Source: Spirochaetia bacterium (GTDB lineage Bacteria; Spirochaetota; Spirochaetia; DSM-16054; Sediminispirochaetaceae). Taken from it: a stretch of DNA of 64,000 nt. Below are positions 1 to 64,000 of the stretch, piece by piece (positions within the stretch are counted from its first letter, which is position 1; every line of letters begins with the position of its first letter). The DNA lies in assembly GCA_034520965.1 (NCBI GenBank), contig JAXHMY010000001.1, forward strand, positions 96,001 through 160,000, read 5' to 3'. Under the pieces are notes generated by a model, which saw nothing but the letters and a program-made list of their open reading frames with translations, was not told where the DNA came from and did no database searches. The translations under genes were made by a program, and so were the position numbers.

Positions 1-777
1 CTGATTACATCATTATTTTGTAAAGAGAACTCTGAAAAATCTGAAGCTGTTATTATTTCATTTATATACTTATAAGTCCCACACTTCAATCTCCAATCAC
101 CTGTTACTTGTGTAACATCATTTATTACAATATCAACCCAAGAATGCCCTCCCTGTAATTCAGCATTTATACCGTTGGAATCATTAATAAAAGATCTTAT
201 ATTTGCCGCAGCAATGTATTTTGCGTAAAGAGTTATATCAGTTGTTACTGTATCGCTAAAAATCCGACGCTGTGGTCAAGCTGACTTCTTTGAACCAACC
301 TGTAAACCTGAAACCTTCTTTACTAGGTTCAGATGGCGCAGTAATTGTACTTCCTTCCGTCACCCCGGTAATATCTGCAACCGAAGTGCCCCCGTTCGAG
401 TTAAAAGAAACTGTGTATTCTGTAGGCAAACTCCATTTCGCATACAGCGTTAGATCTGTCGTCACCGTGTCATTGCTGAAGTCCCATGCAGTAGTCAAAC
501 CACTGTCTTTATACCAGCCATCAAACACATACCCTGATTTCATCGGCTCAGACGGCGCAGTAATTGTACTGCTTTCCGTCACCCCGGTAATATCTGCAAC
601 AGAAGAACCCCCATTTGACTCGAAATTAACCGTATATTTCGAAGTAGTCTCAGTTTCAGTAGTGGTTTCCTCGGCAAGCTCTGCAATATTGTTCGGATTC
701 GAGCATCCAAAAAATATAAGCGCTGCAAGACCAACTATACTTATGAGCACATAAAATTGACTTGATATTTTCATCAT
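1..777 (-). CDS. Lipoprotein with InlB B-repeat (Flg_new-type) domains; frameshift near 256-262, runs off the window start
   Basis: Lipobox-like FFGC. Two repeats of YTV.F.SNGG.SV...P.EP.K.G..F.GW. After a T-homopolymer slip the frame continues SDTVTTDITLYAKY to position 1. Confidence 0.8.
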
Positions 778-796
778 CCTATTCTCCCCCAATTAT

Positions 797-2398
797 TCAA
801 TAAGTCCACGAAGCAAACGCCCCAATATGAAAGTTGCTCAGAACCTTTTCTGCAAATGTCATTCTATATTCGGCAGTTATGCCTGCCCGTAAGCCCTCGA
901 AAAGGGGCATTGCCTTGTCTACTACTACCCCCGGCGCGATGTGCATGGAAAAATCAGAATAGTCGGAATTTCCGTCACGCTCAATGCTGAGGCTCAGACC
1001 CCCTACAGTCAGCCGGGGAATTACCCTCACATCCCCTATAAAAGGGGTGTCCGGGAAAAAGTCGCCCAGAACGAAACGATAGCCCCCGAACAGCGCAGGC
1101 CCCCATGCATTGAGCTTCAAATCAGGCGATGAAGTACTAAGACCCTCGTAGCGTAACAGCAGGCCCAGCATGACATTACTAAGAGGCGAGCCAAGGTCGA
1201 ATAGCTCCTCGAAACTGCTCATAACACCGAGCGATGCGCCGTAGCCGACGGCACCGCTGTACAGCGACAGGCCCGGTTCAATCAAAAACTCGAGCTGCGG
1301 CAGTCGTCTCTGCGCTTTGGCGGGTTGCTCCTCCTCGGGCTCTTTTTCCTCAGGCTTAGGTTTCTTCTTCTCACCCTCATCGGTCTCAGTAGCCTGTGCG
1401 GTTTTCTCTGTATCCTCTTGCGCCATAGCAACAGAAAGTTGCTCCAGGAGACTCACCACCTTTGGCATAGGCTCGAGGTTCGCCTCCGCAACTGCATCGG
1501 GGCCGATCATTCTCGTGCGGATATCTGCAACATTATCCCCCTGAACGACAATTTCCACTGCGCCAATGTGGCCGCTTCCTCCTGTTCCGGTAAACACGGT
1601 GCCGCCGAGGCGGGATGGCTTCTCATGGAACTGTGCGGCAGAACCCTCTATTACCACATCGATCTGCCCGGAAAGCGTGGTGGCGATTCTCTCCAGTTCT
1701 TTATCGCTGAAATAACCGCTCTCATACAGATCAACGAGGGGTATGTCGGTCACTGCAATTATTAGCTCTGCACCGCTTTGCTCGAGCTTTTTTACCTCAC
1801 GCGCAGCCGTGTGCAGTACATTTTGTAGCTCCAGCCCTGCTTCATTCTTGGAGTTTTGTGAACTCCCGCTGAGTGTCTCTACGACCTCCGGGCTCACCAC
1901 TGCACACACGCCCACTTCGACACCGTTTATTTCAAAGACGGTAGAACTTTGGAATGGTTTTCTGTCGTTATCCATGATATTCGCGCAGATGAATGGGAAA
2001 TTAGTCTTCTCATTGAGCTCGACAAGCGGTTCGATACCATCGGCAAAGTCGTGCACTCCGGGCACGAAAGCATCATACCCTATCTCTTCGAGCAACTGCA
2101 CATAGAGCCCAGCATAATCGCTTCCCAGATCCACTCCTGGCGGGAGCGGCTCGAAGCTACCGGTACCCAGCACCAGCGGAGTACCTTCCCGGTCCACGTA
2201 GTCCACCACCGCAGAGATATCGGCAATACCGAAACCACCTTCGATTTCATCAAGAATCTGCCGTTGCAGGTCGGAGGTGTGTATAACAGCAATAGACTTA
2301 TCGTTCGGCTGCTCTTCTGTTGCTTTAGTTTGCGCATACAGAACGGGCGCGAAGAATACGCTCAAGAATACAACTATGACCAATGATTTTTTTAACAT
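797..2398 (-). CDS. Secreted protein: degenerate 5'-nucleotidase-type metallophosphoesterase domain, charged linker, C-terminal beta-barrel-like domain
   Basis: IHTSD, PGVHDF and FPFICANI motifs. EK-rich linker. Alternating beta strands ending GAFASWTY. Start placed at MLKKSLV. Confidence 0.65.
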   Translation of the reverse strand: MLKKSLVIVVFLSVFFAPVLYAQTKATEEQPNDKSIAVIHTSDLQRQILDEIEGGFGIADISAVVDYVDREGTPLVLGTGSFEPLPPGVDLGSDYAGLYVQLLEEIGYDAFVPGVHDFADGIEPLVELNEKTNFPFICANIMDNDRKPFQSSTVFEINGVEVGVCAVVSPEVVETLSGSSQNSKNEAGLELQNVLHTAAREVKKLEQSGAELIIAVTDIPLVDLYESGYFSDKELERIATTLSGQIDVVIEGSAAQFHEKPSRLGGTVFTGTGGSGHIGAVEIVVQGDNVADIRTRMIGPDAVAEANLEPMPKVVSLLEQLSVAMAQEDTEKTAQATETDEGEKKKPKPEEKEPEEEQPAKAQRRLPQLEFLIEPGLSLYSGAVGYGASLGVMSSFEELFDLGSPLSNVMLGLLLRYEGLSTSSPDLKLNAWGPALFGGYRFVLGDFFPDTPFIGDVRVIPRLTVGGLSLSIERDGNSDYSDFSMHIAPGVVVDKAMPLFEGLRAGITAEYRMTFAEKVLSNFHIGAFASWTY

Positions 2399-2552
2399 AC
2401 ATCCTCGGGGTTTGCGATAAAATTTAGAAATCAAACTAATATCCATTAACTTTATTAACTTTAACAAATACATTTTCCCAAAAGCAATAGGAAGAATTCA
2501 CTTTTTTTTTGGGAATGTTTCCGGCAAAAAACGCAAAACCATCAAAGCATTT

Positions 2553-3161
2553 TTAACTGAAAGCCTCGTCGTCGCTCTTTTTCCTCCAACACCATCTATA
2601 CAGGAGAAACGCGATCAGGACGGCGATACCCTTGTCTATCAGGTTGACGGGAATGCGCGCCCAGAAGGCGGCGGAGAAGAGGCCGCGGCCGATGGAGATG
2701 AAACCGGTCATCATGTAGTCCACCGGATGGTCGGTTATTCCCGAGAAGAAGAACACCGCCACCGCCGAACCGACTAGGGCGTTGACCAGTGAGACAACCA
2801 CCGTCACCAGAAGCACATAAAGGACCCTAAGAAATCTCCCCGTGCGGATGAAAAGCCAGAGCGTAATGGCCGAGGCAAAATTGCAGAACACCCAGAACAT
2901 GTAATCGTCGGCCATAAAAGGAAAAAGATCGGGGGTGAGGTGGGTAACCAAAGCAGTAATGAGGCCCGGGATCAAACCGAACAGGGAAACGGAGACCAGA
3001 GTCCCGATGGTGTCGAGGAAGAGAGGTAGGTGGAAGACGTGGGCGTTCGCGTATCCGAGAAAAGCGTTGAAAACCCCGAGCAGGACGGCAGCGAGTACAA
3101 TTACCACGTAGTAGAGAGGAGATTCGATCCTCCTGCGGCAAAAACCGAACAAGTACCTCAT
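2553..3161 (-). CDS. ECF transporter S-component-like membrane protein
   Basis: LPLFLDTIGT...G..PG and NLIDK motifs; about 6 TM helices. Confidence 0.7.
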   Translation of the reverse strand: MRYLFGFCRRRIESPLYYVVIVLAAVLLGVFNAFLGYANAHVFHLPLFLDTIGTLVSVSLFGLIPGLITALVTHLTPDLFPFMADDYMFWVFCNFASAITLWLFIRTGRFLRVLYVLLVTVVVSLVNALVGSAVAVFFFSGITDHPVDYMMTGFISIGRGLFSAAFWARIPVNLIDKGIAVLIAFLLYRWCWRKKSDDEAFS

Positions 3162-3198
3162 TCACTCCTCTTATAACAGCATTTCTTATCTTTTGCGC

Positions 3199-3882
3199 TT
3201 ATATAATGCCCATTTCTTCTGCAAAAGCCTTGAGCTCAAACACACTCTCAAGCTCTAAGCTTTGCAAAATCGCCTTTCGATAGTTGAGCACTGTTTTCCT
3301 GCTTATGTAGAGCTCCCGCGATATTTGCGGAACATCTTTCCCCACCGCAAATAAAAGAAAAACTTCTTTCTCCCTTTCCGACAGGCAGTTGTAAGCGTCG
3401 TTTTGCACGAGCCCCCGGGCGTTCGGTACCGAACGCACCCACTCAACCAGGGCATCCGTTGCCAATGGCCCAAAATAGTGATGCCCACGGCAGACAGTCC
3501 GCGCGGCCTGCCGAATTATCTCAGCCGAGGAGTCTTTTGCCACGTAGCCCATAGCCCCCAGGCTCACCGCCTTTACAATATAATTCGGCTTCAGAAACAT
3601 GCTCACAAAGAGCACCGCCGGCCGCTCTCTATTCAATTCATTTTCCTCCCGCGTGGTAGGCACACAAGCAAATACATCGAAACCGCTGCTTTCTGGGAGA
3701 TTTACGTCCATCAGGATCAACTGGGGCAGCTGTTTTTCCACAAGTTTACGGAGCTCGGCTACCGTTTCAGCTTCACCTGCGCAATAAAACTCTTCCGCCG
3801 CTTCCAAAACGGTGCGAAGCCCTGTACGCATCGAGGGGTGATCATCGACAACAATAAAAGGAATCTTCTTTTCGTCACTCAC
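3199..3882 (-). CDS. NarL/LuxR-family response regulator
   Basis: VVDDHP and LMDVNLP receiver motifs; LSEREKEV...ISRKTV HTH. Confidence 0.92.
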   Translation of the reverse strand: MSDEKKIPFIVVDDHPSMRTGLRTVLEAAEEFYCAGEAETVAELRKLVEKQLPQLILMDVNLPESSGFDVFACVPTTREENELNRERPAVLFVSMFLKPNYIVKAVSLGAMGYVAKDSSAEIIRQAARTVCRGHHYFGPLATDALVEWVRSVPNARGLVQNDAYNCLSEREKEVFLLFAVGKDVPQISRELYISRKTVLNYRKAILQSLELESVFELKAFAEEMGII

Positions 3883-5128
3883 TTTTTCTCTCCAGTACAA
3901 CAGTAATTCGGGTGCCTTTACCAGATCCGCTTTCTATGTGAAGGCTCGCCCCAATACTCCGCGCTCTCTCTTCCATCCCCAACAAGCCGAGGTGTCTCCC
4001 ATCAAGTTCTTTCGATCGGTGGGGCTGAAACCCCACCCCGTCATCCTCCACAATCAGCCTGAACTGTGGGCGAGCCCATAGCGCCTTTACCTTTACGTGT
4101 GAGGCCTCGGCATATTTCGCCGTATTGTAAAGAGCTTCTTGCAATATGGAAAGCAGCTGCTCCATCTCTCGAAGAGAAAGCGCCGCCCGCGCGACCCCTA
4201 TAACAGAAACGTGTAGTCGGGCTTCCATCATAGCCGCTAATTTGTTGCACAGCATAAGGACATTGTCCTCGAAACTAAGAGATGACGTATCCCACACCGG
4301 TAATCCATCAAGAATACTCCGCAGATTTCGGATCCCCTCGGCAAGGGTCCGTTCCACCTCTTCCAAATTGTTTTGATCACGGCCTTCGCGTAGAAGTTTT
4401 CTTCCCATTTCGAGGTCCTGCAGCACGTGGTCATGGATCACATAGCTTATCTCTTTACGCGCCTCTTCGTACTCGCTAAGCGTCCTCCTGTTGAGAATCC
4501 GCAGGCTCTCTTTTATGGCCGACTCTCTCCTGCGCCTCGTCTCTATATACAACAAGGCCGCCGATAAGAGGAGAATCACCATAATGATAAATATATTGCT
4601 CATCTGAAGAGTAAAGATCTGATGCTGTCCATGCTCATATAGGTAGCTCTCTATTTGGTGTAGATTTGCGACAAGAGTGAGCACCTCATTTGCACTCTCC
4701 TTTCGACTATTGGACCGGTATGTGAGGGGGAGCTCCTGTGTGTTACCGGTTTCAAGACCGTACTTCGCAAGCCTCGCGGTGGTCTGGTTGACCATGGCGC
4801 GAAACTCGGCGTCAGTCTTACACATCTGGGTAATTAGCGGATTGTTCTGGAAGTCATGCAGGAGCTCTACAATTCTTGTATTCTCAGATGAGCTGCCGGG
4901 AGCACTCAGCTGCCCGCCGTTCCCCTCCGAGGTCTCCCCAACCAGAGTCGAGTATTCGAGCAGGAGGATCTCCCTCTCGAGCTCGTGCAACTCCCACTGG
5001 TTATCGAATGCACGCTCTATCATACTGGGGGTAGAGAAGAGAAAGACCAATAACAACACTATAATAAATAATACGAGAAACAAAAGCAGTAGACTATCAT
5101 TTTTTTTCCCTTCACCCTTTTTTGACAT
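3875..5128 (-). CDS. Membrane sensor histidine kinase (HisKA_3/NarX type)
   Basis: Two TM helices; IHDHVLQ H-box; QEALYN, EDDGVGF and GLLGMEER boxes. Confidence 0.9.
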   Translation of the reverse strand: MSKKGEGKKNDSLLLLFLVLFIIVLLLVFLFSTPSMIERAFDNQWELHELEREILLLEYSTLVGETSEGNGGQLSAPGSSSENTRIVELLHDFQNNPLITQMCKTDAEFRAMVNQTTARLAKYGLETGNTQELPLTYRSNSRKESANEVLTLVANLHQIESYLYEHGQHQIFTLQMSNIFIIMVILLLSAALLYIETRRRRESAIKESLRILNRRTLSEYEEARKEISYVIHDHVLQDLEMGRKLLREGRDQNNLEEVERTLAEGIRNLRSILDGLPVWDTSSLSFEDNVLMLCNKLAAMMEARLHVSVIGVARAALSLREMEQLLSILQEALYNTAKYAEASHVKVKALWARPQFRLIVEDDGVGFQPHRSKELDGRHLGLLGMEERARSIGASLHIESGSGKGTRITVVLERKSE

Positions 5129-5197
5129 ACAACATAATCATAATGAAACTTGTCATAGTCCGCAACGGCAAGATTGGCGGGGGTAATTACACAGCAG

Positions 5198-6400
5198 CTA
5201 AGCTTGAAGGGGAATAGATACGCGAAAAAGGCTGCCCCGGTTTTCTTCACTTTCCACTTCGATTGTACCGCGATGGCCCTCTACAATCCGCTTGGTGATG
5301 GCCAGTCCGAGACCGGTACTCTTTTCGCCCGCAGTGGTTTCTACACTGCTTCGAAAGAAAGGTTCAAAGATTCCGGACAGCTCTGCCGCGGGAATTCCCT
5401 GGCCCTCATCCGCAACCTCCATGTATACGCGCAAGCCCCGAATGTAGACCCTCAGGGTGACAGTAGTATCCTGCTGAGAGTACTTCACCGCATTAGACAG
5501 AAGATTGTCTATCACCTGAGTAATTTTCAACCTGTCTATCTTCAGTAGTAAGGATTCAATTTCAATGTCTGTCTGAATATCTATTCGCTTTTTCTTGGCA
5601 TATGGCACATTCATGGCAAGGCTGCGGTTCACAATTTCGAGCAGATCAACCTCCTCCAAATTCAGCTGGAGGGTACTGGACTGATATTTGGACAAGTCGA
5701 GTACATCGGAAACGAGTTCCAACATATGTTCTGATGAATCCTTAATTATCTGTATGAACTCCTGCTGTTCTTTGTTCAGCTCACCAAAATCGCCGCCAAG
5801 CAGCAAAGATGAAAAACTAAAAATCCCCGAGAGCGGGTTGCGCAGGTCGTGGGTGGCCATACCTAAGTACCGATTACGCTCCTCAAGGGTTTCCTTAAGC
5901 CTATGATTTTTCTTGTGCAGGTCCCGCTGCAGATTGGCCAGCTCATTGTTCAAACGCGTAAAATCTTCGAAGAGTTCGGTCTGCGTGACCTTTGGCTCGG
6001 CTGGTTGATCTGCCTGTTCTTTCATTGCACTGCGGATGAGGTTGGTTTGCTCGTTGTTCACCCGCACTACCTCTTCGAAGTAGCTCGCGGCAACTTTCTG
6101 AGACGTGGAAGCCACAATCACAATCTCGTCCTTGTGCATTCCCCCCACAAAAAAGAGCTCTATAACTTCGTTCTTCCCGCGAACGTTGATGCTCCAGTCG
6201 TAGAGTGCCTTCTCTTCGCGGAGCCGGTACATAAACGTAAAAAACTTCTGCAGGCTGCTCTCATCAACAATTGCACTAAGTGAATTATTTACTGGTATTT
6301 CAAGCGCCCCGGTAAGATCGTTGCGCAACACTTGACGTATACGGCCGTGAGGGTCACAGGCGACCGCAAATCCGTTAAAAGCTGACTCTCTACTCTTCAC
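5198..6400 (-). CDS. Soluble sensor histidine kinase (N-terminal PAS-like region, HisKA, HATPase)
   Basis: ATHDLRNPL, NLLSNAVKYS, DEGQGI and GLGLAI motifs; no TM helix. Confidence 0.9.
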   Translation of the reverse strand: MKSRESAFNGFAVACDPHGRIRQVLRNDLTGALEIPVNNSLSAIVDESSLQKFFTFMYRLREEKALYDWSINVRGKNEVIELFFVGGMHKDEIVIVASTSQKVAASYFEEVVRVNNEQTNLIRSAMKEQADQPAEPKVTQTELFEDFTRLNNELANLQRDLHKKNHRLKETLEERNRYLGMATHDLRNPLSGIFSFSSLLLGGDFGELNKEQQEFIQIIKDSSEHMLELVSDVLDLSKYQSSTLQLNLEEVDLLEIVNRSLAMNVPYAKKKRIDIQTDIEIESLLLKIDRLKITQVIDNLLSNAVKYSQQDTTVTLRVYIRGLRVYMEVADEGQGIPAAELSGIFEPFFRSSVETTAGEKSTGLGLAITKRIVEGHRGTIEVESEENRGSLFRVSIPLQA

Positions 6401-6408
6401 CTCTACTG

Positions 6409-7494
6409 TTACCTACGTTTCCCTTCGTTGACGAGGATCCGGGCTGTTTCGATGGCCCCCTGGGCGCTCCGCGCGCTTCCGTCCGCCCCAACCTTCTTCC
6501 ACAGTTCATGATCGAGGTTGAAGGGATACCCACCAACCAGAACCTTTGTCTCTGAGAGTTCAGGACGAGATTTCACCGCTGCAATAATCCTTTTCGCTTC
6601 GTTGATGTGATAAGTAATGGTTACAGAGATGCCCACCACATGTGCTTTCTCTTGCATAGCTGTCTCTATGATAGATTCCAGTGGAGTGTTCGCTCCGAGA
6701 AAGTAGGTGTCCCACCCATCCAACTCGAAAAAGTCGGCTATCATGCGGATTCCGAGTTCGTGGAGCTCATCCCCAACACTCGTACCGACAAATACGAGCC
6801 CATTCTTCTTGTGATTAAAAATATACGGATAAAGCCTGCTCATTACCAGTTGCGTCACCGCTGTACAGTAATGCTCTTGGGCGACATTCACCTCGTTTTG
6901 CTGCCAAAGCCGTCCGATTTCCCATTGGGTCACCTGAAACACATGTTCGTAGATTTCGCGTACATCGGTGCCATTTTCCACCGCATCGAGGACAGTTTTC
7001 ATCGCCCTATCGCGCTCTCGTGCAAGCAAGGCATCGAGATAAGTTCGAGCCAGCTGACCCAACGGCGCTTCGGGAGAAATGTAGGAACGGTTCACATTTG
7101 CAAGGCTTTCGAAGGATTCAACACTTTTTTTTAAAAGTGTGTCAGCTCTTTCGAATTGATTTTTTCCGAAGGTTAATGTGAGTTCGGCGATTGCTTCGCG
7201 CATCGCAATTAGACTGTTGAGAAAGGATTCATTCGAAACCCCAATGGATGCAAACAGATCTTTCACCCACTTTATGTAGGAAAAAAAAAGCTCCTGAGAT
7301 TCCGCTCCCACCGCATCGGCCAGGTACAAGAGATGGTACTCCACATCCTGCCGGCACTTCTGTTTACCCGCTTCCCCCAAGATCTCAGTATAATGGGGAA
7401 ACCGTGTCCAGAGAATGTTGATAACTTTTTCGGCTATATCAGATTGATGTTCGAGTAAAACATCTCTCGCGAGAGTGGCACTGCTATTTTTCAC
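6409..7494 (-). CDS. Globin/phycobiliprotein-like domain fused to a CarH-type cobalamin-binding domain (photocobilin-like sensor)
   Basis: KCRQDVEYHL in the N-domain; W-x9-EH (WQQNEVNVAQEH); ELHELG and VLVGG motifs. GTG start at 7494 assumed because the longer ORF runs into the repeat element. Confidence 0.8.
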   Translation of the reverse strand: MKNSSATLARDVLLEHQSDIAEKVINILWTRFPHYTEILGEAGKQKCRQDVEYHLLYLADAVGAESQELFFSYIKWVKDLFASIGVSNESFLNSLIAMREAIAELTLTFGKNQFERADTLLKKSVESFESLANVNRSYISPEAPLGQLARTYLDALLARERDRAMKTVLDAVENGTDVREIYEHVFQVTQWEIGRLWQQNEVNVAQEHYCTAVTQLVMSRLYPYIFNHKKNGLVFVGTSVGDELHELGIRMIADFFELDGWDTYFLGANTPLESIIETAMQEKAHVVGISVTITYHINEAKRIIAAVKSRPELSETKVLVGGYPFNLDHELWKKVGADGSARSAQGAIETARILVNEGKRR

Positions 7495-7547
7495 ATTAAT
7501 AATATAAATAGGCGGTTCAATGTGTGTCAAGCAGATCATAAATGCCT

Positions 7548-7689
7548 CAGCGATTCTCAATTTGGAAGTCTTCTGACTTCCAAATTGAGAATTCGCATCA
7601 AATTCTTTGCAAATTTTTATATATCTTAACTTTTGGAGGCATTCTCAATTTGGATAGTGTAATTACACTATCCAAATTGAGAATTGCTG
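7548..7689. mobile_element. Double-hairpin MITE-like element, copy 1 (142 bp)
   Basis: CAGCGATTC...GAATTGCTG ends; 9-bp direct repeat TAAATGCCT at 7539-7547 and 7690-7698; palindromes at 7553-7592 and 7641-7684. Confidence 0.88.
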
Positions 7690-7777
7690 TAAATGCCTAT
7701 GAAAGCTTACGATGAGTATAGCACAGCATTGAAAACCGCCTATTCCTACTAAAGGCATTTTTTGTTACAATTGTGTT

Positions 7778-8530
7778 ATGAATACAACATTAACAGATAC
7801 AGCATCAAGAGCAGAGCGAAATAAGGCCTGGGCAGTGCACCTATTTACCGCCGCGGGTGCAATTGCAGGATTAAATGCTCTTATTCATATTTTGCAAGGA
7901 GATGTAACGGGAGTACTCATATGGCTTGTGATTGCCCTCATAATTGACGCTGCAGATGGGCCTCTCGCGCGCCGGTACCGGGTTGATAAAGTTCTGCCCA
8001 ATGTGGACGGCGTAGTCCTCGATCATGTGATCGACTACAGCACCTACGCATTGATTCCTGCAATCTTTCTCTACGAATTCAAGCTGGTACCGCCCGGCTG
8101 GGAGCTGGCGGCCGCAGCAGTGGTAGTGGTAAGCTCGTTGTACTGTTTTGCCAACAAAGGGCTAAAAGCCGAGGACAACTTTTTTACCGGCTTTCCCGCC
8201 GCCTGGAATCTGGTTGTATTAGGTTTTTATCTTCTTGAAACATCCCCTGTGCTAAATCTCGTACTTGTACCGATTATTGCAGCCCTAACCTTTACACCCA
8301 TTAAGGTGATACACCCCTTCCGGGTGCGCGCCTATCGCCCGCTTACAATAACTTTAACCTTCCTGTGGACGGCTTTGGCTGTTTACCTGGTAATCGAGAG
8401 AAAATCCAGTGGAAATCTATTTGAGTATGATCCTCTATTCTTGTGGGCTTTTATCCTGATCTCTGCCTATTTTATCATCATAAGCTTGATCCGCACTTTT
8501 CGGGAAGGCTCTGATAAGTACAGTAATTAG
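7778..8530 (+). CDS. pcs: Phosphatidylcholine synthase (CDP-alcohol phosphatidyltransferase family)
   Basis: AWAVHLFTA, DAADGPLAR...DGVVLDHVIDY, FTGFPAAWN and IHPFRV motifs. Confidence 0.88.
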   Translation: MNTTLTDTASRAERNKAWAVHLFTAAGAIAGLNALIHILQGDVTGVLIWLVIALIIDAADGPLARRYRVDKVLPNVDGVVLDHVIDYSTYALIPAIFLYEFKLVPPGWELAAAAVVVVSSLYCFANKGLKAEDNFFTGFPAAWNLVVLGFYLLETSPVLNLVLVPIIAALTFTPIKVIHPFRVRAYRPLTITLTFLWTALAVYLVIERKSSGNLFEYDPLFLWAFILISAYFIIISLIRTFREGSDKYSN

Positions 8531-8716
8531 GAAAATCGTCTCCACCTACATGTCTGATCCGGTAGACGGCATCGCAGGGCTGGGGATCGCGTTTTCCGAA
8601 AAAATAGCCTTGTGCGCACCTTGCGCCGAGCCGTTAGGCAGTTCTCAGCTCATCTTCACTCTCTATACCTTGCACAAGGACCCTCCCCTCGTGCAAGGAG
8701 CTCGTAGCCGAAAATC

Positions 8717-8755
8717 TTGACGCCACCATTATTATGGTACATACTTATGGTATGT
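8717..8755 (+). promoter_or_regulatory. Promoter and palindromic operator of the vapBC module
   Basis: TTGACG-N17-CATACT; inverted repeat ACATAC-N5-GTATGT overlapping the -10. Confidence 0.55.
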
Positions 8756-8760
8756 CGAAT

Positions 8761-9022
8761 ATGAACAGACGGGCGACTTTCGCTCTTGATGAGGAGACAG
8801 TCCACAGAATAAAAAAACTTGCAGGCCTTATGCATATTTCCCAAGCTGAGGTGGTCCTGTCGGGCAGTTGCGCTGGCTGAAGAGAAAGTCGACGAGACAG
8901 AGGCGGAGAAAATAAAGCGGATAGAAGCATACCATCAAAAAGGAGGAATAGCAGCGGAAAAGGCGGAAGAGTATCTCGCTGAAGTGAGAGTTAACCGTTC
9001 TTTTTGGGGTAGAAACTGGTGA
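8761..9022 (+). CDS. vapB: Ribbon-helix-helix antitoxin (VapB-like), frameshift near 8857
   Basis: MNRRATFALDEETVHRIKKLA...SQAEVV continues as RAVALAEE in another frame; overlaps the PIN gene start. Confidence 0.7.
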
Positions 9023-9393
9023 TTCTTCTTGATACAAACTACCTCATCCGCTTCCTTGTCGAAGGAACTTATGAGGCCGAACGGGTAAAAAGCTGGATAC
9101 AACAGAAAAAAGAGCTTTGCACCTCCTCTATCTGTTGGTACGAATTTTCCTGCGGGCCGGTTGACGAGGAAGCTATTAACCTGGCCGCCTCAATCCTGAA
9201 CGAGCAGATTTTCCCTTTCTCCCCCGCCCAGGCTCGGGAAGCTGCCCGTCTCTTCAACCGTTGCGGCCGCACGCGCTCCTTACGGGTGGACGCAATGGTG
9301 GCCGCTGCAGCTATCATCTCCGAATCGGTTCTAGCGACGGAGAACTCGGAAGATTTCGCTCCCTTTGCTTCCTTTGGGCTGAAGCTGATATAA
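9019..9393 (+). CDS. vapC: PIN-domain toxin VapC
   Basis: ILLDTNYLI, WYEF, DAMVAA and LATENSEDF motifs. Confidence 0.9.
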   Translation: MILLDTNYLIRFLVEGTYEAERVKSWIQQKKELCTSSICWYEFSCGPVDEEAINLAASILNEQIFPFSPAQAREAARLFNRCGRTRSLRVDAMVAAAAIISESVLATENSEDFAPFASFGLKLI

Positions 9394-9519
9394 AGAAAGA
9401 GGAATGGGAAAAACCACTATACCTCGTCACCAGCCCGATAACTCTTAGCTGGGGCTGAGCCCCCAGCAGAAAACCTCTACCTGTTCCGTCAACATCTAGT
9501 AGAATGTTCACATCTTCGT

Positions 9520-9768
9520 TCAACCGGAGTTCTCAAAAGCCAACAAAGTTAAGGTAATAGTTTGATCTTCATAGGTGTAGGCAAGAAGAGTTAACTGCTT
9601 ATTCATATTGAATTTATAAACAAGAACATCTGAAAGATCCCCGGTTTTAGCCTGACCACTATCGGGATCTTTCATAATGGCCTTTACCGCCTTGTCAAGA
9701 TCTGCTTTTTGATTGGCATGCAGTCTTTTATACACCTTTTTAAATGATGGTTTTTGTAAAACGCGCAT
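9520..9768 (-). CDS. RelE/ParE-family toxin, C-terminus possibly truncated
   Basis: FKKVYKRL, DPDSGQAKTGDL and VYKF motifs; downstream of an antitoxin. Confidence 0.8.
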   Translation of the reverse strand: MRVLQKPSFKKVYKRLHANQKADLDKAVKAIMKDPDSGQAKTGDLSDVLVYKFNMNKQLTLLAYTYEDQTITLTLLAFENSG

Positions 9769-9771
9769 GGT

Positions 9772-9984
9772 TTACTCTTGTGAAAAATTGAACGGTTCTG
9801 CCTCTTCCTGCTGTGCAAGAAGAATCTGCTGGATAAAGCTGTAGGGCAGATCCGGGTTTTCTTCTGCAATTTTACCGATACGTGACCAGTATTCAATTTG
9901 TTTGGGAGTTGAGCGGCTATAAACGGCTGCATACCTTTTCGCTTCGTTAATTAAGTCGTCTGAAAGCTTAATTGTCATTGACAC
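9772..9984 (-). CDS. ParD-like antitoxin
   Basis: RSTPKQIEYWSRIGKIAEENPDLPYSFI signature; AGGAGG RBS before GTG at 9984. Confidence 0.85.
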   Translation of the reverse strand: MSMTIKLSDDLINEAKRYAAVYSRSTPKQIEYWSRIGKIAEENPDLPYSFIQQILLAQQEEAEPFNFSQE

Positions 9985-10258
9985 GGTCTTACCCTCCTGA
10001 ATTAAGTCTATAGTTATAATATAGGTAATAAGAGGTAAAAATACAACTTTATCATGCAAAAAGTTTCGCTAAAATCGGGGGCTTGCTGTTCCCCGAAGAT
10101 CAAATCAAGGGACAAGGTATTCGGCGGGTTGCTAACTGACAATTGCCCCCCCTTCAAGGCCCCGTTGGAAAAACCCCTTTATCTGGGAAAAGGCATCCAG
10201 AACCTCCGTCCCATGAGGGGTTCATCATATTTTTTTTAGACTGAAATTGCAATAAAAC

Positions 10259-10306
10259 TTGACTATTCAACTTAGATTTTCTATCCTAAGTAATACTTAG
10301 TATTAC
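10259..10306 (+). promoter_or_regulatory. Promoter with palindromic operator upstream of znuA
   Basis: TTGACT-N17-TATCCT followed by the 8-1-8 palindrome GTAATACT-T-AGTATTAC (10290-10306). Confidence 0.6.
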
Positions 10307-10371
10307 CAGCTCCTTCTAAGGATAGAATCTACATGGGAGAAGGGCTGAAGTCAATGTAGGAGGAGCAACAT

Positions 10372-11301
10372 ATGTTCAAAGAGAAAAAAAAATTTATCGG
10401 GGTGCTGCTGATAGCAATGGTTTTTCAGCTACTGCCTGTGATAGTTTTCGCCGCAGGCTCCGCTGAGGAGCAGCAGGCCTCCGAGGTTGAAACACTCGAT
10501 GTATACGTGAGTATCATGCCGCAAAAGTACTTTGTTGAGCGCATTGCCGGCGATTTGGCTGAGGTGCATGTGATGGTTCCTCCCGGACGGAGTCCAGCTA
10601 CATACGAACCTACCCCAAAGCAGGTATCGGTCTTGGGCGGGGCGGATGTATTCTTCACCCTTGGGGTGCCCTTCGAACAGAGTTTTCTGCCGAGAATTCG
10701 GGAAAATGTAACGGATCTTTGGATTGTTGATACCTCCGAAGGCATAGAACGCCGAGAAATCCAGTCAACCGTTGAAGATGAGGATCACGAGGATGACCAT
10801 GATCACGGCATGCTGGATCCGCACATCTGGGTATCGCCCCCCCTAGTGGAGAAGCAGGCCGAGAACATGTTGAAGGCATTGGTGGAGTTGGCTCCAAAAC
10901 GGGAGCAAGAATTGCGGGCGAAGTATCGCGAATTTCAGGCAGATCTGCAAGAGCTGCACGAGGATTTGAAGACCATACTCGAACCTGTTGAGGGAAGCCC
11001 CCTCTTCGTCTACCATCCCTCTTTCGGCTATTTCGCCGAAACCTACGGTTTGCATCAACTCCCCATAGAATTGGGCGGAAACGAACCCAGTCCCAAACAA
11101 CTTCAGAGGGTGATCTCCCTAGCCAAGGAGCGCGGCGTACGGGTGATATTCGTTCAACCGGAGTTCTCAAAGACCAGTGCCCAGCGGGTAGCGGAGGCGA
11201 TAAACGGGGCTGTAGTAGAAGTGGCCCCTTTGAAGCTCGATTATCTGCAGAATATGCGACAAATCGCACAGGAGGTTCGTCAAGGTCTGGAAGGCAAATA
11301 A
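10372..11301 (+). CDS. znuA: Zn/Mn ABC transporter substrate-binding protein (orphan)
   Basis: His/Asp-rich loop, DPHIW and YHPSFGYFA motifs. Confidence 0.88.
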   Translation: MFKEKKKFIGVLLIAMVFQLLPVIVFAAGSAEEQQASEVETLDVYVSIMPQKYFVERIAGDLAEVHVMVPPGRSPATYEPTPKQVSVLGGADVFFTLGVPFEQSFLPRIRENVTDLWIVDTSEGIERREIQSTVEDEDHEDDHDHGMLDPHIWVSPPLVEKQAENMLKALVELAPKREQELRAKYREFQADLQELHEDLKTILEPVEGSPLFVYHPSFGYFAETYGLHQLPIELGGNEPSPKQLQRVISLAKERGVRVIFVQPEFSKTSAQRVAEAINGAVVEVAPLKLDYLQNMRQIAQEVRQGLEGK

Positions 11302-11709
11302 CTCTTTTACGAAGCCGTGGGTCAATATCTCAGTTCCGATAACCATTTATGACTCTGGAATCGGTCGCCCCCTGCCTATAAAGAAACAGAGGCGTACCGC
11401 AGGACCAAAGGTCCGAGGAACGCAGCGAGAATCGGCCGTTAGGTCGGTTCTCGCTGCGTTCCCTATCACTGTTTTTCGGCATACAACATTACTATAACGA
11501 ATACTATTCTGGTCCGCAACTTCGAGCCGGACGGCGAATCGAATGGCTTCACCACACGCATCACCCGTATCAATATACGGTGAGTTTTACAAGATAGTCT
11601 TGAAAGAGATCAAAAGAGAGGAGTTCTTGTTGCATAACCGAGGCCGGTTGAAAAACCTTAACGCTATAATTGCGGGAACCGGTACGGTACCCGCAGTTGC
11701 GGCTTCTAC

Positions 11710-11795
11710 TTTCATTCTTTTCATTCTTTTCATTCTTTTCAGGTCTTTTCAGGTCTTTTCAGGTCTTTTCAGGTCTTTTCAGGTCTTTTCAGGTC
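11710..11795. repeat. Compound tandem repeat (TTTCATTCT)x3 + (TCTTTTCAGG)x6
   Basis: Read directly from the sequence. Confidence 0.95.
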
Positions 11796-12094
11796 ATATT
11801 TTTCTGTTGCTTTTTTATAAGAAAATACCAGGCGGCGGCCATCCCGATATCCGGTTCTCCGTCTATCACAGCCTGAATATCCTTCATGGAAGCCACTTTC
11901 TTTCCTAAATCATCTTTCACGGTTTTGCCGTCGAAGTCGAGAAGCTTTTTCCCTCTGTTATCCCGGATACTTTTACGATCTATTTGTCCCAACAGAGCGG
12001 CATTCCACCCTCTTACATAAGTGCGGTCGATTTCCCCCATCTTTCTGCCTGAACTGTCCCTCAGCACAGTTCCATCATAGGTATACTCTGCCAT
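11789..12094 (-). CDS. Small beta-repeat hypothetical protein (beta-flower-like)
   Basis: AGGAGGGG RBS; repeated (V/I)xDxxGxxxGxxD units. Confidence 0.65.
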   Translation of the reverse strand: MAEYTYDGTVLRDSSGRKMGEIDRTYVRGWNAALLGQIDRKSIRDNRGKKLLDFDGKTVKDDLGKKVASMKDIQAVIDGEPDIGMAAAWYFLIKKQQKNMT

Positions 12095-12324
12095 ATCCCC
12101 CTCCTGATGATAGATAGTATAGTTCAGAATCAACAGAATTTCCGGTATCCACTACTTAACTTGTCATCCATATTTACGACATTCTTTTCGTGTATTTTGT
12201 ATCGTGAATATCGACACGTATAATTATTATCATTACTATTTGATGTATGTAAAAAGTGAACAGCCCACCGCTTCACAGTTGATCTATCCCTCGATCGCTT
12301 TGGCGTAGGCAAGCAATTCTGCAA

Positions 12325-12681
12325 TTAATCATTCAGTCTTTGCGACTCGAACTTCTGCCGAAGCTCTTCATTGCTCTTCCCCGAGTCGAACTCAGCATAG
12401 AAGACTCCTTCGTCACTTTCGTTTATGAAGAACTCTCTGTATTCTCCTTCGCCGAGTACCATTACATAGCGGTACAGGGATAATGAGGCAGTAAGACTTT
12501 TCGGCTTTGATTCGGGAGGGGCTGCTTCGAATCGATATATACCGATACGCCCTTTCATTATGGCTTCGAGTGTTTTCTCTATTTTTATATACTGCTCTTC
12601 ATCGACCAAGCCATTCCAGATCATTCCGAGAATTAATACACTCTCCAAAGAATCCGGCTTGATCTCTATTTTTGTAATCAT
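12325..12681 (-). CDS. Hypothetical protein
   Basis: AGGAGG RBS before MITKIEIK; no family recognised. Confidence 0.55.
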   Translation of the reverse strand: MITKIEIKPDSLESVLILGMIWNGLVDEEQYIKIEKTLEAIMKGRIGIYRFEAAPPESKPKSLTASLSLYRYVMVLGEGEYREFFINESDEGVFYAEFDSGKSNEELRQKFESQRLND

Positions 12682-12739
12682 TTTATAGCCTCCTAATCCC
12701 CTTCCCTTTCTAAATTTCAAGATATTATGTTTTTAGACA

Positions 12740-13195
12740 TTGTCAATGAAAATCTATTTGGAATTTTCTTTTGCAATCGGAATTGTATTGAATGTAGGTT
12801 TTATTATTGTTGAAGTAACCTTCGGGCTACTAGTAAACTCCTTGGCCTTGATTGCCGATGCCGGAATTTCGTTTGGAGTTGTCATCGTCGGACTCGTGTT
12901 AACTTTTACAAGTTTTTACTGGCTCGACCCGGTTGTGAGTATCATAATTGCATTGATAATATTTTGGGGCACTTGGAACCTGTTGAAGGATTCTACAAGC
13001 TTAGCGCTTGAAGCTGTTCCGAAAGAAATTGATATAGCAGGGGTTGAAAAGTATCTTACCTCTCTGCAGGAAGTAGAGAGTGTTCACCATCTGCATATTT
13101 GGGCAATGAGTACAACTGAAACTGCTCTTACTATTCATGCTACAATTCAAATAGAAGACCCGGGTGATCCAGACTGCAAGCAGAATCATATTTGA
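12740..13195 (+). pseudogene. czcD: Internally deleted CDF (CzcD/ZitB) metal exporter
   Basis: SLALIADAG joined directly to ISFGVV; LDPVVS, HHLHIWAMST and HATIQIE motifs; about half the normal length. Confidence 0.75.
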
Positions 13196-13212
13196 GCGCG
13201 CCAGGACTGTCG

Positions 13213-14553
13213 TTAGAAGCCCCCCCTCAGCGTCACTATACTGTGGGCCGGCACCTCACATGCTGACGCTTTGGCCTCTGTTTTTTCTTTTATTAAGACC
13301 CGGAAATCTGTTTCAGACTCGTTCATAACCACAACTACGATTTCATCAGTAGGAGTAAGAAATGCGATATGATGCAATTTTTCAGTGTGCTCAGCTTCAC
13401 TTGAACCGATACGGACCGAGCCGGGAGGCACAAAGCGGCTAAAATGTCCTATGTACCAGTATGAGCTGTTGTAATAAAGCTCTCCGGCGGCGGTGTCGGC
13501 AATAATCGGGGCATCGCAGTAGTTGCCCACATGGTTTGGGCCGCCGCGTTCATCAAGGACAATATTCCAATCAATCCACGCCTCTACCCAGTTGCGCATA
13601 TCCCCAATGATGTTTCTCCCGTAACGCTCACCGGTGAACCACTTCCCTACCTGCGGGCCGCCCTCCTGACAGCCTTCGGTAAAAATAAGATGCGTTTCGG
13701 GGAATGCATTGTGCAGCCGGCCCAGGTTTTCAAACTCCTCGGAGACATACCAGTGATGCCCGACTCCCCATACATAGCCGGCGGCCTCTCTATCGGAGAG
13801 GACATGCCGAGCTCGTTCAAAAACCAAATCGCGGTTATGGTCCCAAATCAGCAGCTTCAGGCCTGAAAAAGCGGATCCGGCAACAGTTGGTCCAAGGTAG
13901 TCTCGCACAAAATCCCGCTCTTCGGCGGCAGTGTACAGGCAGGAATCCCACACTTGCACGGCCGCCGGCTCATTCTGTACGCTTATCGCATCTATACTGA
14001 TTCCCTGTGCAGCCATAGCCTGCAGATAGCGAATGTAATAGTCGGCCCAGACTTGGCGGAATTCCGGTCGCAGGGTGCCCCCGCCGTTCATGTCTCCGTT
14101 GGTTTTCATCCATTCCGGCGGGCTCCAGGGCGAGGCAAGCAGAAAAAGCGGGCGGCCGGCAATAACCTGGGCCTGATGGATAGTCGGAAGTACCCATCGC
14201 CTCTCCCTGGAGATATCGAAGCTCTTGAGCTCGGTATCAAAGCTATCTACATAGCTGTAGTTTTTTAGACTGAAATCGCACGAATTGATGTGTACCCGGC
14301 TCATCGTGTAGGCGTTTCCCCGCCGGGGATCAAAATAGGCCTGCAGCACCTTTTCTCTCATATCCTCCGGTAACCGGCTCAGTGTATAGGCAGCAGCCTC
14401 TGTAATTGCACCGCCAAAACCAAGGACAGTTTGGTATTTCTTTTCAGGCAGAATCTCTATCTCACAATTCGCCCTCTCTGAGTCCGGGACTGCGTATCCA
14501 ATATCTGTTATCCGCTCGCCCTTTTCAAAACTCGTTCGAAACATCTGTAACAA
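13213..14553 (-). CDS. Glycoside hydrolase family 30 (glucosylceramidase / beta-1,6-glucanase-like)
   Basis: GFGGAITEA, ASPWSPP, QNEP, FTEGC and GGPNH motifs; GGAGGG RBS before TTG at 14553. Confidence 0.9.
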   Translation of the reverse strand: MLQMFRTSFEKGERITDIGYAVPDSERANCEIEILPEKKYQTVLGFGGAITEAAAYTLSRLPEDMREKVLQAYFDPRRGNAYTMSRVHINSCDFSLKNYSYVDSFDTELKSFDISRERRWVLPTIHQAQVIAGRPLFLLASPWSPPEWMKTNGDMNGGGTLRPEFRQVWADYYIRYLQAMAAQGISIDAISVQNEPAAVQVWDSCLYTAAEERDFVRDYLGPTVAGSAFSGLKLLIWDHNRDLVFERARHVLSDREAAGYVWGVGHHWYVSEEFENLGRLHNAFPETHLIFTEGCQEGGPQVGKWFTGERYGRNIIGDMRNWVEAWIDWNIVLDERGGPNHVGNYCDAPIIADTAAGELYYNSSYWYIGHFSRFVPPGSVRIGSSEAEHTEKLHHIAFLTPTDEIVVVVMNESETDFRVLIKEKTEAKASACEVPAHSIVTLRGGF

Positions 14554-14602
14554 TTCGGCACCCTCCAATAAATAATTGCCTTTAACCAATTGCCTATAAC
14601 AG

Positions 14603-14633
14603 AGCCCCGCCGGATTTTTTATCCGGCAGGGCT
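14603..14633 (-). terminator. GC-rich stem-loop after the binding-protein gene (terminator or mRNA stabiliser)
   Basis: AGCCCCGCCGGAT...ATCCGGCAGGGCT. Confidence 0.5.
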
Positions 14634-14681
14634 TCAAGTAGAAAAAACCGTCTTTTGAATCAGAACTAAGTTTACTCCAGC

Positions 14682-15965
14682 TTACTGCGCAGCGGCTAAA
14701 GCCCGTTTCCACGTACGATCGAGGGTTTGAATAATCTCGCCCTTTGTCACTTGTTCCGAGTAGTAGCTCTGCAGCAATTTTGCAGTTTCATCGGTAACTG
14801 CTCCCGGGAGGGACAGATCAAGGTACGCATGCCCTGTTTCTACATACTCCATTGCTTCCTCTACCCAGGGAAACACAGTATAGTCATGGAATTCCGCTAC
14901 CGGATTAAACTTAAGTTCCTCAAACAATGCGGGGGAATGCTTTTTATCCAGGAGGAAATTAAGCAACTCATAGGCGATGTCCTTATTCTCGCTGGTCGGG
15001 GAAACTGCCACAGAAGTTGAGGTAGCCAGGTTTATCATTGCGGCATCCGGGTCGTTACTTACGGGAAGGGGTGCTACTCCAAAGTTCATATCAGGATTCA
15101 CTTTGAGAATAGATTCGGCCATCCACGGTCCCTGTACCCACATTGCAGCCTCTTCATTTGCAAAGGCGGTTGATCCCGCTACACTTCCCACCTCGAAGGG
15201 ACGCTTGGTCCCGTTCGCCATTATAATATCGATTATTTCAAATACCTGGTCCACGTCGGCGTATGATGCATCGCCGGTGTTCATATCTTCAACAAAGCCA
15301 GGATACTCCGAGTTTACTACGCCCCCAAGGGACAAGGCCATCATAAGCTGGGGTATCCACGATTCCTGAAAAGCCAACAAAAAGGGCGCCTCACCAGCTT
15401 TTTGAAGGGCTGCAACTACTTTCTTCATCTCAGCAGTTGTTCTTGGCGGTTTCAGGTTGTGCTCGTTAAACATATCTTTATTGTACAGATACCCCCAGGC
15501 AAGACTCTCCAGGGGAAGTGCCACAACCTTTGAGTCATAGCTAACTGTTTTTCGAACCCCTTCAAAAAGATCGTCTACAAAGGGTTGGTCCGACAAATCC
15601 GAAAGATAGCCGGCTTCATAAAAGGTGGGAATGTCGGCAATTGCATGTAAAGTGTATAAATCCGGTGCGTCATTCGATGCCAGCCGAGTCTTCAGGATTT
15701 GGTCCGCCTGCTCTACATTCGGCATCTCCAGCTTTATGGTTACATCAATGTTGTTTTCTTTTAATTGCTGCCGGCGAAATTCTTCAAAATAATCCTCAAA
15801 CTGTTCCTGAAAACGGGGAAAACTCATAAAAACCTTCAGTTTGACCTCTCTTGGTCCTTCGGCCTGTGCGCCTTGTTCCTTCTCACCCGCTGCAAAGCTG
15901 TGTGCAGCACAGAGGGCGAATAACAAAACCAGTCCTATAAAAAAGTTGCTTCCTCTTTTTCTCAT
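14682..15965 (-). CDS. Sugar ABC transporter substrate-binding protein
   Basis: Signal peptide; APDLY, YNKDMF and AAMWVQGPW motifs. Confidence 0.9.
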   Translation of the reverse strand: MRKRGSNFFIGLVLLFALCAAHSFAAGEKEQGAQAEGPREVKLKVFMSFPRFQEQFEDYFEEFRRQQLKENNIDVTIKLEMPNVEQADQILKTRLASNDAPDLYTLHAIADIPTFYEAGYLSDLSDQPFVDDLFEGVRKTVSYDSKVVALPLESLAWGYLYNKDMFNEHNLKPPRTTAEMKKVVAALQKAGEAPFLLAFQESWIPQLMMALSLGGVVNSEYPGFVEDMNTGDASYADVDQVFEIIDIIMANGTKRPFEVGSVAGSTAFANEEAAMWVQGPWMAESILKVNPDMNFGVAPLPVSNDPDAAMINLATSTSVAVSPTSENKDIAYELLNFLLDKKHSPALFEELKFNPVAEFHDYTVFPWVEEAMEYVETGHAYLDLSLPGAVTDETAKLLQSYYSEQVTKGEIIQTLDRTWKRALAAAQ

Positions 15966-15995
15966 GGCAATAGCCTCCTTTCATAATCTGTTTCC

Positions 15996-16066
15996 TTTAT
16001 AGCTCGCCGCCGGCAGACTGTCTTTTGTCAATATTAACACCCGCTATTGGATATAATTGATACAGC
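15996..16066 (-). promoter_or_regulatory. Activator-dependent promoter of the binding-protein gene (shared with 22396-22466)
   Basis: Ungapped alignment with 22396-22466: TATAAA -10, AAGACA -35, upstream TATCAAT and TGTTAA boxes. Confidence 0.65.
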
Positions 16067-16080
16067 AAGACCTCATAGCA

Positions 16081-17169
16081 CTATGTACGAAGTTGTCCCG
16101 GTGCGATACCAAAATGCTTTTTGAATACCCGGTAAAAGTACGCAAGGTCCGAATACCCTGAAAGATACGCCGCTTCCTTTATCTCTATCCCTTCGTCTAT
16201 AATTAGATGCCGTGCGGCTTCCATTCGCTTTCGGGTGATGTACTCATTGACGGTTTCCTGCTGAGATTTTCGAAAGGTCCGGCTTAGATGTTCCTTGCTA
16301 ACTAGAAACATTTTGGCAACGGTTTCTAAAGAGATAGGTTCCTGATAATAGTGATCAATATGGTCCTTCACCATATCTGTATCCAGGTAATCTTTGAATC
16401 GTCGTGCCTCTTTGATCAACTCGATTGCCTCAGCAGAAACCGCAGCCAGGGAGTCAAATATTTCTGCATGGCCCAATTGTTCTATTTGGCGATCTCTAAA
16501 AATACCCGGGTCGGGAGTTATCTCGCTTCGTATCACAAACTCTTCCAGAAGTAACAGATAGTCGTGAACAATGCGACTTCGTAAATCAGCATCCGGAAAG
16601 CCTTCACTAAGCGAGGTCAAGTAGTTCTGCAGATCCTGCAGGGTTTCTGCTACACCGGCACTGTCCAGTTTAAGCAGAAAAGCAAATACCCGGCGTCTAT
16701 GCTGCACATATTCATCGAGAACTTCTCGATTTTGAAATATCACTGGGGTCCGCATAGATACCGGCTCGCGGGACCCGGATTCAATTTCCGTCACACACTG
16801 TTGCAGAATATTGTTCAGCTCTACAGGATTGATAGGTTTTATCAAATAATCCAGGGCTTTCGACTTTAAGGCCTGGCGCAGATAGGCGAAATCATCATAC
16901 CCACTCATCACTACTATCTTGACAGCAGGAAAATCATGATGTATCGCTTTCAGCAAATCTATACCGTCGATTCCGGGCATCTTCATATCGGCAATGACAA
17001 TATCCGCGGCAACCGATCGCAGCAGTTCTAATCCGGCATCGCCGTCATCAGCCTCGCCTGCTAGGGTAATCCCCAAACGCTCCCATTCGGTGAGTGTTTT
17101 AACCACTTCCCTGGACCAAGGCTCATCATCGACTATGATCATCCTGACCATCATTGTGTTACTCCTCAT
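16081..17169 (-). CDS. YesN-type response regulator (receiver + AraC HTH)
   Basis: IVDDE, ADMKMPG, HLSRTF and GYSDLAYFYRVFKK motifs. Confidence 0.92.
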   Translation of the reverse strand: MRSNTMMVRMIIVDDEPWSREVVKTLTEWERLGITLAGEADDGDAGLELLRSVAADIVIADMKMPGIDGIDLLKAIHHDFPAVKIVVMSGYDDFAYLRQALKSKALDYLIKPINPVELNNILQQCVTEIESGSREPVSMRTPVIFQNREVLDEYVQHRRRVFAFLLKLDSAGVAETLQDLQNYLTSLSEGFPDADLRSRIVHDYLLLLEEFVIRSEITPDPGIFRDRQIEQLGHAEIFDSLAAVSAEAIELIKEARRFKDYLDTDMVKDHIDHYYQEPISLETVAKMFLVSKEHLSRTFRKSQQETVNEYITRKRMEAARHLIIDEGIEIKEAAYLSGYSDLAYFYRVFKKHFGIAPGQLRT

Positions 17170-18909
17170 CCCGTATTAGCCCCGTCTTTCGGCAGTACAA
17201 CCACCACCCGGGTACCCTTACCGTAGGTACTAAAAACCCTAATTCCATATCTTTGTCCGAACTGAAGCTGCAGACGGGCATTTACATTGCGCAAGCCGAT
17301 ACTTCTGCGCGATTTCACCGTATCTGTATCGTTTCTTAGCTTATCCCTGAGAGCACGCAGCTCCTCCGGCTTCATTCCTACACCGTTATCTTCAATAACA
17401 ATTATGTGTGCCCTTCTCTGCACACAGCCCTTCACGGTTACGCGCCATTCATCTTTTTTACTTTGAAGCCCATGGTCAAATGCATTTTCCACAATCGGCT
17501 GTAAAATGAATTGGGGAATAGGAGTATTCAGTACTTCCGGCTCAACCTCTACCTTGACCTTGCATCTCCCGGAAAACCGGTGCTCCTGGACGAGCAAATA
17601 GTTTTTACTATGCGCAAGTTCTTGGGAGAGAGTAACCAAATCGTGCTGATACCCCACCGTATATCTAAACATATCTCCCACCGCCCGTGCGATGGTGTAC
17701 ACCTCCGGCACACCCTTTGCTAGAGCCATTCCACCCAGAAGGTTCAAAGTGTTGTTGAGAAAGTGGGGGTTTATCTGGGCCTGTAATGCCATCAAATGTG
17801 CATCCTTCAACTCCATCTCCTGTTCATACTCTTTTTGCACCAGCACTTTCATCCGCTTCATTAAAGACTCATACCCTTCCTGTAACATGCGTATTTCATC
17901 CCGGTCCTGTCCCAGTATTTTATCAAAACTCGGGGTAGTGGCCTGCCGCATGCTCTCGGAAAGCTCGACTATAGGCCGGCTGATTCGAAGAGAAAAGACA
18001 ATGGAAAGCACAAGGGAGGCGGCCAGCAGTACGAATCCTGTAATCAACCCGACTGCTGCCGTATCCGATGCACTCCCGTTCACAAGCGAGAGGGGAACAG
18101 TTTTTGCTACCATCAGCCTCCCGCCGTTTACGGGCTGAAAAAATACCAAATGTGAAGAGCTTTTTTTAACCGCCGCACGGTCAACAGCGCCTTCCAGGTC
18201 TGAAAGTTGCTGCATAATCGGTGAGGCTATATCTCTTTCAGGGTGTCCAATCAGCACCTCTAACTCGTCATTCAGCAGATATACTGAAGAATCTTCAGTT
18301 GAACCGAGAATCTCCAGGACCTTTTCTGATATGGATTCATCTACCCGGGCATAAAAGACGCCCTGCAGACGCTGGTCTATGAAGCGGTTTACCGTATGCA
18401 GAACGTACACACGGTCATCTGCCAAACGAAGACTCAGCGGGATAGGATGCTCAAACACACCCTTCCATAAAGGACTCTCTGTCTTCGGAAATGAGATATC
18501 ACCGCTAGTTTTATTGTCGATTGTAATTGCCTGTCCGGAGGTATGGCTGTAATAATTAAGCTGATCAATAAGAGCCGAATAGGAGTAATAAGATGCAGCT
18601 AATAATCGGCGTAACTCAAGTTGTGCAGCCCGGCTTGCCCCTTCCGTACGCTCTTTCAAGATCTTCGTTGATCGTTACAAAGCTCTCGTGTATTTGAAGA
18701 GAGTAGAAGAGATCATCAAACCTTAACAGTACCTCTTCAAGATACTGTACAGCCCAACGGACCCGGGTTACATTCGCATCAATAATTTGAGTTTTTACCG
18801 AGGCCTTGGTGTTTTGCACCGCTATCCATGTAAGGGTAAGCACCGGGACCGTCGTAAGCAGGAGCATGAGCACGAGTAATCTGAACCGTAAGCTATGTCG
18901 GCGGACTAT
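17166..18909 (-). CDS. YesM-type sensor histidine kinase, frameshift near 18650; start approximate
   Basis: ALQAQINPHFL, LQPIVENA and IGLRNV motifs; N-terminal TM helix in ORF 18616-18873. Confidence 0.88.
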
Positions 18910-18938
18910 AGAAATACGCTCCCCCTTAATCCGAAACC

Positions 18939-20594
18939 TTAATCACAAATACTAACATGCAAGTACTGCAGCTGCACAGTTTCTTTCATGCTATACACGG
19001 TAACTCGCTGATGCCCCGGGCGGGCTGTAAACTCTACCTGATAATCTAAAAATCCTTCGCTATTTTCAAGGGATAACTCACTATTCTGTTCCGTCCCATC
19101 AATCGATACCCGCACCCTGCCCTCCGCCGGAAGGGCGCGCATTCGCAGGGTTAGCTTATACTCCTGCGGTTCCGCCGAAGGGGGTGCATAAAAGTCATAG
19201 GCCGCCCATGCGCCCGGGTTCAGCTGCACATACATCCACTCTTCAGCTTTCCATGGCTCCCCGCCGTTGTGGGCAAAATGCGGAGTTTCTTGATGTGCCC
19301 CCTCAGTTATGTAACCAAAGGGCATGCCGTCGGCCCGCCTAAAATCTATTGAAGCTGCCGGAGGAGATGCCGGCGGACGTTCCGGGGGTTCATCTTTCAA
19401 CGGCCCCGGTTCAAAGCCCTGCCCCCTGTCCTTGTACGAATAGAAGATAGCGGGGATTCGAACCGGCGGTCTTCGAAACAGAGACCTTACTACTTCAGGG
19501 TGATACGCACAGTTATCGAACTTTACATTCTCCAGATACTCCCACAATATAGTGAGGGCCGTATCCTTATCCAGATGCTCCTCTCCCTTAGCAGCAGCCA
19601 CCAGCCGACTCCAACCTTTGGGCTCGACAATAGAAAGCGGTGAATTGTGGGTATCCAGCTTTTTCCACGTCCAGAAGTTCCAGGATATGTCCAGGTCTTC
19701 GAAAAGCTGGAATGCACCGCTGTACCAGTAGGTATTGTTTTCACCACCCTCTCCCATATAAATGGGCAGATTCCATTTATCTCGGGCCTCTGTATACGAG
19801 GCGATGCTCTCCTTGTCGGGGTTGTTCCAGTATTTATGAAACTGCAGCATTACATTGTCATAAAAGGGTTCATGAAATATTGACCAGTCAGTTGCCCAGT
19901 GAACCCCTTCTAATATAATAAGATGCCGTGAATCGACCCTTCGTATCGCCTCGCTTATCCTGTGATACAAAGGCAAAACTTTCTCATTGTACTCGGAAAA
20001 CCAGCTCGGCAGAGGTTCATTCAACAAATCATAACCGGCTAGGATGGTCTCATTTTTATACCGTGAGGCCAGGGCGTGCCAGATTTCTACAGTTCGGTCC
20101 TCATTTTTTTTATCGATAAATAAATCGGGCCGATCAAACTCTGAATCGTCAATATTTGTCCCGGTTTGTCCCCCCGGAGCACCATGAAGGTCCAGAACTA
20201 TGTACACGTTGTAGTGGGCGCACCACTCTACAAGTGTATCAATACGAGCTATCCGTGATTCAATAATTTCTGAAGAAACATCGGATCCGGTTAAATAGCG
20301 GGCATTGATCGGAAGCCGCAGAGAATTAAACCCCTCCAGGGCCATCTGTTGTATATCCGCCTCGCTAATAAAGTTGTCCCAGTAGGCCTCCCAGAATTCA
20401 GCGGCCCTTTGTGGTCCAACTAGATCAGTTATAAGTTTTTCTATGCGACGGGGTCGGTCAGCCTCGCCGGGCATTTTCCACATATATCCCTCCGGTAAAA
20501 ACCAGCTTCCCAGTCCAACCCCCCGCAGCAGGACTTTATGTCCCTGTCCATCTACAAGTTCCTTTCCTCTAGCAGATATAAAACCGTTTACCAT
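18939..20594 (-). CDS. Glycoside hydrolase family 5 with C-terminal CBM-like domain
   Basis: GFNSLRLP, LDLHGAPGGQ, LLNEP, FHKY and MGEGG motifs. Confidence 0.9.
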   Translation of the reverse strand: MVNGFISARGKELVDGQGHKVLLRGVGLGSWFLPEGYMWKMPGEADRPRRIEKLITDLVGPQRAAEFWEAYWDNFISEADIQQMALEGFNSLRLPINARYLTGSDVSSEIIESRIARIDTLVEWCAHYNVYIVLDLHGAPGGQTGTNIDDSEFDRPDLFIDKKNEDRTVEIWHALASRYKNETILAGYDLLNEPLPSWFSEYNEKVLPLYHRISEAIRRVDSRHLIILEGVHWATDWSIFHEPFYDNVMLQFHKYWNNPDKESIASYTEARDKWNLPIYMGEGGENNTYWYSGAFQLFEDLDISWNFWTWKKLDTHNSPLSIVEPKGWSRLVAAAKGEEHLDKDTALTILWEYLENVKFDNCAYHPEVVRSLFRRPPVRIPAIFYSYKDRGQGFEPGPLKDEPPERPPASPPAASIDFRRADGMPFGYITEGAHQETPHFAHNGGEPWKAEEWMYVQLNPGAWAAYDFYAPPSAEPQEYKLTLRMRALPAEGRVRVSIDGTEQNSELSLENSEGFLDYQVEFTARPGHQRVTVYSMKETVQLQYLHVSICD

Positions 20595-20599
20595 ATACT

Positions 20600-21478
20600 C
20601 TATCCTTTCAAGGCCCCTTCGGTGATGCCCTTCATAATATATTTTTGAAGAAAGAGATAAAGGCTTACCATCGGCAGCATCGCCAACACAAGTGTGGCAA
20701 GAATCGCCGACCAATCGTTGTTGCTGTACTGACCAAATAAAATGTTGGTAGAGAGCATTACAGTGTAGTTGTCGCTGTCGGTGATCATAATGAGGGGCAA
20801 GAGAAAATCATTCCACATCCACAGCGTATTCAGGATTATTACAGTGACCGTAATTGGCGCTACCAGGGGAAAAACAACTGTTGCAAAAAAGCGAAACTCA
20901 CCACAGCCGTCAATAAGAGCAGCTTCATCAAGTTCCCGGGGCACCGATTTTATAAAGCCGTGATACAGAAATATGGCCATCGGCACTCCGAGCCCGATAT
21001 AAATGAGGCCCAGGCCGACTGAAGACCCCTGCACATGCACTACCCGGGCTACTTTGGTCAAGGTAATCATTATTGAGTGAAAGGGTATCAGCATCGACAT
21101 GATAAACATACCAAAGAGAAATCCGCTGAGACGGGAGTGGGTCCTGGAGAGTTTATATCCCGACATAGCGCCAAAAAAAACTATTCCCCCAAGCCCCGTA
21201 CTAATAACTACAATGGTGTTCATCATGCTTCTAAGAAAATGGGTTAATTCAAAGGCCTTTTTATAATTAGAGAATCGCATCACCCCGGGGAAAGCAAGAA
21301 TGTTATTCATTATTTCTCCGTCTGTTTTGAGTGAGTTCAGTATTGCCATGCCTATTGGAAAAAGAGCTACTATTGTAGCAGCGAGAAGAATAAAATAACT
21401 AATTCCCTCAAAAAAAGAATATAAGCTCATACTGTAACGCGAAACCCAGGCCGCGGAGGACTTATTTTTTTCCATCAT
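20600..21478 (-). CDS. Carbohydrate ABC permease (MalG-like)
   Basis: ELDEAALIDG and WNDFL motifs. Confidence 0.93.
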   Translation of the reverse strand: MMEKNKSSAAWVSRYSMSLYSFFEGISYFILLAATIVALFPIGMAILNSLKTDGEIMNNILAFPGVMRFSNYKKAFELTHFLRSMMNTIVVISTGLGGIVFFGAMSGYKLSRTHSRLSGFLFGMFIMSMLIPFHSIMITLTKVARVVHVQGSSVGLGLIYIGLGVPMAIFLYHGFIKSVPRELDEAALIDGCGEFRFFATVVFPLVAPITVTVIILNTLWMWNDFLLPLIMITDSDNYTVMLSTNILFGQYSNNDWSAILATLVLAMLPMVSLYLFLQKYIMKGITEGALKG

Positions 21479-22363
21479 AGTTCAACCTCCCTCTTTTTCA
21501 TAATTCGTAGTTGTATCAGCGTGATAATAAATACCAGGATAAACAGAAGGGTTGCCTTGGCACTGGCATAGCCGTATCGATTACTCATGTTAAAGGCCTC
21601 TTCAAATATATTCAGCGCGATAACCTGGGTGGCCCTTCCGGGCCCGCCGCCGGTGAGTGCATAGACTACCTCAAATACTTTGAAGGCCATATTTAGTGCC
21701 AGGAACATTCCAATGGTAATTGCCGGGAGGATCATCGGCAGCACAATCGAGGTAAACAAACGCATTCTCGAAGCCCCGTCAATCTCCGCCGCCTCCTTCA
21801 GCTGTGAGGGAACTCCTTGAAGTGCCGCAATATAAATTACCATTAAGTACCCGACACCAACCCATAAAGAGACAATCAGAATTGCATAAAATGACCAGAC
21901 CGGATCTCCAATCCATGATTGATCTAAAAAGGAGAAAATACCTAATCCCGCGATTTCCGGCAGAACCTGGGTAAAAATAAATAACCAGACAAACCCGCCG
22001 ATTACCATACTGATCATGTTGGGCATAAAGAGGGTAGTTCTAAAGAGGACCTTCCCCCGTTTTCTCCCCTCAATGAGCACGGCAAGCAATAATGCCAATG
22101 CATTTTGCAATACCACCATGAAAAAGACGATATTTTAAGGTAAAAAGAACAGAATCAAGAAACACTCTATCCTCAGTAAGGGCCTCTACATAATTGCTGA
22201 GACCTACAAATCTGTAGTTTGGATTCAAGCCGTTCCAGTTGGTCATGCCGTACCACACTCCCCCCGCCGCGGGGATAAGCACAAATACGACGTAAAATAA
22301 CAGCGCCGGCATTACAAAAAAAAGTACATTTTTAATTCCATTCCATCTATGTGTAGTACTCAT
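21475..22363 (-). CDS. Carbohydrate ABC permease (MalF-like), frameshift near 22125
   Basis: FVGLSNY, EAAEIDGAS and LTGGGP motifs across two ORFs. Confidence 0.9.
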
Positions 22364-22395
22364 CTGCCCTCCTTTTCTCCCCTGGTTCAGTTACA

Positions 22396-22466
22396 TTTAT
22401 ATAAGAAGGGCAATGAGTTGTCTTTCAAGTATGTTAACAGTTTATTTTGTACAATATTGATATAGG
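22396..22466 (-). promoter_or_regulatory. Activator-dependent promoter of the permease operon
   Basis: Same boxes and spacing as 15996-16066. Confidence 0.65.
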
Positions 22467-22566
22467 ATCACAGTAACCGGCAACGCGAAGGACTCCAGCA
22501 CACAATACGTCTTAACAAATATTGAGAACTGCTATGTTTGTGCTTATAATTTATGTAAGGTGTTCT

Positions 22567-24069
22567 ATGGTAAAAAAGATTCTTTTAGTCGAAGATGAAG
22601 CTATTATCGCCATGTCCGAAGCCAAAATGCTCCAGAAACACGGATATGAGGTTATTACCGTCTATAATGGGCAGAAAGCTATAGAGAAAGCAGACACAGC
22701 CCCCAATATCTCTCTCATATTGATGGATATAGACCTTGGTCCAGGAATTGACGGAACTGAAACTGCACAGGAAATACTTAAAAAGCATGACCTTCCAATT
22801 GCTTTTCTCTCCTCCCACACCGAACCTAATGTGGTAGAGAGAACGGAGGGAATTACCTCCTACGGTTATATTGTAAAAAACTCCGGAGAAACGGTACTTC
22901 TTGCGGCAATAAAAATGGCGCTGCGACTCTTTGAAGCCAAAATGAAAGAAAAAGAACACAAAAAGGCTCTACTCCACTCGCATGACTTAATGAGTTACAT
23001 TATCGAACACAACCAGAGTGCTGTTGCTGTTCATGATAAAGAGCTCAATTATATCTATGTAAGTAAACAATATTTAAATCAATTTAATGTAGAAAAAAGA
23101 GATGTTATCGGAAAGCACCACTACGAGGTTTTTCCTGATTTACCTCAAAAGTGGAGGGAGGTCCACCAAAGAGCGCTAGCGGGTGAGGTTTCCCATGGTG
23201 AGGACGACCCCTACGAACGGGATGACGGTACCATAGCATGGACACGATGGGAGTGCAGGCCATGGTACGAAGCGGACAACTCAATAGGCGGCATCATTAT
23301 TTATACAGAAGTACTTTCACAAGAAAAGCAGATGCATTCCGATACTCGGGAGACTGTTAATTATCTGCAATCTATCCTAAGAACCACTCGCGACGGGTTC
23401 TGGGTTTTAGATTCAAGAGGAAACTTTATCGATGTAAATAACGCCTACTGTCGGATGTCCGGGTATAAGCGGGATGAAATTTTACACATGCGAATACCGG
23501 ATATAGATGTTGATGATCAGCCACAGGATGTGGCTGATAGGATAAAGCGCATAACTTCAACCGGAAATGAAATATTCCAGGCCCGCCATCGAAGAAAAGA
23601 TGAGAGCACCTTTGATGTAGAGATTTCCGCATCTTTCCTTGGAGGAAGGCAGGATAAAATTATCTGTTTTTGCCGTGATATCACCCAACGAAAACGAGCA
23701 GAAGAGGCTCTTCAGGAGAGTGAGAAAAAATACAGGAGCCTTTTCAACAATCTTAGAGATGCCGTTATAGTGGTGAACAAAAACCGTGAGATAACGGACT
23801 GCAACCCCGCTTTTACCGACCTGTTTGGATATACCCTAGCTGAAATACAGGGTAAAACCACTGCCATGCTGTTTGCCACAGACGAGCACTATGCACAGTT
23901 GGGGAAAATGATGCAGGAACAGGGGGATAATACAGATTTTATTTACCAGCCCATCTACCGTAAAAAGACAGGGGAGACATTCCGGGGTGAGAAAAAAGTA
24001 CAGTACTTAAAAGATGAAAGCGGTGAACGTAAAGGGTTTATCGGACTTATCAGGGATATCTCCGAGTAA
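22567..24069 (+). CDS. Receiver domain + three PAS domains, no output domain
   Basis: LLVEDE and LMDIDL; three PAS/PAC blocks; stops right after IRDISE. Confidence 0.85.
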   Translation: MVKKILLVEDEAIIAMSEAKMLQKHGYEVITVYNGQKAIEKADTAPNISLILMDIDLGPGIDGTETAQEILKKHDLPIAFLSSHTEPNVVERTEGITSYGYIVKNSGETVLLAAIKMALRLFEAKMKEKEHKKALLHSHDLMSYIIEHNQSAVAVHDKELNYIYVSKQYLNQFNVEKRDVIGKHHYEVFPDLPQKWREVHQRALAGEVSHGEDDPYERDDGTIAWTRWECRPWYEADNSIGGIIIYTEVLSQEKQMHSDTRETVNYLQSILRTTRDGFWVLDSRGNFIDVNNAYCRMSGYKRDEILHMRIPDIDVDDQPQDVADRIKRITSTGNEIFQARHRRKDESTFDVEISASFLGGRQDKIICFCRDITQRKRAEEALQESEKKYRSLFNNLRDAVIVVNKNREITDCNPAFTDLFGYTLAEIQGKTTAMLFATDEHYAQLGKMMQEQGDNTDFIYQPIYRKKTGETFRGEKKVQYLKDESGERKGFIGLIRDISE

Positions 24070-24078
24070 ATAGACTTA

Positions 24079-24414
24079 TCAGCCCACCAACTCATTGAGA
24101 CCTTCTAGGACCCTCACGAGTTCCTTCGGCTCTACAGCGCATATCTTTGTTCCTATTCGCTCTGTCGACAACGTACGTACCTGTCCTATCTTTACCCATG
24201 ATTTCTTTGGCAAATGTGTCGACTCTAGGGCAAAAGAGAGCGGAAACCCGGCTCTTTGCGGGCGACTGGTCAGGGCAAGGGCGATTACAGTCCCGGATTT
24301 TTCGTTGAAGATATTGTGGCTGATCACCAGGACGGGACGGAATCCTGCCTGTTCCGATCCTCTTATCGGATTCAGATCAGCCCAGTACACATCTCCCCTT
24401 AATATTCCGGCCAT
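24079..24414 (-). CDS. mazF: MazF/PemK toxin
   Basis: RGDVYWADLNP.RGSEQAG.RPVLVIS signature. Confidence 0.93.
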   Translation of the reverse strand: MAGILRGDVYWADLNPIRGSEQAGFRPVLVISHNIFNEKSGTVIALALTSRPQRAGFPLSFALESTHLPKKSWVKIGQVRTLSTERIGTKICAVEPKELVRVLEGLNELVG

Positions 24415-24641
24415 TTCTCGTTCTCCGCAAAAAAGCCCTCTTCGGCAAGTGCTCTCTCCCTCGTCGGCTCGATCTTCTCTAACTCACGGGCTAACCTGCT
24501 CTTTTCGTAACGCTCCACCCGTTCGGCAACCGCTTCCTCAAAGAACCTGCTTCTGCTCTCTGTTTTCTGCTCCTGTACGTATCTGTCGACGGACTCAAGC
24601 AGGCGGCTGTCAATGGTAACAGCTATCTTTGCTTTTCCCAT
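24399..24641 (-). CDS. RHH antitoxin (CopG/NdoAI-like)
   Basis: KIAVTID...SRSRFFEEAV; overlaps mazF. Confidence 0.85.
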   Translation of the reverse strand: MGKAKIAVTIDSRLLESVDRYVQEQKTESRSRFFEEAVAERVERYEKSRLARELEKIEPTRERALAEEGFFAENEKWPEY

Positions 24642-24650
24642 ACGCCCCCC

Positions 24651-24677
24651 TTTGGTATGATATTTTATCATACCAAA
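24651..24677. promoter_or_regulatory. Palindromic operator of the mazF module
   Basis: TTTGGTATGATA-ttt-TATCATACCAAA, perfect 12-bp arms. Confidence 0.75.
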
Positions 24678-24820
24678 CTACACATCACAATAGTTCTTTT
24701 TCGAATGCCTCCACGACTTACATCGTACGTCTTGGTATGAATATGAGCTCTGTAATGATTGATAGGTGCAATATAAGCGCTAATCTGTACCGGTGTACGC
24801 CTTCTTTGCAGGTTTATGAA

Positions 24821-26032
24821 TTATTCGGAAAGATAGTGGCGTATCAGCTCGGGGCCGGAAGAGAAAAAACGGCCGGAGGACTTTCCGGAAGCCTCACTAA
24901 AGCGCTGCGTCCTCTCTTCGCCGGCGTGTCTGCTGTCGTACAGCACATAGGGAACCGGCTCGGCCACATGGGTGCGAAGAGAAATGGGGGTAGGATGATC
25001 CGGAAGAATCAGAATACGGTACTCCTGCCCTGAAGCGGCGAGGGCCGCGTGTATTGGGGCAACCACCTTTTGGTCTATCAGTTCCATGGACCGGATCTTA
25101 TCTTTCAGCGAGCCCTGGTGGCCGCTTTCATCCGGCGCCTCTAGGTGCAGATAGACATAGTCGGTATCCCCGGTCAGGGCCTCTATAGCCGCAGAGGCTT
25201 TTCCGTCAAAGTTGGTATGGATATTACCGGTTGCCCCGTCTACATGAATCGGCTCAAGCCCCGATAGAATACCAATGCCGTAGATTAGATCCACCGCAGA
25301 GATGACCGCCCCTTTGAGCCCATAACGCTGTTGAAAGGAAGAGAGCTGCGGCCGTTTTCCCTCTCCCCATATCCAGATGGAGTTGGCGGGGTTTTCTCCC
25401 CGCTCTTTTCTTTTCAGATTAATTGGGTGAGTCTCGAGCAGCTCAAGAGAGCGGGAGGTCATATCTAAAAAAACCTGCCCATGGGCACCGCCGGGCAGAT
25501 AATCGGCAATACTCTGCCCCAGAATATCGTGGGGCGGGGTAAGCTCGAAACCCCAGGGGCCGTCTTTCCACACCAGCAGGTGCCGGTAACTTACTCCAGG
25601 ATAAAAGCGGAGGCTCTCGCTTCCGAGCTGCTCATTGATCAATTCAATCAGCTCGCGGGCTTCCTCATTACTGACCTCGCCGGCGGAGTGGTCCAGCATG
25701 CGCCTCGATTCCAATGCTCCCTCACCTTCCAGGCTTACCAGATTACATCGAAAGGCAATATCACTTTCGGAGAGCTCAACCCCCATACTCGCCGCTTCAA
25801 GGGGCGAACGGCCGGTGTGGTATACCTCCGGTTCATAGCCCATCAGTGCCAGGTTGGCCACATCCGAGCCTGGAGCCATTCCGTCGGGAACGGTCTTTAC
25901 CATCCCTACCTCGCCTCTGCGTGCCAGGGAATTCGTGGCGGGGATTTCAGCGGCTTCCAGGGGGGTTTTTCCGTCAAGCTCATCAATAGGATAGTCGGCC
26001 ATTCCATCTACAAGAATTGTGATATATTTCAT
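24821..26032 (-). CDS. apgM: ApgM-family cofactor-independent phosphoglycerate mutase-like protein
   Basis: DGMAD, PGSDVANL, EAPDESGH and PDHPTP motifs. Confidence 0.88.
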   Translation of the reverse strand: MKYITILVDGMADYPIDELDGKTPLEAAEIPATNSLARRGEVGMVKTVPDGMAPGSDVANLALMGYEPEVYHTGRSPLEAASMGVELSESDIAFRCNLVSLEGEGALESRRMLDHSAGEVSNEEARELIELINEQLGSESLRFYPGVSYRHLLVWKDGPWGFELTPPHDILGQSIADYLPGGAHGQVFLDMTSRSLELLETHPINLKRKERGENPANSIWIWGEGKRPQLSSFQQRYGLKGAVISAVDLIYGIGILSGLEPIHVDGATGNIHTNFDGKASAAIEALTGDTDYVYLHLEAPDESGHQGSLKDKIRSMELIDQKVVAPIHAALAASGQEYRILILPDHPTPISLRTHVAEPVPYVLYDSRHAGEERTQRFSEASGKSSGRFFSSGPELIRHYLSE

Positions 26033-27517
26033 TGTAACAAATCCTCCACCACCTGTTTCATCGCATTCTTTTCGCAGGTATCCGGATGCCGTACCGGCCG
26101 GTCTGCAATGCCCCGGATTGGTTCGGGCACCTTCAGCCCGGCGGTCTGAGCAATAAGATCAATCAACTCGAAGTCGCTCCGCCCTTCTGTTTCCACACCC
26201 AGGGCTTCGGCCACACTGCGGCCGAATTTAAAAGGACTTGCGGTAGAGGCTATCAAGGTTGGGCTGTGGTCGCCGCTCTTTTCGACGTATTGGCGATATA
26301 CCCGATAGCCCACCGCGGTATGGGTATCGACCAGATATCCGTATTCACGGAAAAGCTCACCGATAGTCTCCACTGTCTGTGCATCGTCGGCGTAGTCACC
26401 GTAAAAATTATGCATCCCCGCCTTCATTTCCGCGGGTATCTCGTAAAAGCCACGCCCCTTCAACTGCTGCATAAGAGCGACCACTGTTTCCGAATTTCTG
26501 CCCGACAGCTCGTAGAGGAAACGTTCGAGATTACTTGAGATAAGAATGTCCATGGAAGGGCTGATTGTAGCCGAAAAGTTTCCGGTTCAGGTCGTACCGC
26601 CCGGTAGTAATAAAATCGGTAAGTACATTGTTCCGGTTAGAGGCACAGATAAACTTCTTTACCGGCAGACCCATCTGACCGGCGTACCAGGCGGCCAGTA
26701 TGTTGCCGAAATTGCCGGTGGGCACCACCACATTGACCGGCTCACCCGCGGCTATCCCGCCCCGACGCTGCAGTTCAAGGTAGCCGTTGATATAATAGAC
26801 GATCTGCGGCAGAAGCCGGCCCGGGTTAATGGAGTTTGCCGAGGAAAACCGGTAGCCCCTCCCGGATAGCAGCTCACGCAGCTGCTCATCACCAAAAATT
26901 TCCTTTACCCCGTTTTGGGCATCGTCAAAATTTCCGGAGATACCCACTACATGGGTATTTTGCCCCTCCTGGGTGGTCATTTGCCGTTTCTGAACCTCGC
27001 TCACCCCATTTGTGGGATAAAAAACAACAATTTTCACTCCCTCTACATCTGCAAAGCCTTCCAGGGCCGCCTTTCCGGTATCTCCACTGGTGGCGGTGAG
27101 AATAACAATAGTGTCTTCAATGCCGAGCTTTTTCGCAGCTGTAGTCAGGAATTGCGGGAGAATCGAGAGGGCCATATCCTTGAAGGCCAGGGTCTGTCCA
27201 TGGTGCAGTTCGATAAAATGTGCTTCTCCACAGCTGTGGATAGGCGCAATCCCCTGGTCCCGGAACTTATCGTCGTAGGCTCCTTTGACACAAGCCGTCA
27301 GTTCTTCTGCAGTGAAATCCGGAATATACAGCGAGAGTATATGCTCGGCGAGCTGCCGGTAAGAGAGGGCCCTTAGATGAGGGTCGGTTATATCAATTGG
27401 GGGAAACTCGGAGGGGACGTACAAGCCTCCATCCGGAGCAATGCCCCGTACAACCGCCTCCGCGAAGGATACGGGGTCTTTTCCGTCTCTGGTACTGTAG
27501 TATGTTATATCTGCCAT
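26029..27517 (-). CDS. thrC: Threonine synthase, frameshift near 26570
   Basis: YYSTR, TLAFKD, ATSGDTG, SANSIN, VPTGNFGN and MDILISSNLER motifs. Confidence 0.93.
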
Positions 27518-27580
27518 ACCCCATAATAGATGAAGCGGCGGGGCTGTTCAAGCATTTCGGTACTTCAGGAAAGACTCCCC

Positions 27581-29265
27581 TTAGCCGGCTGGAACATGGG
27601 GAAGGGCTTTACCGTTTTGCAATAATCTTTCGAAATCCTCAACCTTCACCGGTTTACTGAAGTAAAAGCCCTGCATCCTTTTACACCCAATATTCACAAG
27701 CAGCTCAGCCTGTTGCTGGTTTTCCACACCTTCAATGAGGACATCCTTCCCCCGGGCATAGGCCATATGGACTATATGATCGAGAAAATCCCTTTCCTCA
27801 CTGCTGCTATCTATCTCTTTGACAAACTCACGGTCAATTTTCAAAACCCTGGCGGGTAGTTTTTTTAGATACTGCAGGGAAGAATTACCGGTTCCAAAAT
27901 CATCTATAAACACTTCTATCCCAAGCTGTTTCAGTGCAAGAATGCGCTCTATCGATTCATCTATATTTTTAACACTTTCACTTTCGGTAATTTCAAATTT
28001 CAGAAACTTAGAGTCCTCCAATTGAGCACTTTTAAGAGAGGTCTTGGCATTCCCAATGAGGTCGGACGAAGAAAACTCCCGTGATGACAGGTTTAAGGAC
28101 ACATATATACCGTATTGACGACTCCAGTCTGCAAGCCGTTTGCATACCGTAAACATGATCCATTTTCCAATACCGTATATAAGGTCGGACTGCTCGGCTA
28201 TGGGTATAAGCTCGATGGGAGAAATACTTCCTAGCTCCGGATGTTCCCACCGCAGAAGAGCCTCGGCACCTACAATATGATAGTATTGATCCACAATCGG
28301 CTGATAGTACAGCTGAAATTGTTGCTCCTCTAAGGCTCGGTGAGAAGCGCTTTCAATTTCAATTCTCCGTAGGGCTTGTTTATATAGGCTTTGATTGTAA
28401 AGTGTAAAGGTTTTACCATGTCGCAATGTTTCAAGCATTGCGGATGTAGCTTTTTGAATAAGCTCCCCCTTTTCTTCACCATCTGTAGGGTACACTACTG
28501 CCCCAATTGAACATTTTAGAATAATATCATGCCCTTTAAAATTGTAGGGCAATGCGACTGTTTCAAATATTTTCTTGGCAGTTCTGCCTGCATCCAGTTT
28601 ATTATTTACTTTGGAGAGCAGCACCACAAACTGTCTGCCGTCATAACGAAATACGTAGTCGCTGGACCTTAACTGAGAATGAAGCCTTACCCCGGTATTT
28701 TCCAGCAAAAGGTCGCCAATCTCCTGACCATACAGCTCGATTGCCTTTTCAATGTGTTCCACTTGAATAAAAAGTAGTACCCGCAAATCCTCTCCAACGC
28801 TCCTCTGGGCTCTCTCCAGCTCTTTATCCAGGACAATATCCAAAGAGCGGCGGTTGAAAAGACCTGTAAGGGGATCCCGATACTCGTAATGGTTTAGCTT
28901 ACTCTCTAACCTTCCAATATGAGTAATGTCGTGGGAAAACACTATGGCATGGGTAATTTCATCATCTTCATGGTCAGGGGTAGAATGAGTATGTGCATAT
29001 ACTTAAGAAACGGTCCAAAGGAAAACTCTTCTACATAGTTTACATTTTCCCCGGCAAAGCAACGGTCGATATACCCCTTAATGGTGCGTTCAAACTTCTC
29101 CCTGCCCCACACATCCGCTACTGTGTGACCGACAATTTCCTCCTGGCACCTACTGGTATCCTCGCAATAGGTTTCATTAGCCAGTTCATATACATAATCC
29201 CTGTTTATAAGCGTAATTGAGTCTTTTGAGTTATCAATTATGTACTTATACCTTTTCTCTTCCAT
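27581..29265 (-). CDS. PAS-GGDEF(degenerate)-EAL protein, frameshift near 28970
   Basis: DPLTGLFNRR; RYDGRQF in place of GGDEF; intact EAL, DDFGTG and EGVE. Confidence 0.85.
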
Positions 29266-29324
29266 TGTCGCTTGTTTTATTATACCCGAAAAAAAAGAGG
29301 AAATAAAGTTTATTTAACATAACG

Positions 29325-29466
29325 CAGCGATTCTAAATTTGGAAGTCTTTTGACTTCCAAATTTAGAATTCGCATCAATTTCTTTGCAAAATTTTATATA
29401 TCTCAACCTTTGGAGGCATTCTCATTTTGGATAGTGTAACTACACTATCCAAAATGAAAATAGCTG
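29325..29466. mobile_element. Double-hairpin MITE-like element, copy 2 (142 bp)
   Basis: CAGC...GCTG ends; 9-bp direct repeat AACATAACG at 29316-29324 and 29467-29475. Confidence 0.88.
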
Positions 29467-29647
29467 AACATAACGCCCCTTAAATGTACCATCCTGAAGT
29501 ACCACAAATATAAATTTTCCTGCACAACTCCTTTCAGTGATGCTATAATAAAAGCTGATGGAACAAAAGTAACGTTTTTTCTGACAACCTGCTCAGCACA
29601 TTTCAATCGTTTTATATTTGTTACAATCTAAAAAAGGGAGAATCGGT

Positions 29648-31173
29648 ATGAAAAAGAATAAAAAGCTAACTTTTATCAATGGAGCTCCGGTGGCCGACAA
29701 TAACCACTCGCTCACCGCAGGTTCACGAGGTCCAATGGCGATGCAGGATATCTGGTATCTGGAAAAACTTGGACATTTCGATCGTGAGGTAATTCCAGAG
29801 CGTAGGATGCACGCAAAGGGCTCCGGTGCGTTTGGTAAGTTCACCGTAACCCATGATGTGACTAAATACACAAAAGCGAAGGTTTTCTCAGAGGTGGGAA
29901 AGGAAACAGAGACCTTTGTTCGCTTCTCCACGGTTGCCGGAGAACGGGGGGCAGCAGATGCCGAACGGGATATCCGAGGCTTTGCGGTAAAATTTTATAC
30001 CGAAGAAGGAAATTGGGACTTGGTGGGGAATAATACACCTAGTATTTTTCCTTAGAGATCCCTTAAAGTTCCCCGACCTGAATCATGCCGTCAAGAGAGA
30101 CCCTAAAACCAACATGCGGTCAAAGCAGAACAACTGGGACTTCTGGAGCATGCTTCCCGAGGCGCTCCATCAGGTTACTATCGTTATGTCCGACCGGGGC
30201 ATCCCCAGCGGCTATCGACATATGAACGGCTACGGCAGCCATACCTACAGCCTAATCAATGGGCAGAACCGGCGCTATTGGGTGAAATTTCATTTAAAGA
30301 CCCAACAAGGTATTAAAAACTTCACCGATCAGGAGGCCGCTGCAATCGTTGCCGAGGATCGCGAGAGCAGCCAAACCGACCTGTTCGGCGCTATTGAACG
30401 GGGTGAATACCCAAAGTGGACCATGTATTTTCAGATTATGACCGAGGAGCAGGCACGTCAGCATAAGGAGAATCCCTTCGACCTCACAAAGGTTTGGAGC
30501 CATAAGGACTTTCCCGATGATCGAGGTTGGAGAGCTGGAACTCAACCGGAACCCGGAAAACTATTTCCAAGATGTGGAACAGGCGGCTTTTGCACCGACC
30601 AATATTGTGCCGGGTATCGGCTTTTCCCCCGACAAGATGCTCCAGGGGCGGCTTTTCTCATATGCCGATGCCCAGCGCTACCGTTTAGGGGTCAACTACC
30701 ATCAGATTCCCGTGAATAAACCCAAAAACACGAAAAACGCCTACCACAGGGACGGACAAATGCGGGTGGACGGTAATTACGGTGCACGTACCCATTACGA
30801 GCCAAACAGTTATGGAGAATGGGCTGAACAGCCGGAATTTCGCGAACCGTCGTTAGAGCTGGAGGGGGCCCTTTATCATTACGATCCGGCTGATGATCAA
30901 ACCGATGATGTCTTCTATCAACCCGGCAATTTATATAAGCTGATGAGCGAAAAGCAAAAACAGCTCCTTATCGAGAATACCGCGCGGGATATAAGTCCGT
31001 GTACTAAAAATATCAAGGTTCGGCATACGGTGCACTGCTTTTTGGCTCATGAGGACTATGGACGACGTTTAGCCCAGGCCCTAGAGCTGGATATGAGGGA
31101 AATCGAAGAAAAGGCTAAACTAGATAATCAAGAGCTTCTAAAGGCAACCATGGCCGATGTGTATAGCGGCTAA
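29648..31173 (+). CDS. katA: Monofunctional heme catalase, two frameshifts (near 30045 and 30515)
   Basis: [26 protein letters not shown] and [12 protein letters not shown] motifs. Confidence 0.95.
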
Positions 31174-31274
31174 TACCTCTCAGCTGCCGGCCTAGATAGA
31201 ACCATTAAGATAGAGTTAGAGTAGTTTTTATTTTTATTGGACTAATTGGTCATTGTGTGTTAATCTGAGAATAT

Positions 31275-33134
31275 ATGAAGAAGTTTATACTTATCTTTGC
31301 AGCTCTTATCGGCATTAGCCTGCTTATTCTGCTCGACAGGTACCAAGTCTCCGGATGGCAAGAGAAACGAGACCTGGCCCTTGCCAAGGAAGCCGGTATT
31401 ACCCAGGTCCGCCTGCAAAACGCCCTCACCTCACGCATAAACATAACCCAATATCTCAAAGCACTGGTGTATCTCCATTCTACTATACCTGAATCATCCG
31501 ATACTCATAAAGCCCTAAACGAAGAGGAATTCAAGCAGTTTGCCCAGAGTCTGCTGGAGCACAATCCGGCTCTGCGGGCACTGCAACTAACCGATAAAGA
31601 TACCCAGGTAATATATGTGTACCCGCCAAAAAATAACAAAATTACCATAACCGAGCCGATGCTGCTGATAAAAGACCCCCTGCGGGGTAAGTATGCACGC
31701 AAAGCTATCCGGGAGAAAAGAATGACCCTTCAACCGCCCTTTGAACTGCGGCAAGGGGGCCTGGGCATTGCAGCCCGTAACCCCGTGTTTGTGGACGACT
31801 CGTTTGTCGGATTGGCGATAGCGGTTATCGATGTTTTTGCAGTTATTGATGATACCTTTCCAGATGAAGTAAGTTCCACCTACAAGTTGAGCCTTATAGA
31901 TTCCGAGGGAAACCAATTTTATAACAAAATGGAGGAAGGTATTCCCACTGAGCGGAGAACTGTGTCTTTTGCCGATGCCCGTTGGACATTGCAAATGGCG
32001 TATAAAAACCCCGATGCCGCCCTGCCACTAGTATCAAGAATTATTGTGTTTTTATTTGGCGGAGGCTTTCTTTTTTTGTTACTGCTCAGCATTTGGGTAT
32101 TACGGAACCGCACAGAACTGTTAGGGAGGGAAGTCGCCAAAAGAACCGAGGAACTAAGTCAAAGCGAACAGCGCTTTAGAAGTATAATCGAAGATTCCGA
32201 GGCGGGATACTTTTTAATAGGTGCAGATGGAACATATAATGATGTAAACGAGGGCTGGCTTAAAATGCACGAATACTCCCACAAGGAGGAGATTCTAGGT
32301 AAACACTTTTCCCTTACCCAAGACCCAGAGGAGATTGAAGGGGCCGGCGAGCTTCTGCAGCCCCTTCTAAGGGGTGAGAGAATATCGACCAAAGAGTTTT
32401 CTAGAATCACACAGTCGGGGCAAAAGAAGTTCCACATGTGTGCCGCCCAGCGGGTGTATCAAAATGGAGAAATTGTCGGAGTTGAGGGCTTTCTGTTCGA
32501 CATTACCGACCGGAAAAAAACGGAGCAAGAAAAAACCTTACTTATGAATGAATTAAACCACCGGGTGAAGAATAACCTGTTAATGGTCAATTCCCTGGTG
32601 CGGCTCAAAGAGTCTGCCCTTGAGGGAACGGCGGACCTCTCGGATATTAGACATCAGATAGATGCCATCCGCATTGTACATGAGAAATTATATAAAACCG
32701 GTGAAATTACACATATCAATATGCGCGACTATATCCAGGACTTGCTTACTACTATTTTCTCATCCTTCTACTCTGAAGCTGTCACACTAGACAGCCAGGT
32801 TGAGAACTTTTATTTAAACACTAAAGACGCCGTTGCCCTGGGTTTGATTATAAATGAAATAGCTACAAACGCCATTAAATACGGTTTTTATACCGGAGAT
32901 AATGCCGGCCGGAAAGCCATGTTTAATGTACGCATGGTGAAGGATTTTGATACTAACGAATATATCCTCTCCCTCTCCAATAGCGGAAATCCCTTCCCGG
33001 AGGATATCAATTTCGAAAACGCTGAAACCCTCGGATTACGTTTAATCTCTATCCTTACACGCCAGTTAGACGGCACTGTGGAGCTGCAAAAAAACCCTCA
33101 ACCCCTATATACCATCCGGTTCCCCGTACCCTAG
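31275..33134 (+). CDS. CHASE-PAS sensor histidine kinase (HisKA_2)
   Basis: Two TM helices; PFELRQGG, ELNHRVKNNL and NEIATNAIKY motifs. Confidence 0.88.
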   Translation: MKKFILIFAALIGISLLILLDRYQVSGWQEKRDLALAKEAGITQVRLQNALTSRINITQYLKALVYLHSTIPESSDTHKALNEEEFKQFAQSLLEHNPALRALQLTDKDTQVIYVYPPKNNKITITEPMLLIKDPLRGKYARKAIREKRMTLQPPFELRQGGLGIAARNPVFVDDSFVGLAIAVIDVFAVIDDTFPDEVSSTYKLSLIDSEGNQFYNKMEEGIPTERRTVSFADARWTLQMAYKNPDAALPLVSRIIVFLFGGGFLFLLLLSIWVLRNRTELLGREVAKRTEELSQSEQRFRSIIEDSEAGYFLIGADGTYNDVNEGWLKMHEYSHKEEILGKHFSLTQDPEEIEGAGELLQPLLRGERISTKEFSRITQSGQKKFHMCAAQRVYQNGEIVGVEGFLFDITDRKKTEQEKTLLMNELNHRVKNNLLMVNSLVRLKESALEGTADLSDIRHQIDAIRIVHEKLYKTGEITHINMRDYIQDLLTTIFSSFYSEAVTLDSQVENFYLNTKDAVALGLIINEIATNAIKYGFYTGDNAGRKAMFNVRMVKDFDTNEYILSLSNSGNPFPEDINFENAETLGLRLISILTRQLDGTVELQKNPQPLYTIRFPVP

Positions 33135-33698
33135 GGCCTTCATTTCTTCTATCAATTTTTCTCGAGCCCGGCGCAGATAGGTTTTAACTGTATTTTCGGG
33201 AATATCCAGGGTGCGGCTGGTGTCTTTGACCGACAGGCCCTCTACCATTCGCAGTACAAACACCTCTTTTAGTTTCTGGTCGAGTTTGTTGAGGGCTCTC
33301 TGAGCCAGACGCTCCCCCTCCCTCTGTATTGCACTTGTATCGGGGGCAGTGTTTTTGTCGTCCCGGCGTATCGATTCGTTCAGACTCTCTTCATACGGAA
33401 TATCCGGCTCAGGCTTCCGGCTGTTTTTTCGATTAAGGCTGCGCAGATGGTTTACCGCGATGGCGTAAATCCAGGAATAAAAGCGACGGGAGGAATCAAA
33501 AGATGAGATGGATCGATAGGCCTTTACAAACACATCCTGCACCGCATCTTCGGCAGCTTCTTGATCACCGAGCATACGATAACAGAGGGAATAGAGTACC
33601 GGGGTATAACGGCGAACAATCCGTTGAAAAGCTTCAACCTGCCCCTGTTGTACGAGTTCTACGTCCTGTCCATCGCTGTAGTGCTGATCCTGCGCCAC
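33105..33698 (-). CDS. ECF RNA polymerase sigma factor
   Basis: AEDAVQDVF, FYSWIYAIAVN and TVKTYLRRAR motifs. Confidence 0.92.
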   Translation of the reverse strand: MAQDQHYSDGQDVELVQQGQVEAFQRIVRRYTPVLYSLCYRMLGDQEAAEDAVQDVFVKAYRSISSFDSSRRFYSWIYAIAVNHLRSLNRKNSRKPEPDIPYEESLNESIRRDDKNTAPDTSAIQREGERLAQRALNKLDQKLKEVFVLRMVEGLSVKDTSRTLDIPENTVKTYLRRAREKLIEEMKALGYGEPDGI

Positions 33699-34061
33699 CC
33701 TCGGTGTACCCTCCTATATCCTATAAGTACAACTATATAGCAACTGCCTAGGGGATTCAAAAAAGCACTGTAATTAAAATCTTGTTACGTTTCATACTAT
33801 TCCTCCTTTTGTACTAGAGATATACGCCGGCACAGGCTGGAGGTTTTAAATCTATTCAACAAAGCTGGGAACACGCCGACCCGCTCCTTACGCCGGCCGG
33901 CTACTGCCGTGGACAGCCAGGCTGCCCCGGTTTTGGGCCGTCTATGGGAAGAGCATTTTTATCAATAAAATAACCCGCACAGGACAAACCGCGTGCGGTG
34001 GCTTGGGGTATGGCGAGACTGTTAGAATTTTGTGTAGAACCTATGTTATATTTAGAGGAGC

Positions 34062-35231
34062 ATGAGTAAAGAAATCATATTGTTTGTAGATGATGAAGAA
34101 TCGATTCTGAAGGCCTTGAAGCGCGAGTTGTCGGCCTGGGCCAAAGGGCAGCAGGTAGAGCTTTTATTTTACTCCTCCGCCGAGAGCGCCATGGAAGTGA
34201 TAGAACGGCAGGGCGAGTATGTCGCTGTGGTGGTATCTGACCTCAAAATGCCGTCGATCGGCGGCACAGAGCTGCTTACCGAGGTCAAGGATCGACGACC
34301 GGAGATAAAAACAATTATTTTGAGCAGCTATTCAGATACCAACCAAATGATAAGAGCAATTGAAAGTGGAATTGCGGCTTTTATATTAAAACCCTGGGAG
34401 AGCGATAAGCTGATAAACCGGGTCGAGAAGGCACTGAAAGGATATCGGCTGCAGAAAAATTACTCTGAATATGTACACATGCTCAACGAGGAGCTGCGCT
34501 GGGCGGGGGAGCTGCAGAAAAAGCTGCTTGAAACTGAGATCCCTTATTCTGATAAGATAGATTTTGCGGTAACCTACGAGCCGCTCCCCAATCTGCACTG
34601 TGGAGGAGATTATTACGACATTATTCCCTTCGACAAAGATCGCTACATAATTCTTATTGGGGATGTAGCCGGCCACGGGGTGAAGGCCGCCTTTATTACT
34701 ACCATGTTAAAAACTATGATCTACCGAGGCTACATCCGCCGGAGGGTCGGCAAAGAGTTCTCCCCGGCGGGCTTTCTTAGGTGGCTCAACTCGCAGGTGT
34801 GCGAACAACTGCAGGATTTTCCGGATATGCTGGTTACCTTTTTTGCACTGCTGATCGACCTCCCGCGCAGGAAGCTTGTCTACTCGAATGCCGGACATTT
34901 TCCGTTTTTTCTGATTCACCGGGACGGTTCAAGTACAAAATGCGGAGTGGAGGGGGCCGGAATGGGCTTCGAGGCCAACTTGCACTACGAAGAAGAGGAA
35001 CATGAGCTGAAGCCCCAGGATACCGCCGTTTTCTTTACCGACGGATTACTAGAATACCCCGGCCACCGCGAAAGTATTACCCTAGACAAGCTGGGGGAAA
35101 TTATTGCCGATAGCCAAACCGCTGCCGATCCGCACCGCAGGATTATTGAATCGGTTAAGGAGATAATGGGCTCCACCCAGGCCTACGATGATATTACCCT
35201 CCTGTCCTTTCATGCCGGGGAGTTCACATAG
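34062..35231 (+). CDS. Receiver + PP2C/SpoIIE phosphatase (RsbU-like)
   Basis: GGDYYD, GDVAGHG, NAGH, FTDGL and DDITL motifs. Confidence 0.92.
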   Translation: MSKEIILFVDDEESILKALKRELSAWAKGQQVELLFYSSAESAMEVIERQGEYVAVVVSDLKMPSIGGTELLTEVKDRRPEIKTIILSSYSDTNQMIRAIESGIAAFILKPWESDKLINRVEKALKGYRLQKNYSEYVHMLNEELRWAGELQKKLLETEIPYSDKIDFAVTYEPLPNLHCGGDYYDIIPFDKDRYIILIGDVAGHGVKAAFITTMLKTMIYRGYIRRRVGKEFSPAGFLRWLNSQVCEQLQDFPDMLVTFFALLIDLPRRKLVYSNAGHFPFFLIHRDGSSTKCGVEGAGMGFEANLHYEEEEHELKPQDTAVFFTDGLLEYPGHRESITLDKLGEIIADSQTAADPHRRIIESVKEIMGSTQAYDDITLLSFHAGEFT

Positions 35232-35302
35232 CGGGGCGGATGTGGTAGGGGCTATTCAATAACTTCAGAAATTGAATCGATAAAAGTAAAGTAGGAAGTA
35301 AT

Positions 35303-35455
35303 TCACTTTTCAAAGGGGAGGCCGGACTCATTGTCTAATTCACCGTACAAATGAAAGCAGAGTGATCTCCGGCTCGCTTCACAATACACGGCTTTTAAAC
35401 TGATCCTATGATCCTGAGCATTAAATGCTTCAATTTTTTTCAAGAGTGCTTCCAT
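35303..35455 (-). pseudogene. Possible STAS (anti-anti-sigma) fragment
   Basis: GAGG RBS; 50-aa ORF with LYGELDNESG; adjacent to the PP2C gene. Confidence 0.35.
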
Positions 35456-35495
35456 GCTTACCTCGTTTTTACTATCCCTACACTGCTGTCTCTGT

Positions 35496-35705
35496 TCAGA
35501 GGAGAAAGTCGGTCTGACTCATCAATTTTAATCCGCTGTGTAGAAGCTTGCTTTTCGCCTTAGAGATTTGATACAGAGTATCGGCTATATCGGGGTCGTA
35601 GAGGCTGTGCTTGTGCTGAGGATAGCCCTCATTTTCATCGTACTTAAAATAGGCGTTTGAGATGCCCTGCAGGAGTTGTATTTCTCTGTTGACTTCAGTT
35701 TCCAT
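35496..35705 (-). CDS. Small hypothetical protein
   Basis: 69-aa ORF filling an intergenic gap. Confidence 0.35.
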   Translation of the reverse strand: METEVNREIQLLQGISNAYFKYDENEGYPQHKHSLYDPDIADTLYQISKAKSKLLHSGLKLMSQTDFLL

Positions 35706-35760
35706 TACGTCATTTCTTACTCTATTTATAATTGCTATATCTATATAATGTCCAAAAAAT

Positions 35761-35782
35761 AAAATTAGGCTTGACTAATTTT
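35761..35782. promoter_or_regulatory. DtxR/SirR-like operator upstream of the iron ABC operon
   Basis: AAAATTAG-GCTTGA-CTAATTTT; core resembles TTAGGTTAACCTAA. Confidence 0.6.
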
Positions 35783-35831
35783 ATTGGATATACTAACTTT
35801 TAGACAACTTTGAATCTATAAGGAGAAGGAA

Positions 35832-36903
35832 ATGCGAATTTTTTTGCGGTTATTTATGACTTTTTTAATCACCCTTACTGTAAGCGTCACTCTCTCGGCG
35901 GGCGGACAGTCCGAAGCCGACAGTGACGGCAACAGCGGTTCCGGCAATGCCGGCGAGGTGAACGTATATTCACACCGTCATTACGAGATAGACAAGCAGC
36001 TGTTTACCGAGTTTACCGCACAAACCGGTATAAAGGTAAATGTAGTCAACGCCGATTCGGACGAGCTTATTCAACGCCTCAAGACTGAAGGAGAATTATC
36101 ACCGGCGGACCTTCTGATAACTGCCGATGTAGCCCGTCTGGTGCGGGCACAGGAGGAAGGACTGCTGCAAGCTATCGAAAACGAGACTCTGAAAGAGAGG
36201 ATTCCCGCCTACCTGCGCTCTCCGGATGGCTATTGGTTTGGTATGACAAAGCGCGCCAGGATAATTGTGTATCACACAGATCGTGTGGATCCGCAGCAGC
36301 TCAGCACCTATGAAGAGCTTACTTCAGAAAAATGGAACGGCAAAATAGCTATACGCAGTTCCGCAAACATCTACAACCAATCGCTTCTGGCATCGCTCAT
36401 TGCAAACCTGGGTGCCGACCAGGCGGAAGAGTGGGCAAAAGGTATCGTGCAGAATATGGCCCGCAGCCCCCAGGGGAACGACCGTGACCAAATGAAGGCG
36501 GTTGCCGCCGGACAGGCCGATATCGCGGTGGTAAACACTTATTATGTGGGACGAATGTTCAATTCCGATGATCCAGATGAGGTAGAGGTGGCACAACAGA
36601 TGGGAGTATTTTTTCCAAACCAGAAGGGCCGTGGGAGTCACATAAACATTAGCGGCGGGGGAGTTACCGCACATGCCCCCCACAGAGCAAATGCCGAGAA
36701 ACTGCTGGAGTTTCTTACCTCCGACACATCCCAACGCCTCTTTGCACAAGCTAACTATGAATACCCGGTTGTACCGGGAGTTTCGGAGGCGGAGATTGTC
36801 AAAAGCTGGGGCGAGTTTAAAGAGGACCGCCTGAACCTTTCAGAGCTTGGCAAGTTCAACAGCCAGGCGGTACGTATTTTTTGACCGCGTCGGCTGGAAA
36901 TAG
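35832..36903 (+). CDS. futA: Fe(III) ABC substrate-binding protein (FutA/FbpA), frameshift in the last codons
   Basis: VYSHRHY, YNQSL, GNDRDQ, NTYY and NYEYP motifs. Confidence 0.92.
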
Positions 36904-36918
36904 GAAAAGGGACTTATA

Positions 36919-38529
36919 ATGTCTAATCGCAGGGTTTGGCTTCTCATTTTGATACTGCTGACCCTGCTGTTTTTACTACCCTTTGCTGCTCTGTTGAGCG
37001 GTGTTTTTTCGTCCAGCGACAGCTGGGGGCATTTAAGCAGCACGGTTCTACCCCGCTACATCGGCAGCTCGTTGTTTCTGCTGCTGTTTTTCCTGTTCGG
37101 AGTATATAGCCTCGGAACTGTGACGGCCTGGATCATGACCCGCTACAGCTTTCCCATGAAACCGATATTTGAGGTAGCTCTTATCTTCCCCCATGCGGTG
37201 CCGATTTACATCTCCGCCTTTGCATACCGCGGGCTGTTTAATTACGGAGGCTTACTTCACCCGCTCATGCCGGACTTTTCCGGCCCCTGGGCGGCGGTAT
37301 TTCTTTTCATTTTCGGATTGTATACCTACGTGTACCTGGCCGCCCGGGCTATGCTGGCCACCTTCGGGGGGCAGTTTATTGATACTGCAATAATGCTGGG
37401 AAAGTCTGAGTGGGCTCTATTCCGCCGGGTAGCTCTGCCTTTGATGCGACCGGCCGCAGTGGGTGGAGCGGTTTTGGCAGGTGTGGAGGTGCTAAATGAA
37501 TATGGAGCCCTCAAATATTTGGGGGTTGAAAGCTTTACCACCGGTATTTTTCGTGCCTGGTTCTCGTTGGGAGACATCACCGCCGCTATTCGACTTTCTC
37601 TGCTCCTTCTGCTGACGGTTGGTATACTCCTCGCAGCAGAAAAACTGCAGCGAGGGAAGGCCGGCTTTGTCTCATCCGGACGCAACCCCTCCCCGGTGGT
37701 TCCCCTCAAAATACGGGGTGTAAAGGGCGCACTGATTACCGCGGTGTTGCTGCTGCCGGTTACTTTCGGCTTTTTTATTCCACTTTTACAATTGCTGCTC
37801 TGGACGGTAGATGCTCCCCTTCTGCAGCAGTGGACAGAATTAGCTGTAATTACCGCGGATACGCTGGTCCTCACCCTATCCGCCTCTTTTGCCGCCGTGA
37901 GCATTGCCCTGCTGCTGGGTTTCATTCCCCTACTGTTTAACGGTGGGGTTACCGGTTCGCTCGCCTCCCTGCCAAGCCTAGGCTATGCGGTGCCCGGGGC
38001 TGTTATAGCGATGGGAGTGATGAGGCTCTCGATCTCCGCCGATCTGGCGATCAACCATCTGTTTAACCCGCTTATTAGTCCCCTCCGCGGAGAGCCCCTG
38101 GGACTTATCTTCTCCGGAAGCCTGATAGTGCTCGCCGGCGCGTATCTTATTCGCTTTATTGCGGTAAGCTTTAAACCGATTGCCTCCGCCTATACATCAA
38201 TCGGCGGTGTATATGTCGACTCCGCCGCAACCATGGGACGCGGGCCTGTTCATAGTTTCTTTAAAATTTATTTACCCCTTATGAAACGGGCGAGTCTGTT
38301 TGCGGGAATCCTCTTTTTTCTGGATGCCATAAGGACGTTGCCCCTCACCATGATTCTGAGACCCTTTAATTACGACACTCTGGCCACCGTGACGTATGAA
38401 CTTGCCTCCGACGAGCGGCTCAAGGAAGCAGCCCCCTTCGGTCTGATTCTTGTGGCTCTTGGAGTGGGTGTCACCATCATTACCATGATGCTTTCAAAGG
38501 GAAAGCGAAAAGTAATCCAAGGAGCGTGA
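36919..38529 (+). CDS. futB: Fe(III) ABC permease
   Basis: GYAVPG and LRPFNYDTLA motifs; duplicated permease domain. Confidence 0.9.
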   Translation: MSNRRVWLLILILLTLLFLLPFAALLSGVFSSSDSWGHLSSTVLPRYIGSSLFLLLFFLFGVYSLGTVTAWIMTRYSFPMKPIFEVALIFPHAVPIYISAFAYRGLFNYGGLLHPLMPDFSGPWAAVFLFIFGLYTYVYLAARAMLATFGGQFIDTAIMLGKSEWALFRRVALPLMRPAAVGGAVLAGVEVLNEYGALKYLGVESFTTGIFRAWFSLGDITAAIRLSLLLLLTVGILLAAEKLQRGKAGFVSSGRNPSPVVPLKIRGVKGALITAVLLLPVTFGFFIPLLQLLLWTVDAPLLQQWTELAVITADTLVLTLSASFAAVSIALLLGFIPLLFNGGVTGSLASLPSLGYAVPGAVIAMGVMRLSISADLAINHLFNPLISPLRGEPLGLIFSGSLIVLAGAYLIRFIAVSFKPIASAYTSIGGVYVDSAATMGRGPVHSFFKIYLPLMKRASLFAGILFFLDAIRTLPLTMILRPFNYDTLATVTYELASDERLKEAAPFGLILVALGVGVTIITMMLSKGKRKVIQGA

Positions 38530-39605
38530 AAAGCATGGAACACAAAGAAATTCTAGAAGTACAGGGTCTGCACAAACATTTTGCAGGACGCGAGCAGCCG
38601 GCAGTCGAAAACCTCGACCTACAGCTTACTTCAGGAGAGATATATGCACTTGTCGGCGAGAGCGGATGCGGCAAAACCACCGCACTTAGGATGATTGCCG
38701 GCCTTTTAACCCCGGATGAGGGAAACATCCGCATCCGGGACCGTGAGGTATACAGTGGGGACTCCATGATACCCTGTGAACAGCGTAAGGTAGGGATGGT
38801 GTTTCAAAACGCATCCCTCTTTCCCCACCTGAGCCTGGAGAAGAATGTAATGTTTGGTCTGAAAGGCCCGGGACGTGCGAAACGCGCAAGGGCTCAACTT
38901 TTTCTAGAGCAGGTCGGTTTAGCCGAGCTCGGGAAAGCGTACCCCCACGAGCTCTCCGGAGGGCAGCAGCAGCGGGTAGCCCTGGCCAGAGCATTGGCAC
39001 TCGAGCCGGATCTTATTCTGCTGGATGAACCCTTCAGTAACTTGGATATCAGAATAAAAACGAAGGTAATCGAGCAGGTACGAACTATCCTCACCCAGGT
39101 TGATACAACCGCCTTACTGGTAACCCACGATATAAATGAGGCCTACCACCTGGCCGACAGGATCGGTGTGATGCGCGCCGGCAGTTTGATACAGCAGGGA
39201 AACCCCGCCGAGCTCTATCACTCTCCCGCCGACAGCTATGTCGCCGACTTTCTCGGTACTGCCAATGAGTTTGAGTTAGAAGAACTTCAGGCCATCTTCT
39301 CCACTTTGCCTACACATCCGTATGGAGCAGTAGATACTCCGGAATCCGGTACACAGGTAATTTTAAGACCGGAGGATATTGAACTAGTTCCTCTGTCCCA
39401 AGCCCAGCCCACGTCGGGTGAGTCAGTCGGAGGAAGAATTGAAGGGGTCACCTTTCTCGGAAACCGACGCGAATACTTGGTAAAGGTGGGCTCTGTAAAA
39501 ATGCGGGTCAGTACACCCTCACACTATGAAATTCCGACCGGCAGCTGGGTCCAGCTTACACTCAAACCTGAGGTACACCAGCATTTATTGCGGCGAGTAG
39601 TGTGA
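38526..39605 (+). CDS. fbpC: Fe(III) ABC ATPase
   Basis: GESGCGKT, LSGGQQQR and LDEPF motifs. Confidence 0.9.
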   Translation: MKSMEHKEILEVQGLHKHFAGREQPAVENLDLQLTSGEIYALVGESGCGKTTALRMIAGLLTPDEGNIRIRDREVYSGDSMIPCEQRKVGMVFQNASLFPHLSLEKNVMFGLKGPGRAKRARAQLFLEQVGLAELGKAYPHELSGGQQQRVALARALALEPDLILLDEPFSNLDIRIKTKVIEQVRTILTQVDTTALLVTHDINEAYHLADRIGVMRAGSLIQQGNPAELYHSPADSYVADFLGTANEFELEELQAIFSTLPTHPYGAVDTPESGTQVILRPEDIELVPLSQAQPTSGESVGGRIEGVTFLGNRREYLVKVGSVKMRVSTPSHYEIPTGSWVQLTLKPEVHQHLLRRVV

Positions 39606-39701
39606 GTTAGAGTAAATTTTGAAGCACTTTGAAATTTAAGAATCCCCGTGGTATGATATTGTGTACACCAGCAATAACAATAAGCAAGGGGATTCCAGCA
39701 A

Positions 39702-41963
39702 ATGAATAACGTGATAATTCATTCAGGCGAGGAAGCCGATCAGGATTTTATTCCGGCAGAGTTTTTACCCCAGGGAAAAGACGAATTCCATCTGCGAAGA
39801 GTTCAGAATCAACAGACTCCGGAAAAATGGCGCCGGCTTACAACCGGTGAAATAGAAATTCTTATCCACAACGGAAATAATGCCGAGAGTTGGGAACGTA
39901 TACTTGTTACCGACGAGTTCGACCCGCAGCGAATTCACAACAACAACTTTCGCGGACTGGTGAGGATAGGCCGCTTGCGAGATGTAATTTTAGAACATCA
40001 CGATCTGCAGCTGCCCAGCGGTATCCGCAACAGCTTTATCTGGGACTGTGACATTGGTGATGATACTGTTATTCACAACGTTCATTACCTGGCGCATTAC
40101 CTCATAGGCGACCGCTGCATATTGGCCAATATCGATGAGATGCATACCACGAACTATGCAAAATTCGGCAATGGAATCCTCAAGGACGGAGAACCGGAAG
40201 AGTCCCGGGTATGGCTGGACATAATGAACGAAACCGGAAGCCGCCAAGTGCTTCCCTTCGACGGCATGATTCCCGCCGATGCGTATATGTGGGCAAAGTA
40301 CCGGGATGATACAGCCCTACAGGCGAAGCTTAAAGAGCTTACCCAGTGCCGCTTCGATTCACAACGCGGCTATTACGGAACCGTCGGACAGCAGTCGGTA
40401 ATCAAGACATCACGGATACTCAAGGATGTGAAGGTTGGTGAACACTGTTATATAAAGGGTGTAAACAAGCTGAAAAATCTAACCATTAACTCTTCCGAAG
40501 ATGAACCGAGCCAAATCGGTGAAGGGGTTGAGTTGGTAAACGGAATCATCGGCTACGGCTGTCACATCTTCTACGGCTGTAAGGCCGTCCGCTTTATCCT
40601 GGGGGATAACTCCAACCTGAAATACGGAGCCCGGCTCATTAATTCATTTTTAGGGGACAATTCTACTATCTCCTGCTGTGAGGTGCTGAACAATCTCATT
40701 TTCCCGGCCCATGAGCAGCATCATAATAACTCCTTCTTGATTGCCTCGGTGGTAATGGGACAGAGTAACATTGCCGCCGGAGCTACTATCGGATCAAACC
40801 ATAACAGCAGGGCGAACGACAATGAGATCCAGGCGGGGCGAGGTTTCTGGCCGGGCTTATGTACCAGTCTAAAACACTCCAGCCGGTTTGCCTCTTTTGT
40901 GCTTTTAGCCAAGGGGCAGTACCCGGCGGAACTTAATATTCCCCTTCCCTTTGCATTGCTGAACAACAATACCACCGAAGGCCGTCTGGAGGTGCTGCCT
41001 GCCTATTGGTGGCGCCACAATATGTACGCCCTGGCCCGGAATGCCTGGAAGTTTCATACACGGGACAAACGGGCCCGCAAATTACAGAATATTGAGTTCG
41101 ATGCCTTTGCCCCCGATTCTGTGGAAGAAATTATTGAAGCCCGGCAACTGCTGCTGCAGAGGATCGGAGCCGCGGCTTTGGAAACAGAAGGAGAACCGCC
41201 TGAAGAAATTGCCCGCTCCAGCAATAAAAACCTCGACGGAAAGGGTAAGTTAAAGAACAGTGCGTTCGAGAACAGCGAATTAGCGCAGCGAGGCAAAGTT
41301 GTCGTCTCTGCCCACTCCGCCACCCCGGAGGAATTCGAGGTATTCGGCCTGAATATGGAAAAGTCCCGGCGGCCGGTGGTCATACGCAAAAGCGTGGAAG
41401 CCTACCACGCCTACGGAGAGATGCTGCTGTACTATGCAGTTAAGAACCTGATCAAATACCTCCAGGCTCATCCTGAGCAGAACTTCGACAGCATGAAGGA
41501 GGCTTTATCCGCGGAACGCCAAACCGAATGGGTCAATATCGGCGGACAGTTAATGCGAAGCCAAGACTTTGATAAACTGCGATCTGAAATCGGTTCGGGA
41601 TCGTTGAAAAGTTGGGATGAGATTCATGAAGAGTATGACCACTTATGGGAGGCATACCCTCTGGAGAAGCAGCGCCACGCCTTTGCAGTGCTGCAGCATA
41701 TGTACGATGACCGCGAGTTAAGCTCGGCACGACTGGAGACGGATGCACTGGAAAAATGCAAAACCATCCAAGAGTATGTACGAGATCAGGTGTACAGCTC
41801 GCGAAAAAAGGATTTCGAGAACCCATTTCGCCACGCAACTTACCGCAGTTTGGAGGAAATGACGGCCACTATCGGTACAATCGAAGATAATAGTTTTATC
41901 CAGCAGGTACGGGATGAGACCAATGAGCTTAACCACGTTATCGCACAATTACTAACATTCTAA
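39702..41963 (+). CDS. DUF4954-family protein (left-handed beta-helix region)
   Basis: Hexapeptide-like repeats, ISCCEVLNNLIFPAHEQHHNNSFL and GSNHNSR; family assigned from recall. Confidence 0.75.
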   Translation: MNNVIIHSGEEADQDFIPAEFLPQGKDEFHLRRVQNQQTPEKWRRLTTGEIEILIHNGNNAESWERILVTDEFDPQRIHNNNFRGLVRIGRLRDVILEHHDLQLPSGIRNSFIWDCDIGDDTVIHNVHYLAHYLIGDRCILANIDEMHTTNYAKFGNGILKDGEPEESRVWLDIMNETGSRQVLPFDGMIPADAYMWAKYRDDTALQAKLKELTQCRFDSQRGYYGTVGQQSVIKTSRILKDVKVGEHCYIKGVNKLKNLTINSSEDEPSQIGEGVELVNGIIGYGCHIFYGCKAVRFILGDNSNLKYGARLINSFLGDNSTISCCEVLNNLIFPAHEQHHNNSFLIASVVMGQSNIAAGATIGSNHNSRANDNEIQAGRGFWPGLCTSLKHSSRFASFVLLAKGQYPAELNIPLPFALLNNNTTEGRLEVLPAYWWRHNMYALARNAWKFHTRDKRARKLQNIEFDAFAPDSVEEIIEARQLLLQRIGAAALETEGEPPEEIARSSNKNLDGKGKLKNSAFENSELAQRGKVVVSAHSATPEEFEVFGLNMEKSRRPVVIRKSVEAYHAYGEMLLYYAVKNLIKYLQAHPEQNFDSMKEALSAERQTEWVNIGGQLMRSQDFDKLRSEIGSGSLKSWDEIHEEYDHLWEAYPLEKQRHAFAVLQHMYDDRELSSARLETDALEKCKTIQEYVRDQVYSSRKKDFENPFRHATYRSLEEMTATIGTIEDNSFIQQVRDETNELNHVIAQLLTF

Positions 41964-41981
41964 ACAGCATAGGAGAGAAAA

Positions 41982-43004
41982 ATGAATCTAAACGAAAAGC
42001 GTTATGCCAAGTATGCCCTGGTAACAGAGATGCTGGAAACACCCGAAGTAGTGAAAAATTTCGATCTTTCAAGAACAGCCCCCGTCGCAGCCAAAATAAA
42101 GGCCGTCGGCTCGCTGCTGTTCACCGGAGAAGGATCCAGCCGTATTTTCCCGGCCAAAAACAGTATCCGTCGATCCCTTACTGATGGAATGGACCTTACA
42201 GTACATACCGAGGGGTCCCGCCAGGCGGCCATGTACGACCTCTCCCGCACTGCCGTTTTCTGCGCGTCCAACTCCGGCCGTACCAAAGAGGTGGTATTGC
42301 TGGCGAAACAGTTGAAGGCACAAGGCCATGACCAGTTGTATGCCCTCACAGCCAACACAGATACCCCGCTTGAGCAGGTCTGTAATGATACTCTGGTGCT
42401 GAAATGCGGATGGGAGAATGCAGTTGCCGCAACAAAGAGTGTAGTAGAACAGGCGCTCTGCTATGAAACTATTCTGCATCACATCAACAACTCTATTAAT
42501 CAGCTTAACCTGCATATGCTGGCGGAGAATCTGGAGACCGCTCTGACCGCAGAAATCGCCCCCTCGATTGTAAAAAAAGCGGTTCAAGCTCCCACCATCT
42601 ATTTTGCCGGACTAAACGATGGGGCTGCTGAAGAACTCACCCTGAAAACGAATGAAATCACCCGAAAAAAATCGGACTTCCTGGAAGGCACCTATGCGGT
42701 ACACGGAATTGAAGAGGTAATGAGCCCCGAAGATATTGTCTTTGTGATTGATCCGCTTGAGGATGAGATTACCAAATTTCAAGAGGTCCTTGAGCAGGGA
42801 GTAGGCCTTACGGTGGTAGCTATCGCCGACCGGGATACTCCCTTTCCGACTATTAAAGTTCCCGCGACCGGTGCCATGAGCCCGTATGTGTATCTGTGTG
42901 CCGGCTGGAACCTGCTGGTAGAAATCGGACTGGCAGCTGGCATAGACCTGGACAAGCCCGAGCGGGCCCGCAAGGTCGGCAACGAAGTCGCTCCTGAAGG
43001 CTAA
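41982..43004 (+). CDS. Double-SIS sugar-phosphate isomerase/deaminase-like protein (GlmS C-terminal-like)
   Basis: EMLETP, TGEGSS, SNSGRT, AATKS and DKPERARKV motifs. Confidence 0.8.
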   Translation: MNLNEKRYAKYALVTEMLETPEVVKNFDLSRTAPVAAKIKAVGSLLFTGEGSSRIFPAKNSIRRSLTDGMDLTVHTEGSRQAAMYDLSRTAVFCASNSGRTKEVVLLAKQLKAQGHDQLYALTANTDTPLEQVCNDTLVLKCGWENAVAATKSVVEQALCYETILHHINNSINQLNLHMLAENLETALTAEIAPSIVKKAVQAPTIYFAGLNDGAAEELTLKTNEITRKKSDFLEGTYAVHGIEEVMSPEDIVFVIDPLEDEITKFQEVLEQGVGLTVVAIADRDTPFPTIKVPATGAMSPYVYLCAGWNLLVEIGLAAGIDLDKPERARKVGNEVAPEG

Positions 43005-43105
43005 ACTCCCGAAGGCTGAAATGAAAGGCCGGCTCTCATAGGTCTGTCTCTGCGAGCCGCCTTGCTAATATTGACAGTTCGCCGACATATCATGTACCGT
43101 TCCTC

Positions 43106-44612
43106 ATGCTTAGTTCCGCACTTTTTTTGGATAGAGACGGTACGCTGATTGAAGATGTCGGTTACCTTTCAGACATAGAAGATATTCATTTTATTCCGGG
43201 CATATTCGATATATTAAGACGCTTACAGAAAAGGTATTCTTTGTTTGTAGTGAGCAACCAGGTCGGAATTGCGAAGGGGTTGCTTAGCCACACACAGGTG
43301 AATGCAGTAAATCGCCATATCGATTCGGTTTTTCAGCAGCAGGGCATACACATACAGCAGTGGTTTGTCTGCCCCCACGATCGGGAGGCGGAGTGCAGCT
43401 GTATGAAGCCCGAACCGGGTTTTCTGCTGCAGGCAGCGGAAGAACATGGGCTTGATCTTAGCCGCTCTTTTGTAATTGGCGACCATCCCCACGACCCCGC
43501 TACAGCCGGAGCGGTAGGGGCTTTCGGGCTGTATGTGCTTTCCGGACATGGAATGAAGCATCTGGAAGAGCTTCCCCCGGAGCAGCTGGTTTTTCACGAC
43601 CTGCCCGCCGCGGGAGAGTGGATTCTGGAGCATCCGAATCCAAAAAGCGACCTCGAAGCGGAAGTTGCCCGTGGGGCCGCTGCCCTTCAAGCGGGAGGGT
43701 TGACTGTGTTTCCCACCGAGACAGTGTACGGTATTGGGGCCGATGCCCTGAACCCCGATGCGGTTGCTATGATTTTCGAAGCCAAGCAGCGCCCCCTTCA
43801 CGACCCGTTGATTGTGCATGTAGCCTCCATTCAACAAGTCACCACTTTAGTGGAACATATTCCGCAAAAGGCTGTTCACTTAATGGAGACATTCTGGCCG
43901 GGACCGCTCACCCTCGTTCTTTCCAAAAGCAGCCGCGTGCCGGACATTGTAACCGCCGGAAATCACACAGTGGCCATCCGCATGCCGGGCAATCCTCTGG
44001 CTCTGCAGCTGATTCGTACAGCGGGAGTGCCGGTGGCAGCCCCCAGTGCAAACTTGTTTGGGCGCACCAGTCCTACTACCGCCGGGCATGTAAAAAACCA
44101 GTTGTCGGGCAGTTATGCCGCCTTAATCGACGGGGGAACGTGCCGGGTTGGGGTTGACTACAGATCTCGCTGACCGGAGAAACTCCTGTCATATTACGGG
44201 AGGGTGGACTGGCTCGGGAAGATATAGAAGAAGCTATCGGCACAATTATGAGCCGCGAAGAGGATGGGGAGGCAGCGTACGACGGTCCGGGCACGGCTGC
44301 CGGACCACTATGCCCCCACAACTCCTTTACGACTGGTCGATGATATTGAGCAGTATATGGGCTCTCCAAAAGTCGGCAAACTCTGTTTTCAAAGCCGTCC
44401 AGAGACGCAGGGTTTTCCACAGGCTGCAGACAAGACGGTCCGAATACTCAGCCCGCGGGGGGATGTGCGTGAGGCCGCAATTAATTTGTACCACCAGCAT
44501 GCAGGAGCTGGATGCCATGGGGCTCGACTTAATAGTCGCCGAGTTCGCCCCAAACCATGGGCTGGGCCGGGCAGTCAACGACCGGCTGAAAAAGGCCTCC
44601 CAAAAAACATAG
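43106..44612 (+). CDS. sua5: Fusion of HAD-IIIA (GmhB/HisB-like) phosphatase and Sua5 threonylcarbamoyl-AMP synthase; frameshifts in the 3' third
   Basis: FLDRDGT and CPH...CSCMKP, then FPTETVYG, DPLIVH, FWPGPLT, AAPSAN and AVNDRLKKA. Confidence 0.85.
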
Positions 44613-44637
44613 CCCCTAGAACAATTTGATTAGCACT

Positions 44638-45029
44638 CTATTTTTCCGGTTTTATATCAAGAATCGGGGTGCCGTCCAACATGTCTAGTCCACTTACGCC
44701 TATCCGGTTTCCCCTCACTCCCGTCACTTTGAGTTTAGAGATACCAAGTTGATTTGGACGAACCGGAGAACGGGTACTGAATACACCTCGTAGAACTCCC
44801 CGACTGGGAGGCCTCACCCGCAGATGTTCCCGGCGAAAGGGTGCGACCTCCGCCGTAAGTCAGAACAGCTGCGCTCAATAGAGCTGCCAGCCCTAATGTC
44901 GGTGAGTCCCTCTTCATACTGCTCATCAATCACCAATTCGCCCCTCACATCTGATATTGAGTAAAAACGCGGGACCGAGCTTGCCTTGGTAGACACATAT
45001 CCGATCGGATCTAATGAAATACTGACCAT
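44638..45029 (-). CDS. tsaA: TsaA/TrmO-family SAM-dependent methyltransferase, frameshifted
   Basis: LDPIGYV; alternate frame gives GVFSTRSPVRPNQLG and GLDMLDGTPILDIKP. Confidence 0.75.
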
Positions 45030-45165
45030 TTTGTTCTTTCCTTCACAAGCCAGCTTATGGAAAATGCATTTAAGCCTCAAGGGAATAGCTTTTATACTGC
45101 CGTTTTTTTAGCAAAGATTTAGCATGGATGCTTACAAATTGAGTCATTTAATATATATTTTAAGT

Positions 45166-46761
45166 ATGCCCCTGATAGAAAGAAAAAGCATAGAACGTCT
45201 CACTCCCACAGAAATACTCTACAGTAATGCCGGCAGTTTGCTGAAAGCCGGACAACCGGTAACCGACAATGTAATTGGCGAACTCGCCAAGCGGCGAGTT
45301 CCTTATGTTGAAACCTGCCGTCCTACCCAAGAGGAAGTTGCGGCTGCAGAGGGAGACCGAGAAGCGGCTATCGAAGAAATGGGAAAACTCATCCTCAATG
45401 AACAGCAGCAACAATTTAACTCATTGAGGGAACGGCTGATAGAAAATTTAAAGTCTATATACTTGCCTTATAGCGAAGAGGACCGCAGTTTTCACAGCCG
45501 CGGTCGAAAAAAGCAGATCAGCCGCGGCGATTTACTTACCAACAGCCTCAATCCCCTCGTCAGAGATGATGTAGCGGCCGGCAGCGCTGCGGTAGTAGAT
45601 GCAAATGTGCTGCGGTTTACCCGTGAGTTCATCAACACTTTTTACTCCTTGCTTGCCGATCGGGAGGCACTGACACCGGAAACCCGCAAAAAAAGAAAAG
45701 TAATCCACAGATTGCACTTGAGCAAAGTACGGCTTCACAGCCATTACGACGGCGAGCGAATCAACTCCGTGGGAGATGCTCTTGCAGCTCAAGCTGCCGA
45801 CACTATGCTAATGTTCCTGCATGCCATGGTAAATCTTAATAAAAAGCGAATTTTAGCCGGTAAACCACTCTCTGAATCGAAATACCGCCCCGAGCTTAAA
45901 AAGAGCACGGATGAGGTATACCGCTACGATGAAGATTTTATTAAGGAGGCAGCCCTGGGCGTAGCGCTGATGAACCTGGGCCTCGCGCACAAGGACGTCC
46001 ATCGACTTCTGCCTACATCAACCCTTAATCCGGACAATCGCAGCGATCAGCTGCGGATTCGTACCCTGCAGCGAAGCGTGTATGCGGGCCAACATTTATT
46101 GGATCGCGAGGATATATCCTCCCTTGCACGAATGATGGTGAGCCTGCAGTTCGACTTTCCCGATGCAACCGGTTACCCGCCGCCCTTTAAAAACCGTTTT
46201 CTCCACGATTTTGTGCGGCTTTTTCAGATAGTACGCACCTACGATGAAATGACCAATCCGGTTCTGGGCCGTACAGCTTATAACCGGATGGATGTAATTC
46301 GTTATCTCCGTGAACAGAGCGGTGAATACGCACCAACTAAAACTCCCCCGGGGGAACATGCCAAATTCGATTCAAATTTAGTAGAGGAGTTTATTTCTAT
46401 ACTGGCACCGTATCGAAAGGGCGAACTTGTGTTCTTATACCCCGGCTCCAGGCGCAGTGAACATATTTATGTGGGAAAGGTCCACAGCTACCTTGATTCA
46501 CATCTGCCGCTCATTTCAATTCTCAAAGATGAAAAAACCGGCCGCCGCTACCGGGACGGGCAACTGCTGATTTACGTCCCTAAATCGATGCTGTTTGTAA
46601 TGAAGAATGGCAAAGTACTCAAGCGTAACAACTTCGGATGGATAAAAGAGCTCCAAATATATGACAAACATGTAGATGCCGGACATGTGAATGAATACGA
46701 GGACTTCATTTTCGGACGGCAGCGCTCCTTCGCGAAGCAGCTGAAAACTGCACGCAGATGA
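45166..46761 (+). CDS. Degenerate HD-GYP-like protein
   Basis: PDATGYP, IVRTYDEMT and KFDSNLVEEF motifs; HD and HHE residues absent. Confidence 0.6.
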   Translation: MPLIERKSIERLTPTEILYSNAGSLLKAGQPVTDNVIGELAKRRVPYVETCRPTQEEVAAAEGDREAAIEEMGKLILNEQQQQFNSLRERLIENLKSIYLPYSEEDRSFHSRGRKKQISRGDLLTNSLNPLVRDDVAAGSAAVVDANVLRFTREFINTFYSLLADREALTPETRKKRKVIHRLHLSKVRLHSHYDGERINSVGDALAAQAADTMLMFLHAMVNLNKKRILAGKPLSESKYRPELKKSTDEVYRYDEDFIKEAALGVALMNLGLAHKDVHRLLPTSTLNPDNRSDQLRIRTLQRSVYAGQHLLDREDISSLARMMVSLQFDFPDATGYPPPFKNRFLHDFVRLFQIVRTYDEMTNPVLGRTAYNRMDVIRYLREQSGEYAPTKTPPGEHAKFDSNLVEEFISILAPYRKGELVFLYPGSRRSEHIYVGKVHSYLDSHLPLISILKDEKTGRRYRDGQLLIYVPKSMLFVMKNGKVLKRNNFGWIKELQIYDKHVDAGHVNEYEDFIFGRQRSFAKQLKTARR

Positions 46762-46790
46762 TTCCTGAATAGTTGTCGGTTAGTTGCCGG

Positions 46791-47492
46791 TTAGTTGCCG
46801 CGGGCTTCGGCCTTCTTGCTACGTTTCTGCTCGAGCATATTGTTGAGCCACTTGTAAATCACCGGAAAAGCCTCTGCCACGTACCCCTTCTTGGGGATCA
46901 TAAAAAGGAAAGCCTGTTCCCTATCCGGTACCACCGCGATGTGACGCAAGTACTTCGGCTGCTTCAGTTTCTGTTTGAGGTTTAACAGATCTTTTTTTAT
47001 AGCATCATCCGCATAGTAGAGCAAAAAATCATGTTCCCCCCAGCGAAGTTCTTCCTTCTGAAGCTGATCTTCATTAGTAATTTTCGGTCCGCGAAATCGG
47101 GAGTATTTTTCTTCAATCAGATGTCCTTCACTTACCAGACCCATCGCCTTTTTTGAGAAGAACAACATCAGAAACAGGCGATCGAAGCGAAAGGTCAGCA
47201 AGGAAAATGGAAGATACAACCATGACTGCCTCGGCAGCAGAGTAATGGTGGCATCTACACGGCGTATAAAACTGTTTTTCTTCGGGATCAGATTGGCATG
47301 GTATCCGGTTTCTCCCCCAATTTTTGTAAAACTTTGATCCTTTGGTTTAAGGGTATCTACTAGAGCATTGAAAGCAGAGAGAAAAATTCGCTTATTACCA
47401 CGATGTCCCCAGCTATAGCCTAGAGTAAGCAGAATAGTAGCTGCAATAAAAAGATAGAATATTGGTTGTTGTGTTACCTCTACTTCGCCCAT
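46791..47492 (-). CDS. Membrane-anchored hypothetical protein in the cstA-arsA operon
   Basis: N-terminal TM helix; abuts the arsA-like gene. Confidence 0.7.
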   Translation of the reverse strand: MGEVEVTQQPIFYLFIAATILLTLGYSWGHRGNKRIFLSAFNALVDTLKPKDQSFTKIGGETGYHANLIPKKNSFIRRVDATITLLPRQSWLYLPFSLLTFRFDRLFLMLFFSKKAMGLVSEGHLIEEKYSRFRGPKITNEDQLQKEELRWGEHDFLLYYADDAIKKDLLNLKQKLKQPKYLRHIAVVPDREQAFLFMIPKKGYVAEAFPVIYKWLNNMLEQKRSKKAEARGN

Positions 47493-47493
47493 G

Positions 47494-48427
47494 TTATTTG
47501 TTCTCCTGAAAAGTTTGTATTAGGTTTTTATCCATTATGTAGCAGGTGGGTTCCGGTTCGGCTATGTTGGGCACCCGTTCGACAGTTACATCGGAGCGGC
47601 CCTTCAATAACTCCTGTTCCACCCTTTGTGCTATATCGCTGTTTGGATTGTCGAGTTTATTGTGAAACACAGTATGCATCGGTAAATCAAGGTCTTTTAC
47701 TCCGGTCATGAGCCGCTGGGATTCCCGTAAAGAGAGATAGTCTGGGTTAAAAACCACGCAGATGCTGTTTTTGTCACCCCCCAGCCAATTCTGGACATTC
47801 TGATACCGCTCCCGCATATCCAGCAGCTTTCGCATCACCGTGTCCTCCGACTCCAAATAAGCCAGTTTCGTACCCTTCTCATTGTACTTTCCGCTGAGTT
47901 TGTGAATCGTATAACGTTTCTCCAGAATCTGTTTGCGGAGTTTAACCAAACGGTCAATCCAGGCCACCGTTATTTTAGGTAAGGCCGGAAGATTTAAGGG
48001 TAAGCCCGGTGGGCGGAGTATCAATGATAATATAATCGTAGTTCTCCTGCTCTTCCCTAAAGAGTTTTTCCATGGCGGTAATGGCGGCGTATTCTTCTAC
48101 CCCGGGTGAATATTTTAGTACATTAAAGTAGCTGTCCATATTGAAGGGTTGCATGTAGCTATACACCTCGTTCAACAGGGACATATTAGCCTCAATATAC
48201 TCATTGGCAGATTGCTCTAAGTCAGTCTCCTGTAAAAAAAGGTTTGTCTTCTTAAACCGTTTTTTACGGTGGCTGAGTTTAATATGAAAAATGTCGCCAA
48301 GGTTATGAGCCGGATCAAAGGAGACCGCTAGGACGCGGTTGCCCGCTTCCATCAGCTGCCAGGCAACTGCGGAGGCCAAAGTAGATTTGCCTACCCCTCC
48401 CTTCCCACTGAAAAAGATCGTTTTCAT
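47494..48427 (-). CDS. ArsA/GET3-family ATPase, frameshift near 47995
   Basis: GKGGVGKST, DPAHNLGD, PGVEE and DTPPTG motifs. Confidence 0.88.
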
Positions 48428-48454
48428 GAGTAAAGCCTTTTGTTATGCATAGAA

Positions 48455-48757
48455 TTAATCAATGTCCAACAGACTTGCCATATCGGCAAGAGAATCGAAG
48501 GAATCCTTCGCGCGTTCGTTCAGGACTTTGATTTCGTGCTCCAGATGAGGTAAGAGTTCCGCCGCCACAAAGGATGGGGGCGACGGAATTCCTGTAAATG
48601 AGCCCATCAGCAACAAAACAAACAGGTTCTCAAGTTCCTTAACTTCGAACTCGGTTACCTCGGTTACCTTGTTGCGATGGGATTGGTCCATGGTGGAAAA
48701 GAAAAAACGTATATATCCAAAAATTCTGGCGAACACGCCGCCTTTTCCACCATGCAT
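48455..48757 (-). CDS. Small CstA-associated protein
   Basis: ELENLFVLLLMGSFTGIPSPP...ELLP; lies between cstA and the arsA-like gene. Confidence 0.7.
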   Translation of the reverse strand: MHGGKGGVFARIFGYIRFFFSTMDQSHRNKVTEVTEFEVKELENLFVLLLMGSFTGIPSPPSFVAAELLPHLEHEIKVLNERAKDSFDSLADMASLLDID

Positions 48758-48762
48758 AGGAC

Positions 48763-50482
48763 CTAGGCCTCTGAAGTCAGAGGTTTGTTTTTGTTTTTGA
48801 GGAAGTCGATGATAAACACAAAGTTCATAATCAACATCACAATTTCAATCAGCAGTACTACAATTCCTGTAGTAGGATTGGATTCAATGGTTCCCGGCAG
48901 AACAACAACTGAAAACCAGATAATAGCCGCGGTAACAGTGATCCACAGCAGGTAAGCCGGAATCAGTACTATGTTTGCATTCTTGGCTTTCTGCCGTTTG
49001 ATTACCCAGGCGGCACCGGTCAGCAATGCGATCGACGCAATCAGCTGGTTCGCGGAACCAAAGGAGGGCCACAAAATAGTAAAACTACCGCTCCATGCCA
49101 GGTAGATACCGATAATCGCAGGTATTGTAGAAGCAATCCAGCGGTTGGTCAGGAAGTTAAACATACCCTCATTTCTGTCTTTCATCGGAAGAAGGATTTC
49201 TGAAAGGGTGTAGCGACCCAGACGGTTGGTAGTATCCAGTGTAGTCATTGCAAATGAGGCAACCCACATTCCTGCAATAACCTTTACAATCTCAGTTGGC
49301 AGAATTGTGAGGAAGGTACTGTCTACCATCGCCGCGTAGGAATTGGTAAAGACAGTTGCAGCACCGTAGCTGGCGTTCATTGCGCCGGCGTACGCGTTGC
49401 CCCAGTTAGCGGCGGTAAGATCTTGACCTGCACCTTGAATGATGGAAAGGCCGAAACCGGAGACCGAAATGATTACAACAGTCGACAAAAACCCCTCGGT
49501 CAACATCGCCCCGTATCCAATCGGCAGACCATGGCTCTCTTTTTCAATCTGCTTGGAAGTTGTACCGGAACCTACCAATGCGTGGAACCCCGAAAGAGAA
49601 CCACAGGCGATGATCAAAGGAATAACCGGCCAGAATGGAGACGGCTGACCGCCGGATACGATGGGTGCAAAGGAAGTGAATGCCGGAGCGGTAAAGCCTG
49701 CAAAACTAAAGATAGCGGCGATACCACCGATTGCAAGCCCGATATACAATAACCAGGAGTTCAGGTAGTCACGGGGCTGCAGCAGGATGTTTACCGGTAC
49801 TGCCGATGCAATAATAATGTAGAAGAACATTACCAGCATCCAAGTATCCCGACTGGCGTTTATTGGGAACTGGTGTCCGCCGATAATTGCCAGTATCAGC
49901 ATTGCAATACCAATAAGGGTAGCGGCGGTAAAGTTCATCTTTACCCGATACAGCAGCACACCCAAAATGAGAGCGGCAACCAATTTCAGGATGTAAGCAC
50001 TGGGTACCTGGCCGTTTGCAACAAACATATTACCCAGTACCGCACCAAAGGCACCGATTACCAGAATCAGCAGGAAGAATACCAGCCAATAAAAGGTCTT
50101 TCCTGTGCGCTTTGAGATAACATCGGAGGCGACGAACTGTACCGACCGTCCGTCATAACGAACCGAGGCCATCAAAGCCAGATAATCGTGTACCGCACCT
50201 ATAAAGATGTTTCCAAACCAGACCCACAGGAGTCCCGGAACCCATCCCCAAGCCATTGCAAGAACCGGACCAACGATTGGTGCGGCACCGGCGATGGAGG
50301 CGAAGTGGTGCCCGAATAGAACCGGCGCCTTTGCAGGAACATAATCTACCCCGTCGAACATACGCTGCGACGGAGTCTCATCATCAGTAGCTTTTACTAC
50401 GCTCCGGTTCAAGTTTCCTACCATAGGTAAGATACAACAGAACATACACAGCTAAACCGACTACAACAATGAGAGTAGTCAT
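48763..50482 (-). CDS. cstA: Carbon starvation protein A family transporter, frameshift near 50405
   Basis: DGVDYVP, GHHFASIAGAAPIVGP, QPRDY and IACGSLSGFH motifs. Confidence 0.93.
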
Positions 50483-50608
50483 ACAATAAACCTCCCGTAA
50501 AATAGATATTCTCATTAAAATACGGGAGGTCGCTTAAGTCAAGCCCTTTTTTCAAATCTTAGAGCTAACTAATTTAATAGAGTAAATAAATTTATTAGTT
50601 GAGACCGC

Positions 50609-51104
50609 CTAGAATCTGAAAAAGCTGTATTTATTCTTATAGTAACTGTCCAGAAAACCAATCTGTTTCTGTAGGTAATCGTAGTGGCCCCGTTCCCAGT
50701 CGGCCAGATAGTTAAAAAACTCTTTTAACTTATCCTGATCAGATGCCTGGGCCATCTCTTTATAAAACTTCGCAGATTCAAGTTCGAGTTTGATTCCGAT
50801 TGACATGGTGGACATTTCAAAATCCTTGTTTCCAACCTTGTCCTTAAATTCCCTGGTAAAGATAGGGCTCTCGGCATCTTCGAAGGTGGTTGGCTTTGGA
50901 AGGTCCGGCACCGTCACATCGCGTCCTTCTGAATACTCAGTGGCTAGTTTTACCAGGGTATCCAGGTGAGTTTGTTCTTCATCAGCCAGCATTTTGAACA
51001 CGTCTCTCGCCTTCTTATCATCTGTTTTGTCCGCCGCGGCCTTATAAAGCTCACGCCCTCGATTTCGCCTTTAATAGCTGTTTCGAATGCTTGTTTAGAT
51101 CCAT
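50609..51104 (-). CDS. Ferritin-like/rubrerythrin-family protein, frameshifted near the 5' end
   Basis: EIEG..Y, EEQTH and WERGH di-iron motifs. Confidence 0.82.
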
Positions 51105-51195
51105 ACTTAACTCCTTTTTTCATTTTGCTTCTGATTCCAGTATAATAAAACCACTTGCTGAAATCAAAAAAGCGTTGGGTTTTTCTTTGATATGT

Positions 51196-51336
51196 CAGCA
51201 ATTCTAAATTTGGAAGTCTTCCGACTTCCAAATTTAGAATTTGCTTCATTTTCTTAGTAAAAATTGGTAGATCAATACAGTTGGAGGCATTCTCAGTTTG
51301 GATAGTGCAATGCACTATCCAAACTGAGAATTGCTG
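51196..51336. mobile_element. Double-hairpin MITE-like element, copy 3 (141 bp)
   Basis: CAGCAATTC...GAATTGCTG ends; 8-bp direct repeat TGATATGT at 51188-51195 and 51337-51344. Confidence 0.88.
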
Positions 51337-51382
51337 TGATATGTCTTTTAGGCTTGTATTTTGCAAAAAAAGGTTCTTATAC

Positions 51383-51522
51383 CAGCAATTCCAAATGTAG
51401 AAGTCTTTCAGACTTCTACATTTGGAATTTGCTTCAAATACTTAGCACATATTACAATTTCTTAACACGATGAGGCATCAGAATGTGAAGTGTGCATCGC
51501 ACACTTCACATTTCGAATGCTG
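51383..51522. mobile_element. Double-hairpin MITE-like element, diverged copy 4 (140 bp)
   Basis: CAGCAATTC...GAATGCTG ends; flanks TTCTTATAC / CTCTGATAC (7 of 9 match); both hairpins retained. Confidence 0.8.
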
Positions 51523-51541
51523 CTCTGATACTTAACAAGTA

Positions 51542-52224
51542 ATGTGGTCAAATATGGATTCCCGAAGGTTTAATGCGTTTAATTTATACGCTTCTGCTCG
51601 TGTAGGAGCCATTCTGATTGGTTTGAGCGTACTTATGATGCAGGCGGTACAAACGCCTGAAGAGTATTATCACCGCACAAACGGATATGTGCAGGCCTCA
51701 AAGACCGTTGGGCCGGACCACTACGAGGTGAGCATTGAATATGCACTGCCGGATTCCTCGACGCGTGTCGCCCGAGGGGTTGTACAAAGCGAGACTGTGG
51801 TTGTAGAAGACGACCGACTCATTGTGCACTATAACCCCTACTCGCCGGATGAAATAAGCCTGCCAGCACCCCCGCCGATAAAGCCGGAAATTCCTTATAT
51901 TTTTCGGCATATTAATCGGCGGCTTAGGATTTCGACTCTTTATCCGTTCATTCTTTCAGCATGCCAAGGAACGTTTCATTAGGGAGAACGGAAAAAAAAT
52001 CACCCTTTGCAACAGAAATTGAACGCACCTCTGTGAAGCTATTATGGGTAATAAAAATACAGGTAATTCGCATTCACTGCACCTGGAAGCCTCTGAGCGG
52101 TACCGAGGAACTCAACTTTTACAGTGAGCCCTATCCCCTTTCCTCCAGCTCAAAACTGAAACTGCAGAGTGTAAGGGTCTACTTTTTACCCCAGGCTCCG
52201 GAGCGCTATTTTATTGAGGTTTGA
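51542..52224 (+). CDS. DUF3592-like membrane protein, frameshifted
   Basis: TM helix, T.G.V, V.Y, IVHYNPYSP; C-terminal ELNFYSE...VRVYF part in the next ORF. Confidence 0.55.
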
Positions 52225-52255
52225 CCAAATATATGGTTTTGTTTATATTTTAGCG

Positions 52256-52585
52256 ATGAATAAAATGAAGGAACTTACCACCGGTGCTGCGGCAGACCTC
52301 CCGCAGCAGAGTGAAATGGTATGCATATATTTTTCGCAGCCCGATTGCGGTGTCTGCAGTGCGCTTCGTCCCCGGGTAGAGGCACTTCTAAATGAATATC
52401 CCGGCGTTGACGGCTGGTTTGTAGACCTGGAACAGCACCCCGAGGCGGCCGGCCATTACACCGTGTTTACCATTCCCGCGGTGATACTGTTTGTGCAGGG
52501 AAAAGAGACGGTTCGTTTCGCCCGCCACTTTAGTATCGATCAACTTGAAGAGAAAATATCCCGCTATTACGAGCTGCTACTGTAG
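52256..52585 (+). CDS. Thioredoxin-family protein
   Basis: CGVC active site; VFTIP. Confidence 0.85.
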
Positions 52586-53411
52586 CTTTTTATAATACAC
52601 GTTCATACTCTCCAGCCCCTCGGAGATGAAGGTATTTCTGAAGAGGGTTCCGCTGTAGTGATATCCGGCCTTGAGAAAGGTGGCATTCATCCCCTTCGAA
52701 CGCATGCGGGCAATTGTGTAGGTGGTTTTTATTCCCTGTTCGGGACATGGCAGTGTCCATTTGTGAAAGCAGCAGCAAGCCCAAGCCTAAACCACGATAA
52801 TTCGATGAAACTGCAAAATCGGTCATTTCTGCATAGCTGTGCTCAAGATCCTTTTCAGCCGACGAAAGGGCAACCAGGTTCTCTCCCTCCCACACTCCAA
52901 AATACTCAACCTGTGCATCCATAGTAGAGCGGAGATAATCCGGCTCATGGATTGGAAAGGGGTACCGCTCGAAGACCTCGCTGTAAAGCACTGACATTTT
53001 GAAGGTATCCTCGGGCGTGCAGGCCCTCGTGTGCAGCGATTCAGGCAGGGAGTGGGGCGCCTCCGGACGAATCGACGTCATCATGCTGCACAGGGCTTCA
53101 AAATGCCCCGGTTCTACATCCCGCCGCGCAGGGTCGTAATAGCGGCCCAGAAACAGCCCGTCTAACACACCGTCGAAGAGTCCGGGCACCGAGGCCTCAA
53201 TATTCCAGCCGGCGGCTAAAAAGCAGACAGCCTTTACACTGGGAACTTTTGCAAAGGCCTTGCTGTAGCTGTTTTGCACACACAGTTCATGCAGATATTT
53301 CACGACCTCCACAGGATCCGCCTTCCCCAGGTTCATCAGATAAGTACGGTTGTTATTGGGACCGTGCTGGATCTCGGCCCCCTCGTACTCTTCTATCTTA
53401 TCCCACTCCAT
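52577..53411 (-). CDS. ablB: Beta-lysine N-acetyltransferase, frameshift near 52735
   Basis: [20 protein letters not shown] and AEMTDFA motifs; shifted frame ends ESMNVYYK; directly after the aminomutase. Confidence 0.88.
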
Positions 53412-54726
53412 TTGTCGTCTCTTCCCGACGCTCTATGCGCTCGTTATTCTCCGGTGTGAGCGAATAAGTCTCATCCCAATTGGACAGGAGCTTCCAAATT
53501 CCCACCGAGTTGTACTCATTCGCATCGTCAAATTTCAGCTGCAGATCGCATGCTTCACAGTTACCGTCACAGCCCGGATCATCATAGTTATGGGGTTCCT
53601 GATAAGTGGTAATAACTCCTTCAAAGTTACGCAGAATCACCTTATGGGGCGACCAGGACAGCAGGTAGTTCGGCATTACCGGAATTTTTCCCCCGCCCCC
53701 CGGTGCATCGATTACATAGGTGGGAACGGAAAAGCCGCTGGTGTGGCCAATCAAACTTTCCATAATTTCAATTCCCTTGCCCACGGGGGTGCGAAAGTGG
53801 CTTAATCCTTCCGACAAATCACACTGGTAAAGATAATACGGGCGCACACGGTTAAACACCAGCTTCTGTACCAGGCTCTTCATCAAACGGGGACAGTCAT
53901 TCACCCCTGCCAGCAGCACACTTTGGTTGCCTAAGGGAATACCGGCATCCGCCATTTTGCTCAAGGCCTTACGGGTACTGCTGGTAAGCTCACGGGGATG
54001 GTTAAAATGGGTATTCACCCAAACCGGGTGGTGTTTTCTTAACATTTCAACCAATTCGTCGGTAATACGGTAGGGTAGTACTACGGGCATACGAGAACCA
54101 ATTCGAATAACCTCTACATGCTCAATTTTTCTCAACTCGGTGAGTATCCAGTCCAGGTACTCATCACTCAGCATAAACGGGTCCCCCCCGGAGAGCAGTA
54201 CATCCCGGACTTTTGGGGTAGACCGAATGTAATCCAGCCCCTGCTGTACCTGATCTTTAGGTGGAATGTAATCATTATCACCAACTTTACGTTTGCGGGT
54301 ACAATGACGACAGTACATCGAGCATACATTGCTTACATGAAACAGAACTCTATCCGGGTATCGATGGGTAATCCCCGGCACAGGACTATCCTCATCTTCA
54401 GAGAGGGGATCGGCCTTCTCCCAATCCTGAACAATTAACTCACGGGGATCGGCAAAGGACTGAATAAAAATAGGGTCATTTTTGTAGTCCTTGGTTTCGA
54501 TCAAGCTGAGGTAATACGGAGTGATGCTTAGGGGAAACTTTTCAATTGTCTCCTCCAGTGCCTTACGCTCCTGTGGATTAAGAGTTATTCCGGTTAAGGT
54601 CTCAAATGTCGATATTTTTTTTATTGAATTTCGAAGCTGCCATTTCCAGTCCTGCCAATTGGTCAGGTTGGCATCCGAATCTATTTGCTTTGTGAGCTCA
54701 TTGTGGCGTGAACGATAATTTTCCAT
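53398..54726 (-). CDS. ablA: Lysine 2,3-aminomutase (radical SAM)
   Basis: [20 protein letters not shown] and DAPGGGGK motifs. Confidence 0.93.
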
Positions 54727-54991
54727 AATTCCTATCCTTTTACGTGCTTCGCTTATCATACACGAAGATATATATAGATGTCAATTAGTTAGAATTGTAA
54801 TGATTTATACTGTTAAAATTACAATTTATTGTCCTTATACTGACTTTATTTACTACTATTATTAGAGTTAACTTATACTTATATTATTTTCATCAGTAAA
54901 ATATATGTATTTAATTTACTCTTTTCTAAGCTGAGGTAAGCGACTATACTTATAAATCGATTCAATATCGGCAACAGTAGAGAGAGTAGGA

Positions 54992-55753
54992 ATGATGGTG
55001 GATACCCAAGACGATGCCCAAGAACGCTATACCCGACAGCTTAAAATTCCACAATGGGGAGAGGCGGCACAACACAAACTGCAGTCTGCTCATATAACCG
55101 TTGTAGGTACAGGCGGCTTGGGATCGCCGGTGCTGTACTATCTGGCAGCGGCGGGTGTGGGGAAACTGCGGCTCATTGACGGCGACAAGGTCGATATCTC
55201 AAACCTAAACCGCCAGATACTGTTTGCCGAAGGGGATATTGGAGCATACAAAGCACAAAGAGCAGCCGAAAAAATAGCCGCCCTTAATTCAGATATTGAC
55301 ATCGAGTACCTAGCAGATACCCTTACCGCTGAAAACATTGATACTTTGATCCCGGATAGCGATGTGATTGTGGATTGCCTTGATAACTTCAGCAGCCGGT
55401 TTATGTTGAACAAGTATGCGGTATCCCGCACAATTCCCTTGGTGCATGCGGGTATCCATAGTTTCAGCGGCCAGCTCACCACCATTATCCCCGGAAAAAC
55501 CCCCTGCCTCGAATGCCTGTTCGCAGGCATGACAGATCCCACCCTGGAATCGGGGGTTCGAGTTCCCAGCCCCGTACTGGGGGCGGTTGTTGGGGTTATC
55601 GGCAGCCTGCAGGCGCTGGAGGCGATAAAAATTGCAGGCCAAGTTGGGTCTACCTACACGAAGCGTCTATTGATCTACGATGGGTTAAGCGGAAATTTCA
55701 ATGAAATCGAAGTAGCTAGGGACGTGAATTGCCCCGTGTGCAAGGCGCTTTGA
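54992..55753 (+). CDS. ThiF/MoeB-family adenylyltransferase
   Basis: RYTRQ, GTGGLG, SNLNRQ and two CxxC motifs. Confidence 0.9.
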   Translation: MMVDTQDDAQERYTRQLKIPQWGEAAQHKLQSAHITVVGTGGLGSPVLYYLAAAGVGKLRLIDGDKVDISNLNRQILFAEGDIGAYKAQRAAEKIAALNSDIDIEYLADTLTAENIDTLIPDSDVIVDCLDNFSSRFMLNKYAVSRTIPLVHAGIHSFSGQLTTIIPGKTPCLECLFAGMTDPTLESGVRVPSPVLGAVVGVIGSLQALEAIKIAGQVGSTYTKRLLIYDGLSGNFNEIEVARDVNCPVCKAL

Positions 55754-55768
55754 GTATATAAACGCTCC

Positions 55769-56359
55769 CTATTCGGCAGCACTTACCGCAGCGAGCTCCG
55801 GAGTAACCCAGTTATGCCACTCTACCTGCCAGCTTCCATCGTGAGTGAGCAAATTCATACAGGCATTCTTTAAAGGGGGATTTCCGGGAACTATTTCTCC
55901 CTTACTTATCAAAGAGAGCAGCCCGCCGATTAAACCTCCATGGGATACAACTAATAAGCGGCTAGCGGGGTGTCTCAGCGAAAGCTCCTCTACTACTTCC
56001 AGAGCCCGGGCCTGCACAGCCTCCCAGGTTTCCGCCCCCGGGATGGGGCGGCTATTGTAGTACTGCTTACGCAGGGCTACATGCATGCCTTCGGCCTGAC
56101 CGAAATGTCTTTCCTGCAGCCGCGGGTCGGTAAAAATATGAGAAATGCCGATTTTTTCAGCAATAGTCACAGCAGTTTCATAAGCCCGGCTTAAGGGGCT
56201 GGCATATAGGTAATCCCAATTACTATCCGCCAAATATGCCCCCGCTGCCCCGGCTTGTAAATATCCCCGCTCGTTCAGGGGTATATCTGTAGATCCTTGC
56301 ACGAAACCGCGGTTGTTCCAGTCGGTCTCTCCATGTCGAACTAAGCATATGTGTGTCAT
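55769..56359 (-). CDS. Histidine phosphatase family protein
   Basis: RHGETDWN and VSHG motifs. Confidence 0.92.
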   Translation of the reverse strand: MTHICLVRHGETDWNNRGFVQGSTDIPLNERGYLQAGAAGAYLADSNWDYLYASPLSRAYETAVTIAEKIGISHIFTDPRLQERHFGQAEGMHVALRKQYYNSRPIPGAETWEAVQARALEVVEELSLRHPASRLLVVSHGGLIGGLLSLISKGEIVPGNPPLKNACMNLLTHDGSWQVEWHNWVTPELAAVSAAE

Positions 56360-56411
56360 TACATACTAATGTACACAAATCTTAGCCCGACTACAAGTGA
56401 ATGCTATACTT

Positions 56412-57602
56412 TCATTCTTGGATACTGTCGGCCATTTTTCTGGCCAGTTCATCCAGCATGGTGTAATGCTCTTCCGAGGGGGTTAGTTTTACTTCTATCG
56501 GATCGGCTACCATCGGCCACTTATGTTTCTCCACATATTCCATGATAGTTTTTACACCACCGCCGGACCAGCCATAGGTGCCGAACACTCCAAAGACCCT
56601 GTTTTTAATTCCCTTATGGGAGAGGTTCTTAATCAAAGACTCCATCGGCGGAAAAAGACCCACATTGTAGGTAGCACTGCCGAACATCACCCCTTTGTAC
56701 TTCCATATCTCATTAATAATGTAGGAGTCGTGGGTCGTAGAGCTGCTGAGCATGCGTACATTCTTCACACCGTATTCTGCCAGTTTACGGGCCACATAAT
56801 CGGCCATTTTCTCAGTGTTTCCGTACATCGAACCGAACACGATTACAACCCCCGGCTCAGCTTCGTATCGGCTCCAGCGATCATAACTGTTAATAATCCG
56901 CTGGGGATTACTGCGCCAGACAGGACCATGGGTCGAAGCAACAACCCCTATATCCAGCCCTTCCAGTTTTTTTAGCGCCTTCTGCACCATCGGGCCGAAC
57001 TTGCCGACTATGTTGGAATAATAGCGGCGGATTTCATTTTCGTAATACTCAATATTTACCTCGTCATCGAATACTCCACCGTCCAAAGAACCAAAACCGC
57101 CAAAGGCATCGCCGGAAAAGAGAATTTTATCGTTTTGATCGTAGGTCATCATTGTTTCCGGCCAGTGAACCATGGGGGTCAGGTAAAAGGTAAGGGAATG
57201 CTTTCCAAGGTTCAGCTCATCCCCGTCTTTTACCTCATACAGGTTATCCTCGATTCCGTAAAACCCCTTTAAGAAGTCGAAGGTTTTACTGTTGCCGACA
57301 ATCTTCACATCAGGATAATTCTGAATTATTTCCTGAATAGCTCCGGAGTGGTCCGGCTCCATGTGGTTAATAACCAGATAATCTATAGTTCCCCCGTCCA
57401 AAAGCCCCCGGAGCTTCTGCAGGAAGAGGGCTATTTTCGATACCTTCACGGTATCGACCAACACGTTTTTCTCATCTTTGATTACATAGGAATTGTAGGT
57501 TACTCCCTTAGGCAGGGGCCACATATTCTCAAAGAGTTGAGTTTCGCGGTCATTCACACCGACATAGTACACATCATCTGTAATAGGTATAAATCCATTC
57601 AA
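56412..57602 (-). CDS. fprA: Flavodiiron protein (A-type flavoprotein)
   Basis: NHMEPDHSG, HWPE and SMYGNT motifs. Confidence 0.93.
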   Translation of the reverse strand: MNGFIPITDDVYYVGVNDRETQLFENMWPLPKGVTYNSYVIKDEKNVLVDTVKVSKIALFLQKLRGLLDGGTIDYLVINHMEPDHSGAIQEIIQNYPDVKIVGNSKTFDFLKGFYGIEDNLYEVKDGDELNLGKHSLTFYLTPMVHWPETMMTYDQNDKILFSGDAFGGFGSLDGGVFDDEVNIEYYENEIRRYYSNIVGKFGPMVQKALKKLEGLDIGVVASTHGPVWRSNPQRIINSYDRWSRYEAEPGVVIVFGSMYGNTEKMADYVARKLAEYGVKNVRMLSSSTTHDSYIINEIWKYKGVMFGSATYNVGLFPPMESLIKNLSHKGIKNRVFGVFGTYGWSGGGVKTIMEYVEKHKWPMVADPIEVKLTPSEEHYTMLDELARKMADSIQE

Positions 57603-57647
57603 TTCAATTTCCTCCTTACTTCATACATCATATTGCATAAATCACCA

Positions 57648-58733
57648 TTACAACCACTTTTTATATTTGAAAAAAAACAGCATCACCACCGCTACAATCC
57701 CCATCACCCCTAATACAGCCGGGTAAGCCCACGGAAAGGCTAATTCGGGCATATGCTCGAAGTTCATCCCGTAGACACCGGCAATAAAGGTAAGGGGGAT
57801 AAATATGGTAGCAATGATAGTCAGAACTTTCATCACACTATTCATATCGTTACTTAGCTCGGTCTGGTAGGAGTCGGCTAAAGCAGAACTGGTTTCCTTC
57901 ATCAGCTCAAGGGTGTCGATTATGTGCAGCACATGGTCATAAAGATCCTTTAAAGTATATCCGGGTGGAGGCTTCTATCAACTGAAACTCCTGCTTCTGA
58001 ACCTGGTTCATAACCTCACGCAGAGGCCATACCGCCCGCCGAATTAAAATAAGTTTTTTACGTACAGCCTGCAGATTTTCGATAGCCCTATGGCCTTCCC
58101 TATCTACTATCGCTTCCTCTATATCCTCCAGCTGAAGTTCCAGCTGCTCCATTATTAAAAAATAGTTATCTATAACCAGATCAAGCAGACCATAAGCCAG
58201 ATAGTCGGCCCCCTGACGCCGCACTCGCCCCTTACCTTCGCGGATGCGGGTACGAACCGGATGAAACACATCTCCAGGCTGCTCTTGAAAGGAGATTACA
58301 AAATGCGAACCGACTAGTACACTCAGCTGTTCACTGATAATCGCATCTTCTTCAACACTCCAGCGCATCATTTTGAGCGTAAAAAAGAGAAAGGAACCGT
58401 AATCTTCGATTTTTGGTCGCTGCTCGGTGTTCTGAATATCTTCCAGCACCACCGGATGCACCTTAAACTTTTCGCCAATTTTCTGCAGCAGCTGTTTATC
58501 ATCTACCCCACAATATTCAGCCACGTAACTGTAGACTTATCTTCAAACTCCTGAAACTCCGGTATTCCATAGCCCTGCCGCTCCTGATACTCGGCAGCAT
58601 TAAAATGAAACACCTCGTACTGTGGTTCAGCATGGGTCTCTGAATCAAAGAGGCTGCCCGGAGGTAATCCGACTTTGTGCCTATAGCTGCGGCGCTTTCT
58701 TTTTAATAGCGGTTTTTTTAGGGATAACGACAT
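57648..58733 (-). CDS. corA: Mg/Co transporter CorA, two frameshifts
   Basis: GLPPGSL, QRPKIED and YGMNFEHMPEL motifs across three ORFs. Confidence 0.92.
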
Positions 58734-58812
58734 ACAGCACTGTTCCTCTTCTTGCTCTTGGTAATTCCCCCGGATAGTATAAGAATACACTATACTTGGA
58801 ATCGGGGTCAAA

Positions 58813-59904
58813 TCAACAATTACGGTTCCTGAGCTTTTCCAGCGCCCAGGCCGCATGTTCGGCTATCATTGGATTCGAATGTCGACTTAACTCCTGCAGT
58901 TCCGTAAGCAGCTGTGCTGCGCCGGTATTGGCGGCAACTATAGCTGCGTTTCGCAGCAGCTGCTCTAACCCAAGACGCATCAGCGGAGATCCGGCATACA
59001 GCTCAACCATCTCCTCTCGCCGGCGTATCCGAAGCACCGCCGATAGTTCCAGAGCCTCACCGGTAATATCCTGTAAAAAATCTGTTTCTTTCGTCTCGGC
59101 CGCTTGGCGATTCAGGGGGCATACATCCTGACATATATCGCATCCAAACAGCCAATCTCCGATCAACGGCCGCAGTTCAACAGGAATTCTTCCATGATGC
59201 TCTATTGTAAGGTAACTAATACAGCGCCGGGCATCGAACCGGCCGTCAGTCCGCAATGCTCCGGTGGGGCACTTCCTTCTACAATTAGTGCAGTCTGTTG
59301 GACAGATTGATCCGGGGCCATTCAGCTGCGGCTCTGATGGGCGGTTTTCCGGGTCGGGCATACGTGCCGGCTCAATGACAAGGGTAGTAAGAATTTCTCC
59401 CAGAAATACCCAGCTGCCGTAGTGAGGATGAATCAACAAGCCGTTCCGGCCCTGTCTCCCAAGCCCCGCCCGTTCGGCATAGTAGCGTTCATCCAACGGG
59501 CCTGAATCAACAAAAGCTCGGAAATTTTCACCCGGAAATTGTTCTGCAAGTTCGCGACACACGGCGGTAAGACGCTTTTTCAGCACCTTATGGTAGTCCC
59601 GGCCCCAGGCATACCTCGCTATACGGCCCTGCCCTGGGGTAAGCTTTTCCTGCCTCCGGGATCGATAATAGGGCAGCACTACCTGAATCAAACTCCTTGC
59701 TTCCGGCAGAAGGCCCTGGGGCTGATATTTCAGGTAGGTATGCCGCTTTAAATACTCCATCTCCCCGTGAAAACCGGCCTGTATCCAGCTCTCATAGTCG
59801 GATTGAAGCCGGGGCGAGACTTGCGGCAGTGGAATTATTCGTACATGCTCAAGATTATGTCGACCGAGGGTAGTGTGCAGTTGAATCTCAGGGACACACT
59901 TCAT
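58813..59904 (-). CDS. queG: Epoxyqueuosine reductase
   Basis: RYAWGRDYH, CISYLTIE and GCDICQDVCP motifs. Confidence 0.92.
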   Translation of the reverse strand: MKCVPEIQLHTTLGRHNLEHVRIIPLPQVSPRLQSDYESWIQAGFHGEMEYLKRHTYLKYQPQGLLPEARSLIQVVLPYYRSRRQEKLTPGQGRIARYAWGRDYHKVLKKRLTAVCRELAEQFPGENFRAFVDSGPLDERYYAERAGLGRQGRNGLLIHPHYGSWVFLGEILTTLVIEPARMPDPENRPSEPQLNGPGSICPTDCTNCRRKCPTGALRTDGRFDARRCISYLTIEHHGRIPVELRPLIGDWLFGCDICQDVCPLNRQAAETKETDFLQDITGEALELSAVLRIRRREEMVELYAGSPLMRLGLEQLLRNAAIVAANTGAAQLLTELQELSRHSNPMIAEHAAWALEKLRNRNC

Positions 59905-59906
59905 AA

Positions 59907-60515
59907 TTACAAATCATTTTTCATTACTCTGGTTTCATTACTCAGGAACCGCGCAACCGCCGCATCATATTCCGACATCATCTTAAAAACCTTTGCCGCT
60001 AAAAAGCGGCGACTGTGGATGGAAATGTCGCCTTGCCGGGAAAATTCACTCCGGATCCATGAATAATCGGCGGGATCACACACTACCACTACATCGTGAA
60101 AGTTTTTAGCTGCAGCCCTGATCATAGTGGGTCCGCCAATGTCGATAAACTCCAGCAGCTCTTGCTCGTCTTGAATTTCTTTTACTTTCTGCTGAAAGGG
60201 ATACAAGTTCACCACTACCCAATCTACGGCAGTAATTGAGAATTCCTGTAGGGTACGCATATCTTCACGAACGCTGCGCCGGGCGAGGATTCCCGCGTGC
60301 ACCACTGGGTGCAGCGTCTTTACCCGTCCGTCTAACACCTCTGGAAAACCGGTAACCTCGCCTATCGGGGTCACCGCAAGGCCGACCTCACTTAAAAACC
60401 GTGCAGTCCCACCCGAGGATATCAATTCAAGCTTCTGTTTCGCCAAAAACGATGCCAGCCCGTCCAATGCGGTCTTGTCATACACACTTATCAGTGCCCG
60501 TGCCATGCTTTTCAT
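59907..60515 (-). CDS. purH: Standalone IMP cyclohydrolase (PurH N-terminal domain)
   Basis: ALISVYDK, GRVKTLHP and IDIGGPTMIRAAAKN motifs; 202 aa only. Confidence 0.85.
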   Translation of the reverse strand: MKSMARALISVYDKTALDGLASFLAKQKLELISSGGTARFLSEVGLAVTPIGEVTGFPEVLDGRVKTLHPVVHAGILARRSVREDMRTLQEFSITAVDWVVVNLYPFQQKVKEIQDEQELLEFIDIGGPTMIRAAAKNFHDVVVVCDPADYSWIRSEFSRQGDISIHSRRFLAAKVFKMMSEYDAAVARFLSNETRVMKNDL

Positions 60516-60725
60516 AACTCTACTTTACGACCTAAGAGTTCCGAGGTCAAGCGAGGAGCACTGGAAGAAGAAATGAAAGCAGTACTTGGAACAAGTGGGC
60601 CATAGAATTGGGCTAAAATAAAGATTTAACCAGTTTTTGTTCATTATATCAAATTTTATTTTCACATATTCAAAATCTAATGGTATAATTACACATAAAA
60701 CTTTACAGCATCCAAGGAGGAGACT

Positions 60726-62348
60726 TTGGACAATAATACTCTCTTACTATTAGGAGATGAAGCTGTCGCCCAGGGAGCTTTAGACGCAGGGGTTTCAGGA
60801 TTTTACGCCTATCCAGGAACCCCCTCAACTGAAATTATGGAATACGTACAGCACTCCACGCAGGCCGCAGAAAAAAACATTCATCGCACTTGGTCGGCCA
60901 ATGAAAAGACCGCCTTAGAAGCCGCACTGGGTATGAGTTATACCGGAAAGCGTACCATGGCTATGATGAAGCACGTCGGGCTAAATGTGGCGGCCGACCC
61001 CTTCATCAATTCCGGGATAACCGGTGCAAATGGAGGCATCATTGTAACTGTTGCAGATGATCCCAGTATGCACAGCTCACAGGATGAACAAGACAGCCGG
61101 GTGCTCGCAAATTTCGCAATGGTACCGATTTTAGAACCCAGTAACCAGCAAGAAGCATATCAGATGTGTTTTACCGCTTTTGAGCTTTCCGAAAAGTTTC
61201 AAACCCCGGTAATGCTGCGTTTAACAACCCGTATTGCCCACAGCCGCTCGGGTGTAAAGCGGGGAGCCCCATTGGACGAAAACCAACTTGCCATGCCGGC
61301 GGACAAGCGACAGTTTGTGCTGCTGCCTGCAATAGCCCGGGGGCGCTATAAACTTTTGCTGGAAAAGCAGCCGTCCCTGGAGGATGAAGCAAATAATTCC
61401 GCCTACAACCACTACTATGAAGGAAGCGATACACGCATGGGCATTATCGCCAGCGGAATTGCGTATAACTACGTAATGGAAAACTTCCAGGATCAGCCCT
61501 GCCCCTACCCCCTTCTGAAACTCTCTCAGTATCCGATTCCGCGAAAGTACATTGAACGTATGGTCAATGAATGCGACGAAGTACTGGTAATCGAAGAGGG
61601 GATGCCGGTGGTAGAGGAAAAACTGCGGGGACTGCTGGACCGGGGCCCGACGGTAGTAAAGGGGCGGATGACCGGAGAGCTTCCCCGGGACGGCGAACTG
61701 AATCCGAGACTGGTGCGAAAAGCCCTGGGGCTCGAAGCCAATCCATCAACAGGTGCCCCGGAGGTAATTGCACCTCGTCCGCCGGCGCTTTGCCCAGGCT
61801 GCAGCCACATCGACGCCTACCACGCAATTAACGAGGCGATTAAAGCCGAATACGGTGACGGCCATGTATTTGCCGACATCGGCTGCTATACCCTCGGAGC
61901 GCTGCCCCCGTTTGAAGCAATTAACAGCTGTGTGGATATGGGAGCCTCCATTACCATGGCCAAGGGTGCCGCCGATGCCGGACTTTATCCGAGTGCAGCG
62001 GTAATCGGCGACTCAACCTTTACCCACAGCGGCATGACCGGATTACTCGATGCGGTCATTGAAAACTCCAACTTAGTAGTTTTTATTCTGGACAACTCCA
62101 CTACCGCTATGACCGGCGGCCAAAATAGTCACGCCAACGGCCGGCTGCGACAGATCTGCACGGGCTTAGGTGTAGATCCAGAGCATATCCGCAGCATTAT
62201 GCCCAAACGCAACACCCACGACCAGTTTGTGCAGATTATTAAGGAGGAGCTATCCTACGAGGGAGTATCGGTTATCATCCCGCAACGCGAGTGTGTGCAA
62301 ACCCAGCTGCGCCGAGCTAAACAGAAGCAACAAGGAGGCAAGCAATGA
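60726..62348 (+). CDS. iorA: Indolepyruvate:ferredoxin oxidoreductase alpha subunit
   Basis: YPGTPSTE, KHVGLNVAAD, LCPGC and GDSTFTHSG motifs. Confidence 0.93.
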   Translation: MDNNTLLLLGDEAVAQGALDAGVSGFYAYPGTPSTEIMEYVQHSTQAAEKNIHRTWSANEKTALEAALGMSYTGKRTMAMMKHVGLNVAADPFINSGITGANGGIIVTVADDPSMHSSQDEQDSRVLANFAMVPILEPSNQQEAYQMCFTAFELSEKFQTPVMLRLTTRIAHSRSGVKRGAPLDENQLAMPADKRQFVLLPAIARGRYKLLLEKQPSLEDEANNSAYNHYYEGSDTRMGIIASGIAYNYVMENFQDQPCPYPLLKLSQYPIPRKYIERMVNECDEVLVIEEGMPVVEEKLRGLLDRGPTVVKGRMTGELPRDGELNPRLVRKALGLEANPSTGAPEVIAPRPPALCPGCSHIDAYHAINEAIKAEYGDGHVFADIGCYTLGALPPFEAINSCVDMGASITMAKGAADAGLYPSAAVIGDSTFTHSGMTGLLDAVIENSNLVVFILDNSTTAMTGGQNSHANGRLRQICTGLGVDPEHIRSIMPKRNTHDQFVQIIKEELSYEGVSVIIPQRECVQTQLRRAKQKQQGGKQ

Positions 62349-62932
62349 AACTCGATATTATCTTAGCAGGGGTCGGCGGACAGGGAATTCTCTCAATCGC
62401 AACCGTTATCGGGTATGCGGCTGTACAATCCGGTTTAGACCTCAAACAGGCCGAAACCCACGGCATGAGCCAACGCGGAGGGGACGTACAGTCGCACCTG
62501 CGAATTTCCGACCACACAATTTACAGCGATCTAGTACCCGAAGGGGCAGCCGATATTATTCTGTCGGTTGAACCAATGGAGAGCCTGCGCTATATCCCGT
62601 ACCTCTCGCCGCAGGGGTGGCTGGTGACTAACACCACCCCCTTTAAGAACATACCTAACTATCCCGATTTGGACAAAATCCTCAAAGAGGTCGACAAGGT
62701 TCCCCACCACGTGGCGATAGATGCCGACGGGATGGCCAAGGACCTAAAAAACAGTCGCGGGATGAATATGGTAATGACAGGGGCGGCGTCCCTGTTTATG
62801 GACATAGATTTTGAGAAACTTAAAGAGGGCATTCGTTACAGTTTCGGGCGCAAGGGACAGGACATTGTCGACCTCAACATCGCCACTCTCGAAGCAGGTC
62901 GCAAGTTTGCCGAAGAAAATCGCTCATTATAA
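62345..62932 (+). CDS. iorB: Indolepyruvate oxidoreductase beta subunit
   Basis: GVGGQG and HGMSQRGG motifs. Confidence 0.93.
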   Translation: MKLDIILAGVGGQGILSIATVIGYAAVQSGLDLKQAETHGMSQRGGDVQSHLRISDHTIYSDLVPEGAADIILSVEPMESLRYIPYLSPQGWLVTNTTPFKNIPNYPDLDKILKEVDKVPHHVAIDADGMAKDLKNSRGMNMVMTGAASLFMDIDFEKLKEGIRYSFGRKGQDIVDLNIATLEAGRKFAEENRSL

Positions 62933-62974
62933 AAGGAATCATAACAGGAATTCTAACCATTACTGGGGGAAGCA

Positions 62975-64000
62975 ATGCTGGTTAAAGAACTCATAAACCC
63001 CGCCTCAATTGCGATTGTCGGCGGGTCGAACAATACCCACAAACCGGGTGGCAAGGTTATCGAAAACCTCCTATCGGGAAATTTCGAAGGGCCGATTTAT
63101 CCGGTAAACCCAAAGGAAGCAGAAATCCAGGGGCTGAAGGCCTACAGCAGCAGCGCCGATCTACCGAATGTCGATTTGGCGATTCTGGCAATTCCCTCCT
63201 CACTCTGTACTGCAACGGTGAAAACTCTTACTGAGCAGAAGGGAACCAAGGCTTTTATCATTCTATCGGCCGGTTTTAGCGAAGAGAGTGAGGACGGGGC
63301 TAAGATAGAGCGCGAAGTAGTTGATATTATCAAAGCCCACGACGGCAGCCTGATAGGCCCCAACTGCATTGGGGTGCTTACCCCTTCCTACAACGGTGTT
63401 TTTACCACTCCCATTCCGAAACTCGACCCCCGGGGCTGCGATTTTATCTCCGGTTCGGGAGCCACCGCCGTCTTCATTATGGAGGCGGGCATGCCGAAGG
63501 GGCTTACCTTTTCTCAGGTATTCTCGGTTGGAAACAGTGCGCAAATCGGTGTAGAGGAGGTGCTGGAGTACCTTGATGAAACCTATGACCCCGAACACAG
63601 TTCAAAGGTAAAACTGCTGTACATCGAGAGCATCAACAAACCCCAGAAGCTGCTGAAACACGCCAAGTCACTTATCCGCAAGGGCTGCCGCATTGCAGCT
63701 GTAAAGGCCGGCTCATCTTCCGCCGGCAGCCGGGCGGCCAGCTCTCACACCGGCGCCCTGGCAAGTTCGGACGGCGCCGTGGATGCTCTGTTCCGAAAAG
63801 CCGGCATCGTACGCTGCTATGGACGAGAGGAGTTGACCACAGTGGCCTCTGTATTTATGCATCCCCCCCTCCCGGGCCGGCGAATCGCCGTCATAACCCA
63901 CGCCGGCGGGCCGGCGGTAATGCTCACCGACGCCCTCTCCAACGGCGGGCTGGAAGTTCCGCCGATTGAAGGGCCTGCGGCGGAAGAGCTCAAGGAGCTT
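62975..64000 (+). CDS. ADP-forming acyl/acetate-CoA ligase, partial at the window end
   Basis: Manual translation: SIAIVGGS, YPVNP, SAGFSE, GPNCIG and SSHTGALA. Confidence 0.88.
   Translation, partial: MLVKELINPASIAIVGGSNNTHKPGGKVIENLLSGNFEGPIYPVNPKEAEIQGLKAYSSSADLPNVDLAILAIPSSLCTATVKTLTEQKGTKAFIILSAGFSEESEDGAKIEREVVDIIKAHDGSLIGPNCIGVLTPSYNGVFTTPIPKLDPRGCDFISGSGATAVFIMEAGMPKGLTFSQVFSVGNSAQIGVEEVLEYLDETYDPEHSSKVKLLYIESINKPQKLLKHAKSLIRKGCRIAAVKAGSSSAGSRAASSHTGALASSDGAVDALFRKAGIVRCYGREELTTVASVFMHPPLPGRRIAVITHAGGPAVMLTDALSNGGLEVPPIEGPAAEELKEL

What the first reader, a model, noticed from the sequence alone, without database searches (positions are those of the whole stretch)
7548..51522. Four-copy family of ~141-bp double-palindrome mobile elements with target-site duplications
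Seen: four non-coding copies (7548-7689, 29325-29466, 51196-51336, 51383-51522) share one layout: CAGC, hairpin 1 (GAAGTC/GACTTC core), an AT-rich spacer of about 45-48 nt, GAGGC, hairpin 2 (AGTG/CACT core), GCTG. Each is flanked by its own direct repeat (TAAATGCCT, AACATAACG, TGATATGT, and an imperfect 7/9 pair). The terminal motif occurs four times per element in alternating orientation, not twice as in an ordinary MITE. Known: 8-9 bp duplications indicate staggered-cut insertion by a transposase. Inference: a non-autonomous element mobilised in trans by an enzyme not encoded in this window. I cannot assign it to a named IS, MITE or REPIN family. Four copies in 64 kb suggests many more genome-wide.
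Basis: partly seen in the sequence, partly recalled or inferred. Interest (0 to 1): 0.85.

Follow-up and report, generated by a model that had tools for sequence, protein, structure and literature searches.

The report
Double-hairpin mini-transposons landing beside promoters
These four repeats belong to a family of small non-coding jumping elements with two hairpins, likely moved by a Tn5-like transposase whose own ends match theirs, and they sit unusually often 17-18 bases upstream of predicted promoters, a habit I found in print only for an unrelated transposase group.

Summary
Observation confirmed. The four copies belong to a genome-wide family: 80 profile loci, 58 full length, 42 with an exact 9-bp duplication. 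A related genome has empty sites for copies 3 and 4, each with the duplicated bases once.

The missing enzyme is very likely found. A 1.4-1.9 kb IS with the same CAG-starting ends encodes a 440-aa DDE transposase. Databases name it ISNCY and its predicted fold is closest to Tn5. This genome holds one copy with an in-frame stop. So this is a MITE of a catalogued IS type, which lowers novelty.

Two features remain unusual. (1) Each end is folded back into a hairpin whose inner arm lacks the terminal CAG; the autonomous IS has plain ends. (2) A sigma70-like -35 box lies 17-18 bp from an end at 18 of 50 sites (mean 2.1 at other offsets). This replicates in other spirochaete loci (25 of 97 ends) but not outside them (1 of 19). 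I found this habit in print only for Mutator-like p-MULT elements. The scan noted the promoter targeting and a nested IS1111 earlier in other windows of this genome. New variant of a known kind.

The parts
7548..7689 (+). MITE copy 1 (142 bp): hairpin 1 at 7553-7592, spacer 7593-7640, hairpin 2 at 7641-7684
7539..7547 (+). left copy of 9-bp target duplication TAAATGCCT (right copy 7690-7698)
7501..7530 (-). predicted sigma70 promoter facing away from copy 1: TTGACA at 7530-7525 (17 bp from the element end), 18 bp, TATATT; faces a B12-binding-domain gene
   Evidence: consensus match only
29325..29466 (+). MITE copy 2 (142 bp)
29316..29324 (+). left copy of 9-bp duplication AACATAACG (right copy 29467-29475)
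29279..29307 (-). predicted promoter facing away from copy 2: weak -35 TTTATT at offset 17, 17 bp, TATAAT; faces a PAS-domain ORF
   Evidence: consensus match only
51196..51336 (+). MITE copy 3 (141 bp); absent at the orthologous site in G002 and G007
51188..51195 (+). left copy of duplication TGATATGT (right copy 51337-51344); present once in G002
51354..51382 (+). predicted promoter: TTGTAT 17 bp from the copy-3 end, 18 bp, TATAC|. The empty allele in G002 reads TATACT; copy 4 sits inside this -10 box
51383..51522 (+). MITE copy 4 (140 bp), minor subfamily, hairpin 2 partly decayed; absent in G002 and G007
51374..51382 (+). left duplication TTCTTATAC (right copy CTCTGATAC 51523-51531, 7/9); present once in G002

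Best explanation
These are non-coding, double-hairpin miniature transposons (MITEs) that are likely cut out and reinserted in trans by a Tn5-like ISNCY-family DDE transposase recognising their outer CAG ends, and likely steered to a spot 17-18 bp upstream of sigma70-type -35 boxes by promoter-bound RNA polymerase. Shown: multicopy dispersal, 8-9 bp duplications, empty orthologous sites, an IS with the same ~19-bp ends, and the 17-18 bp peak. Inferred: this enzyme family moves the MITE; a dimer binds the two outer ends and makes a 9-bp staggered insertion; the duplicated bases fall at about -52 to -44, the UP-element region next to the polymerase alpha subunit, so contact with the holoenzyme (or the DNA shape it imposes) sets the distance. 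The hairpins likely arose by fold-back copying of each end and are likely kept perfect by template switching. The inner arms lack CAG and are likely not cut. Landing just upstream of the -35 box would usually leave the promoter intact.
For: Family: 80 loci, 58 full length, 42 with an exact flanking repeat, always 9 bp among lengths 4-15 tested; found in 12 of 41 genomes searched. Empty sites: G002 has TGATATGT and TTCTTATAC once each and neither element; contigs in 3 of 4 runs join across both copies. Partner: G016:C204 56-1698 has ends matching a G000 MITE end 19/19 and a 440-aa ORF, PF01609 above cut-off, invariant D130, D219, E343 in 77 homologues, model pLDDT 89.9, best fold match Tn5 transposase E 1.6e-8. 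Homologues are named ISNCY and carry the same ends in cyanobacterial plasmids and gammaproteobacteria, with exact 9-bp duplications at L120, L129, L130, L134. Own-genome copy C1:856108-857804, duplication GATTTAGCA. Promoters: 18 of 50 sites versus mean 2.07, max 8, at 107 other offsets; TTG at 17/18 is followed by a TAnnnT box in 13 of 24 cases versus 37 of 216 elsewhere; both ends are used, 11 and 7. Replication in other spirochaete-type loci: 25 of 97 ends versus mean 1.58. Hairpins: 127 cells changed on both arms versus 27 broken; 13 mirrored versus 17 one-sided changes in 21 close pairs whose spacers differ by 4%.
Against: No transposition was observed. The only copy found in this genome has an in-frame stop and ends 3-4 of 19 bases from the nearest MITE end, closer to the minor subfamily of copy 4 than to the main ones; the genome is 86% complete, and 13 of 17 family genomes gave no hit for the transposase, several of them MITE-rich. 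32 of 50 sites lack a scored promoter at 17-18, and copy 4 sits inside a -10 box. Promoters are consensus matches under my own weights, with no transcription start data; the offset was chosen after seeing the G000 peak. The peak was not seen at non-spirochaete ends (1 of 19). The own-genome IS has a good promoter at offset 11, not 17 (read). Compensated cells count related copies many times; there are only 7 and 11 distinct types.
Confidence: 0.72

Rival explanations
1. Same MITE and same transposase, but insertion is not guided by RNA polymerase: the enzyme reads a loose sequence or DNA shape (T-tract then TTG, 8 bp beyond the duplication), or host selection removes other insertions.
For: The strongest single signal is TTG at offset 17 (18 of 100 ends); the duplication has mild preferences (T at position 4, A at 6); 49 of 50 sites lie outside long ORFs, as purifying selection would give.
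Against: A -10-like box follows at promoter spacing more often at offset 17/18 (13 of 24) than for TTG elsewhere (37 of 216), which a short local motif would not give; selection would widen the zone, not fix it to two positions.
Confidence: 0.17
2. The hairpins are functional and selected: the inner arms act as extra transposase-binding sites, or the element is a composite of two 50-bp mini-elements, or the hairpins insulate the downstream promoter as RNA or cruciform structures.
For: Both hairpins are kept across subfamilies more than 20% apart, with a tight length (40 of 50 copies 140-143 bp); exact 50-bp single-hairpin elements with their own 9-bp duplication exist (9 of 42 catalogued elements in other loci). 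This is compatible with the main reading on enzyme and target.
Against: Autonomous copies and the 196-bp Methylococcaceae MITEs have plain single ends, so the enzyme does not need hairpins. L044 joins the outer arm of hairpin 1 to the outer arm of hairpin 2, which is what a deletion from the long form gives. Template switching perfects inverted repeats without selection (abstract starts of PMC8604942 and PMC3820800 in search listing).
Confidence: 0.35
3. The element is moved by a different enzyme: a Mutator-like p-MULT (ISLre2/ISKra4) transposase, a RAYT/HUH enzyme or the IS110 recombinase found inside some copies.
For: Promoter targeting and 8-9 bp duplications are the published p-MULT signature (PMC3942029); the genome encodes an ISKra4-family transposase; hairpins recall REPINs.
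Against: That ISKra4-family element has unrelated ends. The p-MULT element sequences shown from Table S1 begin with G and none of the rows shown ends like this element (not every occurrence was displayed). HUH enzymes make no 9-bp duplication (own knowledge). The IS110 element lies inside the duplicated flanks, as a passenger.
Confidence: 0.05

Closest known systems
ISNCY-family insertion sequences, probably the ISMae2 subgroup (subgroup features recalled, not verified)
   Same: Database name of the partner transposase; CAG ends, 9-bp duplication, single ORF, 1.4-1.9 kb. From memory the ISfinder review lists ISMae2 with CAG ends, 9-bp repeats and 1.4-2.4 kb.
   Different: No sequence comparison with ISMae2 itself was possible; I found no report of MITEs, hairpin ends or promoter targeting for it.
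Prokaryotic MITEs in general (PMC3184786, passages read)
   Same: Under 200 bp, terminal inverted repeats, target duplications, no transposase, intergenic, ends shared with an IS, strong folding.
   Different: Each end is folded back on itself, giving four arms rather than one long stem.
bcr1 of the Bacillus cereus group (PMC3184786, passages read)
   Same: About 155 bp, mobile, two independent stem-loops in a cruciform-like fold kept by compensatory changes.
   Different: bcr1 has 5-bp flanking repeats and the passages read name no enzyme or promoter preference; no sequence relationship was tested.
p-MULT 3 (TnGBS, ISLre2) and ISKra4 group of p-MULT 4 (PMC3942029, parts 2-4 of 6 read, Table S1 searched)
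   Same: 8-9 bp duplications; insertion 13-17 bp upstream of sigmaA -35 boxes; either orientation when the two ends are nearly identical.
   Different: Mutator fold and 5'-G ends, versus a Tn5-like fold and 5'-CAG ends here: the same habit in a different transposase lineage.
IS4-family IS50/Tn5 and IS10
   Same: Closest solved fold; R-x2-W-x-I-E motif at the third acidic residue; 9-bp duplication (own knowledge).
   Different: 12-14% identity; NCBIfam IS4 models far below cut-off; no promoter targeting found in print.

Membership tests
MITE | short, non-coding, multicopy | tested here: met
   136-176 bp, 58 full-length loci; 49 of 50 outside ORFs of 120 aa or more
MITE | terminal inverted repeats and target duplication | tested here: met
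   42 of 58 with exact 9-bp repeat
MITE | empty orthologous sites | tested here: met
   copies 3 and 4 empty in G002; copies 1 and 2 not resolved
MITE | ends shared with an autonomous IS | tested here: met
   0 of 19 mismatches to the G016 IS ends, 3-4 to the own-genome copy
MITE | mobilisation in trans demonstrated | not testable with these tools
   needs an assay
ISNCY (partner) | homology to proteins named ISNCY transposase | tested here: met
   (automatic database names)
ISNCY (partner) | curated NCBIfam model above cut-off | tested here: not met
   only weak IS701, IS4 and IS1634 hits below cut-off; the library may have no model for this subgroup
ISMae2 subgroup | similarity to the ISMae2 transposase and ends | not testable with these tools
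   review not held; papers give only the name; features recalled
p-MULT (ISLre2/ISKra4) | 5'-G ends and Mutator-type transposase | tested here: not met
p-MULT (ISLre2/ISKra4) | insertion at a fixed distance upstream of -35 boxes | tested here: met
   (works like it; not a member)
REP/REPIN | no long target duplication; RAYT/HUH partner | tested here: not met
   9-bp duplications and a DDE partner; RAYT genes were not searched; feature recalled

The most novel reading that the evidence does not exclude
A Tn5-fold transposase lineage has independently evolved docking on promoter-bound RNA polymerase, inserting into the UP-element region, and its spirochaete MITE uses fold-back ends as a selected design (extra binding sites or built-in insulators) so that it can occupy promoters without silencing them.
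Probability: 0.35. Interest if true: 0.75.

Novelty: new variant of a known kind. Interest (0 to 1): 0.5.

Why it matters
It ties an unclassified ISNCY group to the Tn5 fold and gives it about 150 readable insertion ends through its MITE. If promoter targeting holds, it is a second origin of a behaviour described for Mutator-like transposases, whose mechanism is open. A single-ORF, Tn5-like enzyme with a 142-bp substrate makes that directly testable, and could serve to map active promoters. The MITE itself is otherwise ordinary mobile DNA.

Tried and rejected
Rfam: no match. Own-genome PF01609, Mutator and ISKra4/UPF0236 transposases: no matching ends. Plasmid DNA search with the hairpin: no match. 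Viral contigs: no locus for the transposase. PDB sequence search: nothing significant. The IS4-like fragment next to the Methylovulum end (L021) is not the partner: no Pfam hit, and that genome holds the ISNCY transposase with matching ends. Two metagenome pattern hits (L067, L086) look like chance matches in coding DNA and were dropped. Empty sites for copies 1 and 2: no orthologue in 5 genomes for copy 1, two distant ones for copy 2 that I did not align, no joining contig. The idea that the whole element is one long palindrome is weak: spacer self-complementarity 7.5 of 20 versus 5.6 shuffled. Spacers show only 12-16 bp chance-level matches to autonomous interiors. Complex prediction of the transposase with sigma region 4 and alpha-CTD returned 'no answer' (0.73 versus a control at 0.68) and is not used as evidence. 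RNA data were contigs only, so no start sites or expression.
Full report
Observation. The four copies are as described. Each folds into two hairpins far better than shuffles. Layout: a 5-nt cap (CAGC[AG]), outer arm, 3-4 nt loop, inner arm, 48-nt spacer, inner arm, loop, outer arm, cap. The inner arms repeat the ATTCTCAATTTGGA core but not the terminal CAG, so the element has two complete ends and two truncated ones.

Family. BLAST gave 79 merged loci in the genome. A profile built from 29 seed copies gave 80 loci, a few being overlaps of neighbours; 58 were full length and 42 of those had an exact flanking repeat, always 9 bp. Six of the 42 have one decayed end or a one-base shift. Fifty copies with at most 2 mismatches in the repeat were used further. 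They fall into three main subfamilies (22, 16, 7), a pair containing copy 4, and three singletons; 9 copies have a neighbour at 98% or more, so some spread is recent. Matches occur in 12 of 41 genomes searched, in 7 of 9 other genomes of the genus. Of 21 exact end-pattern loci in named genomes, 18 are Sediminispirochaeta or other spirochaete MAGs and 3 are Methylococcaceae.

Mobility. At the orthologous site of copies 3 and 4, G002 has neither element and carries each duplicated word once; G007 also lacks both, with a further short deletion. Contigs in 3 of 4 laid runs join across both copies and keep the spacer between them. Copies 1 and 2 could not be tested.

The enzyme. A pattern search of 17 family genomes showed two inward-facing ends 1,643 bp apart in G016, enclosing one 440-aa ORF. 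It hits PF01609 above cut-off and no NCBIfam model above cut-off. D130, D219 and E343 are invariant in 77 homologues. The model's best structural matches are Tn5 transposases. Named homologues are 'ISNCY family transposase'. Their elements carry the same ends in Calothrix, Gloeothece, Nostoc, Acaryochloris and gammaproteobacteria, with exact 9-bp duplications at four loci; at several others the flanks did not match, and L128, L135, L154 and L157 showed no clear end. The own genome holds one copy at C1:856108-857804 with duplication GATTTAGCA, an in-frame stop and a changed first base. The transposase was found in 4 of 17 family genomes, 3 of 400 others in the phylum and 5 of 301 in the class of G438. 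Such repeats often fall on short separate contigs, so absence is not shown. I recall that the ISMae2 subgroup has CAG ends and 9-bp repeats; I could not check this. All autonomous ends seen are plain, not hairpins.

Target choice. Reading outward from the ends, a -35-like hexamer peaks at offset 17-18, i.e. 8-9 bp beyond the duplication. With my own promoter score, 18 of 50 sites pass versus a mean of 2.07 at 107 other offsets (24 versus 3.5 and 16 versus 1.3 at looser and stricter thresholds). A -10-like box follows in 13 of 24 cases versus 37 of 216. Sites between divergent genes are 18 of 50 versus 350 of 1,575 gaps. In other spirochaete-type loci, after removing exact own-genome flanks and near duplicates, 25 of 97 ends pass versus a mean of 1.58; a few may be orthologous to G000 sites. 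In 19 non-spirochaete ends only 1 passes. In the window, copies 1, 2 and 3 have such a promoter at offset 17; copy 4 interrupts the -10 box of the copy-3 promoter and has only a weak leftward candidate at 16. Guerillot et al. (PMC3942029; parts 2-4 of 6 read, Tables S1 and S2 searched by term) describe this habit for p-MULT 3 and the ISKra4 group, in both orientations when the ends are nearly identical. The rows seen begin with G. Searches found no report for ISNCY or IS4-like enzymes; subscription papers and ISfinder were not searchable.

Hairpins. Changes are mirrored on both arms far more often than they break pairs (127 versus 27 cells, 18 distinct types). Among 21 close pairs, 13 changes are mirrored where under 1 would be expected from the 4% spacer divergence (pairs are not independent). 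This fits template switching or selection and does not separate them. Exact 50-bp single-hairpin forms with duplications occur (9 of 42 elements in other loci); L044 joins the two outer arms, which points to deletion from the long form. 175-bp forms carry an added 33-bp hairpin in the spacer. A two-stem-loop mobile repeat has precedent in bcr1 (PMC3184786, passages).

Nested element. An IS110-family element (PF02371, PF01548) sits in the outer arm of hairpin 2 at C2:70606-72241 and C9:264427-266078, and a relative sits at the same kind of position in L014.

Earlier notes. After forming my reading I found that the scan had reported the promoter targeting with a Tn5-like partner (e1-9963681, e1-9982021) and the nested IS1111 (e1-9012090) from other windows of this genome. 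They are not independent support.

Verdict. A real, mobile MITE family with an identifiable DDE partner of a catalogued but poorly studied type. The double hairpin is unusual but has precedent and may be a by-product. The promoter targeting is the more interesting property and is well supported statistically, though its mechanism is inferred. Interest 0.5.

Noticed in passing
G000:C2:70606-72241, C9:264427-266078, C3:264233-265738; L014: IS110/IS1111-type element inserted at one position in the MITE's terminal arm; the C2 copy is frameshifted.
   Followed up: partly
G000:C3 about 40,600-78,200 and C8:1,300-4,000: Many ~133-bp repeats spaced 1-2 kb apart, like an integron cassette array.
   Followed up: no
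G000:C1:650397-651675, C1:637910-639199 and other copies: Two multicopy ~1.3-kb IS-like elements with perfect ends; some copies also end a few bases from a TTGACA box.
   Followed up: no
G000:C9:278930-280039 (L099): ISKra4-family transposase in two ORFs joined at an A-run, like the ISMich2 frameshift group; ends unrelated to the MITE.
   Followed up: partly
L069, L144, L146, L062: 196-bp ordinary two-ended MITE with the same ends and 9-bp duplications; L144 and L146 lie in a Methylovulum genome.
   Followed up: partly
window 11704-11803: Tandem 10-bp repeat TCTTTTCAGG.
   Followed up: no
window 29618-30055: Catalase N-terminal part of only 145 aa followed by further ORFs, possibly a split gene, just right of copy 2.
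   Followed up: no
window 63958-64000 region is not involved; window about 9529-10083 matches G000:C1:63958-64511: A 555-bp segment at C1:105529-106083 (window about 9529-10083) is repeated at 92% elsewhere on C1.
   Followed up: no
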